From NCBI RefSeq assembly GCF_000143415.4, contig NW_003314272.1, forward strand, positions 2,133,728-2,197,727: DNA of 64,000 bases. The letters run 5' to 3'. The first letter of the stretch is position 1. Each line of letters starts with the position of its first letter. The notes under the pieces are model-generated. The model saw only the letters and a program-made list of their open reading frames with translations. It ran no database searches and was not told where the DNA came from. The DNA comes from Selaginella moellendorffii (lineage: Eukaryota; Plantae; Lycopodiophyta). The translations under genes were made by a program, and so were the position numbers. Shown here piece after piece: positions 1 through 64,000 of this stretch.

Positions 1-2446
1 CATGTCGCATGAAATAAGGTTGACCATGTTAGCAATCATAAGTTGTTGTGCTTGTAGAATTCTCTGGCAGCCACCCCTCTTCGATCCTTTCCAATGTTGT
101 GTTGATGTAAGTGTCGAAAGATATGAATGTGCCATCTAGATCATCACTAATGTGTGGTGCCAAGAACTTCTTATAGTTTGCGTGATGTACACAGCCCTTC
201 TCATCATGTTCTCAAATAGTTTTGGCAGTCCTTTTTCTCTGTTCATCAAGCAAACATTGAGGAACTCCAGAGTCTCTATCTGTTGCTTATATGGAAGCTT
301 CGATTTTGTGATATTGTAAATCATGTCATCTGGAGTTTTGTTCATTGCAAAAGTAACATATGCATAATTAAGAAAAATGAAGTGTGATAAGAAACTTACA
401 TTCATGAGAAGAAATTTTGGCTATAGTCTCTAGCCACTCCTTTGGCCTGTGATTGTCTACAATACATACTAGTTTCTTCAACTTTGAGGATTTTGCATGT
501 TGAATTTTGTGCTCAATTTGTACAAACTCAGCTGAGAGCTCTTCTCGATTCTTCTCTGGATATGCAAGTTCGTAGGCATCTTGCTTGACCTTCACCAAAG
601 GCTAAAAACCAAAACAATTAAAAGAGGCTTTTATAAAATAAAAGGGAAAGACATACCTTACACCACACAGCGAGTATAAAACTGATTGGGTTGTTGAACC
701 AAGTTGTACTGTCATTTCAAGTGCATAAGTGCTGAACAAGTGTTGCGAGATCATCATCATAATGTTGGCGGATGTCATCCTCACTCAAGTCTGCCAAAAA
801 TTGAAGTTATTCGATGTCATGGACAAGGTTTTTTTTTACCTCTAACTCCACTTTAACTTGTTTTGTTGTGTTTAAATGTAGGCTTGGGCAGTTCGCTGTT
901 CAAAAACTATAAAACTTACGCATTGATCTTTTGGCAAGCCAAGATAAGTCTGTTGACATCCAAAGGTCCCCTCGCATAGGCATGGCCGACTAGAATGTTG
1001 ATATGGTAGATGGGATCATCGCAAAAATGATCGTCAATACACTTCATCCAAGTTCCATATCAGTTGTTACCATCAATAATTTCCCCATAAGTTGTCGAGT
1101 CTCAGGATGTCTGATAAGCATGTCATCAAATTCTAGGGACTTCCTCCTCCAAATAGGATCCTAGCTATTCACAATCTTGGGTGTGATAGTAATGATCTCC
1201 GTTGTTCCTGGCTTGCAAAAACAGACTAGAAACATACCAATATTTGTTGCAAGGCCATTCTGTTTGAACAAGCTGTATATATTTGAGTTCATATATTTGG
1301 ATGCTATGCGGACAAAGTTCGTCTACTGCAAACAGCAAAGGGGGATTTCTCTAATCAAGTCATAAGGGCCTGGCCACTTGAGTGCTTCAAGTGTTTGGTG
1401 AACTGTTTTTTTCCTTGTCCACATAATAGTCTCTTGGAAGCGCTTGTCCACCATATTGTCAGGAAGGTCTGCAACTCTTTCAGCTCTAGGCTCTTCCTCA
1501 AGTTCCATATCGTGAACACCACTAGATTGCCCAACTTTAGGGATTTGCATTGGTGGTGGTGGCAGTGGCGGCGGGGGCAGAGGCAATAGTGGTAGTGGTG
1601 GTGGCAATGGTGGTGGTGGCAGTGGCGATGGTAGTGGTGGAGGTGGTGATGGCAGAGGTGATGGTGGTGGAGGCGGTGAATCTCAAACTAAATGTGTCTC
1701 TGTTGTGCCAATTGTCGATCGTGATATCATTAGATTGAACTTCTCGTGTCTTCTTGGCTCCAACAACCTTTTTATGTGTTACAATTTTCCTTTTCTGCAA
1801 GAGAAAAAATTTTGTTAGTCAAACTAAATAAAGATAATGAGAAATTCAAACAGTTAAAGTAAATCAAGTGGGCCTAGACTCCACCTCGGGCACTTTAGTT
1901 GCCTAAGGCGCTGAGGTTATTCAAATAACCTCAGCCCCCTGGGCAGCCAAAGTGCCCGAGGTGGCCAGCCCGAGCTCAACCTCGGGCAATTTGGCCAAGG
2001 TTATTCATATAACCTCGGCCCCTCAGCTAGCAAAACTACCCGAGGTGGCCGGCCCGAGCTCGACATCAGGCAGTTTGGCCACCCGAGGGGCCGAGGTTAT
2101 TCAAATAACCTTGGCCCCTCGGCCAGCAAAACTGCCCAAGGTGGTGGGCCCGAGCTCGACCTCGGGCAGTTTGGCCACCCGAGGGGCCGAGGTTATTCAA
2201 ATAACCTCGGCCCCTCGGCTAGCAAAACTGCCCGAGGCAGTCGGCCCACACTTAACCTCAGGCAGTTTGGCCACCCGAGGGGCCGATGTTTTTCAAATAA
2301 CCTCAGCCCCTCAGCCAGCAAAACTGCCCGAGGTGGCCAGCCCTAAAGAAGCAATCAAGAAAAAACAAGAAGAAAAAATGGAAGTGGAAGCAATCAAATC
2401 GAAACTCACCCTTAGTGGCATCTTTCCTTCCTAATTTCTTGATCAT
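1..2446 (-). pseudogene. Accessory gene of MULE-like copy A (ParB-like N-terminal part; runs off the window start)
   Basis: Short first exon MIKKLGRKDATK|gtgagt (2446-2410), then a poly-Pro exon and KRFQET...LKW...IREIPLC. The minus strand near 1035-1080 reads IIDGNN*YGTWMKCID (TGA probably from CGA). Colinear with the copies at 11191+ and 27337+, with short GT-AG introns. Confidence 0.8.
1883..2341. repeat. About 5 tandem GC-rich hairpin units (~96-bp period) in intron 1 of accessory gene A
   Basis: Each unit contains the palindrome CCGAGGGGCCGAGGTTAT-TCAA-ATAACCTCGGCCCCTCGG, flanked by CCTCGGGCAGTTT...AAACTGCCCGAGG. The 32-aa repeat in ORF 1952-2434 reflects this period. Confidence 0.85.
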
Positions 2447-2461
2447 GCTGGATTTCTTGTG

Positions 2462-2745
2462 CACTCAATCTCTCCCGCTCGTGCGCTCAATCTCTCCCGC
2501 TCCTGCGCTCAAACTCTCCTGCTCACGCGCTCAATCTCTCCTGCTCGCGCATTCAATCTCTCAATCTCTTGCACACTCAATCGCTCGATCTCCTTCGTGC
2601 TCAATCCCTTGATCTCCTTCGTGCTCAATCCCTCGATCTCCTTCACGCTTAATCTCTCGATCTCTCGTGCGCTCTCGGTGCGAACAGTAACCTAATCTTG
2701 GCAGCTACCCTAACCCTAATCCTGACAGCTGCCCTAACCCTAACC
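2462..2745 (-). promoter_or_regulatory. Putative promoter/5' region of accessory gene A: CT-rich short repeats plus telo-box-like CCCTAA repeats
   Basis: CTCAATCTCTC-type repeats at 2462-2680 and CCCTAACCCTAA at about 2708 and 2732. Equivalent TTAGG(G) runs sit upstream of copies B (10289-10306) and C (~27263-27279). Confidence 0.4.
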
Positions 2746-3565
2746 AATCTCTCATCCTGGCCATTCATTCCGAATAACCTAAATCTCAACCATCACAATA
2801 TCTTTGATCTTATTTTATCTTATCATTATTATTATATGTAAATTATGCTTCTTTATTTTTTATATTTTAACGATGGTATAACTAGCACCTATCAACATTT
2901 CTGTTATTAGAGATATGATATTATATTTTACAAATTATTTAGAAAGGATGCATTCTCATCAATATTTTGTGCATATTTTGGAATCGTTACAAGAACTTTA
3001 AAGAGTATAAATAAGGCATGTTAAAATATATTTTACTATATCCATCTATGAATGGATGAATCCTCATCCAGAAATTTATTTTGTGTTGTATTAGATCCTA
3101 AATAATAGGCATGTGCTTTAAATGTCATTTGAGCAGTGTTCACAATTATGGATAAAACTTGAGTTGTACTACAAATTAAATTTGTCATTGAAGAATAAGA
3201 TTTGACAAGATTTATTATCATCTACCACTTAAAATTTGACAACTTGACATATCACACGTGCTAATAGTTAGATTGGATCTCTTGGTTTGACACGTTATAG
3301 TAGAATGTCATTACTGGTATCATTATTAACTATCAAACTTCACATGCTGAAAATCTTTCCTTGGATCTATGTGTATGCATGCATCAGACATCATAATAGA
3401 TGACAGTAATATTAATACTGTCACACTTGAATATGTTAAATTTGCTATAAAATTTAAATTCATTTTGTACGTTGTCTTCTTATTACTCTATTTAAATTTC
3501 AATTATGTTTCACTATGGATTTTTACAAGTAGCATAAAGAGAGAGAATACCAAAACCTATTGAGA

Positions 3566-5971
3566 ATGATGGAGAGGTTTCTTCTTCATTTTCGAGATCA
3601 CCCACTTCTTTTATTCTCTCAGAGGATTGTTTCTGAAAGTTTTTTATATCGGCATTTTGATCTTTGTCTTAGCTCTATTTCTTTAGAGGCTATGATTTGC
3701 AACGACACTGGTATAGTTGCATACTCAGAGTTTCTTCTTTCTGGTGTGGGCAAGGGTGGACAACAATGGGATTTATAGAATTCCAAGTCAAAGAAAATTC
3801 AAGTGTTTGGATCTCCAATCAAAATGCTAAAATGCGCTCCAACTAAAGTGAATGTGAAGCAAGAGTTAGTCGTTATCCTCTTGTCCTCTTCTAATTCAAG
3901 TGGAGAAGTCATGCTAGTGTCGGTGCCGAATTCACCAGCTCCAGCTCCAACTTCAGCAATATTCAAAGCCGTTAGCAATGCTTTCCAGTTTTCACGCCTC
4001 TTAATCAACGTGCACTTGTTTTTGTATAGGCTTGTGAGTGAGCTTCCATCCTCCTACAACGGCAACATTTTCTTCGAGCTACCACCTCTTGTCAGAAGCA
4101 CAGGTTCCAAACGGAAGGGGATGGAAACCAAACAGGATGTCCACAATTGGTGCAAGATCAAGACCACACACTTCCAACATTTTGAAGGCATAGTGTCTAT
4201 AGTTCATTGTGGCGGGCATTTAGATTGTGTGGATGAAGCATGCAATCTAGACCGCTCTAGAAACTCTATATTTCTCAAAGGGTCTACAGTTAATCCTCAA
4301 GCCTGTGACACCATTGCTGTTGGATTCAAATGTCGATTCTACAAAAATGCTCCTCTATGTCGTGCTATCTACAAGGCCAAGATGTACTACTTTCTTCCAT
4401 GGGATGGAGTGGCTAGAAGAGCTGTAGTGCATGTTGGCACATATATGCATCCAATGCAAGAAGGGATACAAAAGAGTTCTCTTAAACGTTTCAAAGATGT
4501 TGTGCAAGAAGAGATTATGAGAAACTCATCTGCAACTCCGAAGCATATTCAGAAGACCATCCTCAAGGATTTTATCACAAACACCTTACTCAATCCAAGT
4601 TGCCAAAAAACTTAACTAAACGAGGCTAGCTTGTGGGACTTACTACGAGGAGTACAACTTGCTACTAGCCTAAGGAGGTACATTCGTTATTTTTTATAAT
4701 AATAATTTTTTCTTACATTATATTGTTTAGGATAAAATCTTGAATGTGTGAATCTCGAGAAGGGAAGTTGCAATTAAAAATTGACTTTATCTTTGAATTG
4801 AAATGGACCTGTCCATACGAGTTCATCCATGGAAGTTTGTTTCTAGACCAAGTTGTGAATGAGCAAGAGCACCCTTTCATCTTCAAAATGTTTACCATGG
4901 GCCTTGCCTCTGATGTAAATCTTGTCTCCCGAATGGACATGTTTAGGTCTAGTGACCTTGCAAATGCATTGGTACATTTTGACCATATGGAGCGCGTATC
5001 AGGTTGGACAACCATGGGAGCTCATGTGTATGATCCAAGGTAATTTTTATTCTCATTATATTGAAATTGTTATAATATTTGTGTTTTTATAGGCTATGTT
5101 GTAAGTTAACAATTGCAACAACAGAGTTTAAAGTACAAGCCCAGACAGCACAAGAAATATTTTGGAAGTCCCTCTCTGATATTGTCCTAAAGCGGACTGG
5201 TAAGCTTGCAAACTTTCACGGTTTTATGGCAGATGGGGCTGGTGTAAACTGGAATGGTATCCGAGTAGTTTTTGGGAATGGTCAGCTATTGGAAGGTCGT
5301 GAGAGGACTTGTGAGTTCCATTGGGCTCAAAGCCTAAACCAGCACTGCCACCTTATCAAGCCAGAGTTTCAATCAATATTTAAGGAGTTGTGCAAACAAT
5401 GGCAGGTTGCACCTTCTGAAGAAGAGCATGAGGCAAAAGCAAACGAGATTCGAATTTGGTGGCGTGAAGATGGCCATATAGACATAAGTTGCATACCACA
5501 ACTTGAGTCATGGTTAGGATGGTGGGAAGTTAGGATATTCTAGTGGGGATATCACTCTTTTCAGGTTGGTTTGTATTTTTTCTTCTCCTTTTATTACCTT
5601 TTAATATTCCCTTTTCCATTAGGATCAACCACTTGAGGACCTCGCATACACCCCAACTGTGAATCTCTCCGAAAGTAAGCACTAGAGTTGGCATTCCTCT
5701 AAGGCAGGGAAAGGGAAGATGAGTCTATATAAAACCTATCTATCAAATTTAGTACGTGCTATAGAGCAATCTTCAAAAGCACTGGCATTTGAGGAAGGAA
5801 GCTATATGGGAACAGGGCCTTCTGTTAAGATGTTACATGATAGGATGAAGAGAAAATTAATTCCACCCGCCCGAACAGTGGCAACTGCAATTGAGGAAGT
5901 GGTCCGTAGCACATATATGGAGTACACTCCCTGAGCTTCTATTGGTGATATGAAGACTGTCTACTCAAAGG
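3566..5971 (+). pseudogene. MULE (Mutator-superfamily)-like DDE transposase, copy A, truncated by the next element
   Basis: N-terminal Cys/His region (CGGHLDC...C; HVGTYMHP), catalytic-core motifs FHGFMADGAGVNWNGI, ERTCEFHW and PTVNLSESKH (~5653-5682). Introns at about 4678-4730, 5040-5092 and 5565-5622. In-frame stops. Confidence 0.75.
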
Positions 5972-6614
5972 AGCGTGGACCATACTTGAGCTTACGAGCT
6001 GAAGAGTTGAGCTCATGAGTTGAGCTCAATTTTCAATTGTAATTTAGTACAAATATTATAAAATTTAAAATTTTAAAGTTATGGCGAACTTAATAATTTC
6101 ATAACTCTCTATATATTATATAGATAAAATTGTTCTAAAGGACACTTCTTGTTCTAATAATTTAAATATTTACTACATGCAATAATAGAGACATTTGTTA
6201 GAATATAAAATAAAATGTTTGCAAAAAGAGTATTCTTGTCACTTCTTTAAATTTGTACTCTGTGCTTTCTAGCTAGTAAATGTTAGGTTTGTCAGAATTT
6301 TAAAATTATTAAATTTGAATTAAGATTCTATATAAGGCCATATAACCATTTGAAAGGGAAAAAAAACAACTGTGATGGTACATATGCTCTCACAATACAT
6401 TGTAACATCATACACCCGAAAGACTATCACGAAATATTTTTTTAGAAGGTAAAGACAAAAATGGAGACTCACAAATACTATGGGCAGTATTGCGAAAAGA
6501 ACCTCACAAGTATATAAAATGAAAAGTGAAATAATAAAATATTTTTATTAATTATATAAGGTATAATTAGTTTATATTATTGATAGAGAATAAACATCAA
6601 TATTGCTAAAAAAT

Positions 6615-8611
6615 CTAATTAGCTCCAAAAGTTTTCTGCAACTCGGCAATAGTAAGGCTTGCTTGGTGTATATGAATATCCACTTTAGGATCTTGGTGCA
6701 AGATGTTGATGAAGATGTAGTACATATGCTTACAAGGAGCATATACCTTCCTATGTTCCTCGCACTTCGTAAAGTTTGGACATGTGCAAGAAGAAAAGTC
6801 TTGAATGGCAATTGTGTACTTTCCACCTTCTGTTTTGACTGTGTACTCCTTCGCGAGCACAGTGATGTACTTGATGGAGAGAATCTCACACTTAAGTGTT
6901 TGACCCAAGTTTATTTTACCTTGCTTCCACCATTCCAATTAGCCCCATCCTCATCTGCCACGAAACCGCGAAAGTTGGCAGGCTTACCAGTCCGCTTCAA
7001 TACAATGTCGGAGAGCAACTTCCAAAATATTTCCTGAGCCATCTAGTCTTGTACTTTAAATTCTACCGTTGCAATTGTCAAGTTACAATGTAGCCTATGA
7101 AGAACACAATATTTAAAACCATTTTAAGATAATGAGAAAAAAAACTACCTCGGATCATATACATGAGCTCCCATGGTTGTCCAACCCGCCACCCGCTCTA
7201 TATGGTCAAAATGTACCTATGCATTAGCAAAGTCACTCGACCTAGACATATCCATTTGGGAAACAAGATCCACACCAGAGGCAGGGCCCATGGTAGACAT
7301 TTTGAAAATGAAGGGGCGCTCTTGCTCACTAACGACTTGATCTGGAAATAAATTACCATGGATAAACTCATAGGGACAAGTCCATTTTAATTCAAGGATT
7401 GAGTCGATTTTTTATTGGAGTTTCCCCTCTCGAGATTCACACATCCAAGACTTTATCCTAAATAAAACAAAATGTAAGAGAGATATTATTGAAAAGTATG
7501 TAATAATATTTTCATACCTCTTGAGGCTAGTTGCAGATTGCACATGTCATAGTAACTCCCGCAAGCTAGCCTCATCCAGTTGAGTATTCTTGTAGTCCGG
7601 ATCAAGTAAAGTATTTGCGATAAAATCCTTAAGCACTATCTTTTGAACATGCTTCGAAGTTGCAGATGAGTTTCTCACAGTCTCTATCTGCACTGCATCT
7701 TTGAAATGGTTGATTGAACTCCTTTGTATCCCTTCCTGCATTGGATGTGTGTGCGTGCCAATATGTACTGCATCTCTACTAACCTCTCCATCCCGTGGAA
7801 GAAAATAGTACATCTTGGCCCCGCAGATGGCACGACACAATGGAGCATTCTTGCAAAACCGACACTTGAATCGAACACCAATGGTGTCACAGAGGGGAGG
7901 ATTGGTTGTAGATCCTTCAAAAAATATGGAGTTTTTACCACGCTCTCGATTGCATGCTTTATTTACACAATCCAAATACCCACCACAATGAACCATGGAC
8001 ATTGTGCCTTTGAAATGCTGGAAATGTGTGGTCTTGATCTTGCACCAGTTGTGGACATCCTGCTTCATCTCCATCCCCTTTCGTTTTGAGCTGACAAGAG
8101 GTGGTAGTTCAAAGAAGATATTGCCATTGTATGTAGATGGGAGCTCACTAACAGGCCTATGCAGAAAGGAATGAACATCAATAGAGAGGCGGGAAAACTG
8201 GAAAGCGTTGCAAACAGCTTGGAATATCAATGAAGTTGGAGTTTGGAAATTCTTGGCTCGCACTGGACTAACATCTCCACTAGAACTAGAAGAGGAAAAA
8301 ATGATGATGACTGACTCTTGCTTCACATTCACTTTAGTAGGATCACAGCCTCGCACTTTGATTGGAGATCCAAAAACTTGAATCTCTTTCGACTTGGAAT
8401 GTTGGAAATCCCAATGTTGTCCATCTTCACCTACACCTGAAAGAAGAAACTCCGATCGTTCAACTACACCAATGTTGTTGCAAATCACAACTTCCAATAA
8501 AATAGAACTGAGAGAAAGATCAAAATGTCGGCAAAGAAAACTTTATGAAATAAGACTTTAGGAGAAAGAAAGCGGTGGGTGATTTTGGTAATGCAAAAGG
8601 AAGCCCTCCAT
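6615..8611 (-). pseudogene. MULE-like transposase copy B, internally deleted, with C-terminal SWIM zinc finger
   Basis: ORF 7547-8497 is highly similar to ORF 3803-4615. The region ends in SWIM motif SCTCPNF...PCKHMYYIF (6615-6938). The ERTCEFHW and E-motif region is missing near 6950. Confidence 0.8.
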
Positions 8612-8773
8612 TTTGTTGCTTTTAGGTTTGGGAACTCTGAACTTTTATAACGAAATGTCACCTCACATGTGCCATGCCATTATGTGAAAAGATAGGGCGA
8701 TTTTATTCTAGGATTTAACATCGAATAATGCTGTTATAATAAATTCTATATGAAGTATATAGGACTATGTTGT

Positions 8774-9503
8774 TGTAGCGCATGTGATCATGGGATGAGA
8801 TTTGGATATACTGTCACCATGGATCCTTGGAACCTTGGGGGATAAATGGGGATAAAATAGCCACTAAGGGCTCTCTCATCAAGCAATTGCCCCTTTTCCA
8901 ATTGGCTTAAGGGGAGAGAGATAATGTGTGCTACAATTGGTATCGGAGCAAATGGCACGGGTTCGATTCCCATTGATTAGTGGCTACTTAAAAGTATAAT
9001 ATACCCTTGAGCAAGGTATATTCCTACCACTAAAATTTGAAATCGTACGTATTGGGCATCCATGCGTACGTTCTTCCTCTTGTGTAGAGTATCCACGGAC
9101 GAAGGTATCCACCGTGGGACTGCGGTACGGATGGATGACTAATTGCCTCATATGGAATAGCTGGTCTACACAATGGAAGGATTGGTAGATTGACTAGTTG
9201 CCTCACATGGAATAGCTGGTCTACACAATTGAAGGATTGGTAGATTGAGTGCGAAAATGGAGGTGCTGGTTCCCCTTGGCTCAGTAGGGGTTATTAGTTA
9301 ATAGTGAATGAGGACATTGACATTTTTGAAGGGGGGGTGAGTGTAGCGCATGTGATCATGGGATGAGATTTGGATATACTGTCACCATGGATCCTTGGAA
9401 CTTTGGGGGATAAATGGGGATAAAATAGCCACTAAGGGCTCTCTCATCAAGCAATTGCCCCTTTTCCAATTGGCTTAAGGGGAGAGAGATAAGGTGTGCT
9501 ACA
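8774..9503 (+). mobile_element. Complete TRIM (non-coding mini LTR retrotransposon), 730 bp
   Basis: Two 162-bp LTRs (8774-8935 and 9342-9503, TG...CA), PBS TGGTATCGGAGC (iMet-type) after LTR1, PPT GAAGGGGGGG before LTR2, 5-bp TSD GTTGT. Confidence 0.95.
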
Positions 9504-9986
9504 GTTGTACAATATTAAAAGTCTATATACATTAAATTCAAAAACATACTCAAATTTATTATATGCACTAACTTTTGGTAGAACGGAAAGAAATATCGCC
9601 TCAAGCATGTGTCATAATATGAAAGATAGGAATGATTTTATTTTAGGATCTACCATCAACCAATTGTTGCCAAATAAATTAAATATTGTACATATTTTTA
9701 GTACTTCATTAAAGCTAGATATCATCACATTCTTCTAAACTCATTTAAATATATTCCATCTTTGTACTACCATCTATCACCTATAGTAAATTATCTATAT
9801 ACATTGCTTTGGAAATAACACTTTACGATTTAATAATCTTATATTTTCTAACAATGTCGTACTGTAATCAATTCAACACATGCGTCTGTGACATTATTTC
9901 AAATTATGATATAGTCATATTAGAGCACACCTCCATTATTAAATTACACTTTGTCACTTTATCACTTTGTCACGTGATCAAATCTA

Positions 9987-10156
9987 TGTAAGCAACCAAA
10001 AGGAACGACTCGAGAGACGATCCGTTCGGTATCAAATTTGGAGGGAAAAGGCCCATGAACAAGAGTGCACCCCCTTTTCCAATCGGTTAAGGGTTTTGGG
10101 ATATTTGGGGTTAAGCGTCTTTGGGTTTAAATCTAGGGCGGAATAGAAATTATACA
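9987..10156 (+). mobile_element. Probable short LTR remnant related to 62169-62365
   Basis: Starts TGTAAGCAACCAAAAGGAA and aligns by eye with the TGTAAGGAACCAAAGGGAA... LTR at 62169. No TSD. Confidence 0.4.
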
Positions 10157-10278
10157 GTGCTAGATTTATTATTTATAGTACAGTGAAGATTTACTGCATC
10201 CACGATGAACAGCGTATAACAGTGCTAGATTTATTATTTATTGTACAGTGAAGATTTACTGCATCCACGATGAACAGC
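10154..10278. repeat. Tandem duplication of a ~60-bp unit upstream of accessory gene B
   Basis: ACAGTGCTAGATTTATTATTTA...GATTTACTGCATCCACGATGAACAGC occurs twice with a 65-bp offset. Confidence 0.85.
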
Positions 10279-10399
10279 TGTGATAAAAGTTAGGTTAGGG
10301 TTAGGGCAACCGCCAGCATTAGGGTTTTATAGAAAGTAGAGCAGGAGATTGGGAGTGACTGCAGAGTAAGTTTTTTCTCCTCCTCCACTCCCTCTCCTC

Positions 10400-11135
10400 C
10401 CCGCACAGCGCCGGCGCACCCAGCGCACCCGCACTCACGCTACGCCCAGCGCCGCCACGCCCAACACTACCGCGCCCACACCATGCCATGCTCAGCACCG
10501 CCACTACCTAGGGCTGCCAAGCGCTGCCCACTGCCATGCCACGCCCAGCACAGCACTGCCTAGGTCCGCCGCTGCCCCGCATCGCCCACGCCACGCCACG
10601 CCAGCGCCGCACTGCCTAGGGCCACCGCTGCCCAGCACCGCCACTGCCAAGTGCCCAGGCCGGGCATTTGGCTGGGCACTCCGCCTGGGCCAGCCATGGC
10701 AGGCCGGTATGCCGGCAAACCAGTGCCAAAGCCAACTGCCTGCACCAAGTCTGTGCAGGCTAGCCAAGGCACTTGGCCGGCAAAGGCGCCAAGTGCTTGT
10801 GCCAAATGCCCACGCTGGGCATTTGGCACGAGCCAGCCAAGTCCAAGTGCCCAGGCCAAGGGTCCCGAGGCACTTGGCGTGCACCGGCCTTGGCGCTTGG
10901 TGCGGGCGCCGGTCCGCCTCCAAGTGCCAAGGCCGGCTGGGGCCAAATGCCCGGGACTGGCACTTGGTGCGAGCCGGCCTTGGCGCTTGGAGGTGGGCTG
11001 GTTCGCCAGCGAACTGGTCCACCTCCAAGCGCCAAGGCAAGGTTCTCAGGCGGTTGGCCTTGGCGCGGGCCGGCCAAGGTGCTTGGGGGTGGCCTGGTTC
11101 GCCAGCGAACCGGCGCCTGTACCAAGCCCACACCC
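10400..11135. repeat. GC-rich degenerate repeat array (CTTGGC/GCCAAG core) in intron 1 of accessory gene B
   Basis: Many GCACTTGGC, GCCAAGTGC and CCTTGGCGCTTGG motifs on both strands, between the gtaag donor (~10366) and the ttttcag acceptor (11190). Confidence 0.7.
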
Positions 11136-14100
11136 TGTTGCCCTCTTCTTATGCATTTATAATTTATAATGAGTTTTTTCTTATTTTCAGAATGGAAGCA
11201 ACTACAAAAGGAGAGGGATGTTGGATCAAAGAGAAGACATGAGGAAAATGAGATCCAGGACAACAATCAAGTTGACCTTCAGATAGAGATTTCCACAGCG
11301 ACAACTCTATTGTCTTCCCAACCAAATAGCTCCAGTTCACATCCACTCCCACCACCGCCATCGATGCCACCACCACCATTACCACCGCCACCACCTTCAC
11401 CACCATTACCACCACCGCCACCTTTACCTTCATCACCACCATTACCACCACCGTCATCACCACCATTACCACCACCGCCATCACCACCATTACCACCACC
11501 ACTGTCATCACCACCATTACCATCACCACCGCCACCATCATCACCACCACCAGCACAACCATTGTCATCACTACCATTGCTGCCACAACCACAAATGCCA
11601 CTACTCTTAACATATTCACAAAATATGGCAGAAACAGAGCAGTGCCCAAGTGCGCTTGATGGCGGTGTTGGGCCCGAGTCAGGGGCTAGATCTGATAATA
11701 GTGCTACTGGAGGTGTAGCTGAAGCTGAAAGAGAAGTGGAGCTACCTAAACACATTGTCAACAAGCGCTTCCAAGAGACAGTTTTGAGAACTAAAGAGAA
11801 GGCCATTCACACGACTCTAGAGTCTCTCAAGTGGGAAGGCCTGGGGCACATGATCCGAGAAATCCCACTATGTCGATTCACTCAGACAAGCATCGTTTGG
11901 TCTGCTTCACCACACTTCGTCAACATGGACATCTATAGTCTGTACAAACAGAATGGACTTGGGACAAACATAGGTATGTTCCTTGTTTCGGTCTTCAAGC
12001 CAGGAATGACAAATACCCTCTCGGTGTCACCGGAAATTGAGAGGGATTGGGATGACATTTGGAAAATGAAGTTCGGCAAATTTGACATCAAGCTTATGAG
12101 CCATCCTGAGACTCAACAATTTGTGGGGAAAATGTTCTACATTATCGACGGGAATCATTGCTGGTGCACATGGATGAAGTGCATCTGAGAATGCTTCCGA
12201 GACGATCTTGTCTATCACATCAATGTTCTGGTTGGACATGTACACGCGAGAGGATCTCTAGATGTGGCAAGGCTTGTGATAGCTTGCCACAAAATTAATG
12301 CGTAAGTACCTCTCCCTCTTCAATCACTTTTAACAATTTGTGTTTTGCAGGCTGGGACAGTTTGTAATGCAGAAACAAAGCCTAGTACATGATATCGAGC
12401 AGATCCAGTTTCTTGCCAATCTCGACGAGGATGCAGTCCACAGCCACTATGGTGATGATTTAGCATCACTTATTTGACATCAACGAGGTCGTCAGGATGC
12501 CAATAGATGGTACAAGAATCCAATGGCTTTTATGACAGCTGTGTGGAGTAAGATATGTTCTTTCAAGTATACTTCTTATCATAGAATGTTTGTGTTTTCT
12601 TCAGCCATTGGTGAAGGTTAAGCAAAATGCATATGCACAGTCGCATCGAGTTGAAAATGATCAAGAACTCTCAGAGCATTTAGCTGCAATTGACAAGAAA
12701 ATCAACAACACAAAAAAGACAAAGGTAAAGAAATTACTTAGTGTGGCTGACCCTCGACACCCAAAGGAGTGGTTCAATATTATAACAGAGATTGCTTGTC
12801 ATGAAAGTAAGTATTGTTTGTGTTTACATAAAAGTTCTCACAAAAGTTATTTTTTAGTGGGCAAGACTCCAGATGAGATTATTTACAACATCTCAAAGTC
12901 AAAGCTTACATATGAGGAACAGATACACATTCTGAACGACCTCAATAGCAGACTCAAGGAAGGAGAAAAAGGTCAGTATGATGGAGACTATGATGAGGAG
13001 GATCGTCTACATTTCACAAACTGTATATGAAGGGGAGATGTTTCTAGCGCCTTTCATAGGGGATGATCCTGAGCAACTTCCATTTAAGGACATCGTCACC
13101 ATTAAGCTTACAAAACTCAGAGAGGATTAGCTGCCAAAGAAGGCCACAAGCACGACTCCATTTGATAAACAACTTGGCCAACCTTACTTCATGTGTCGAG
13201 CGGCTTTCAGGTAACATACAATTTCTCAACTATACTCAATTGTTTATATTCTATTATATGGTGTGAGAGATGGAGGCATGTACCCGACAACAATGAAGTT
13301 TCCAGCAGCAATAAAGCATGCTTGTCCTTGGGAATTGGAGATGCCAGATTATGAACCAACCCACCATGAGGCTGCAAGAGGCAACAATGATGACGAAGAT
13401 GATAACCATGAGAATGTTGACCCTGTTGGTGCCAATGGCGAGCAGAGTGAAGATAGCGGTGAGAATGAGATTCTTCAAGACGAAGTCAAGCAAGAGAACC
13501 AGAACGTCCAAGAAGTTCTACCTCAACGAAAGCATGCAAATCCACATCTGGAGGAATTAGTCAACAGTGATGATGATCGTCCAAGACGTCCTTGTAACCA
13601 AGGAACTTCTCGAGGTATATTTCTTTTAATTCTCTCCTTTTCTTAGTTCCTCAAAATGGTTGCAGCAAAAACTATCAGGAGTAACTTCATTCCAGCTCGT
13701 CTTGATGCTCGAGAAGAGGACTTGGAGGAACTTATATCTACCACACACCACATGACGGTATGTAAATTTTTCTTAAGTTCACATTTTATTTTTGTCCTCT
13801 CCCCCTAGATGCGCCCTGTATCTCCAATGGCATTCCGTGGTGAAGTTAGGATCTTTATTGGCTCCTATAGTTCATTGATGGCATCTTTTGAGGAGGATGT
13901 TGAGAATATGGCTATCCGGCAAAAGTGGGAGCGCTTTTGTCAGAAGATCCATAGGTGACCGCTCAAGAGCACAAACTTCATGCTCTTTGACATGCCAGAT
14001 GGTCTTCCAAACGCTAATGGTGATGTCCCAAGCTGGAACAACCTGACTAAAGACCACTTGAAGAATGCATTCCTTTTGGCAGCAATTCTCCTTCACACAA

Positions 14101-14571
14101 CCGGTCAAGTTGCCTTCATTCTCCCGAATGACCCCCATTGGATGTCCTACGTTATGAGGTATGCAAGTTGAGTCAACTTCAAGAGGTTCTCTTCCGGGTG
14201 CATCATGGATAGTGTTGGGGTCGAGACCAAAGGTGTCCTAGGCATGCCAGAGAAGGTAAAAAATCATCTTCTATTTTGGTTATCTCTAAAGTTTTATTAT
14301 CCAGGTTATGATGTGGACCTACCATGTGTTCTGCAGAAGAGAAAATGACGGTTTTTGTGATAGTGAGCGTGCTGCAAGGGTTTTGCCAGAGTATGATAGC
14401 TTTACTGACATCATACCAAATCTCATAGACGACGACATCTGCAACACATTGTCTGGGTATCAGTTCTGATCTCCATCGGCAATGCATGTCCTACTTGAGC
14501 TTTATTTCCCAACTAGGGGTGTTGTCATCGATTGCACAGTAGGTAGTGGTTCGATGGTCGAAGCAACACGG

Positions 14572-16378
14572 TGTAAGCGACTAAATTTTCCATTCTACTG
14601 TAGTCACTTAACCACACCTCCGACCACTTGGAGGAGTCTCATTCACAACCTCCATTAGTCCAATTTAGGACTTGGGACTTGCTAGCCCCAAGAATGGCAT
14701 CCATGCCACTCAACACTTGCACTTGGTCCAAGTGCTTCACGTGTCCGGTCCCAAGACCGACGCCCAAAGGTACCACTGACATCTCGGCCCGTTATGCTAA
14801 GGCCATGCCCATTCACCCTTGCTGCACTAGTGGTCCAATACCACTTGCATCACAATCCCGTCTCTCCAAGACTGGGCCATCTGTCCACGAGTGGTCATCC
14901 TAGATCCACTCCTTAGCATCCTTAGGGTGTCCACAGACCTGGGGAATTGCCTTCCCCAAAGTCCCTTTGTCAGTTCCTACCAAGTCCTTTTCTGCCCCTG
15001 GCCGTGTTTGCTAACACTGCCACTGGATCGAGGCCCACGGGCCCGACCACTAAGTCCTACGGTCCTCTGGGACTTCCTCACCACACGACTGTGTCCTTGG
15101 TCACTACCCCAGAGGACTGCTCCTCTTCCTTTCCACAGTCTGGGCCTTTGGGACAACATTTCGGAACACCGTGGCCTTACGCGAGCCACCTGTGTACTCT
15201 CCCCGCCTTTCGCCTTTAGGTGCTCTAGCCATGGGCTTAGAGCAAGGTTCCGTTGAGCCACGCCTGGTATCCAAGAAGGTAGTGCCACCCACACTTGGAT
15301 TGGGAGCATCGGCCAGTCGATCTCCCGGGGGAACTAGAGCCGGCTCTTGAACACTTCACCAAGCTACCCCGCTTGTCGGTCCGTATTCACTCTAGTCTTG
15401 GACTCCCCAGTGGTCAGTTCATCACACAACACTGGGTCTGGCCTTCCTGGGCCAAACTGGCCTTTCCTGGCCAAACTGGCTCCACTGCAGTCCTCCCCCT
15501 TACTATACTTTTGGAGCTCACCAAACCCCCTAGGGTCTGGGAGACGAACGCTTTGGGCTTTCACCCTCTCAGACTCGAACTCGGACTCAGACTCGGACTC
15601 AGACTCGGACTCGGACTCGGACTCAGCCTTGGCCTCGGTCTCGGTCTCGGTCCCGGTCTTGGTCCCGGTCTCGGTCTCGGTCCCGGTCTCGGTCCCGGTC
15701 TCGGTCTCGACCTCAGACTCCATCTCGGGTCCTTCTTGGACTCCATCTCGGACTCCATCTCGGTCCATCTCGGACTCCATCTCGGACTCCATCTCGGACT
15801 CCGTCTCGGTCCATCTCGGACTCCGTCTCGGTCCATCTCGGACTCCGTCTCGGTCCACCTCGGACTCCACCTCGGACTCCATCTCGGGTCCATCTCGGAC
15901 TCCATCTCGGACTCCATCTCGGGTCCATCTCGGACTCCGTCTCGGTCCACCTCGGACTCCATCTCGGACTCCATCTCGGGTCCATTTCGGACTCCATCTC
16001 GGACTCCATATCGGACTCCACTTCGGGTCCATCTCGGACTCCATATCGGACTCCATCTCGGACTCCACTTCGGACTCCATATCGGACTCCACTTCGGGTC
16101 CATCTCGGACTCCAACTAGGGTCCGTCTCGGACTCCATCTCGGACACTTCCACGTGTCATGTGTTGGTCCTTTTTGGGTCCCTTTTTGGAGCCTCGCTTA
16201 TTGCTCGCTTCGTGCTTGTTCCTCGAGCACTTTGTTGGGAGTTCCACTCCCACTCTCGACCTTTCAAGTCGGAGCTTTTAGTCCAAACGTGTTACACTCG
16301 TTTGGCTTTCACTTCAGCCACTACCACGTGGCACCATTTCCAGCTCCACTTTGGGGCCCAGGGATTTTGTGTCTCACA
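14572..16378. mobile_element. Solo LTR (family L1), 1807 bp
   Basis: TGTAAGCG...TCTCACA with 5-bp TSD CACGG. Very similar to 54853-56612. Confidence 0.95.
15573..16146. repeat. GACTCG / GACTCCATCTCG mini-satellite inside the L1 LTR
   Basis: 6-mer and 12-mer arrays, also at 55853-56380 and inverted and decayed at 22780-23340. Confidence 0.9.
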
Positions 16379-16880
16379 CACGGGACTCTGGTAGATTGGT
16401 GTTTGTGATTGAAGAATATGAGTTCTCCAAATGCCGTCTTCGAGGTTTTCGTCCTTCTCTATCAGTTTCTTCTAGGAGGTAATTTATGATGTTTTAAAAA
16501 CTTATAAATAATATATATTTAGTTTTCTAGAAGTCTTCCTAGGTATGCATGGCACATCATATGCAATGTGTAAATTGAGGAGTGGTATGAAAAATCTATT
16601 TATTAATGATACATTAAAAGACAATTGAATGCATCCACTTGCAATAAGAAAGATGTGTCACATATCAATGTGATAATGATTGTGACACTAATAGTTTCAG
16701 TGCAGCAGATAGCGACAGTGATAGTGTTAGTGACAGAGACAATGTCAGTGTCAGAGATGACAAAGTTACAGTGTCAGTCTATCAAATTTCATAATTACTA
16801 GTATTATCAGTTTATTATCTATAGGTAATACAATTTTGTTAATACAAAAAAGGCGAGAGGCGGGGGGGGGATGAATAATA

Positions 16881-17462
16881 TCACAATGTAAGAATTATTA
16901 GTGGCTGGAATTTTTTGTAGGATGGCCTAAAAATACCATATTCAGCACTTGTGGATGTAGGATTTACTAACGAAATATTGTTCCTTACCATGAAATGATA
17001 ATGATTGTGTGTTCTTAACTCTTTCTTGATTTTCTTATACATCCATTTATGCACACCTTCCGCACCAGTTCTTGGGCAGTTGTGACAATGTTCTAGAAAA
17101 GTTTCTAGACCCATACAGCCTTCTGTTTTATCTAAATAAAAGTAGCAGATGGGACACTAGAGATAATATGTGTTCATTCTTTCAAAAGTTTCAACCATAT
17201 CGGGAGCAAGATCTTGAAGAAACATCTAGCATCGCTCTTGAAGCACATGAGGCAATTCATCTTTAGTAGCAACATCTAGAACATTATCTGGAAGAAGGAT
17301 CTCTTGTTCAGTCACACTTGGGGCTACAAAAGAAAAAGCCTCACAACGATTGATGTATGGAGGGAAGGGTGGAATGTTGGTAGAAGTTGGAGATGGAGGT
17401 GGAGACTCATATGAAATGCATGGGGGTTAAGTGCAAGTAGCAATAGCATTTTCCCTAACCAT
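16881..17462 (-). pseudogene. Small Cys/His-rich protein, paralog 1 (frameshifted)
   Basis: C-terminus MGLETFLEHCHNCPR...WMYKKIKKELRTHNHY is clearly paralogous to ORF 17721-18287. The upstream DNA also aligns (YESPPP). Confidence 0.6.
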
Positions 17463-17720
17463 TCCTACACTCTAAACAAACTGAAATTTCAATGTTGAAA
17501 GCATCCCTTGTTGGTATTTATACCAAGAAAAGATCTAGGGGTTCTTGAAAGTTTAAATTGTCAGTCTCAAAAATGGGACTTCAGAACTATAACAGTGTCA
17601 GAACCACTTGTATATATAATAATATCTTTATACATGCTAGAATAATATCATTCTCGAAAATATAAGATTCTTCACTTTACTCATAAAGAATTAAACTTTT
17701 GAAAAAACTATGCATGACTT

Positions 17721-18275
17721 TCACATTACATTAAAGGGTGGCCTAAATATCCCATATTCAACACTTACTAATGTAGTGTTCACTAATGGAATATTGTTCT
17801 CCACCATGAAATCATAATAACTGTGTGTTTTTAATTCTTTCTTGATTTTCTTATACATCCACGTGTGCACACCTTCCAAATCTGCTCTTGGGCATTTGCG
17901 ACAATGCTCAATAAAATTTACCAAACCCATGCAACCATCTATCTTGTTTAAATAAAAGTTGCATATAGGACAATGAAGATAATATGTATCTACATTAAGC
18001 TCCCCTGCCATATCTAGAGCAAGATCTTGAAGAAAATATTGATATTGCTCTTGAAGCATTGGAGGCAATCCAACTTTTTTAACAACATCATAAAGAAGGA
18101 ATTCTTGTTCAGTTGCACTCGAGGTTGCAAATGGAAGAGCCTCACAATAGCCCTTAAAATGAAAAGGAGGATTATTGCGTAGAGGTGAAGGTGGATTATT
18201 GGTTGAGATTGGAAATGGAGGTGGAGACTCATATGAGAGGCCTTCGGGACCAAAAATAAACTTCTTCCTAACCAT
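17721..18275 (-). CDS. Small uncharacterised Cys/His-rich (putative zinc-binding) protein carried by the MULE-like element
   Basis: Intact ~184-aa ORF from the ATG at 18275, with HCPIC-x17-EHCRKC and KKELKTHSYY. Its paralogs conserve the protein sequence. Confidence 0.6.
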   Translation of the reverse strand: MVRKKFIFGPEGLSYESPPPFPISTNNPPSPLRNNPPFHFKGYCEALPFATSSATEQEFLLYDVVKKVGLPPMLQEQYQYFLQDLALDMAGELNVDTYYLHCPICNFYLNKIDGCMGLVNFIEHCRKCPRADLEGVHTWMYKKIKKELKTHSYYDFMVENNIPLVNTTLVSVEYGIFRPPFNVM

Positions 18276-18708
18276 TGCAACACACAAGAAGAATTAAACT
18301 TCCTAGCAATAAGAATTCTCTCATTAATATACTATATTTTAATCTTGGGAATGATGTTTTATTATGACATGACACTATATTGAATGATAATTGTCAGTCT
18401 TAGTAATTACAACCTACTATGAGAGACAAGTGGCTATAGGGTTTCAGAAGCTAAAAACTAGCATATAATTAATATGTAGCCTTATTTTATATAGTTGGCC
18501 TGCCATATATAATAATAGTGAATATACACAGGCACACGAGTATGCCTTTTTGCAAGATTACCTTTCAATCCCAAAATCATATATAGATTTAATTCTTTAA
18601 TTTGTCCACATCATATATCCTACAGAGATGCACAGGAGGCCAGCATAAAAAGGTAAGGCAGTTAAATTTATTGGTACCGTCTCCAAGCAGAAGCAAGGTA
18701 AAATAAAC

Positions 18709-19002
18709 TTGGCTCAAACACTTGAGTGTGAGATTCTCTCCACAAAGTACATCACTGCGCTTGCAAAGGAGTACACAGTCAAAACAGAAGGTGGAGAGTA
18801 CACAATTGCCATTCACGACTTTCCTTTTTGCACATGTCTAGACTTTACGAAGCGCAAGGAACATGGGAAGGCATATGCTCCTTGCAAGCATATGTACTAC
18901 ATCATCATCAACATCTTGCACCAGGATCCTAAAGTGGATATTCATATACACCAAGTAAACTTTACTATTGCTGAGTTGCAAAAAACTTTTGGAGCTAACT
19001 AG
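18709..19002 (+). pseudogene. Transposase 3' fragment (SWIM zinc finger) inside the right inverted-repeat arm
   Basis: FCTCLDF...PCKHMYYII; inverted copy of 6615-6925. Confidence 0.8.
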
Positions 19003-19093
19003 ATTTCTCCAACACTATCGATGTTTATTCTCTATCAATAAAACTTATTATACTTTATATAATTAATAAAAATGTGCTTTTTCATTTCACATT

Positions 19094-19378
19094 TCATTTT
19101 ATATGCTTCTGAGTGTTCTTTTTGCAATACTGCCCATAGTACTTGTGTGTTTCCATTTCTGTCTTTACCATCTCAAAAAAGATTTCATAGTAGACTTTCA
19201 GATGCGTGATATTGCAGTGTGTTGCAAGAGCATATATACCATCATACTCATCATTGCCATTGTTTCCACTAGATGCTAGAAAACATATGAGGCACTTTTT
19301 GAAAGTGGCAGAATTGCACTTTTCTAAAACAAGTAAAAGGGCATTCTTTTTCACCCAATTTGTTGCACCCTCTGTCAT
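19094..19378 (-). CDS. Small Cys/His protein, distant paralog, convergent with the transposase 3' end
   Basis: KKCLIC...ALATHCNITHL...MVKTEMETHKYY parallels HCPIC...FIEHCRKC...IKKELKTHSYY. A partial inverted copy lies at about 6370-6520. Confidence 0.45.
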   Translation of the reverse strand: MTEGATNWVKKNALLLVLEKCNSATFKKCLICFLASSGNNGNDEYDGIYALATHCNITHLKVYYEIFFEMVKTEMETHKYYGQYCKKNTQKHIK

Positions 19379-20449
19379 TGTATTTATCTCTAACTCATAA
19401 TCACTATCCTCACTATCCTGTTTTTCATTCTCTTGTGTGGTTTGGTTATGCTATGCAATGGGATAGTTATTGCATCTCCTAGCCCTTAAACCCTGGGAAG
19501 AAAGATTGTGAGAGTTAAAATTACCAACACTAGAACCTATAGACATTTGTGTGTATTTCCCTTTTTTCAAATGAGAGTGTGAATGAAGATTTCTAAATTC
19601 TAGATAGTATGCTATGACAAACCCCTCAAGAATGTATTCTAAAAAGAACCAAGTCTTTCTTTTATATGCAATAAGCTTACATCAATGGTTTTTTTTTTTC
19701 CTTTCAAACGGTTATATGGCTTTATATAGAATCTTATTTCAAATTTAATAATTTTTTAATTCTAACAAACCTGACATTTACTAGCTAGAAAGCATAGAGT
19801 ACAAATTTAAAGAAGTGATAAGAATACTCTTTTTGCAAATATTTTATTTTATGTTCTAACAAATATCCTATCATTGGATATAGTAAATATTTTAATTATT
19901 AGAACAAGAAGTGTTCTTTAGAACATTTTTATATATATAATATATAAAGAGTTATTAAATTATTAGGTTCGCCATAACCTTAAAATTTTTAATTTTATAA
20001 TGTTTGTACTAAATTACAATTAAAAATTGAGCTCAACTCTTCAATTCGTGAGCTCAAGTATGGTCCGCACCTTGTAGAAGCAATGGCACAAGCTCATATA
20101 CAACAAGAGCCCACAGTTAAAGAGCATAATACTATACAGACTCCTCCTTTTATGGATGTGGATCCCAAGGAAGACTAAGTTTTGGTTTTTTTTTAGTTGA
20201 ATTTTTTAGTGGTAATATAGAGTTTCTTCTTTGACTTATGATATTTATTTTCTTATTAAACTTATATTATTTAGCTTTTTCTTGGACTAAAAATATGTCT
20301 TAAGTTTTGAATAGAATTGTTGGTTCGTCCCAAACCAGCCATTTAAACAACAACTTTTGTATTTGGTGGACTATATTGACTTTCATTGACTTTCATTGAC
20401 TTGAGCTCATCTTGTAAGCTCAACTCAAAAACTACCCAACCCTAAATCT

Positions 20450-23400
20450 CGTAGGTACTCTCCCCACATTCCACCTTTGGGTGCTTTAGCTATGTGGCTA
20501 GAGCAAGGTTCTAATGAGCCATGCCAAGTATCAAAGTAAGTAGTGCCACCCACACTTGGATTGGGAGCATCTAATGCTATGTAGAGTCTAAAGTATAAAA
20601 TTATCCATGTTAGACCATATGGCAATTAAAAAGCTTGCGAAAAGAGATACCTTAGCAAGCTAAGGGAAAGAGTCCCTTCAAAGTTCCCAAAAATGATTTT
20701 AATAATACTTAGAAAGACAAGTATAAATGGTTCGTAGAAACACGCAAAATTAAAGTGGTGTAACAAAAGCGTGGTCTTGAAGCTTGTCATAAGGCAATCT
20801 CGAATATTTAAAGAGATGGCTTTCACACTTATGCATGAAACCATATTACACTAGTTAGATGATTTTCTATACAAAATTGGCAAGTCGGGGGAATAAAAAC
20901 CTTAATTAAAGGTGTTGACTTTAAAAGAGGTGACCTATGGGGCCAAACATGAAGGAGTCTATGCATGATCACAAACTTATTAAGTGAAAGGACTTGATAA
21001 TTTGGAGGAACTAGATTCCTAAACTGTGATCTGTAGCACATTTTGGATATAAGTTGGTGCACCAGTGTGGGGAGTCACACTAGGCATCCTAGGTAATACC
21101 ATCTGTAAATGCATATACAAAAGTTGGGTTCAAGTCCCAACCCTCTAGTGTTTGGGTTCGAGTCCCAACTCACTAGGGCAGAGTGATGGTTTAGAATACG
21201 GTGGTCATGAACTTTTAGTAAGGAGATTGGCTTGAGCACACTATTAATTGGGGAATGCCTCGGAGTTGTGATGCATAATTAAATTACTTAATGTGAAAGT
21301 TTAGTATATCTAACTTGAATACTTTAATGCAAATGGCACCAAGGACGTGGTGAATGAGATGGGGACACCCAGTTTTAGTTGCTATAGACCCTTGGCTAGA
21401 AGGGCTAGCTTGGGCGCACTGCCAAATGTGGGGGATGCCCTCGCGGTTATGGTTAATAACTTAAAAGTTTGGAAGATTTAGTATTTATTAGTAAACTTGT
21501 TAAGGTGTCAATGTGAAATCACTAAGTGATTCTATGGCTAAACAAGGACAAAGTCCTTGCTAAGTTAATAAATAAGGTTCCTAGTTCCAAGTGTTTATTT
21601 GAACTGTTAGTAATGGTATGACTTGATCGAGGTGACCAAGTGGGAAGGATACTTAAGGGAAATGAACTATATTAATGTGATGATATAGTGAGTCTAACAA
21701 AGTAATCTCTAGGAAATACCAATAGGAGGGTCACAAAGTTGGGCTATGGATAAAGCCTATAGCAAAAAATGCTAAAGAGACCTATTAAAGGTAAACTCCT
21801 TTTGGATTTTGCAAAGTAGAGCCTTTACTATGGAACCAAAAGGATATTTCAAGGATGGAGGTAGTGATCATATATTATTTGGTGCAACAATTAAAGAATA
21901 AGAGCAAAAGACTAGTGGCCAAAATTGGGGCATAAAAATCATTAAAAAATATCTAAAAGTTAAACAAGGAACACTCATATGTTCGATGCTAACAGATTGT
22001 GGGAAAGGAAATATGTTTCCAAGAACAAATTCCCAAATGCTCTAATTTGGCAAAGATGAAAGCTCCAAAAGAAGGAGTGGCAAGGTAGCCAAATGATAGG
22101 GCCACAGACAGCTCTAGCACAAATCATGGATAACTAAAACTTAGTGCAAAAGGTGGCACAAAATAGAAAAAAGGATGATGGTGCCCTGAAGTAAAGAATT
22201 TTCTAGAGTGGGGAAGTGGAGTTTGCACAATATGTGTAATGCAAGATGTTAGAGACACTCAAGAAATTGACTTAAGAAATCAAAATTAAAGTTTTAAAGT
22301 GTGGTTGCTAAGTTGATAGAAGCCAAAACTACTCGGGAATGAATAATGGGATTGAGATAGAGAAGATGTTTCTAAAGAGTTTTGGAGAATTAAACGAACA
22401 TAGGAGAAGAACCACCATATATGACCAAATGAGTCTTTAAGTTAAAGAGACTATGCTCCTTAGAGGATGGGAAAGGCATGGTGAGCCTTCGATATCAAAC
22501 CATTGATGGTTTCACTAGTTTCTCTGAAAGTGTACTCTTAATATTGTATTAATCCTTAAGGGACTCAGAGTAATGTACATATATATTGCATCAGACCATT
22601 GATGAATATTCATTTGGTGCTAAGGAAAGTGGTAATCCATGATGGGGTTACTTTATAAAATGGTTTATCATTTGATGAGGACATCAAACTTCAGTTATGG
22701 GTGGTGGATTTAGAAAGAAGTGAGTCTCTAAAAAAGGGATGCAAGAGGACTAACACATAACACATGGAAGTGTCAAAATAGAGTCCAAGAAGGAGTCTAA
22801 GACAGACTTGAGGTGGACCTGAGATGGAGTCCAAGATAGACTCGAAATGGAGTTCGAAATAGACCCCAGATGGAGTTCAAGATGGAGTCTGACATGGACC
22901 TGAGATAGAGTCTGAGATGGACCTAAAATAGAGTCCGAGATGGAGTCCAAGATGGACCTAAGATGGAGTTCGAGATGGACCCAAGATAGAGTCCGAGATG
23001 GAGTTTAAAATGGACTCGAGATGGAGTCTAAAATGGAGTCTAAGATGGAGTCTAACAAAGAGCCCGAGAAGGAGTTTGAAATGGACCCAAGACGGAGTCC
23101 GAGATGGAGTTTGAAATGGACCCAAGATGGAGAGAGTCCAAGAAGGAGCCTAAGATGGACCTGAGAAGAAGTCCGAGATGGAGTTTAAGATGGATCTAAG
23201 ATGGAGTCCAAGGTCAAGGCCGAGAAAGAGACCGAGACTAAGATCGAGTCCGAGTCTGAGACCAAGATTGAGTCTGGGTCCGAGTCCGAGTCTGAGTCCA
23301 AGCCCGAGTCTGAGTCCGAGCCCGAGTCTGAGTTTGAGTTCAAGGGTAAAAGCCCAAAGCATTCATCTCCTAGACCCTGGGGGTTTGGTGAGCTCCAAAA

Positions 23401-24339
23401 GTATAGTAGGGGGAAGACTCTAGTGGAACCAGTTTGGCCAAGAAAGGGCAATGTGATCAAGGAAGGCTATATCCACGTGTTGGGTGGTGATATAATCACT
23501 AAAGAGTCCAAGGCTAGAGTGAATATGGATAGATAAATAAAGTAGCTTAGTGAGGTGCTCAAAAGCTAACTCTAGTTCCTTTGAAAGATCGAATGGTTGA
23601 TGCTTCCAATTCAAGTGTGGGTGGCATTACTTACTTGAATACTTGGCATAGCTTATCAAAACCTTACTTTAGTCACATAGCTAAAGCACCCAAAAGTGGA
23701 AGGTGGAGAGAGTATATATGAGGCTCACGTAGGGCTATGGTGTTTCAAAATATTGTCCCAAAGTCCCGAATTATGGAAACAAAGAGGAACAATCCTCTAG
23801 TGTAGTGACTAAGAATATGGTCACATGGTATGGAAGTCCTAAAAGTCAATGGGATTTAGTGGTTGGGCCTTTGGGCCTTAACCCAGTGGCAATGGTGGTG
23901 AGCACGGTTATGGATGAAGAGGGATTTAGTGAGGACTAAAGAAGTGATATTATGGAAGGGTGTTCCTTATATCTTTAGGCATTCTAAAGGTGCTAAGGTA
24001 TGGTCAAAGAATGACCACTCATGGATGGATGGCCTAGTCTTTAAGAGATTAGGACTGTGATGCAGATGGTCTTGGACTATCAATATAACAAGGGTGAATA
24101 GGCATGGCCTTAGTGTAATAGGTTGATATGTCGATGGTACCGTTAGGTGTTAGTTATGGGATCGGACACATGGAGCACTTGTACCAGGTGCAAAGGCTGA
24201 GTGGCATAAATCCTATTCACGGGGCTAGTATGTCCCTAAGTCAGGAATAAAACTTATGGAGTTCATGAGTGAGACTCCTCCAAGTGGTCAAAGGTGTTGT
24301 TAAGTGGATAAAGTAAAATGGCAAATTTAGTCACTTACA
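20450..24339 (+). mobile_element. Decayed fragment of the L1 LTR retroelement: non-coding internal region plus LTR
   Basis: 20573-22710 is the reverse complement of about 56613-58740. 22720-24339 is the reverse complement of the L1 LTR, ending TAGTCACTTACA. 20450-20571 is a small L1 LTR piece in the opposite orientation. Confidence 0.8.
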
Positions 24340-24699
24340 ACAACCCCATTAGCAACTAGTTATTCTTTAGATACTACATCAGGTTTAGTCATTATAGTGT
24401 CTTCAAGTTGCTTTGTATGGTTGGTGTCAGTGTTGCAACAATATAGCCAACATCATTCTAAAAATCCTACTTGCTTTTGTTCCCCATGGAAACATGGGGT
24501 TGGAACAAAAACAGACTTATCACCATAAATTAAATTGCCCATTGCTTTAGTTTCACTGTAATACACTCTCTTCATTAGCCACTTGAGGTGGCTCAGTCCG
24601 GGGGTAGTGTCCTAGAGTAGAATGGTATTGAACATTAAGTTTATGAGAGTTTTTTGCTCTAAGGTTTATACCAACTTCTTCACCAACAAAGGAAAAGTG

Positions 24700-27045
24700 A
24701 CATTTTGAGTGGATAGTCTTCATGTCACCAATAAAAGTCTAAGGAGTGTACTCCATAGATGTGTCGCAAACCACTTCCTCCACTACAATTGCCACTTTTT
24801 GTGCTAGTGGAGTCCCTCTCTTTTTTATCTGATCATGTAACATCTTATCCAAAGGTCATGTTCCCATATATTTTCCTTTCTCAAATGCCAAGGTTTTTGA
24901 AAATTGCTCTATAACATATATTAAATCCGATAGACATGCTTTGTATAAACTTATCTTCCCTTTCCCTACCTCAGAGGAATGCCAACTCCAATGCTTACTC
25001 TCTACGAGATTCACAATTGGGGTGTATACAAGATCCTCAAGTGGTTGAGCGTAATGAAAAGATGATATTAAGAGGTAATAAAATGAGAAGAAAAAAGAAA
25101 AACCAATATGAAGAGAATGATATCCCCATTGGAATATCCTAACTTTCCACCACCCTAACCATGACTCAAGTTATGGTAGACAACTTATGTTATAGCCATC
25201 TTCATGCCACGACATTTAAATCTTATTTGCTTTTGCCTTATACTCTTCTTGAGAAGGTGCAACCTACCATTGTTTGCACAACTCCTTAAATATTAATTAG
25301 AAATCTAATTTGATAAGGTGGCAGTGTTGGTTTAGGCTTTGAAATGGAACTCACAAGACCTCTCATGACCTTCTACAGGTTGACTATTCCTAAAGACTGC
25401 TCGAACGCCATTCCAATTAACCCTAACCCCATCTACCATGAAATCATAGAAGTTGGCAAGCTTACTAGTCTATTTCAGTACAACGTCGGAGAGGGACTTT
25501 CAAATATTTCCAAGGCCATCTAGTCTTGCACTTTAAATTCTGCTATTGTAATTATCAAGTTGGAATGTAGCTTATGAAAAAGGCAATGTTTAAAACCATT
25601 TTAAGACAATAAGAAAAAAATAATTACCTTAAATCATACATATGAGCCTATGGTTGTTTAACTTGATTCACACTCCATATAGTCAAAATGTACCTATATA
25701 TTAACAAAGTTACTTGACCTAGACATATCCATTTGGGAAACAAGATTTACACTAGAGGCAGGGCCCATGGTAGACATTTTGAAGACAAAAGGGCGCTCTT
25801 GTTCACTAATTATTTAATCTAGAAATAAACTCCCATGGATAAACTCATAGGGATAAATTCATTTTAGTTCAAGGATATTGTCGATTTTTTACTAAAGTTT
25901 CCCCTCTTGAGATTCACATATTCAAGATTTTATCCTAAGATTTTATCCTATTTTGACAAGTATGTAATATTATTTTCTTACCTTATGAGGCTAGTTACAA
26001 GTTGCACGCATCATAGTAACTCCCACAAGCTAGCCTCATCCAGTTGAGTTTTCTTATAGCCTAGATCGAGTAGAGTGTTTGTGATAAAACCTTCAACACT
26101 ATATTTTAAACATGCTTCAGAGTTGCAAATGAGTTTCTGATAGTCTCTCTATCTGCATTGCATCTTTAAAACAATTGATTGAACTCTTTTGTATCCCTTT
26201 CTACATTGAATGTGTGTGCATGCTAATATGTACTACAGCTCTACTAACCTTTCCATCCCGTGGAAGAAAGTAATACATCTTAACCCCATAAATGACATGA
26301 TATAATGGAGCATTTTTGCAAAACAAACACTTAAATCTAACACCAATGGTGTCATAGATGGGAGGATTGATTATAAATCCTTCAAAAAAAGTGAAATTTT
26401 TACCTTACTCTCAATTACATGTTTCATTCATACAATCCAAATACCCATCACAATGACACTATGTTTTTGAAATGCTAGATATATGTAGTCTTGATTTTAC
26501 ACCAGTTATGGACGTCCTACTTATCTCCATCCCTTTTCATTTTGAGCTAACAAGAAATGGTAGTTCAAAGAAGATGTTGCCATTGTATGTGGATAGGAGC
26601 TTGTTAACAGGCCTATGCAAAAATGAGCACACGTTAATAGAGAAATGGGAGAATTAAAAAGCATTGCAAACAACTTTGAATTTTGGTGAAGTTGGTGTTA
26701 GTAGATTTTTGGCTAACATTAGATTGGCATCTTCACTAAAACTAGAAGAGGAGGAAATGACAATGATTGACTCTTGCTTTACATTTGCTTTGGCATGATT
26801 ATAGCCTCGCACTTTGATTGGAGATTTAGAAACTCAAATCTCCTTAGACTTGGAATGTTGTAAATCCCAATGTTGTCCACCTTCACCCACACTCAAAAGA
26901 AGAAACTCTAATCATTCAACTACACTTGTGTTGTTGCAAATCACAGCCTCCAAATGAAATAGAACCAAGAGAAAGATTGAAATATTGGTAAAGAAAATTC
27001 TCTGAAATAAGACTTTGGGAGAAAGAAAGCGGTGGGTAATCTCGG
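24700..27045 (-). pseudogene. MULE-like transposase copy C, heavily decayed
   Basis: Nucleotide colinearity with 6990-8590 and with the reverse complement of 3600-5970, including the same intron positions. Many stops. Confidence 0.8.
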
Positions 27046-27429
27046 TATTGTGATCAATTCCACACATGTGGCTGTCACATTATTTCCACATTATGGCACA
27101 ATGATATTATAGTGCACATCTAATATTAGGTTATAACTCAAAAGGACTTTGTCACATGATCAAATCGAGGACGGAGTAGATATTGTAGATTGCTAGCAAA
27201 TAATTTTAGCATAATGGACATATGAAATTTACTGCATCCATAATGAATGGCCATGATGAAAGTTAGGTTAGGATTAGGGCAGCCTCCAGCATTAGGATTT
27301 TTACAGAAAGTACAGTAGGAGATTGGGAATGACTCTATGAAATCCATCAACATCAAAAACAATGCCACCAAGAGTAAATCATTTTTTTCCTTGTAGTAAC
27401 ATCTCAATCTACATCTCTCAACATTGCTT

Positions 27430-28375
27430 CATGCCATTGTGGCACTGCCTCCACACTTGCCACATGAACTGAGCTGTGCACTACTGCTGCACATATGTCG
27501 AGCCAAGCACTGTGCAGGTCAGGCCACCCCCCATGCTGCACCGCATGGGCCAGACCTGCATGCCTCATCTGTGGCTGCCATGCCTAGCATCGCATGATGC
27601 CAAGCCCCACGGTACACTAGTGTACTGTGTGGGGTGCCAATGGGTGGTGTGCCGGCTCAACTAGGACAGCATGCTATGTGTGGACTGTGGTGTCGTGCTG
27701 TAGGGCGGATAGACCGTGGTGGCACCAATGCGGGTGAATGTGCACTGTGGCATTGTGCCACATGGGGCAGACGGGCTAGAATGACATGTCACATGGCTAA
27801 TGTTGCAGCCGCCCACCCTGCCCAGCACGATGCCGCAGCCTACAGTACACAGGCGAACCGTGCATGGGTGCCAGCTTGGCCAGGACAGCGTGCCACATGG
27901 GGCATATGGGCCATGGCATCATGCTGCACGACAGACCATCCTAGCTCATCTACCCACACAGCACGCCATGTCTTGGCCAAGCTGGGCCCGATATGCCGGT
28001 GAACCGGCCCACACAGGATGCATATCTTGGGCACTTAGCTGGGCCCAGTACATTGGCGAATCGTCATGATGCACCCACCTCGGTATGTGTAGGACGGGTG
28101 GCCCAGGTACTTGAGTGGGCCCAATATGCTGGCAAACCGGCCTGCACACATGCATCAACATCGCCACGGCCCATCCACTACGCACATCAAGCCGTGTTCT
28201 AGGAGCTCGAGTGGGCCTGGTATGCCGGCAAACTGACCCACCACAGGTGAGTCAGCCCACGTAGGATAGGCATGTGTAGTAGATGGGCTGCGGTGGTGCT
28301 GAGTCGAACCAGCCAATGCATGCTGAGTTCGCCGGGGTGGCCCACCAGAGTGGTGTACTGGTGGACGACCACTTC
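27430..28375. repeat. GC-rich degenerate low-complexity region in intron 1 of accessory gene C
   Basis: Same position as the arrays in copies A and B but a different sequence, rich in GGCCCA/TGGGCC, GCAC and CATG. Confidence 0.5.
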
Positions 28376-28698
28376 TTATGCATTTTTCTTTTCTTTTTTT
28401 TTTCTTTTTAATGAGTTTTCTTCTTGTTTTCAGAAACAAAAAAAAACTACAAAAGAATAAGGATGTTAGATCAAAGAGAACAAGACATAAGGAATATGAG
28501 GTCCAAGATGATAACCAATTTGACCTTTAAATTGAGATTTCTACAATGATAAATCTGGTATGCACATTGCTAGCTCTGCAACCTGAAAGCTCTATTCCAC
28601 ATCCACCCCATTTTTGCCACCATTGCCATTACCGCCACCACCACTTTCACCGCCATTGCCACCACTACCTTCATCACCACCATTACCACCACCATCAT

Positions 28699-31600
28699 TG
28701 TTAGGTGCCAGCTTTGACTATGTGGTCAACATCGGTCAAAGGGAGGCTCAAGGGTATATTAAGGCATATTAGAGTAAGGGACTTAACCTACCCTAGGGCT
28801 CACAATGGAGCGGCGGTGCAGTGGAGCTTTTGAGGTAGCTCAGGGGTGGTTGGGTGGTGAGGAACCTCAAGAGGTGATGTAGCATAGTCTAGGGCGACTA
28901 GATCTCTATCTTTTTGCGCCAAATCATAACATTGGTATTAGAGAAGTTTGTTGCGATGGCCGACCAAGCTGAACGCTAAAATCCTATTGTCGATGGTGGT
29001 GCCGATGATGGTGCCGACGAAGCTGCAGAGATTTGGACCATTCAAGATGTGGTTCATGAGCTGTGAGCCCTTAATAAAAATCAGCAAGAGATGCAAGATG
29101 AGATGCATGGCATGATGGATACCATGCGTGGGCGTGTTGAGGCACTCGAGGCTGGACGGGGTAGCGCTTCAAGTAAGCCTTCTTTGGTAGATCGACTCAA
29201 GATTCCAACTTTTTCCGGTGGTGGTGGTGTGGACGAGTGTCTCGCTTGGCTAGCCAATGTGAAGAAGTTCTTGGCTGCTAGAGGAACTCCAGATGCAAAG
29301 GCTTTAGTGGCTATTCCGATGGTTTTGCATGATGCGGGTCTTCGATGGTGGAATTGGCTTGAGGAGTCCCATGTTGCAGATAAGAAACCACCAGTGTCTA
29401 CCATGGATGAATTTGAGGCTGCTTTCCATTTACTTTTTGCCCCTTATTACGATGTGGAGAATGCTCGTATGGAACTTCGACATTTCCAGCAAGGGAAAAT
29501 GACGCTCGGGGACTATATTGAGAAGCTTACTCACTTGATTAGTTGTGTTCCAACGAAGGATCCAGATTAGAACAAGTCCTACTTCATTGATGGCCTACAT
29601 AGTGAGAGCATGCGGCAACACTTGCGTCATTCTCAGCCTACAAAGAGTTTGGAGGAGCTCTTTGATGCAGCTCGTCGACTTGACAATGACAAGCACAAGT
29701 CTCGCAAGCGTTTGCAGAGTCCTTTTGTCGAGAATCGTCGTGATGATCGCCGTGGACACAAGGATGGGAACAAGCATCACAAGTTGAAGTCAGTGGTGAC
29801 TACTTCAGATGCAAAGGGGTCCAAGAAGCAGAAGTTCTTTGTGAAGAATTATAAACAGGGTTGTCATCATTGCGGCGAACTTGGACACTACAACGCTGAT
29901 TGTCCGCAATTGAAGAACAAGCAGCAGGACAAGAAGAATGGCCAATCTTCTTCTCACGATAAGTCAAATACTAAAAGTTGCAAACTTTGCAGTGTGAGGA
30001 TGAGGAGAATGACCATTCTGGTCGGAGGAAGCGACTTTCGATCGTTGCTCGTCAGCTCAACTGTGTGTGGAACAAGATGGAGCTCGAGGATACGCGTGAA
30101 TCAGCTTTACTACTGGAGGGCGTGTTCTGTGGCGATCCAGTGCGGATTTTACTGGATAGTGGGAGCAATGACAACTTTGTTTCGGCAAAGTTTGTTGCGA
30201 AGCATGGCTTGGTCACACGTGGCATTCTTCCATACACAGTGGAAGGTGCAGCTACCTCTACTCAGTATTTTGATGCTTGTGTCGAGGGGATGGAAGTGTT
30301 GGTTGGCAAAACCACACTTGTGGAGACTTTTTATCTCACGGATATCCATCATGTAGATCTCATTCTTGGGATGCCATGGTTGGTGAAGGTGGATCCAGAG
30401 ATAAAGTGGAGTATTAAGTATATCTCGCTGGAGTATGGTGGCGTTAAAGATGTGTGGTTTGGCAAGGGCAATCAACCACCAGTTGTTATGCTCTTTGCTA
30501 CATCTTTGAAGCAAGCTTGTCGTAATGGAAAAGCACTTTCGAGTTACTTGCTGTTTGTTCGTGACTTGGGGGACCAAGGCACGTGTGGGGGAGAAGTAGT
30601 AGTACGGGATGTACTGGACGAGTTTTCTGATGTTTTTCCATCTGAACTTCCTCATGGATTGCCTCCGTTACGAGGTGTGGAGCATGGGATTACATTGGAG
30701 CCGGGGACGCGACCAATTTACCGGCATCCATTTCGGTCAGGTTATGCGGAGGAGCAAGAAGTTCAACGACAAGTCAAGGAGTTACTTGAGTTTGGATTTA
30801 TTCAGCCAAGTAAGTCTCCATTTGGTGCTCCGGTCTTGCTTGTGAAGAAGAAGGATAGTTCAATATGAATGTGTATTGACTACCACGCTTTGAACAAGAA
30901 GACAATGAAGGATAAGATGCCGATGCCACGTGTGGATGATATCTTGGACAAGCTTGGTGAAGCACGAATGTTTACCAAGATTGATCTGAGGAGTGGATAT
31001 CATCAGATTGCAATGGATGATGCATCTATCTCCAAGACGGCATTCAACACAAGCTTCAGACATTTTGAGTTTACAGTTATGCCGTTTGGTTTAACGAATG
31101 CACCGGCCACATTTACTCGGTTGATGACGGAGGTATTTGGGCGTTATCTTCATGAGTTTGTGGAGATTTTCTTGGACGATATTTTTGTTTTTAGCAAGAA
31201 TATGGAGGAGCATAGTGCCGATGACACCAATCTGCGAATTTGCGGGTAGCACCGAGGTTGGAGTCTGAAGATTAGGTCCATCTGGTTCAAGAACCCTCGT
31301 AGATCCAATTGTCATCTACTGAACTTTTTTGGGGAAGCTGATCTTGGGCTCGGCCGGCCAAGGCAAGCTTATGGCTCACGGGTGTCGAAGATGCCAAAGA
31401 CGCTGATTACTGGAGTTGAAGGAGAGCTGTTCAAAGTTGTTGGTTGTTGGCTTGGAGTTGGAGAATAGCATACTTGGAGAAGGTTTTTCCTGATTTTGGT
31501 TTGCCGAAGGATATCATTAGTGATCGAGATTCAAAGTTCACTAGTGGATTTTGGAAAAGCTTTGCAAAGGTTATGCAAGTGACTTTGAAACTCTCGAGTG

Positions 31601-32566
31601 GAGATCATCCTTAGACAGATGGGCAAACCGAGCGTGTGAATCAGGTGGTGGAGGATATGCTACGTTGTAGCATTGGTCAAAGGCAAGGATAGTGGGATTT
31701 ATATCTTCCGTTGGTGCAATTTGCTTACAACAATAGCCAACACAGTGGAACCAAGCTAAGTCCTTACTTTGCCATGTTTGGAAGGCATCCTCAAACAGCG
31801 GTGGAGTTGGGTTTGCATTTGAGTAAGGACATTCAAGATAAGCTTGATTCCGAGGCGACTGATTTGGCCACAAAACTTGATGAGATTTTGGTGGTGTGCA
31901 AATGGAATTTGCAAGTAGCTCAGGATAGAGCGGAGAAGTTTGCTAATGAGCATCGCCAATTCCGGGAATATAAGGTGGGTGATCTCGTCTTTGTGCGAGT
32001 GATCTTTCCGTTAAGTGAGCGGCAGAACACCTTGGTGCCTTTACAGACAAGGAAGAGTGATAAACTTTCCCATAGATATGTTGGTCCATATGAAGTGCTG
32101 GAGCGTATTGGTAAAGCGGCTTATCGGGTGCGGCTGCTAGCTGGGGTGAAAATTCATCCAGTATTTTATGTCAGCCAGTTGAAAGGTGTATTATCTCGAA
32201 GTGACGGGCCCAATGCCTCCTTGATGTACACAGCTGTGGAAGATGGACCAGGAGCTTGAGCAGGGTTCCCCAGAAAGGGTGATCACCGGTACAACTTGTC
32301 CTTGGGACAAGGACTTTGTTGTGGGGGAAGAATTGTTAGGCGCCAGCTTTGACTTCGTGGTCAACGTTGGTCAAAGGGAGGCTCAAGGGTATATTAAGGC
32401 ATGTTAGGGTAAGGGACTTAACCTACCCTAGGGCTCACAGTGGAGCGGCGGCGCAGTGGAGCTTTTGAGGTAGCTCGGGGGTGGTTGGGTGGTGAGGAAC
32501 CTCAAGAGGTGGCATAGTATAGTCTAGGGCGACTAGATCTCTGTCTTTTTGCGCCGGATCATAACA
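28699..32566 (+). mobile_element. Ty3/gypsy LTR retrotransposon, internally deleted (3868 bp)
   Basis: 233-bp LTRs at 28699-28931 and 32334-32566, PBS TGGTATTAGAG, PPT GTGGGGGAAGAA, TSD ATCAT/AACAT (one mismatch). Confidence 0.93.
28956..32259 (+). pseudogene. gag-pol remnants: Gag with zinc knuckle, aspartic protease, RT N-half, integrase C-half
   Basis: CHHCGELGHYNADC; ILLDSGSNDNFV; SPFGAPVLLVKKKD; KIDLRSGYHQI; MPFGLTNAPATF; FLDD; GQTERVNQ; YVGPYEVLERIG...IHPVFYVSQLK. RNase H and the integrase N-terminus are absent. Confidence 0.9.
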
Positions 32567-33837
32567 AACATCACCACCATTACCACCACCACTGCCATCA
32601 TCACTATTACCACCACCACTAGCACTATCATCACCACTACCACCACTAATGCTGCCGCCACCACCTCAAATGCCACTACTCTTAACGTATTTGCAAAATA
32701 TGACATAAACTAGTTATATTACGGAGTAGTGCCCAAGTGAGCCTGAGGGGGGTGTTGGACCTAAGTTGGGGGCTAGATTTGATAATGGTGCTACTGAAGG
32801 TGTAGCTGAAGTTGAAAGAGAAGTTGAGTTACCTAAATATATTGCAGACAAACGCTTCCAGGAGACAGTTTTGAGAAAGAGAAGGCCATTCACACAATTC
32901 TAGAGTCTCTCAAGTGGGAAGGCCTAGGAGACATGATTTGAGAGATTCCACTATGCCGATTCACTCAAACAAGCATTATTCAGTATGTTTCACCTCACTT
33001 TGTCAACATGAACATCTATAGTTTATACAAAGAAAACAGCATTAGGACAAATATATGTATGTTCCTTGTTTTGGCCTTCAAGCTAGGAATGACAAATACC
33101 CTTCTGATTTCACTGAAAATCAAGAAGGTTTGGGATGACATTTGGAAAATGAAGTCTTGTGAATTTGACAACATGCTTATGAGCCATTCTAAGATTCAAC
33201 AATTTGTTGGGAAAATGTTCTACATTATCGATAGGAATCATCACAGTATATGTGGATGAAGTGCATCAATGAATACTTCTGAAAAGATCCTGTCTATCAT
33301 ATCAATATTCTAGTTGGGCATGTACATGAGAGAGGATCTCTAGATATGGCAAAGCTTGTGATAGTTTGCCACAAAATAAATGCGTAAGTACCTTTCCCTC
33401 TTCAATCACTTTTAACAATTTGTGTTTTGCAGATTGGGATAGTTTGCAGTGCAGAAGCAAAGCTTAATGCATGATATCGAGGAGATTCTGTTTCTTGCCA
33501 ATTTTGACAAGGATGCAATTCGTAGCCACTATGGTGATGATTTAGCATCATTTATTCGCCATTAACAAAGTTGTCAAGATGCCAATAGATGGTACAAGAA
33601 TCTAGTGGCTTTTATGACAGCTGTGTGGAGTAAGGTTTGTGTTTCTTAGTATACTTCTTGTCACTAAATGTTTGTGTTATCTTCAGCTGTTGGTGAAGGT
33701 TAGGCAAGATGTATATGCATAGTCACATCAGGCTCAAAATGATTAAGAACTCTCAAAGCATTTAGCTGCAATTGATAAGAAATTCAACATCACAAAAAAG
33801 ACAAAGGTAAAGAAATTACTTAGTGTGGCTGACTCAA

Positions 33838-34956
33838 TGTAGCATACATGGTTTTCACCCTTCATCCTATGGTGATTTACCATAGGATAACTACGAAGCG
33901 GAACCTAATATATGCCATGTGTCACATGCCACATGTCACATGCTATATGCTATATGCCACATGTCCAAAAGACAATGGTGCAAAACCTAAGTTTCAGAGC
34001 CTTGGGCCACTGAATGAAAGAACAGAGCCAAACACCTAAGCATGGAGCTAAAGAGCAATGGCATTAGAGCACAAAGCGACTCTCGAGCATACAGTCTAAG
34101 AAGTGAAGGGATAAGAGCACAGAGTGACTTGGAATACTCCTAGAGCATTCAACATCCCAATGCTAGGACCAACACACAAAATAGAGCCAAATGGGGCACT
34201 ATTTGAGCATATTGGTGGCCTAACACGAGGATATGAGTACTCCACCAATTAGCATGGTATGCAACTTGGGCTTAGACCCAAGCTGAATGCAGAACAAGGA
34301 CAAGCATGCAAGCAACACTAGACTATGCCTCAAGTTGGTCGGCCATGCCCAACCCACCCACAACCCCCAACCCCCCGCCCTGCCCCCTTGAGGAACACAT
34401 ACTTTGGGCTTTCACCTTTAACCACCCTTAGTATCAGGAGTTACAATCTCAAAATTTACTAAATATGGAATGCTTCTAGATTGTGAATTTAGACACGGGA
34501 CAAACACCATTGTATTTAGGATAATCTCTACATTCTTATAGATATGCCATATGAGCAAATCTAGACACTTTTTATAAATAGCATTTGGGACTAGAATGAG
34601 ACTAACATAAAGGGCATGATAGCGAGGGTGTTTAGTAAACATAGTAAGCTATCATTCAGTGATATTGAGGGATTAGTCTCAATATGTGAGGGTTCTTGTC
34701 AAGCTAGTGCAAGACAGAGTAAAAGAGAATTAATAAGCTAGGCCAAATATGCTTAGCTAAATAGAAATTTAGGAATTTTGTTCTTATGCTCGTCCAGTCA
34801 AGTATAGATGCAAAGTCCAGTTTACTAACACTTGAACAAGAGGGACTAATAAAGGGTCTAGCAATACTGATTTTTGTTGTCGTGGCAGTAAGGAAAGAAT
34901 ATCTAAAAGGACTACATGACAGATAACTTTTGATACCCAAAGTCACATTCATAACA
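33838..34956 (-). mobile_element. LTR family L2 (3' LTR of the minus-strand Tat-like element)
   Basis: TGTAGCA...ATAACA, adjacent to a minus-strand PPT (CTCTGCCCCCCTTA on +). Diverged homolog of 59312-60461. Confidence 0.85.
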
Positions 34957-37900
34957 CTCTGCCCCCCTTAGGGAAGATTAACGTCTTTGTCATGTTGGGA
35001 GAAGGAGGGGCACCTCCCCCAACACTCGCTCAAACACAAGAAATGCTCCAATGCTTTTCACAAATGCCCCCCCTTTGCCCTTGTGGGGCAAGGTTTTATA
35101 CAAGAAAGATGGAGAATATTCTAAGGATTGGACTATTCCCTCTCTCTCTCACTCTCTAAGTGGCGATCACGGTGGATCATGCTAACTCTAGATGCATGAG
35201 AACCCTCCGAAGAGTGTAAAGTGTACCTCTGTTGTTGATGCCAAGTGTTAGTAACTGTGTGAAATAGTAGGAATTCTAGAAAACAAAGTGGAAAAAGAAA
35301 GAAAAGAGGTAGGTGTGAAGTTTGAAGACAAGGAGGAAAACCTATGGGAAACCCTATAGTCAAACTAGACCTAAAGTTAAAGAAGAAGTGCAGAAAAAGT
35401 GTGAAAAGAGGAGAAAAATAGAGGAAAAAGAATGAGTATAAGGATTGGCTGAAATCGATAAAGAAAGAGAGGTAGAAGAAGGGATGCATTGCTCAAGGGT
35501 AGTAAGTGTAAAAATGATGAAAGATGGAGTAATATGGTAGAGTGCCAAGATGGTGGTGTCACTTTGAAAAGGTGGCCATCTCTAAAAGTGTCAGGCCTAT
35601 GGTTTGATGTGTCAAACTGAAGAAAATAGTAGCTGAAAAGGATGGCATAGTCGCTGGGTTGCCAGTAAAGAGAGGTGGCATATGTCCACTGAGTGCTAAA
35701 GCAAGAGAAAGTGGCTTTGGCTTCTGTGGCCTCAAATAAAGATCCACCTAGGTGCCTTGAGTGAAAAAATTCACCTGGTTGGAAGAAAGTTGCTCCAAAA
35801 AAGCTAGCACATCATCGGCAAATGGTCGTAATGACATCTCAAAAACAGCACATCCAAATGAGGTGGTGTCTTCTGCTGCTAATGCATGTACGTGTGTCCG
35901 TGATATGGTGTAAATATGACCTCAAATGGAGATGTGGATGATGGTGAAAGAATAAAAGATGCAAGACAGACATCTAGAGGTAACTGCGGGCAATACTGCT
36001 GTAGCGCACCTTATCTCTCTCCCTTTAAGCCAACTGGAAAAGGGGCAATTGCTTGATGAGAGAGCCTTTAGTGGCTATTTTATCCCCATTTATCCCCCAA
36101 GGTTCCAAGGATCCACGGTGACAGTATACCAAATCTCATCCCATGATCACATGTGCTACACTCACCCCCCCTTCAGAGATGTCAATATCCTCATTGATTA
36201 TTGACTAACAACCCCTACTGAGCTAAGGGGAACCAGCACCTCCATTTCTACACTAAATCTACCAATCCTTCCATTATGTAGACTAGCTATTCTATGTTAA
36301 ACAACTAGTCATCCACCCATACCGCAGTCCCATGGTGGATAATGCTCTATTTCGTTAAAGTGGGATTTATTCAGTAAAATGGGACTAGGTACAAATTTTC
36401 AAGTATTTGAAAATGACGTGAAATTATATGTTTTTTGTCCAGGGGCTAGATATATCTGGGGCATGGTGACTAGCGCGGTGACTTTGTGTCCAGACTGAGT
36501 CCATCTGGTTGTATAATAAATCTCATTGTTAAGGTGAACAAGCCGAATCTGAAGCTAAAGAAGAGCGATGGCATGCGCGCACACACTATTTGTTTGTTCA
36601 TTGAGTGTGTGGTGAGCTTTCCAAGATGAACGTCATTTCTATTAGCCAGACATATAACTTAATGGTGAGAACATTTAGATATTATTCAATGTTATCTTTT
36701 TCTAACGAATCTAATTGTGAAGGTGTAGCAAGAGGCATTGCTAGTCTGGAGAAGTCATTTAACTCATTTGACCCTTAGTTTATTTTCATGAAACTAAATA
36801 ACATTCATATTATTAAGGAATTTCTCTAGTACCTTTTTTTTACGACATAGAGGCTTGCATTTCTTTCAAAGGTGATTTAGTAAAAGGCCTGAGGGCACAT
36901 ACCATTCTATTTCTCAGACCGGTATTAAGATATACTAGTGCAAAGGGAAAAAGGTATTTGGTGATCAAGTAAATGGCATGAGGGCACACGCCATTATAAG
37001 CCTAAGCGCTAGTGGACACCTCCTTTTTGGTACTCTCAGCGGTACTATCATCCTTCTCCGGGTCAGTTGTTTTTCTTTGGATTGTTGTCTCTGACGTTAC
37101 TGGGGCATTCTTGATAGTTGTTAATGTTGCCGTTTGTTCAGAAAAATGATCACCTGGAGTATAATACGGGGAGTTTGGAAGACTTATATATTCTACATCT
37201 TCACCTATCTCCTTCTCCGTCTCCTTTTCTGCCTCACTTACAAATTTTGTGCTTGCCATGAGAACGCTCTTCACCCTAAAATATGGAGTTCGTTGTGTTA
37301 TAAAAGGAAACCAACACACACGCTGCAAGGGAATGATGGTACATAAAGCACGTAAGCCCACAATATGGGTTTATGTGCCATTAATATGGGCCACATGCCA
37401 TATTATTAGATTTATGCACGTGTAATTGGTAAATGCATATATCACATCATCTTTGTTTTACCTCACACACTATATCAGGCCTAATGAACCATATCACATG
37501 TGCGCACATGCTCTATATATGGAGAAGTATTATGCAAGGATAGAAAAATTCAATGCATGATTGTGGAGAGCAATGGCATGAAGCCACATGCTAAATAACA
37601 TTTTAGAGAAAGAATTAAAATAAAAACATGCAAACAGTACTGAGTGGACCAAGACTTAGAAGTGCATAATTGAATGAGGTATTTCTAATAAATATTTCAC
37701 TCACCTCATATAGGAATGGCTACCACTCTCAAATGGCGTATCCCCTCATGCCATCACCTCGCAATTTGTTATAACAATCCGATGAATTCATATTCGGCTT
37801 GTTCACCTTGAACTTTAAGTAAGATTTGCTAGAACAACTAAGAATTTATACTTGTTATTTGTATCATCTCACCTAGGAATGGCGTAAGGCCACATGCCAT

Positions 37901-38093
37901 CACGCCTCCTCTGATTCAGATTCGGATTGTTCACCTTGAAATAAAATACATTAGAAACTTAGTAAAGGAATATTAATGAATCTCACCTTGAACCCTGTTA
38001 GGCACCAGGTCAGGATAATAGGATAAAGAAAGGGCCCTGCAATCAAGTGATCACCCCTTTAGCCAGTTGGCTTAGGGTGTAAGGGATAAGATC

Positions 38094-40907
38094 CTAACAA
38101 ACCCGGGTTATGAATGCTCTTGCTGCATCTCTTGCATGGTCTGGCAAGGTGATGGTGGCACTCTGCTTCGGCATCCAACCATGCACAACATTATCCACCG
38201 ATATGCTCATGCTGGGATCCCTTGGATTCAGCACCCATCTCTTTTCTAGGCAATCCTTCGTATATCCGGAACTTGGCTTGAACCACTCCACAGTTACATA
38301 GAAGGAGTTAGTTTCCGCGTCCTCCTCTGCATCAGTGATGCAGCGCCCCACCCATATCATTTGTTTTTTATTACTGGGTCTGATAAGCACGACCATTCCT
38401 TTGCAGACCTGTACTGGATTGAATGTTGAATCCAGCTTCTTGTTCCTCAGCCCACAATAGTGATCCTCAACATCGTTATCTGTCACTGCATTTCCAGAGG
38501 ACATTGTTCCACTACTATCTGGTGCTCTAGGTTCTGGCCAAAAGGACTCTTCCAATTCTTCATATACAACCGGCCCATTTTGGATAGTAGATATAATCTT
38601 CTCCCAGTATTCGAGCAAAGGCTTGCACCTCTTAAAATAGGATTCTCCACCAAACACCAACCCCCTCTTCCAGAAGGCAATATGCTATCTAATCCCGGCC
38701 ACTATACTTTCCTAGTCTTTGAGTCCATCCGGGTGCATCGGCCGTGGGGAACCCTGAGGAATCATAGGTTCCCCAGTTATGGGATCTCTCTTGAAGAGTT
38801 CAATGCCATCCACTGGTAGCCACACTGTGTCCCATTCTCTCATCTTGTACCTCATCACTGGAGCACCGTCACGCATGCTGAAATGAAACTGAAGAGGCTT
38901 GGAGTGGCCAATCAGCGTTTCGGATCCGTCCCTGATGTAGCCTCTTACAAACCCCTTAAAGTCTGAAACCTCTGTCACAAGTGCAGCTTCAACAGTGCCT
39001 TTGATGCAATTTTGGAATTCATCGTAGAGTTGTGGGAGGGTGAGGACATTGGATTACCGGAGGGACTCTGCCAGGTGACTGAACATGGCATCGACGTCTT
39101 CATGAGTGTGCCCAACCATGAGAAAGCCAAGTGTAACCGTTTCAAATATGCCTTTGGCAACAAGCATCGCCAAGTACGCGAAGACATACATGTTTTTGTT
39201 CTCACTGCCAGCATTGTCTGTTTGGAGTAGAAGATGGGGTGGAAGGCCACATCGGCCGCAAGAACTTCCTTGAGATTCTGCTTCGTTTGGATGAGGCTGT
39301 GCATTCACCGGGCAACCAGCCTCGTCGGAATGGCATGAGGCCTCATGTGATAACCCTACAATCTGACGGCCAACATATTCACTGGGATGGCATGGGGCCC
39401 CATGCGATACTGCAAGCCTTTCCTCCTCCTCCAGCTGAACCCTGTATGGGGTTCGATCGACAAGGGCCTTATGTAAGGGTTGGCCGTTCGGCTCAGTCTG
39501 CGCACTTTGCAGAGACCTTAAGTGTTTTGCTAGGGACGCAATCATCATGTTTGCACCCCCACCACCCCATAGAGGTACAAAGAAGTTCCCATAGTTCTGG
39601 GCACCATGCCCATGAGCGATTATGCCAAACAGAGACACAGGCAGCTGCATGGATGAAGAGATTGCCTTGGGGGCAGGATTGAGTTGAGGTAAGCACATCT
39701 TTTTCTGGTCCATTTTGTCGTGGATGATGCAGAGGTAAGAGTCAGGTCTCTCCATGGAGAGAATCTTGTTATGATAATATGCAGTCCTGTAGCTTCTCTG
39801 CTCAATGTTGTGGTCGAGCCGCCTTCTAACCAACGTCTCTCACTCTTGAGCGATGCAAGAATTCTTCGACAAAGCCATTTTGATAGCAGTGCACTCGTCA
39901 CACTTTGAAAAGTTGGAGTACTTTCCTATACTCACATCCCTGAACCTATTGCTCCACAATCTACTAAATCTAGATTGGCTCAGCTTTCTGTAGCCATTAC
40001 TCTGGAGTTCCCGATTCACATCTTCCAATATGGCCCCCTTGGTATACATGGAAGGGAGAACTTGTTGGGTGTCTCGAGTTCCATCTTCTAAGAGGCGGGT
40101 TTTATGTGGTTGCTGCTCGCTACATATCTCGACAAACCTCTTGAAGATTGCCTCTCCATATACAACATAACCCCTGGTTTTGTGAGTACCGTCGTTCCCA
40201 TGGACTGCCTATTGAACCCTTTGTTCCTCGAACTCAGTTTTGATTCTGTAGAATGTGCTTCGAGGGACTCCATAAATGATTCTCCATGCCTTCATGCAGA
40301 CCAAACCCCTCTGGAAAACCATGCGCCCCACCTGATATTCTGAAGCATCAACAGATGACTGTAATGCCTCATACACAAAATTGCGAGCTGCCTTCCAGGA
40401 TAATGTCTTGTATCTTGCTCTCTCCTCTTCAATAGCATCCCAATCAGCATGTTGACAGTACCTCCTCTTGCAACAAGCAACTGTCGAGACCATTCGAACC
40501 TCCATCGCCATTTTCTACCTTTTCGGTTCGTTGCTCAGATCCCTTTGGCTGCGCTTTAGGAAGGTGTACTTTCTTTTCCCATGAAGAGATGTTCTGTCAT
40601 CAGTTGTAGTGGTGTTTGATTGTGAATCCTTCACATTCTCAAACACTAAGTGCCTCAATTTCCACCGCACAATGCTTCCAATAGTCAGACTGTTTTCTTC
40701 TGTGTCAACAACCTCTAAAATCACAACTCCAATATCATCCCAGCCCAATTCTTGATTAGCAACCGCATCTCTTGGATCGACAACTGTGGCTAAGCCCTCA
40801 GCTACCACCTCCCCCTCGGGGTTGTTTAGAAACACCTTTGCCTGAATCCATGTAGCACGGTTCTTAAGATCCACGGAGGGAACATGCATCGCACTTGTGG
40901 AGGCCAT
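38094..40907 (-). pseudogene. Sola-type DDD transposase with N-terminal Tnp1/En/Spm-like domain and C-terminal BAH/Tudor-like barrel
   Basis: CCKRRYC, VCMKAWRIIYGV, SKCDEC; catalytic-type motifs IIHDKMDQ, LQTDNAGSENKN and FLMVGHTHEDVDAMFS. Split by premature stops and frameshifts. Confidence 0.75.
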
Positions 40908-41059
40908 TCTGAAAGTGCAGAAAAGAAGTTAAGACCATACAAAAAATGATTGGAGAATGGCCTAAATCATAACATACCAAACAACCTCAATAGCATGAGG
41001 CCACATGCCATTATTCAAACATGCTATTGACACCCACGTGAAATTTCGCATTCACAAAA

Positions 41060-41287
41060 TTGGCATGAGCCCTCATGCCATTAGTGGTACCACTAATGGC
41101 ATGAGGCCTCACGCTATCTTTGGCCCCTGCTAGCCTATTGCTATATTCCTGTTGCCTTGCTGCAACTGTATATATTTTTGTGTGCGTAACTAGTCACCCA
41201 TACAAAAATATATACAGTTGCAGCAAGGCAAAAGGAATATGGCAATAGGCTAGTAGGGGCCAAAGATGGCATGAGGCCTCATGCCAT
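41060..41287. repeat. Nested inverted repeats: ~56-bp palindrome centred on GGTACC and a ~90-bp-arm hairpin
   Basis: 41096-41185 pairs with about 41199-41287. The arms end in the 22-bp motif. Confidence 0.9.
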
Positions 41288-42437
41288 CTTGATATACACA
41301 CAGCTGCAGGCAAGTAAAAACATACATGACAATACGCTAGCCATGAAATTGCAAGGGCCCAAGATGGCATGTGGCCTCATGCCATTTCTAAATGTGGTCC
41401 TAAGCCATTCCATGGTGAACATACCAAGAAGCACAAGTGCCGAATATCAAGAGGAAGCAGTAGCCACACCAAAGACAGTGCCGCTCACAACACTGCAACT
41501 ACTCGTAGTGCCGCTCGCAACACCGCAACTACTTGTAGCGCCGCTCGCAACACCGCAACTGCTCGTAGCGCCGCTCGCACAAACTGCCACTCGCATAAAC
41601 TGTCGCTCGCAATGGCGCTCGCAATGCCGCAACCACTCGTAGACGCATAAACCACAGCTCACAACGCTGCTTACACAAGCAGCGCTCATTGCACTCAGCG
41701 GAACCAAGAACACGGCGCACAAAAATGATAGACCTAGGAATGAGTTTGAGAATTCAAAAATAACACACGCTTGAACATCACATCAAATCCTCTGACAAAC
41801 CAGATCTTATGATTCCTCTGACAAATTTCAAACTGAGTAGCTTCTAGACTTTGCTGTCGGAGGTTGAACTTTGTCACATCATGTCCTTGCCTCGATCCAG
41901 CTGTGCCATGTCAGTGATTCAAACTTTGCCATGCCGTGTCAGCGATCCGCGCCAAGATTATTCGCTGTGTAAAGGAATAATTATGCTGTGTGTGTACGTC
42001 CATTTATGGCAATATAAAGCCACACGCCATTCAAAGAATAATGCTAGTCGAGCATTTTTTGGTGCATTTTTGGGTTCAAAATTGCATGAGCCCACACGCT
42101 ATAAAGTTTACCTGTACCAAAAATAGAAACAGCTTTATTTACTTGGGAATTTAAGTGGTTGAGGCATTTTTAAACTTACAAACACATGCCCTACTTACAT
42201 TCCTTTGGTTGCTTAAAATTCAAAAATATTATAAACCTTTCTTTTTGCATTTTCAATGTTTTCAATTATGGTTTTTGATTTTCGCAGGACCAGCCTAGTA
42301 ATCTATTTGCATCCCGTCATGTTTATAGCTAGCTTTCATTTGTCCCCTTCGCTAGCCTGAGATACATCTGCTCGGCATCTGCCTCTTACAGCATTTGCCC
42401 AGAAAGGGCATCTTTCTTCACGTAGCATTTGCCACAT

Positions 42438-42463
42438 GTTTAGGGTTTAGGGTTTAGGGTTTA
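42438..42463. promoter_or_regulatory. Telo-box (TTTAGGG x3) in the divergent promoter region of the Sola-like element
   Basis: TTTAGGGTTTAGGGTTTAGGGTTTAG. Confidence 0.5.
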
Positions 42464-43519
42464 GCAATTCAATAGCTTGATAAACATGCAAATACAGAAC
42501 TTGATGCAAAATCCTTTAATATGTCACAATGCCCCTAGGACCATAAACACATTTCAATAGAGGGTCCTTTCATTTCATAACTCCTTACGTAGATCTTGGT
42601 GAAACCAGAGTTAGTGAAGTTAGTTTCTTGTGATCCCGCATCTGATTGTGATGTCCCTTTGCAGTGTCAATGGAAAGGTCAATGCACACCAAACTGTAAA
42701 ATCTTGGAGCAAAATAACGGTCGGATCTATGGCAAATGCCCCTGAAACATTGTAAGGCTCGTGTGGTCTCATGTGGTGTCTGATCGAGATGCTTCTTTGC
42801 AGGGTCATCAAAAAGGACATTGTATACCATTCTTTATTTAACTGAACATCTGGCATTTTTGGAAATACAAGATGCTTTGGAATATCCAATCATGCATGGT
42901 ATAAATATAGCGAGGGTATTAAATGATATCCCAATCATGATCTTTCTTTTGGATTTCACGTGCATGCAGTCCAAGGAATGATGACGTTGCGGATTTCTTT
43001 TGGATTTCACGTGCATGCATGCGCGTGGCGATCCAGAAATTAATGGTGGCACCCAAGTCCGAGGAATGATGATGTTGCGGGATTACCAACCGTCGTGACA
43101 TTTCGCGCGTGTGAGGTTAGGTTTTGCATTTTTCTTCGTACTCGTGCTCGCACACTCGCGCTCACATCGCGCTCCCACTCGCGATCACGCTCACATTCGC
43201 GCTCATCTACCTTCTCTACAGGTTTCTCGTGTGCATCGGCGTCCACTCGCGCTTGCATCACACTCGCGCTCGCATCACGCTCGCATCGCGCTCGTGTGCA
43301 TCGGCGTCCACTTCAAGACACACCCAGTTTGTAACTTCGCCGCCAACTCCGCCGCCCACTCCGCCACCCACACGCAGCCCACTTGGCGTCCCGGGAGATT
43401 TCAGCGCCACTCTCCAACTGTAAGTGGCAGAGTAGCCTTGCTGCTACGATCCGCTGCACACACAGTGCACATTCGCCAGCGAGTCCGGCCTTGATTGTCA
43501 CGCCTCCATTCGGCTTCAA

Positions 43520-46500
43520 ATGGTAAGTCTTTTAGGCCAAGTAGAAAATGGCATGAGGCCACATGCCATTTAGTAGTAACATTGGCATGCACCGATTGGG
43601 CTCTCGAGTGCAGTCCGGTTACAGATGGCATGTAGCCTCACGCCATCTTAGGATGCAGCCTCAAGACATCTAATGCAGTGGTGAATGGCGTGTGGCCTCA
43701 CGTTATTTCCAGCTGCTAGCTTTTCATCTGTCAACTCTAATTGTTGTGCATTTCTGAACAGGCGAGGAATTGCGTTCTTCTTCCAGCCACTGTCAATGTG
43801 GATGCAGAGAAGGGGGAGGAGCTCACCAGTTGGACTTTCGGGATGGAAGGCGAGGATCTGAGGCTGTACAACACAGATGGTGGGAGAAAAGAATGCATGG
43901 GGATCCTCATCCAAGTGACAGACACTCCATGCAGTTCCATGCAAGAATATGGACTGGCACTTGTGGTAGAGACAGCATCCGCCTTCAAGATCCACCTTGC
44001 ACATTCTAGCGGCTTCCCGGAGGGGGCAGCGGCTATGAGGAATTCCTAGAGGGAGCTAGGGAGAGGTTGTCCAGGAGGCCCACAATTTCAAAGACGCTGC
44101 GGGTCTATGAAGATCACATGGAATCCACGGACCTCACCTACGGTGATGTTCAAAAACTATATTCCAACATTGAGCCGTTGAAAGTGCCTCCAGTTCGCGA
44201 AGCAAAGGGGAAGGGGGTCGATCTGAAAACAACCCCGAAGCAGAAAAGGGTGGTCCAGCTTAAGCCGACGTCCGACTCTCCTGCTCCAAAAAAGAAGCTA
44301 CTCGGTGATGCCATTGCCTCGGGTTCGAACACTACACCCACCAAAACGAAGAGCCGCAAAGAGCAGAAAGAGCAAGAAGAGGCAGCAAAAATCGTCGCAG
44401 ATAATAGTACTTGTTACTATTCCAACAAAGTATATACAATCGACGTGAGCCGTATCGACATCCAAAGCAAATACAACCACAGGCTAGTATCTAATGAGTG
44501 GGTGGAGAAACTGAAGCAGAAAAATGCTGGCAAGTCCAATAACACCCGACATCGCAGACGTGATCCCCTACTACCGAACAATGAAGGGCGAGACGAGGTT
44601 TCCAGACTTGATCAATAGGAAGGTGTTGGACGATCAGAACATCCGGTTCTATGCTGTCTCCGGGCAGCATTCTAGCTTGGCGATGCAAGAGATAGTTGTG
44701 GATATTATGGTGGGCGAGGAGGTGAAGAAAGTCTTCAAGACAAGAGTTGTTCGCCTGATAAAAGGCAACTCGCCCCTCCCATCTATCATATACATCTCCC
44801 ACACGCAGAATGTCAAGCAAGAAACGTGCTACAAATCGGGTCTACACGAGACATTGGCACGAACACGGAAGCTCTGGGTTCAACTGAAGAAGCCACAAAA
44901 ACCAGGACAAGGACGTGCACTAGCAACTAGCGCCTGGCAGGTAAGCCTCGTTGCATGTGGCATAGCATGTGGCCTCACGCCATTTCCATTGTAGGAATTC
45001 TTGAGTCTTCTCTCGAAAACACTGGGGGTCAATAACACACTCAGCATCCATAACATTCTACTTGCGACAAAAGTTGTTTTTGACAAATGGGTAGATGTGC
45101 TGAGGAGGTACCATGACGGGGAGTTGCTAAACTCAATGGGTGTGGAGGACGGCCGGAAGCCCAATGATTTGAAGCTCAACGCCTTGCGTTTCTCGCGGTC
45201 TCTAGACGACGACGACCTTCTGACAGTGGCTAATGCTCTTCTACGTGGTGAGGTAGTCTTCAACAAGACTAAAATGACTCCTGGCCATATTGTGACATAC
45301 GAGGACTTGTGCACGACTCTGAGAGCTCGTGCGCTATTGAAGGATTGGATCTTCAAGCAAGTGGCCGTGGAGAGGGTGAGCATCGACACCACGCAAGAGA
45401 TGATGGAAGAGCTGGAGTTGTCAAATGAAGACATCGACAAGTACGTGAAGGGGGCCCCCAAGTTCATCGATCTGCTGCGGGATGCCACGAAAAGTAAAAA
45501 TGAGAAGTTGGATCAGTATCCAAATTTCATTAAGAGGGATGTCGACTGCCGGCTTCAGAAACAGCTCGACCCCGCAGCAGAGGCCTATCGAGAACCTTAC
45601 CGGGTATACGTGAATTCGGATGAGGATCAAAGGTGGAGGAGCATCGTTTCCCACGGAGATGAGCAGGTCAAGAACATCTTTTGTGTGATGGATTTCACAA
45701 ACAAGGAGATCACTCATGCAGACGAAGTCAGCTCCATCATTGACTTAATGGTGGGACTTGCGGAGGTGGAATCTTTAGTCCACTATATGATCTACGACTT
45801 TGAATCCTATCACAAGTTCTAGAAGGCCTTGAACAAGGTGAAGGCTCGATTGAAAGGCAAGGAGATGCGGGAGATCCATGGGATAATGGCTAAGAAGAAG
45901 ATACCGACGAATGTCCGCATCTTCACACTCGCCCTTGTTATTGGTCCTGCAGCAGAGTGGGACTGGAGTGACTTCCCAACTTCGTTCGACAAGGCCGATC
46001 GAATTGATCTGAGGGAGGTCAATTTACCCGTGCCTGAGGAACTGAAGATGGCTATGGAGCTTTCGAATCCAGAGAAAGCTCCAGGTGCAACATGGGAAAT
46101 GCTCAGCTGGGTCTTCAACGCAATAGCGGGTGGGTCACCTGCTTCCGACTCCAAGGGCAAATGCGTTGTCGAGTACAACTGCGGCGGACTATTCTTTCGA
46201 GCCGCACTACTCAAGGGTGTCCCGTGTGTTGCGGTGACAAACTCCATTGAAGAGGTGACTTCAATGGAGCATATAATTACAGTTGCCAAAGAAAAACAGT
46301 ATCTTCTCTGCGAACCTGGTGAGTATGCACTTTAAGTTTAAATGTTATCTCACAAGCTCTGTATGCAGGAGCGTGGCCACCCCCAGATGCTGAAACGGCA
46401 TTAACAGCTACTGTTGAAGATACCCATGTTGGGCCGAGCTCACAACCTGCACAAGGTAAGGTCACGTGAGGCCTCACGCCATTTTGATTATAGATCGTTG

Positions 46501-48639
46501 TGAATATTCAAACATGAGGACTGAAAAGCGCACTGGTGGCGCGTCGAAGAAGGACAAACAGACAAGCAATAGGAAAAAAGGAGGTACAAATTATATTTGC
46601 AATGGCGTGTGGTCTCATGCCATTCCTTGCAGGAGACACTTCTTCAAAGGCAAAACAGGCAAGCACTAGCCAAGCTCAAACTGACAGTGGTCATAAAAAG
46701 CGAAAGCACGTTGGACAGTTGTCGGGATCAGAGGCGTTTGATTCGAAAAGGAAGAAGGGCAACGAAAAGATGATAGGTAATGCCTCGCGGTTATGGCGTG
46801 TGTGCTCATGCCATTCATCGCAGATCAAGGGCTGAGTGAAAGCAGCCAGTCACCACCTCCTGACTCAGATTCCTATGGCGGACTCCCCTTCCCCAATCTC
46901 AATGGAGAGGTACAATGGATGAGGGATGCTTTTCAAGTCAGGGCCACGTTTTTCTCATCTCGTCGTCTTCGAAGGGTGCAAGAACGTGCAGAAACCATGT
47001 TAAGACAGTCGGGTGAGGATACGGTCCTAGGTCACGCACTAAAACAGGCTATGGATGTCTTGTATTTTGAGATGGAGACTCGGCCAGATGATTTTCCCAA
47101 GATGGTCCTAGAAGAACAAGCCATCCAGCCTGAGCAGCCTATGGAAGAAATGCAAGAGGGGGATGAGGAGCCAGAGAAAGATAATGAGCAGGAAGAGCAG
47201 AAGGACTATGGATCCGCCAGTGGACTCTACTTGCCTGCAAGAGTCATCAGAGCTGGTGGAGGCTACTATCCATATCAACGCCAAGCAAGCTGACCACGCT
47301 CCACTTGATGCTGCCCATACCACTGAGTCAATCTTGTCCACGTATCCAACTGACGGTGACCAGGCGCCATTGGACCTGCATGAGGCCGCCCCAGACGCCG
47401 AGCCGGTCATATCCTCATTTCCAACGAACTCAACGTGTGCCCAATCGTCTGACTATGCGCCGTTGGAACCTCCCTACACCGCCCCTACTGCCTATTCGGT
47501 CATGTCCACTTTGCCAACGGAGGCACCAGCTGAAATGGTGTGTGATCACATGCCATCGGAACCACCCCATGCCACTATTGAGCCAGTTGTACCAGAGTCT
47601 ACAGCTGAAATGGCATGTGCCCACACGCCATCGGATGCGATTGACCCCACATTGCAGAGGAGAGTATTTCTGCCCTTCACATTTCCTCGACCAAAACCCT
47701 CTCAACGACCATCAGGAGCACCATTCGCTAATATTGTAGATGGTAAAATTGACTTGTACCATTTTTTATGCTGACGCATTTCATTTCAGAGTCACGGCGA
47801 AGGTATTGTATCGTTTTTGATCTGAACGGTGTCTTTTTCTCCCATGAGCGTGGCTCGTCCTCGAATGTCACCGCACCCTCCAAAGCCTGCGGTCGCAAGT
47901 TGGTCAAAAGAGACAGATTCACATTAATCACACGGGAGAAACTGTGGGATCTAATAATGACCATGCGACACTTAAAACAGAGGGTCGGGTTCAATTTGCA
48001 ATTGGGAGTTTGGACATCCATGATGCGCCACAATGCATTAACGTTGCTACAGATGATGCACGATCAGACGCGAGTAATATTACCATTTGACTTTCTCCTA
48101 ACGCAAGAGGAATTCTTGACTGGGGTAGCAAGCCCATCTTCGTCAAGCCAGAGGCTGTAGTGATGAACCGGACTGCTAGGTCAAGTGAACTCCTCATCAT
48201 CGATGACTCGCCGATTAAAACTGCAGCGAACACGCACACATATGCAATGCACCCCATCTCTTGCAGTATAGAAACTAGGGAGAAGAAACCGTATGTTCTG
48301 GGGGACCTTGCAAAACGGCTTGGAGTGATGGTGATAGAGAATCGGCCAGTCCAGGAGGTGGCTGCAGAAATCAACCAAATGGCAGATGGAACGGTATATC
48401 AGAAGCCATTTGATCGGACAGACACCAGTCATCATTTATGGCATGCATATTGTCTAGCCAAGCACTATCAGCATCTCCATAATCTACTCAACCGGATGGG
48501 TTCTTCGACCACTGAACATGAGCGTGGACGTATTAGAGAAGAGATGGCATTACTATTGGGTTTAAATCCTGATAGTGTGGAGAGTGATGAAATTCCAAGA
48601 TTATTGTATAGGAGTTGGAGGCAAAAAATAACAGTCTGA
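43520..48639 (+). pseudogene. Sola accessory gene: ParB-like domain + degenerate methyltransferase fold + disordered linker + FCP1-like HAD phosphatase domain
   Basis: YNHRLVSNEWVEKLKQK/MLASP...RFYAVSGQHSSLA (44472-44683); GKCVVEYNCGGLFFRAALLKGVPCVAV (~46156-46236); IVFDLNGV, VWTS, KPIFVK, LLIIDDSPIK (47810-48219). GT-AG introns at 43523-43760, 44941-44994, 46320-46368, ~46456-46493, 46585-46632, 46777-46823 and 47743-47789. Lesions at about 44047, 44520, 45820 and 48110. Confidence 0.7.
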
Positions 48640-49959
48640 GATGGCATGTATTTATTTAAAAATGTAACTTATTATGGCATGGGGTTCCATGCCATTGTAT
48701 TAATATTAAAAGACAATTCTTTGAGAGGATTTGCATTATACTAAAAGTGTTACAGCATGTTATTGGAAGTCTACGAAGTTGTTTTATTAATAAGGGGAAA
48801 GTAAAGATTGAATGGGGACTTGGGCTCCACCTAGACTCGGAGCAACTGAGCCAATATTAAAAGGATGGAAAGAAATTGGACGATGATGACAAGGAGAAGA
48901 GAGAGGTGAAGCAGTGGCAGGGGGAGAAGAAGTGATTGAGTAGACATTTCCTTGTTTAAAATAAAATGGCATGTGCCTCAATGTAGTTGAATTTTGTTAT
49001 ATTTATATACTATATAAAGGTTTGGAAACCTTACTTTACAATTGGGATAATGACAATTCCCACTTTAACGAAATAGAGCTTGATACCTTCGTCCGTAGAT
49101 ACTCCACACAAGAGGAAGGACGTACGCATGGATGCCCAATACGTACGATTTCAAATTTAGGGGTAGAAATATACCTTGCTCAAGGGTATATTATATTTTT
49201 AAGTAGCCACTAATCAATAGGAATTGAACCCATGCAATTTGCTCTAATACCAACTGTAGTGCACTTTATTTCTCTCCCCTTAAGCTAACTGGAAAAGGGG
49301 CAATTTCTTGATGAGAGAGCCCTTAGTGGCTATTTTATCCCCTAAGGTTCTAAGGATCCATGGTGACAATATATCCAAATCTCATCCCATAATCACATGC
49401 ACTACAACTGCTGAGAGTGATTGGTGATGGATCTATGAGTGTAGATAATATAGAATGGGTGTGGGGAATGTGTGAGGTATAGTAATGGTAAAGGAAGGGC
49501 CAAAAAACCTGAAACATAGACCAAGCCAAGTGAGGAACCTCTATACAAATGGCAATGCAGCTTGAGCACAAAATCCAAGGCAAAAGCCATGGTCCAGTTG
49601 AGAAACACCCTCTAAAAGTAAGAAAAGAAGCCATGAAAGTAAAGTGAAAGAAAGGTAGCAAAAGAAAAAGAAGAGAAGAAGAATGCCTCACTAGATGAAG
49701 CGTTTGAGGTGAGAGTGGTTGTGAGTGTGTGGGAGCTGTCCATCAACATTTACTAACACTTATGCTCCACCTTCAATGTGTTGTTGGACAAAGTAGGGGC
49801 TGGTCTAGTGAGGAGAGAATTTTGAAGGTGACATGAACTCCTTGAGTAAAACAAGATTGCCATCCTCAAATGGTTCACCAGACCGCTGGTGATCAATGAT
49901 TGACTTGATCTTCTGCTTGCCTTGAAGGAGATGTGTAGTCGTGGATTATCGGTGTTCTT

Positions 49960-52900
49960 CCAAGGCAAGAACCTCCAAGTCACGCATATGAATTTTGTCC
50001 TCATCGCTAAACTACATCGCTGCTGCGTGTCGAAGCAAAAGTGAGAGTGAGGGCACTTGGATCATGGAGATGGATGTCTTGAAGGACATCCAAAAGGCCC
50101 ACAACACCGTAACCAAGTGCTCCTGCCAACACCTTGGGTGATCCTCCACAAGCTTTGAGATGACTATCTTCAATATCTTGTTGCTAGACTCAGCTTGGCC
50201 ATTGCACTCAGGATAATAGCTGCTACTCTTCACGTGTTTGATTTTCAGCGGTTGGAGAAGATGCTGCATCACCTGTCCAAGGAAGCTGCTACCACGATCA
50301 GAAATCAAAACAGCAGGAACTCTGAATCAGCAAATAATGTACTTGCAAACAAACTTTGCTATAGATTATTGATCTGCCTGTCACAGAGGGATGGCCTCAA
50401 CCCATTTCATGAAATAGTCTATCGTCATAATGATGTATCACTATCCGTTTAAGCTCGATGGGTTGATAAGGCCGATGAAATCAAGTCCCCACTAGAAAAA
50501 GGGACCTTGAAAAGTGATGAGCTGGAAAGGAAGACGTGAAATATGGCTCCAAGGGTTGAATTATTGGCACTGCTCACATGCTTTTGCATAGGCCAAGTTG
50601 TCCTAGAGAATCTGAGGCCAAAAGTAGCCATGGCGCAAGAGGAGTTGTGTTGTGACTTGTCTCAAGAAATGCCCCACACAAGAGTGGAAAGCACGAAGGA
50701 GCTTAGGGACCTCATGTTCACCCACATACCGCAACAAAACTTCCTAAGAAGTCCTCCTGTAAAGGTGTCCATTGAGAAGGCAACACCCCTATACTTGGAT
50801 CTCCAATGCCTTTTGTTGCACAGGTGAGGAATCTGATGGGAACTTGCTTGAATCTAGGTACACTACAATGTCTTGTAATATTGCTGGGGCCACAAAGGAG
50901 GTAGCTTCAGCAACTAGGAACTCACTCAAATCCATCACACACTTCTGCCACATGTGAAAAGTTGGTTGGAACTCTTGGATGGTCACAATCCAAGATAAAG
51001 TACAAGGATTGTGAACAAGTCACTATAAAAGAAAGGTCAGCACATTAAAATAGATATAGAAATGGTTACAAGCTCTAGCGAGAAAGTGACAAAATCGCTC
51101 TAAGGTGTAAACAATAGCCATTGCTTCTTTTTCTACATCCACGTACTTCTTTAACAAATGTGAGGCATAATATGTTGCATGTGGTGGCTTTCTGGTCTGT
51201 GAACATTGGCAAAGGCATACACCAAAAGCCTTTGTGCCTGTTGTGATGTAAATTTCGAAAGGAAGTTGTCGTTTTGGTGGCTAGAGTACTAGGGCCATGT
51301 GAAGTGACTGCTTTAGTGATTCAAAGGCTTGTTGCTAGCACTCACCCCAGAAAAATGGAACTTTGTGTTGTAGTAGAGCTATCAGAGGCCATGAATGTGC
51401 AGCATAGTTGTGGAGGAAACAATGAAAGAAACCCATTTGCCCGAGGAAGCTGCGAAGCTGCTTCAAGTTGGTTGGCAGGTGCTGATCCATAATCTCTTGA
51501 GCCTTGGCTATCTGGGGCTTGATCCCATCCTATGAGACATCAAAGCCTAGCAACCGGCCTTCATTCACCCCAAACTTACACTTTTCCGTGTCGGCAACGA
51601 GTGAAGATCTGCTCCAAGTGTATAAGGTGGCCCTCGAAAAAATTAGAGGTCGTGCACAAATCATCCATATACACCCTCAAGGTGCCTCTGATCAAGTCGT
51701 CAAAGGCATGGGTCATAAAGCTCTAAAAAGTAGCTCTAGTGTTATATAAGCCAAATGGTAGGATGTTGAAAGTGAAGACACAGTAAGGTGTCTAGAAGGC
51801 CATAAGATCTCAATGATTAGCATGAATGAAGATCTGGTTGTACCTTGAAAAACCATCCATGAAAGAGTAGTAATGGTGTTTGGCCATCTCATCCACAATC
51901 GCATTGATAAATGGAGTCGGAAAGTGATCCTTTGCAATTGCCTTGTTCAAGTCTTAAAAGTCAATGCAAAGATGAAGTTTTCCATTTGCTTTACATGCAG
52001 GGATGAGGTTGGCCACCCACTCTGAGTTCTCCAAAGGGTAAATAAAGCCGGCTGCCAGAAGTCGCTCGATTTCCAACTTCATCTCTGAGTGAGCTACTAG
52101 GCTGAAATGCCACATCTTTTGATAGACTAGTTTGGCTGACTTTGAAAGCATGATGTTGTGCATGATTGTGTCCATGGGAACTCCTAGAAGCTGGCTGTAG
52201 TCCCAAGCAAACACATCCTTGAAACAGTGAAGGAGATCCAAGAGCTTTGCTGCATTTGTTGAAGCAAGCAATGTGGCGATAAAGACCAGGTCTTTTTCAT
52301 CACTTAGGAAAACACCATGAACCTTGGAGTCTGCAGAAACCTTGGGCTCAGGGGGCTCATCTATCTTAGATTCCTCCTCAACCTTGGAAATAAAAGAGCT
52401 AGGAGTGTCCTTTGCCTCTCACGATGTGATAACCTATCTACCCAAAAGTTTTCTTCACGAGGGACACTTTAAAAAGTCACCCACGAGAACTCATCCTGCA
52501 AGTTGACTGCACGCTGCCATAGCTCTTTCAGATTCTCTTTGTGGACTTGGTATTCTCCAGTAAGTTGGCATATGATGAGTGGCACATCTCCAATGAAAGT
52601 GGCTTGCCTAAACTTGAGATCTGTGGCCAACTTCATGGTACTGATAGTTGCCAAGTACTCTGCTTCATTAGCTGATGTTGCTGGCAAAGTGATAGAGAGG
52701 TTGGCTACTTTGTTCTCAGAAAAATCAATCATCCAAACTCCAATGCCAACAACTTGGTTTTTGGGGCAGAAAGCACCATCGAAATAAATTGTAATCATAG
52801 GAGTGTCCTCTTCCTCAAATAAAGATGCTAGGGACACCACATCCGGCAAGACCGTCTCTAGCAAGTTAGGCAAGTGCATGCAGCATGTCCGATTGGCTTG

Positions 52901-53905
52901 ATTCTTTCTGCCAATTGTGTGTCTGGATGTCATCTTCATCTCAAAGAAATAGCATGACAAAACACGCTTGGAGTCGTCAGATACAGTGGTTTTAGTGGGA
53001 AGATGCTAGCTATATGACACCTTAGATAGTTGCTGAAGAGAATTGAGTTCAGCTGCATCCTGTGAAAGATGGACCCGGTCTAAAGTGACTGTATTATCAA
53101 GCTCCATGAGAGAGAGCTGGTCCCATGTGAGAAATGAATCAAGAAGCCCTTCCTCAATTGGGAAACACTCCGAAAAGCTAAATATGGAAGCTCGTACCCT
53201 ATAAGCCCCGCCAGCAAATAAAGAGGGCATGGCTAGAGGTTCAACCTTACTCTCAAATAAAGAGAGTGAGGCTGAGAGATGTCCCAAACTGTCTGACTCA
53301 ACTCCAACAATGTCAATCACATGGCATGAGAAAGCATTTATCATAAAGATCTATGAGCTCAAGAGGAAAGTGTGGTGTGGAGACCGTCTTAGCCTAAGCC
53401 TTCTGGGTGTGCTGAGAAAAAGCTTTGCCATGGTTGTTGAGAAAGGTGGTGCTATGGGTTCCATTGCTAATTTCCATCTTGCCTTTTGCACTGCTGATGG
53501 TGCAATGAGCTGTACCTTGCCATGAGCGGCTAGGGATGATATAATCTTTCAAAGAGGATGTTCCAAGATGCTGGTAGTCAACTACGAGGAAATCTACCTC
53601 AAAAATGACACCCTACACTAAAACTTTGACACCACAATAGATGCCCGCGGGAGGAATAATGTGGTTGGTGAAGGTTTTGAGCAGCTCTTAGTGATCTGTA
53701 GCTGTGCTGAAAGGGTGACTTCAAGAGAGATAATTTTGCTCCCAGAACCAAAGTCAACCAAAGCATCCATGTTGCAAGAGGAAATACTAATTTGCACTGG
53801 GACGAAAAATGGACCAGGATCTCTACCATATTTTGTCATGTCGACAATGTGCACCTCTTGAGGATCACCTTGTTTTGGAAGAGAGTGTGGAACTCCATCA
53901 AGCAC
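49960..53905 (-). pseudogene. Tat-like Ty3/gypsy pol in the order protease - archaeal-type RNase H - RT - RNase H - integrase
   Basis: DALVDFGSG (~53740-53770); IYFDGA...TSANEAEYLA...FIGD (52469-52800); FKDVFAWDY, WVANLIP, LCIDF (51954-52271); ISDRGSSF, SSYYPECNGQAESSNK (50012-50308). Confidence 0.85.
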
Positions 53906-54852
53906 TAAAGAGCCTCATAGCAATAGCTATGAAGAGGATGGTTGCTTTTGAGAAACAAATATTGGGATCAAAGCGTAAAATGATGCTTAGATATTGCTAG
54001 CAAGGAACAAAGAACTCATGCAGGAGACTCAAGTTGCTCTTAAGTATGCCTTGATTTGGGAGTACAAGCTAATTTTCTTCAGGGATTTTGGATATATGAT
54101 ACTTCTCAGCAAGTAGATTGATGAATTCTTTTGGGAGGCATGCAACAATGATCTAGTGGAGGAGTTGTTAGATGAATAAAAGGTTGAGGCCAGGAAGCCT
54201 TCATCACTCAAGAGGAAGGTAGAGACTTGTAAGCAAAAGTAGTGACACCAAGAAGTCCAAGTAAGAGGCCATCAAGACCAAGACTTATATTCAAGTGAAG
54301 TAAGAGGATGATGAGTTTGAGTCCTAGAAGAGGGATTATATCATATGAAAGGTGGTATTTCAATATCACTAAGCCCTTAGAAGGTGAAGAACAATATTGC
54401 TATGAAGCAAATGCTCATGGAGGAGGCATTTGGGGAGATTACCAAATACCTCTACCACCACTCAAAGAAGTTATGGAATGGACTGAGAATTGTTAGATAG
54501 ATTATTTCATTTCCAAATATAATGGTACAATTATATATAGGGCTGAAAAAGTAGAATGAGGCTTCCTTCAACATCAAGAATGCAAGGGATGTAATGAATA
54601 GGCAACAAAGGTAATGTGTAGGATGTGAATCTAGGGTGGCAATAGGGTGACATATGTGATATCTAGGTGGCACAGAGGATCTTTCCTAGTGATGCTCAAA
54701 GGGGGATTTGCTATTGGGCATCTATGGCTAGAATGTTGAACCAAGGCTACTGCCTAACAAGGCTCAGGTGACAAGCAAGAGCCTAATAAGCCTCAAGTGA
54801 AAGGCAATTGCATATCAAGGCTCATGCAATAGGCAAAAGGATAATGGGATAG

Positions 54853-56612
54853 TGTAAGCGACTAAATTTTCCATTCTACTTTAGTCACTTAACCACACCT
54901 CCAACCACTTGGAGGAGTCTCATTCACAACCTCCATCAGTCCAATTCGGGACTTGGGACTTGCTAGCCCCAAGAATGGCATCCATGCCACTTAACACTTG
55001 CACCTGGTCCAAGTGCTCCTCGTGTCCGGTCCCAAGACCGACACCCAAAGGTACCACTGACATCTTGGCCCGTTACGCTAAGGCCATGCCCATTCACCTT
55101 TGCTGCACTAGTGGTCCAATACCACTTGTATCACAATCCCGTCTCTCCAAGACTGGGCCATCTGTCCACGAGCGGTCATCCTAGATCCACTCCTTAGCAT
55201 CCTTAGGATGCCCACAGACCTAGGGAATTGCCTTCTCCAAAGTCCCTTTGTCAGTTCCTACCAAGTCCCTTTCTGCCCCTGGCCGTGTTTGCCAACACTG
55301 CCACTGGATCGAGGCCCACAGGCCCAACCCCTAAGTCCCATGGTCCTCTGGGACTTCCTCACCACACGACTGTGTCCTTGGTCACTACCCCAGAGGACTG
55401 CTCCTCTTCCTTTCCACAGTCTAGGCCTTTGGGACAACATTTCGGAACACCGTGGCCTTACGCGAGCCACCTGGGTACTCTCCCCGCCTTTCACCTTTAG
55501 GTGCTCTAGCCATGGGCTTAGAGCGAGGTTTTGTTGAGCCACGCCTGGTATCCAAGTAGGTAGTGCCACCCACACTTGGACTGGGAGCATCGGCCAGTCG
55601 ATCTCCCGGGGGAACTAGAGCCGGCTCTTGAACACTTCACCAAGCTACCCCGCTTGTCGGTCCGTATTCACTCTAGTCTTGGACTTCCCAGTGGTCAGTT
55701 CATCACCCAACACTGGGTCTGGCCTTCCTGGGCCAAACTGGCCTTTCCTGGCCAAACTGGCTCCACTGCAGTCCTCCCCCCTACTATACTTTTGGAGCTC
55801 ACCAAACCCCCTAGGGTTTGGGAGACGAACGCTTTGGGCTTTCACCCTCTCAGACTCGGACTCGGACTCGGACTCGGACTCGGACTCAGACTCGGACTCG
55901 GACTCGGACTCGGACTCAGACTCGGACTCGGACTCGGACTCGGACTCGGACTCAAACTCGGACTCGGACTCGGGCTCGGGCTCGGTCTCAGCCTTGGCCT
56001 CGGTCTCGGTCTCGGTCCCGGTCCCGGTCTCGGTCTCGGCCCCGGTCTCGGTCTCGGTCTCGGTCCCGGTCTCGGTCTTGACCTCGGACTCCATCTCGGG
56101 TCCTTCTCGGACTCCATCTCGGACTCCATCTCGGACTCCATCTCGGACTCCATCTCGGACTCTGTCTCGGTCCATCTCGGACTCCATCTCAGGTCCATCT
56201 CGGACTCCGTCTCGGTCCACCTCGGACTCCACTTCGGGTCCATCTCGGACTCCATATCAGACTCCATCTCGGACTCCACTTCGGGTCCATCTCGGACTCC
56301 ATATCGGACTCCATCTCGAACTCCACTTCGAACTCCATATCGGACTCCAACTAGGGTCCGCCTCGGACTCCATCTCAGACACTTCCATGTGTCATGTGTT
56401 GGTCCTTTTTGGGTCCCTTTTTGGAGCCTTGCTTATTGCTCACTTCATGCTTGTTCCTCGAGCACTTTGTTGGGAGTTCCACTCCCGCTCTCAACCTTCC
56501 CAATCGAAGCTTTTAGTCCAAACGTGTTATGCTCGTTTGGCTTTCGCTTCAGCCACTACCACATGGCACCCTTCTGGCTCCACTTTGGGGCCTAGGGATT
56601 TTGTGTCTCACA
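54853..56612 (-). mobile_element. LTR family L1 (3' LTR of a minus-strand element)
   Basis: Very similar to solo LTR 14572-16378. No TSD (GATAG vs ACTTC). Followed on + by the internal region also seen at 20573-22710. Confidence 0.9.
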
Positions 56613-59311
56613 ACTTCACCACCCATAGACGAAGTTCGATGTCCTCATCGAACGGTAAACCCTTTTATAAAGTAACACCCGCAGGTATTACCATTCCCAT
56701 CCTTGGCACCCGGCCAATATTTGTTTATGGTTTGACCCCGAAGGCTCACCATGCCTTGTCCATCCTCTAAGGAGGATAGTCTCTCCAACTTAGAAACTGA
56801 TTGGACCACTTGGGGTGGTTCTTTCCGTTTATTGGTTTAGTTCTCGCTAAACCCGTTAGAGGCACCCTCTCTAACTCAATTCCACTACTCATTCTTGAGT
56901 AGTCACAAATTCCATTGATCTACCTTTGCACTTTGGAACGTTTACTTTTGACTTCTTAAAGTCAATTTCCTAGGTGTTTCCGACACCTTGCCTTGCACAT
57001 TTTGTGCAACTCCACTTCCCCTCCTAGGAAGTTCTTTACTCGAGGACACCCTCATCCTCTTTTCTATTTTTGGTGCCACCATTGGCATTACATTCCATTT
57101 ATCATTATTTGTGCTAGGGCTGTCCACGGCCCTATCTTTTGGCTACTTAGTTGCTCCCTCACTTGGAGCCTTTCTTTTGCCAAATTGGAGCACTTGGGAA
57201 TCCATCCTTGGAAGTCCACTTCTTTTTCTGCAATTCGTTAGCATCAAACACATTAGTGTTCCTTGGCTAACTTTGCCACTTGGATTCTTTCCAATGGATT
57301 CCACGGCTCTATCTTGGGCACTCGTCTTTTGCTCCTATCTTTGGATTGTTGCACCAAGCAACATAGGATCGCCACCTCCATTTTTGAGGTTTCCTTTCAG
57401 TTCCATAACAAACATTTTGCTTTGCCAAGTTCAAAGGGTGTTCACCCCTAGTACGTCTCTTTAACATTTTCTGTCGTGGGCTCTATCCACGGCCCAACTT
57501 TTTGAGACCCTCCCTTGGATCTTTTATAGAGACTACTTTCCTTGGACTTACTATGCCATAGCATTGACATAGCTCATTTCCTTTAGGTGTGCTTCCCACT
57601 TGGTCACCTCAACCAAGCCACACCTTTATCAATAGTTCAAATCAACACTTTGAACTAGAAATTATATTCCTTAACACAAACAAAGACTTTGTCCTTGTTT
57701 AGCCACAAGATCACCTAGTGATCTTATCTTGACCCCTTAATAGGTCTATCAATAGGGATTAGGTCTTCCAGACCCTTCTAAGTTGTTGACTATGACCCCG
57801 GGGGCATCCCCCACACTTGGCGGTGCGCCCAAGCTAGCCCTTCCGGCCAAGGATCCATAGCAACTGAGACTTGGGTGTCCCCATCTCATTCACCACGTCC
57901 TTGGTGCCCTTTGCACCAAGTGTTCAAGTTAGATATGCCGAGCTTTCACTCTAAGCAATCTAACCGTGCATCACGACTCCGAGGCATCCCTCGCTTGGCG
58001 GTGTGCCCAAACCAGTCCCCTCACTGAGAGTCCATGACCATCGAAATATGAGTGTCCTCATATTCCAAACCATCACCACGCCCTAGTGATTTGGGACTCG
58101 AACCCAAGCACTAGAGGGTCGGGACTCGAACCCAACCTCCGTATATGCATCTACGGACGGCATCACCCAGGATGCCTGGCGTGACTCCCCACGCCGGTGC
58201 ACCAACTTATACTCAAAGCGCGCTATAGATCACAGCTTAGGAACCCAGTTCCTCCACACGGCCAAGTCCTCTCACTTGACAAGTCTGTGATCATGCATGG
58301 ACTCCTCCATGCTTGGCCCCATGGCCCACCCTTTTGAAGTTATCACCTTCAACTAGGGCATTTGTTCCCTTGACTTGCCAATCTCGCTTTGGCAAGTCCT
58401 CCGACCACTGTAACATGGTTCCTGCATAAGCGTGAAAGCCCTTGATCATCGACTTTCGTTCAAAGCCCTCTCTTTGAACACTCGGGAACTACTTCCCTAA
58501 CCTTGATAGCCTTGCCTCATGGCAAGCTTCAAGACCACGCTTCTGCTGCGCCACTCTGATTTCACGTGTGCTTTGAACCATTTACACTTGGCCTTTCTAG
58601 GTACTAAGTTACCTAGAATCATCTTTGGGAACCTTGAAGGAACCCTGTCCCTTAGCTTGCTAAGGCCTCCCTTTTTGCAAGCTTTCCAATTACCATATAG
58701 TCTAACATGGACAATTCCATATTTTAGACTCTCCATGGCATCACGGTTGCTAGCGGCAACACCCTCGAGCTCCCACTTGATTCTCCACTCCCAACTGGCA
58801 TAACTACCCTTGGTTATGCCCTTCGATTCCTATGGTTTGGTTCTATCCCCTTACTACTTGCTTTTGGCTTCACACCTTTCCTTCGATCATTCTCCTCCCG
58901 ACTAGGAGGATAGCTTTACACTTTCTATCATGCCTTAGCAAGTATTCTTAGGGATGAACCTACCCAATAGCCTAGGGAGTGGTTCCTCAATCCAGGTATG
59001 CTCACCCTATAATCCCGCACACCGGGATTACATTGTTGTTTACGGGCCTTTACATGCCCATCACTAGCTTTGCCAAAATTCCAATTTTTTCTTTGTCCAA
59101 TTCGAGTAGACAGTCTTCTCCTGTCTCCGCCACTTTGGACATTTGGATAGTACCTTCTATCCATCATTCGCTAGAGACTTAATCCCTTGGGCCTTATCTA
59201 TTGCCCTCGCGACATCAAGCACCACCTCCTGGTGTTCTCGAGTGTTCGGGTGTCCCAATGATGGCTTCCTTGACAATGAGTACTCGCTGAGACTCATCCT
59301 CTGATACCAAA
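56613..59311 (-). mobile_element. Non-coding internal region of an LTR element (LARD-like), with iMet PBS at 59299-59309
   Basis: CTCTGATACCA on + next to the L2 LTR. No recognisable gag/pol motifs. A second copy lies at 20573-22710. Confidence 0.7.
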
Positions 59312-60461
59312 TGTAGCGCACGTGGTTTTGACCCTTTATCCTATGGTGATTTACCATAGGATAACACCACGAAGCGGAACCTAAACCCTCTTTGTGCCAC
59401 ATGACAGATGCCACGTGTCACATGCCACGTGTCCATGCCACGTGTCCATAGGAACCCGAGGTTCAAGGCCTTGGGCCACTGAACAAACGAACGGTGCCAA
59501 ACTCCCAAGTATGGAGCCAAGGAGTGATGGAACTGAACCACGGAGCAACTCCTGAGCATACAGCCCAAGGAGCGAAGGGACAAAGGCCCGGAGTGACTTG
59601 GAATAGTCCTAGAGCAACCAGCATCCCAATGCTAGGACCAGCACGCAAAACGGAGCCAAACGGAGTCTGGTGCTATTTCAGCATACCGGTGGCCTAACGC
59701 GAGGACATGGGTACTCCACCAGCTAGCATGGAATGGAACTTGGGCTTAGACCCAAGCCGGACACAGAACAATGATAGGCACGCAAGCGGGAGCTAGACTA
59801 TGTCTCAGGTTGGTCGGCCATGCCCGACCTACCCACTATCCCTACTATACATTTGGAACCCCCCACAGCCCCCCCCCCCCCCCCTTGAGGAACACACACT
59901 TTGGGCTTTCACCCCAAGCCTCCCTTAGTATCAGGAGTTAGTCTCTGGGACAAGTTTGAAATTTACTAAATATGGAATGTCCCTAGATTGTGAATTTGGA
60001 CATGGGACAAACACCATTGTGTTCAGACCGATCTCTACATTCCGTAAATATGCCAAATGAGCAAATCTGGATACTTTCCATAAATAGCATTCGGGACCGA
60101 AATGAAACTAACACAAAAGGCATGATAGCGAGGGTGTTTGGTAGACACGATAAGCTATCATGTAGCGATATTGAGGGACCAATCTCAATATCGCGGGGGT
60201 TCTTGATACTAGCAAGTGCAAGCCAATGACTCAAGTTTCTCAAACCAGGCCGAGTATGCTCAGCAAGAAACACATAGGGTTCCTACCTTATGTTTATCCA
60301 ATCTAAGTGCATAGTCATTGACCAGTTTCTCAACTAGCTCAAGTGGGAACTGATAACGGGTCCAACAATACCGACCTCCTGCCATCGCGGCAGTAAGGTA
60401 AGAGTGTCCGTAAGGACTGGTCGACAGATAACTTTTGATACCCAAAGTCACATTCGCGACA
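59312..60461 (-). mobile_element. LTR family L2 (5' LTR, next to the PBS)
   Basis: TGTAGCGCAC...TCGCGACA. Homologous to 33838-34956. Contains the hairpin TTATCCTATGGT-GATTT-ACCATAGGATAA. Confidence 0.88.
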
Positions 60462-60936
60462 CTATTGACTAACAACCCCTTCTGAGCCAAGGGGAATCAG
60501 CACCTCCATTTCCGCACTGAATCTACCAATCCTTCCATTGTGTACACCAGTTATTCCATGTGAGGCAACTAGTCATCCACCCATACCACAGTCCCATGGT
60601 GGATACCTTCGTCCGTGGATACTCCACACAAGAGGAAGGACGTACGCATGGATGCCCAATATGTATGATTTTAAATTTAGGGGCAAGAATATACCTTACT
60701 CAAGGGTATATTATATTTTTAAGTAGCCACTAATCAATGGGAATCAAACTCGTGCTATTTGCTCTAATACCAACTGTAGCGCACCTTATCTCTCTCCCCT
60801 TAAGCCAACTGGAAAAGGGGCAATTGCTTAATGAAAGAGCCCTTAATGGCTATTTTATCCCCATTTATCCCCTAAGGTTCCAAAGATCCACGGTGACAGT
60901 ATATTCAAATCTCATCCCATGATCACATGCACTACA
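60462..60936 (-). mobile_element. TRIM copy 3, partial (internal region plus 5' LTR 60775-60936)
   Basis: Matches the reverse complement of 8774-9305 and is cut off by the L2 LTR. Confidence 0.9.
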
Positions 60937-61750
60937 CTTAGTCATATATGAAGTGTGTTAGCTAAATAGATTAAATAGTGATGGCTAATCTAGCAAGTCT
61001 AATGTATTATATAGAACCCTTGTTATAAACCCTTGAATCGAATTAATATCAGCTATGGCTCTTTTCTTGATCTCTAGGATTTATGTGTTTGAGTTCCTCT
61101 TGATCTAAATAAATATACAAGTGTGAATATATGGGTGTATGGTGCCATATCTCACTAGGGAAGAAAGGTATATAGCCCTTCTGTGCTGTATCCTCCCACG
61201 CTCTTAGAATATTCCTGAATCTCACTCTCTTCAAGGTGTAATACAATAGACAACCACAAGTAGATCAAGTAATTATCTAGTGCTAATTTGTTCCTAGGAA
61301 ATAACCAATGGGAACCTTTGATATAGTCAAACTATACCTAAGAAAAGAGAGAGAAAAAGTGGTTGAAATGTGAAGAAAAGATGATAAGAAAAAAGAAAGA
61401 GAGAAAGACTAAAAAAATAGATATGAAAATGCCTCAAACTTTTAGTGGACGACTAATATTTTAGATGAGACCATCTTTATATTTTAAGTCTAGAAAATTA
61501 TAACCTATCCATGAAGAAGGTTTCCATCAAGTAGATGCCACCATTGGGGAAGAATAATGTCCTCAAAGCTTGTTTAGTATAAAAAATTTATATAAAAATT
61601 TACAAAATTTACAATGGTATCACATTGACACATGTACACAATCAAGTTGAGTCAAAAGTTTCTACTAAAATGAGTCATTTAAAAAAGATAAAGTGAATGA
61701 GAATGTATCTTTTGAGAAAGATGTTGATGAATTCAAATGATTGTCTAAAG

Positions 61751-62038
61751 ATGCTTTATTTCGTTAAAGTGGGACTTATTCAGTAAAGTGGGACATTAAT
61801 TAGCATGTGTCCACATGCCATTTCCTAGTACTTAATTAATATTTATTAATATTTCTATCAGTTTTTTAATTTATTTTTTTATATTTCACAATATTATAAC
61901 ATAAAATCATATGAAAAGTTTTTAATTTATAAATTATAAAGTTAAAACTTCAATTTTTTATTGTTGTTATAAAAATGGCATGTGGCCACACACCATAAGT
62001 GGGATAATGAAAAGTCCCACTTTAACGAAATAAAGCAT
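61751..62038. mobile_element. 288-bp MITE derived from the Sola-like family
   Basis: TIR ATGCTTTATTTCGTTAAAGTGGGACTT / AAGTCCCACTTTAACGAAATAAAGCAT with 4-bp TSD AAAG. Carries two copies of the 22-bp palindrome (~61800 and 61975). Confidence 0.93.
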
Positions 62039-62168
62039 AAAGTGGTGAAGTCCTTGAGAGTTATTATAGAAACTTGTCTAAAATATTTAAACCTTGGGGA
62101 AATACTCTAATAAGAGGAAAGTCAACTTGAATCCCAACGTAAAAGTTACATAAAGTCTTGAAAAAAAG

Positions 62169-62378
62169 TGTAAGGAACCAAAGGGAATAATTTAATAAAC
62201 AGTCCATTAAGGTTTAAATATAAAAGGAAATTACCTATAAACAAGACTGCACTTTTTTTTTTCCAATTGGTTGAATGTTTTAGGATATTTAAGGTTAAGC
62301 ATTCTTGACTTTGAGTAGTATTAAACTAGATGACTTTTTAAAAAATTCAAATTAAAAAATTTACATTTGGTATCAGAG
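62169..62378 (+). mobile_element. Decayed short LTR followed by an iMet PBS
   Basis: TGTAAG...TTACA (62169-62365), then TT and TGGTATCAGAG (62368-62378). No partner LTR recognised. Confidence 0.5.
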
Positions 62379-64000
62379 GGGCATTAAATCCAATTCTATT
62401 CGTTAACTAAATAAAATCACATCATATATTAATTTTGACATTATATTTGGTATTTAAAAGTGTCTTATATTTAACTCTATTTAACGATCATTTAGTTTTC
62501 GTTCACAAGAGTATGAATTTACAAAGAAGCATAATAGATTGTAAGTAATCAAAGGGAATGCCAAAAGTTAAATTAAAAATCTTTTAAATAATGACAGAAA
62601 CTCCTTTGATTATGCCATTCTCCATTAACACATTTATTGCAACTAAATTAAGTGTTAAAAAGATAGTCTCTACTCCAATACTAACCACTATGGGAATGGA
62701 GGATGGAACTTCAAGCTTTATAAGAGGTGGGGGAATCTCCAAAAAATGTTAAAAGTCTTGGTAATCCACCAAAAACTGTTCTAAATTTAGTTAAGCATTT
62801 GTAATGGTCTTTATAAACTCAATATATATAAATCATTTGTAAGACTTGTCATCTTTTGGTTATTACTACTTATTATAATTTTTAAATCTATTGGAAGCTA
62901 AAATAAAGTCTCTAGTAAGACATATCTAAAATAGAGAGTATTGGTATTTTATAATATTCTATTGAGGTATTTACTGTGATACTAAATTATACTTCTAATG
63001 CTAAATTATCACTAAGCATTGTAACTAAAGATTCACAAGCATAATATGGTTATGTGATACAAACCTTGTTTGCTCCCAAAAAGTGTGCAAAAGTAATAGA
63101 ATTCAAATCTTAAGAGGTGGCTTTAACTATAAATTAATTTTCTTTTCTATAAAAGACTCACATAGGTGAAGAATAATGGGAGTCTTGATAGCTAAAATAT
63201 TTGTAACTAATGCTGTTATATTCGAAGTCCTAAAATTTTCATTTTTACTTGTACAACCTAAGATGGAAGAAGAGGTTGCCCTTGTACTTCTTTCTAACTT
63301 ATTTGTTCTCCTCCTAAATAGAAGTGAAACTCAAAAGAAGAAATATTATCAACAAATGTCCTCATAAAAACCCTTATAGCAAATAAATGTCGAGATCTCA
63401 ATTTAGGGACAATAAAGAATAGCTCAATAAAAAACTCAAAATAAAATCTAAATAAAGATTAAAAATGCTAGCTAAAAAATGTATAAATACATTCAAAACC
63501 TCATAAAAACAACATAAGGAGAGAAAAGTGATAAGATCTTTATAAAAAAGCACCAAAATTGCTTAAAAGAAAATTGTCATCAAGATCTCTTTAAAAGTGA
63601 AGAAAAAGATCCAAGAGAGTGCCTTAAAAATTGCAAGACAAAGAGAAAGAATTATTCAAAAACCATGATAATAAAAGCTAAATAAAATCTTCTAGAAGAA
63701 AGATTAAATGATGCAAGAAGACACTTGTTGGAAACCTCAAAGATGGATCATTCAAATGCAACAAAGAAAATTAGAAAAGGTAACTTATAGTGAACGTGAT
63801 AAACTTGCAATTATACCTTGGTGGACATCAAAATGAAATTCTCCTTTCTTGTCACAATCCTTGTACTAAATCTAAAGATTTTTTATTCCAAACAATAGAG
63901 AATAACAAGATTTACAAACCCATCCATTCAATTTGCCAACAAGAAGATAAATAAATCATAATAATAAGATTTGCAGTCATGAGTAAAGCCAAAGAAAAGT

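Follow-up and report, generated by a model that had tools for sequence, protein, structure and literature searches.

The 64,000-nucleotide stretch of the Selaginella moellendorffii genome analysed here (the window) harbours a nest of DNA transposons, old and decayed, that belong to two families, one Sola-type and one MULE-like, and in each copy the transposase gene lies divergent (head-to-head) to a second, accessory gene. On balance, the accessory proteins of both families probably follow one plan, namely a DNA-binding head that is ParB/Srx-like and, after it, a permuted N6/N4 DNA-methylase-like domain in which motif IV precedes motif I. We favour this explanation, with some reserve, on several weak signals whose places and order agree with the prediction and on published algal precedents. 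The system is, by analogy, of the same kind as the ParB/methylase accessory genes of brown- and red-algal transposons, while its land-plant setting, phosphatase fusion and lost catalytic motifs appear to be new. The original prediction, made from the letters alone, had placed three MULE-like copies and one Sola-like element in this stretch, each with a divergent gene pair and element-specific motif arrays; the copies, gene pairs and arrays were recovered, every copy of both families being a pseudogene with stops and frameshifts and each element type carrying a palindrome array of its own.

The Sola-type element comprises the following features:
36342-49081, no strand: Sola-type DNA transposon of 12,740 bp, with 28-bp terminal inverted repeats (TIRs) and the 4-bp TSD GATA (36338-36341 and 49082-49085)
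38094-40907, minus strand: Sola-type transposase gene of several exons, with a match to Pfam DUF7869 (E = 1.4e-30) on the ORF 39054-39833
40989-43707, no strand: intergenic region of the divergent genes, with nine of the 24-bp palindromes
44067-48639, plus strand: second gene, with a ParB_N-like part (about 44400-44940), a helical middle (45001-45600), a degenerate methylase-like part (about 45600-46335), an acidic part and a NIF/FCP1-like part (47753-48636)

Two paralogous host-repeat copies show the uninterrupted (empty) site, and with its TIRs and TSD the element is a clean insertion. The TIRs and the 4-bp TSD fit the Sola superfamily, the putative transposase being known here by its DUF7869 match; a literature search found no paper tying DUF7869 to Sola. 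Matches to the 24-bp palindrome AATGGCATGAGGCCTCATGCCATT number 25 across the window against 0.05 expected, and 23 of them lie inside the element. They are concentrated in candidate introns and in the stretch that separates the two promoters; six are found in the left subterminal 1.6 kb and only one near the right end.

The three MULE-like copies, A, B and C, are laid out as follows:
167-1772, minus strand: copy A second (accessory) gene, with the ParB-like candidate (919-1415) in its 5' part; the 3' part exits the window
1868-2369, no strand: copy A array of five ~96-bp units, each a long hairpin-capable palindrome
3569-5969, plus strand: copy A transposase region, MULE-like by motifs (CxxC...HxH finger; D...CxFH), decayed
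5977-6927, no strand: copy B left long TIR, an inverted match (87-88%) to 18690-20066
6929-8611, minus strand: copy B transposase, 3'-truncated, 78-81% identical to A and C
10397-11130, no strand: copy B G+C-rich palindrome array with ~90-96-bp spacing
11169-14571, plus strand: copy B second gene up to a solo LTR, with a proline-rich start, a ParB-like candidate (11793-12302), an acidic middle and a methylase-like part (13959-14571)
14572-16378, no strand: solo LTR in the copy B methylase-like exon, with TG...CA ends and the 5-bp TSD CACGG
16379-16479, plus strand: copy B methylase-like exon resumed past the solo LTR, reading DSGRLVFVIEEYEFSKCRLR
18690-20066, no strand: copy B right long TIR, containing a ~435-bp insertion
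24704-27050, minus strand: copy C transposase region, decayed into ORF pieces, 75% identical to A and 81% to B
27538-28244, no strand: copy C repeat and palindrome array with ~96-bp spacing
28405-33833 (28405-28698 and 32569-33833), plus strand: copy C second gene, with a ParB-like candidate region, truncated after 33833

These are three copies of one element, with transposase regions that are pairwise 75-81% identical (75-78% for copy A against B and C); a 316-aa ORF is preserved at 7547-8497 within the copy B transposase. The second genes correspond as well: that of copy A is 64% identical to copy B 11723-13032 and, with in-frame stops, 50-67% identical to the copy B protein (tblastn), and the two pieces in copy C are 72% and 83% identical to copy B. 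The copy C gene is split by an LTR retrotransposon (28697-32566) with 235-bp direct repeats (28697-28931 and 32332-32566) and gag/RT/integrase-like ORFs, and the solo LTR of copy B has further copies in the window at 54852-56612 (90%) and, inverted, at 22712-24339. Arrays of long palindromes with a ~96-bp period lie between the two genes in all three copies, and their sequences differ among copies. The copy A array has a period of 96, 3.7 copies and 87% matches (TRF), with inverted arms of 38-41 nt that are 88-92% complementary; in copy B, direct families are spaced 90 and 96, and inverted arms of 18-44 nt are 73-94% complementary. The MULE class proposed at the outset is carried by the long TIRs (~950 bp in copy B, with the ends GGACCATACTTGAGC) and by motifs read by eye, whereas no Pfam profile, including MULE transposase profiles such as PF10551, matched any transposase piece of copies A-C and no TSD was found at the copy B ends, so that this putative class assignment is not confirmed. 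Simple insertion of copy B into copy A was considered and rejected, because copy A does not resume beyond 20066.

It is plausible that both second genes encode a ParB-like head and a beta-class methylase-like tail. At the head, the ParB/Srx-type motif proposed for both families is present, as YIIDGNH in the MULE-like and YAVSGQH in the Sola-type gene, and the two heads fared differently from there. Pfam searches for PF02195 (ParB_N) and PF01555 (N6_N4 methylase), the families named with the original prediction, gave no match for any window piece or fern homologue, even at E up to 5-10 for ParB_N and up to E = 10 for PF01555. For the Sola type, a ParB_N fold is weakly suggested through the homologue P0035: 66 of the 100 named feature neighbours of its residues 305-475 belong to ParB_N or DUF6551 clusters, and ParB_N families fill 7 of the 10 structure rows for these residues (TM by query 0.44-0.53), ParB_N + N6_N4_Mtase fusions among them, the structural signal coming from a low-confidence Atlas model (pTM 0.34) of the homologue and not of the window protein. 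Against six genuine ParB_N members the Sola-type head aligned in the expected register (hhalign P = 0.056). AlphaFold models of the fern protein P0010 (20-row alignment; pLDDT 38) and of the MULE ParB-like piece (pLDDT 37) were unusable. The MULE-like head scored at chance level, with hhalign P = 0.36 against ParB_N and 0.31-0.43 against the Sola type; Atlas features of two window pieces, the MULE ParB-like piece among them, were uninformative, and a word search with that piece reached no homologue. Its candidate ParB-like part follows from the motif order read by eye (IREIPL / KQNGLGTNI / YIIDGNH), in an ambiguous register, and is not confirmed. The arginine of GxxR (CTP-binding box II) is absent from both, with SGQHS/SGLHS in the Sola and fern family and DGNHC in the MULE gene.

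At the tail, the evidence for a methylase-like nature is likewise weak in both families, and consists of sub-threshold similarities in register. The profile of the fern and window Sola proteins aligned with eight genuine PF01555 members in the motif X-I-II register (hhalign P = 2e-4). In copy B, the methylase-like stretch 13959-14571 reads FDMPDG ... VIDCTVGSGSMVEA, and when the exon is joined across the solo LTR, motif I leads on to the kind of GR...E...Y block that N6_N4 methylases typically have. The joined piece (solo LTR removed) matched eight genuine PF01555 members at motif I (hmmsearch p = 1.4e-4) and was collinear with them over 212 columns (hhalign P = 0.0056), with FDMPDG opposite DPPY; the only relevant PHROGs match was that of 14470-14571 to phrog_3008, a DNA methyltransferase (E = 0.015). 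Together these comparisons show a weak but in-register likeness, collinear and with motif IV ahead of motifs X-I-II. The beta-class methylase-like C-terminus of the original prediction thus holds at this level, but not at that of curated profiles: apart from PF01555, NCBIfam gave nothing on the accessory pieces, PDB sequence and profile searches gave no ParB or methylase, and the only Pfam matches among the accessory pieces, fern homologues and Sola transposase were NIF (ferns) and DUF7869 (Sola transposase).

The non-conserved catalytic motifs of the methylase-like and phosphatase-like parts had been missed earlier. The catalytic (D/S)PP(Y/F) is absent, its place being taken by FDMPDG in the MULE-like gene, VMDFTN in the Sola window copy and VLDAAHG in ferns. 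At the place of the AdoMet-binding FxGxG, the MULE-like gene has VGSGS and then GR...E, and the Sola window copy (NCGGLF) and ferns (FACGLA/FACGHA) are both degenerate. Since these motifs are changed (DMPD for DPPY in MULE; DPPY absent and FxGxG degenerate in the Sola family; DLNG for DxDxT), at least the Sola-type tail is, judged by its residues, more likely a binding or scaffold module than an enzyme.

By sequence comparison, the Sola accessory gene is homologous to multi-copy fern proteins with a Pfam NIF domain. Its relatives in representative and word searches were only fern (Adiantum) and unnamed proteins; the full-length fern homologue has 1246 aa (NIF, E = 1e-15 to 1e-17), the window copy is collinear with the fern homologues, and its match to P0035 has a BLASTP E of 6e-5. 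With named homologues from ferns only, a brown-algal source for the window was considered and rejected. A profile search with the alignment of fern and window proteins reached no protein carrying Pfam ParB_N or N6_N4. The NIF/FCP1-like phosphatase end of the gene had also escaped earlier notice. The window pieces alone gave no Pfam match, and with a fern NIF profile 47753-48157 was the best of 1534 six-frame pieces (E = 2.9e-5), followed by the next exon (E = 0.21), the two being collinear. The catalytic DxDx(T/V) of NIF/FCP1 is absent, with DLNG in the window copy and all fern homologues. The gene has a 1-bp frameshift at 44522, private to the window copy, and an in-frame TAG at 45820. Short palindrome-bearing stretches at 44941-44995, 46457-46494 and 46778-46824 are candidate introns; two raw RNA runs gave no aligned reads, the contigs of one RNA-library assembly were unspliced only, and the mini-introns remain candidates. 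DNA contigs of other copies are without palindrome-bearing stretches of 59-63 bp, and such bits come and go.

To our knowledge, transposon self-recognition, in which an accessory protein finds motifs of its own element and changes the chromatin state, is proven only for VANDAL/VANC. Like VANC of the Arabidopsis VANDAL elements (MULEs), the proteins described here are transposon-encoded accessory proteins proposed to act on short motifs concentrated in the non-coding DNA of their own element; VANC itself is not ParB-like or methylase-like, and its function (loss of methylation) is experimentally shown, whereas the accessory role here is predicted. It is reasonable to infer a self-recognition role for the accessory proteins. 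The head would recognize the palindromes of its own element, that is, the 24-bp sites scattered over the Sola element, 23 in number, and the ~96-bp hairpin arrays of the MULE-like copies, which are parS-like candidate sites near the gene. Such recognition would concentrate the protein on its own element, where the tail domains may act on DNA, chromatin or RNA polymerase II and thereby favour expression or transposition of the element (anti-silencing or self-marking). A more specific version, which we consider unlikely in full, is a three-part pseudo-enzyme in land-plant (fern-lineage) transposons, in which a ParB-like clamp is joined to a DNA-methylase fold that has been inactivated and to a CTD-phosphatase-like domain, and that would load on dozens of element-specific palindromes, many of them in short introns of the element itself, and shield the element from silencing or tune RNA polymerase II; the ParB-plus-methylase plan would have been assembled or retained independently in the Sola-type and MULE-like families. 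If true, it would amount to a way of self-recognition that is general among eukaryotic transposons and as yet uncharacterised.

The original prediction had gone further, to one cargo module that moved between superfamilies. That the Sola and MULE accessory genes are one module recently exchanged in this genome would fit the similar candidate domain order and head-to-head placement in both families and the red-algal report of such genes moving among transposon families (bioRxiv 10.1101/2025.02.11.637652), but the comparison of the genes themselves makes it very improbable. No tblastx match was found between them at E ≤ 10 outside low-complexity runs, profile-profile alignment showed no similarity (hhalign P = 0.27-0.43), the NIF-like domain occurs in the Sola gene only, and GSGS and GR are kept in the MULE tail and lost from the Sola tail. 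Because the two proteins are not detectably similar, the two families probably acquired or kept the design separately.

That same dissimilarity would suit a chance or too remote resemblance to ParB and methylases, with the second genes being unrelated captured or lineage-specific genes and the palindromes selfish hairpin repeats or small insertions piling up in non-coding DNA. No curated profile recognizes ParB or methylase, the catalytic motifs are absent, and the palindrome-bearing stretches are missing from the DNA contigs of other copies, yet several independent weak signals occur where, and in the order in which, they were predicted, 23 palindromes are confined to one element, and Ectocarpus Sola1 has the same domain pair and strand arrangement with Pfam-level support (PMC12477816), so that we regard this account as unlikely. 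Another account takes the accessory proteins as transposition cofactors comparable to MURB of MuDR, with palindromes that serve as transposase or cofactor sites for end pairing or synapsis and with no silencing or DNA-marking role. ParB proteins bridge and condense DNA, the accessory gene accompanies the transposase head-to-head in each copy, and six palindromes lie in the left subterminal 1.6 kb of the Sola element. MURB is required for new Mutator insertions and binds MURA (PMC12973397). The cofactor account is nevertheless unlikely in our judgement, given that the palindromes are unequally distributed at the two ends, cluster between promoters and in candidate introns, and accompany methylase-like and CTD-phosphatase-like domains that suggest chromatin or transcription over strand transfer.

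A self-recognition role for genes of this plan is also what the algal literature proposes, and the system, of which the original prediction knew no description, has precedents there. In Ectocarpus, Sola1-1 carries a gene for a ParB-like and N4C/N6A methylase protein on the strand opposite the transposase (PMC12477816), and a study of red algae describes accessory genes of two kinds, ParB-like and N6-methylase, that lie next to arrays of inverted repeats and travel between Plavaka, Mutator, Zisupton and Fanzor elements (bioRxiv 10.1101/2025.02.11.637652). These genes were put forward in 2025 as a second self-recognition class, without functional data, and both papers refer to Iyer et al. 2011 or to VANDAL as an earlier example (PMC12477816; bioRxiv 10.1101/2025.02.11.637652). 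Our findings extend the design, known so far from algae, to land plants and open no new category; they show this plan in a plant element family that has a very high copy number and relatives in ferns, add to it a phosphatase-like domain as well as candidate binding sites that are well defined (24-bp palindromes, 23 per element), and offer a concrete system for testing the self-recognition proposal.

Compared by its published description, Sola1-1_Ec32 of Ectocarpus (PMC12477816) is likewise a giant Sola-type element with a gene opposite the transposase strand that is proposed to bind and modify its own element. The element described here differs in its land-plant host, with nearest homologues in ferns, in a methylase-like part that Pfam does not recognize and that is without DPPY and FxGxG, in the NIF/FCP1-like domain fused at the end, and in its 23 documented dispersed palindromes. 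The red-algal PAG2/PAG3, also compared by description, share a ParB-like head (HHpred E = 0.29 in that report) and an N6-adenine methylase (PF01555) on DNA transposons, tandem inverted-repeat arrays adjoining the ParB-like gene, and a cassette present in several superfamilies including Mutator; their domains are on separate proteins with other partners (methylase + SET; ParB + 2OG oxygenase), whereas the candidates here are on one gene, with the phosphatase-like domain in addition in the Sola family (bioRxiv 10.1101/2025.02.11.637652). Bacterial and phage ParB_N + N6_N4_Mtase fusions, which include a cluster that is a structural neighbour to the fern homologue, have the same order of ParB_N and then beta-class methylase. 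They keep GxxR and DPPY/FxGxG and score on Pfam, which the plant proteins do not; introns, low-complexity linkers and extra domains further set the plant proteins apart. MURB of maize MuDR resembles the accessory genes as a Mutator second gene needed alongside the transposase, and differs in being without ParB or methylase features and in its convergent orientation in MuDR.

The window is eukaryotic DNA packed with nested repeats, in which self-comparison resolves three decayed copies (A, B and C) of one MULE-like element, with transposase regions of 75-81% pairwise identity, each copy carrying a second gene head-to-head with its transposase. A decayed Sola-type transposon is also present, with a divergent second gene of its own. 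The original prediction was largely right about these elements, their divergent gene pairs and their repeat arrays. The features, with the genes of copies A to C placed by self-comparison, are as follows.

167-1772, minus strand: second gene of copy A
1868-2369: array of long palindromes in copy A, period ~96 bp
3569-5969, plus strand: transposase of copy A
5977-6927 and 18690-20066: inverted repeats of copy B, ~950 bp, 87-88% identical, with termini GGACCATACTTGAGC
6929-8611, minus strand: transposase of copy B
8757-9507, 35999-36320 with 49082-49408 (the Sola insertion target), and 60520-60949: copies of a dispersed repeat of ~0.4-0.75 kb
10640-11130: array of long palindromes in copy B, period ~96 bp
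from 11169, plus strand: second gene of copy B
14572-16378: solo LTR interrupting the second gene of copy B, with TG...CA ends and a 5-bp duplication, CACGG
24704-27050, minus strand: transposase of copy C
27983-28244: array of long palindromes in copy C, period ~96 bp
28405-28698 and 32569-33833, plus strand: second gene of copy C
28697-32566: LTR retrotransposon interrupting copy C
36342 and 49081: sharp ends of the Sola-type element, formed by 28-bp inverted repeats with GATA flanking each side
44067-48639, plus strand: Sola second gene

The Sola boundaries are matched by an empty site with a single GATA in the two other copies of the target repeat (~8.8-9.5 kb and ~60.5-60.9 kb), the first of which also holds an internal 166-bp duplication (8774-8939 versus 9342-9507, 98%). 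The Sola-type transposase, on the minus strand, matches Pfam DUF7869 (E=1.4e-30). No Pfam model matches the transposase of the other three copies, and the class name 'MULE-like' therefore rests on the long inverted ends together with two motifs recognised by eye, a CxxC...HxH finger and D...CxFH; a target-site duplication was looked for at the ends of copy B and none was found. A red-alga preprint warns that Plavaka elements were initially misfiled as MULEs owing to accessory genes that the two share (bioRxiv 10.1101/2025.02.11.637652).

Each kind of element has its own palindromes. With <=3 mismatches allowed, the window has 25 copies of AATGGCRTG-N6-CAYGCCATT against 0.05 expected, and 23 of the 25 lie within the Sola-type element, in its left subterminal part, in the intergenic region of the divergent pair and in short GT...AG stretches that break the reading frames. 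The two extra copies of this 24-bp palindrome, ~175 bp apart at 61799-61997, may be a fragment of another Sola copy. The arrays of the MULE-like element sit between transposase and second gene in all three copies, and their unit sequences are not the same among A, B and C.

The Sola second gene belongs to a family with relatives in ferns. An exhaustive search with its 273-aa middle piece returned three true relatives. One of these, of 701 aa and from Adiantum nelumboides, carries a NIF phosphatase domain (Pfam) and is collinear with 44848-45612; in follow-up searches the family was found only in Adiantum and in a handful of unnamed assemblies, and included a full-length protein of 1246 aa and a more distant one of 494 aa (P0035). 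The window copy has the family head (BLASTP to P0035, E=6e-5, plus alignment) and also its tail: the fern NIF-domain profile, run against 1534 six-frame pieces, picked 47753-48157 as best (E=2.9e-5) and 48091-48636 as second best, with the order kept. The window gene is decayed, its frame being shifted by 1 bp at 44522 and interrupted by a TAG at 45820; most other copies are without the extra base in DNA contigs of the public run X1, and thus read through. Across 43900-48700, 45 of the 58 differences from the majority of other copies in that run are A/T in the window and G/C elsewhere (G>A, C>T), the pattern expected from deamination of methylated cytosines. As 20,261 contigs match the 4.8 kb, the Sola family is very abundant and very high-copy. 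One RNA-library assembly contained seven contigs, all unspliced, two of which span candidate mini-introns, and gave no evidence of expression or of splicing of the 38-55-nt candidate introns; no reads matched in two raw RNA runs with the species label, a result that would count against expression only if the organism is present in those runs. Stretches of 59-63 bp at 46468-46529 and 46790-46848, with one palindrome each, are absent from some DNA copies, and because their boundaries differ from those of the candidate GT...AG mini-introns, the palindrome-bearing bits may come or go as DNA.

For the Sola-type head, moderate support for a ParB_N-like nature comes via P0035. Residues 305-475 of this homologue had, among 100 named neighbours by Atlas language-model features, 29 annotated as ParB_N, 33 as DUF6551 and 4 as both, and by structure ParB_N families filled 7 of 10 rows (TM by query 0.44-0.53), one of these being bacterial ParB_N+N6_N4_Mtase fusions; the signal is graded moderate because the query model is of low confidence (pTM 0.34). 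A small profile of six genuine ParB_N proteins (phages and one plasmid) aligned with the family in the expected register at P=0.056, placing YWIISGQHSISAAK against Y.v.aG.rR..A and S...N against the EN box, and the family lacks the GxxR-box arginine at the corresponding place. Curated profiles (Pfam, NCBIfam) gave no ParB match for the Sola head or its fern homologues, a profile search of PDB sequences with the family found nothing, and AlphaFold gave no usable model of a 776-aa fern member (pLDDT 38). The nearest feature neighbours of P0035 305-475 are eukaryotic clusters (Cnidaria; Ascomycota DUF3723) with scores of 0.95-0.96, and a molluscan structural neighbour was also seen, which points to a broad distribution of this ParB-like domain across eukaryotes, possibly within further transposons.

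The ParB nature of the MULE head could not be demonstrated by homologue search, Atlas, AlphaFold or hhalign: the protein collection yielded no homologue, Atlas no informative neighbour, AlphaFold a pLDDT of 37, and hhalign P=0.36 against ParB_N and 0.31-0.43 against the Sola-type head. By eye, the order IREIPL / KQNGLGTNI / YIIDGNH is compatible with ParB_N, but ~50 residues lie between the second and third motifs. The motif register originally proposed may be wrong, in that a non-significant profile alignment pairs Sola SGQHS with a second candidate in the 12189-12302 segment, YHINVLVGHVHARG, 25 residues past YIIDGNH, rather than with YIIDGNH itself.

Pfam gave no methylase match for pieces of either second gene. 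The reference set comprised E. coli YhdJ together with four plasmid and three phage methylases, all eight being genuine PF01555 members at Pfam E<=1e-36. Against these, hhalign of the fern and window Sola profile gave P=2e-4, with INTTINAFNDEHEVVLDVFACGLASKVALLNHKKTIAV against the motif X-I-II block. The MULE tail, joined by removing the solo LTR and placing X at every break, gave p=1.4e-4 by hmmsearch at VVIDCTVGSGSMVEATRDSGRLVFV, and by hhalign a 212-column collinear alignment with FDMPDG against DPPY (P=0.0056). The 34-aa MULE piece before the LTR, scanned without bias against 38,880 PHROG families, had a DNA methyltransferase as its sole match (E=0.015). Individually weak, these sequence signals agree in place and order, and tentatively suggest that both tails are methylase-like. 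Neither family keeps the catalytic DPPY; the Sola family also has a degenerate FxGxG, and its phosphatase-like domain has DLNG in place of DxDxT.

That a single ParB and methyltransferase module had moved between the two superfamilies, as first proposed, found no such footing: tblastx between the MULE and Sola second genes returned low-complexity matches only, profile comparisons stayed at chance level, and the NIF-like domain occurs in the Sola gene only, so that recent exchange is unsupported. A common plan of the two genes is plausible. The interpretation as such was reasonable, and its presumed novelty was pre-empted by published work on algae. In the 21.5-kb Ectocarpus Sola1-1 family, a gene of opposite strand to the transposase codes for 1104 aa that include both a ParB-like and an N4C/N6A methylase domain (PMC12477816), an arrangement that the Sola gene of the window resembles, with a NIF-like domain added. 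In the Bostrychia genome, PAG2 combines an N6-adenine methylase with SET and PAG3 a ParB-like domain with a 2OG oxygenase; tandem inverted-repeat arrays adjoin PAG3, and PAG2/PAG3 genes occur in Plavaka, Mutator, Zisupton and Fanzor-bearing elements (bioRxiv 10.1101/2025.02.11.637652). Literature searches for ferns, CTD phosphatase or DUF7869 in connection with such accessory genes found nothing, and the land-plant or fern setting, the NIF-like fusion and the loss of catalytic motifs appear to be new here.

Further repeats were noted inside copy B and elsewhere in the window. Downstream of its second gene lies a duplicated 188-aa ORF on the minus strand (16919-17414 and 17721-18287), with a cysteine/histidine-rich stretch, CPICNFY...HCRKCP, and without a match in a Pfam search. 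The solo LTR at 14572-16378 is one of three copies of an LTR-like repeat (the others at 54852-56612 and 22712-24339) that contains units of 12 and 35 bp arrayed internally (CTCGGACTCCAT...). Adjoining these repeats is an inverted pair of ~2 kb (20574-22503 versus 56727-58741, 75% identical), which probably represents internal sequence from that retroelement family.
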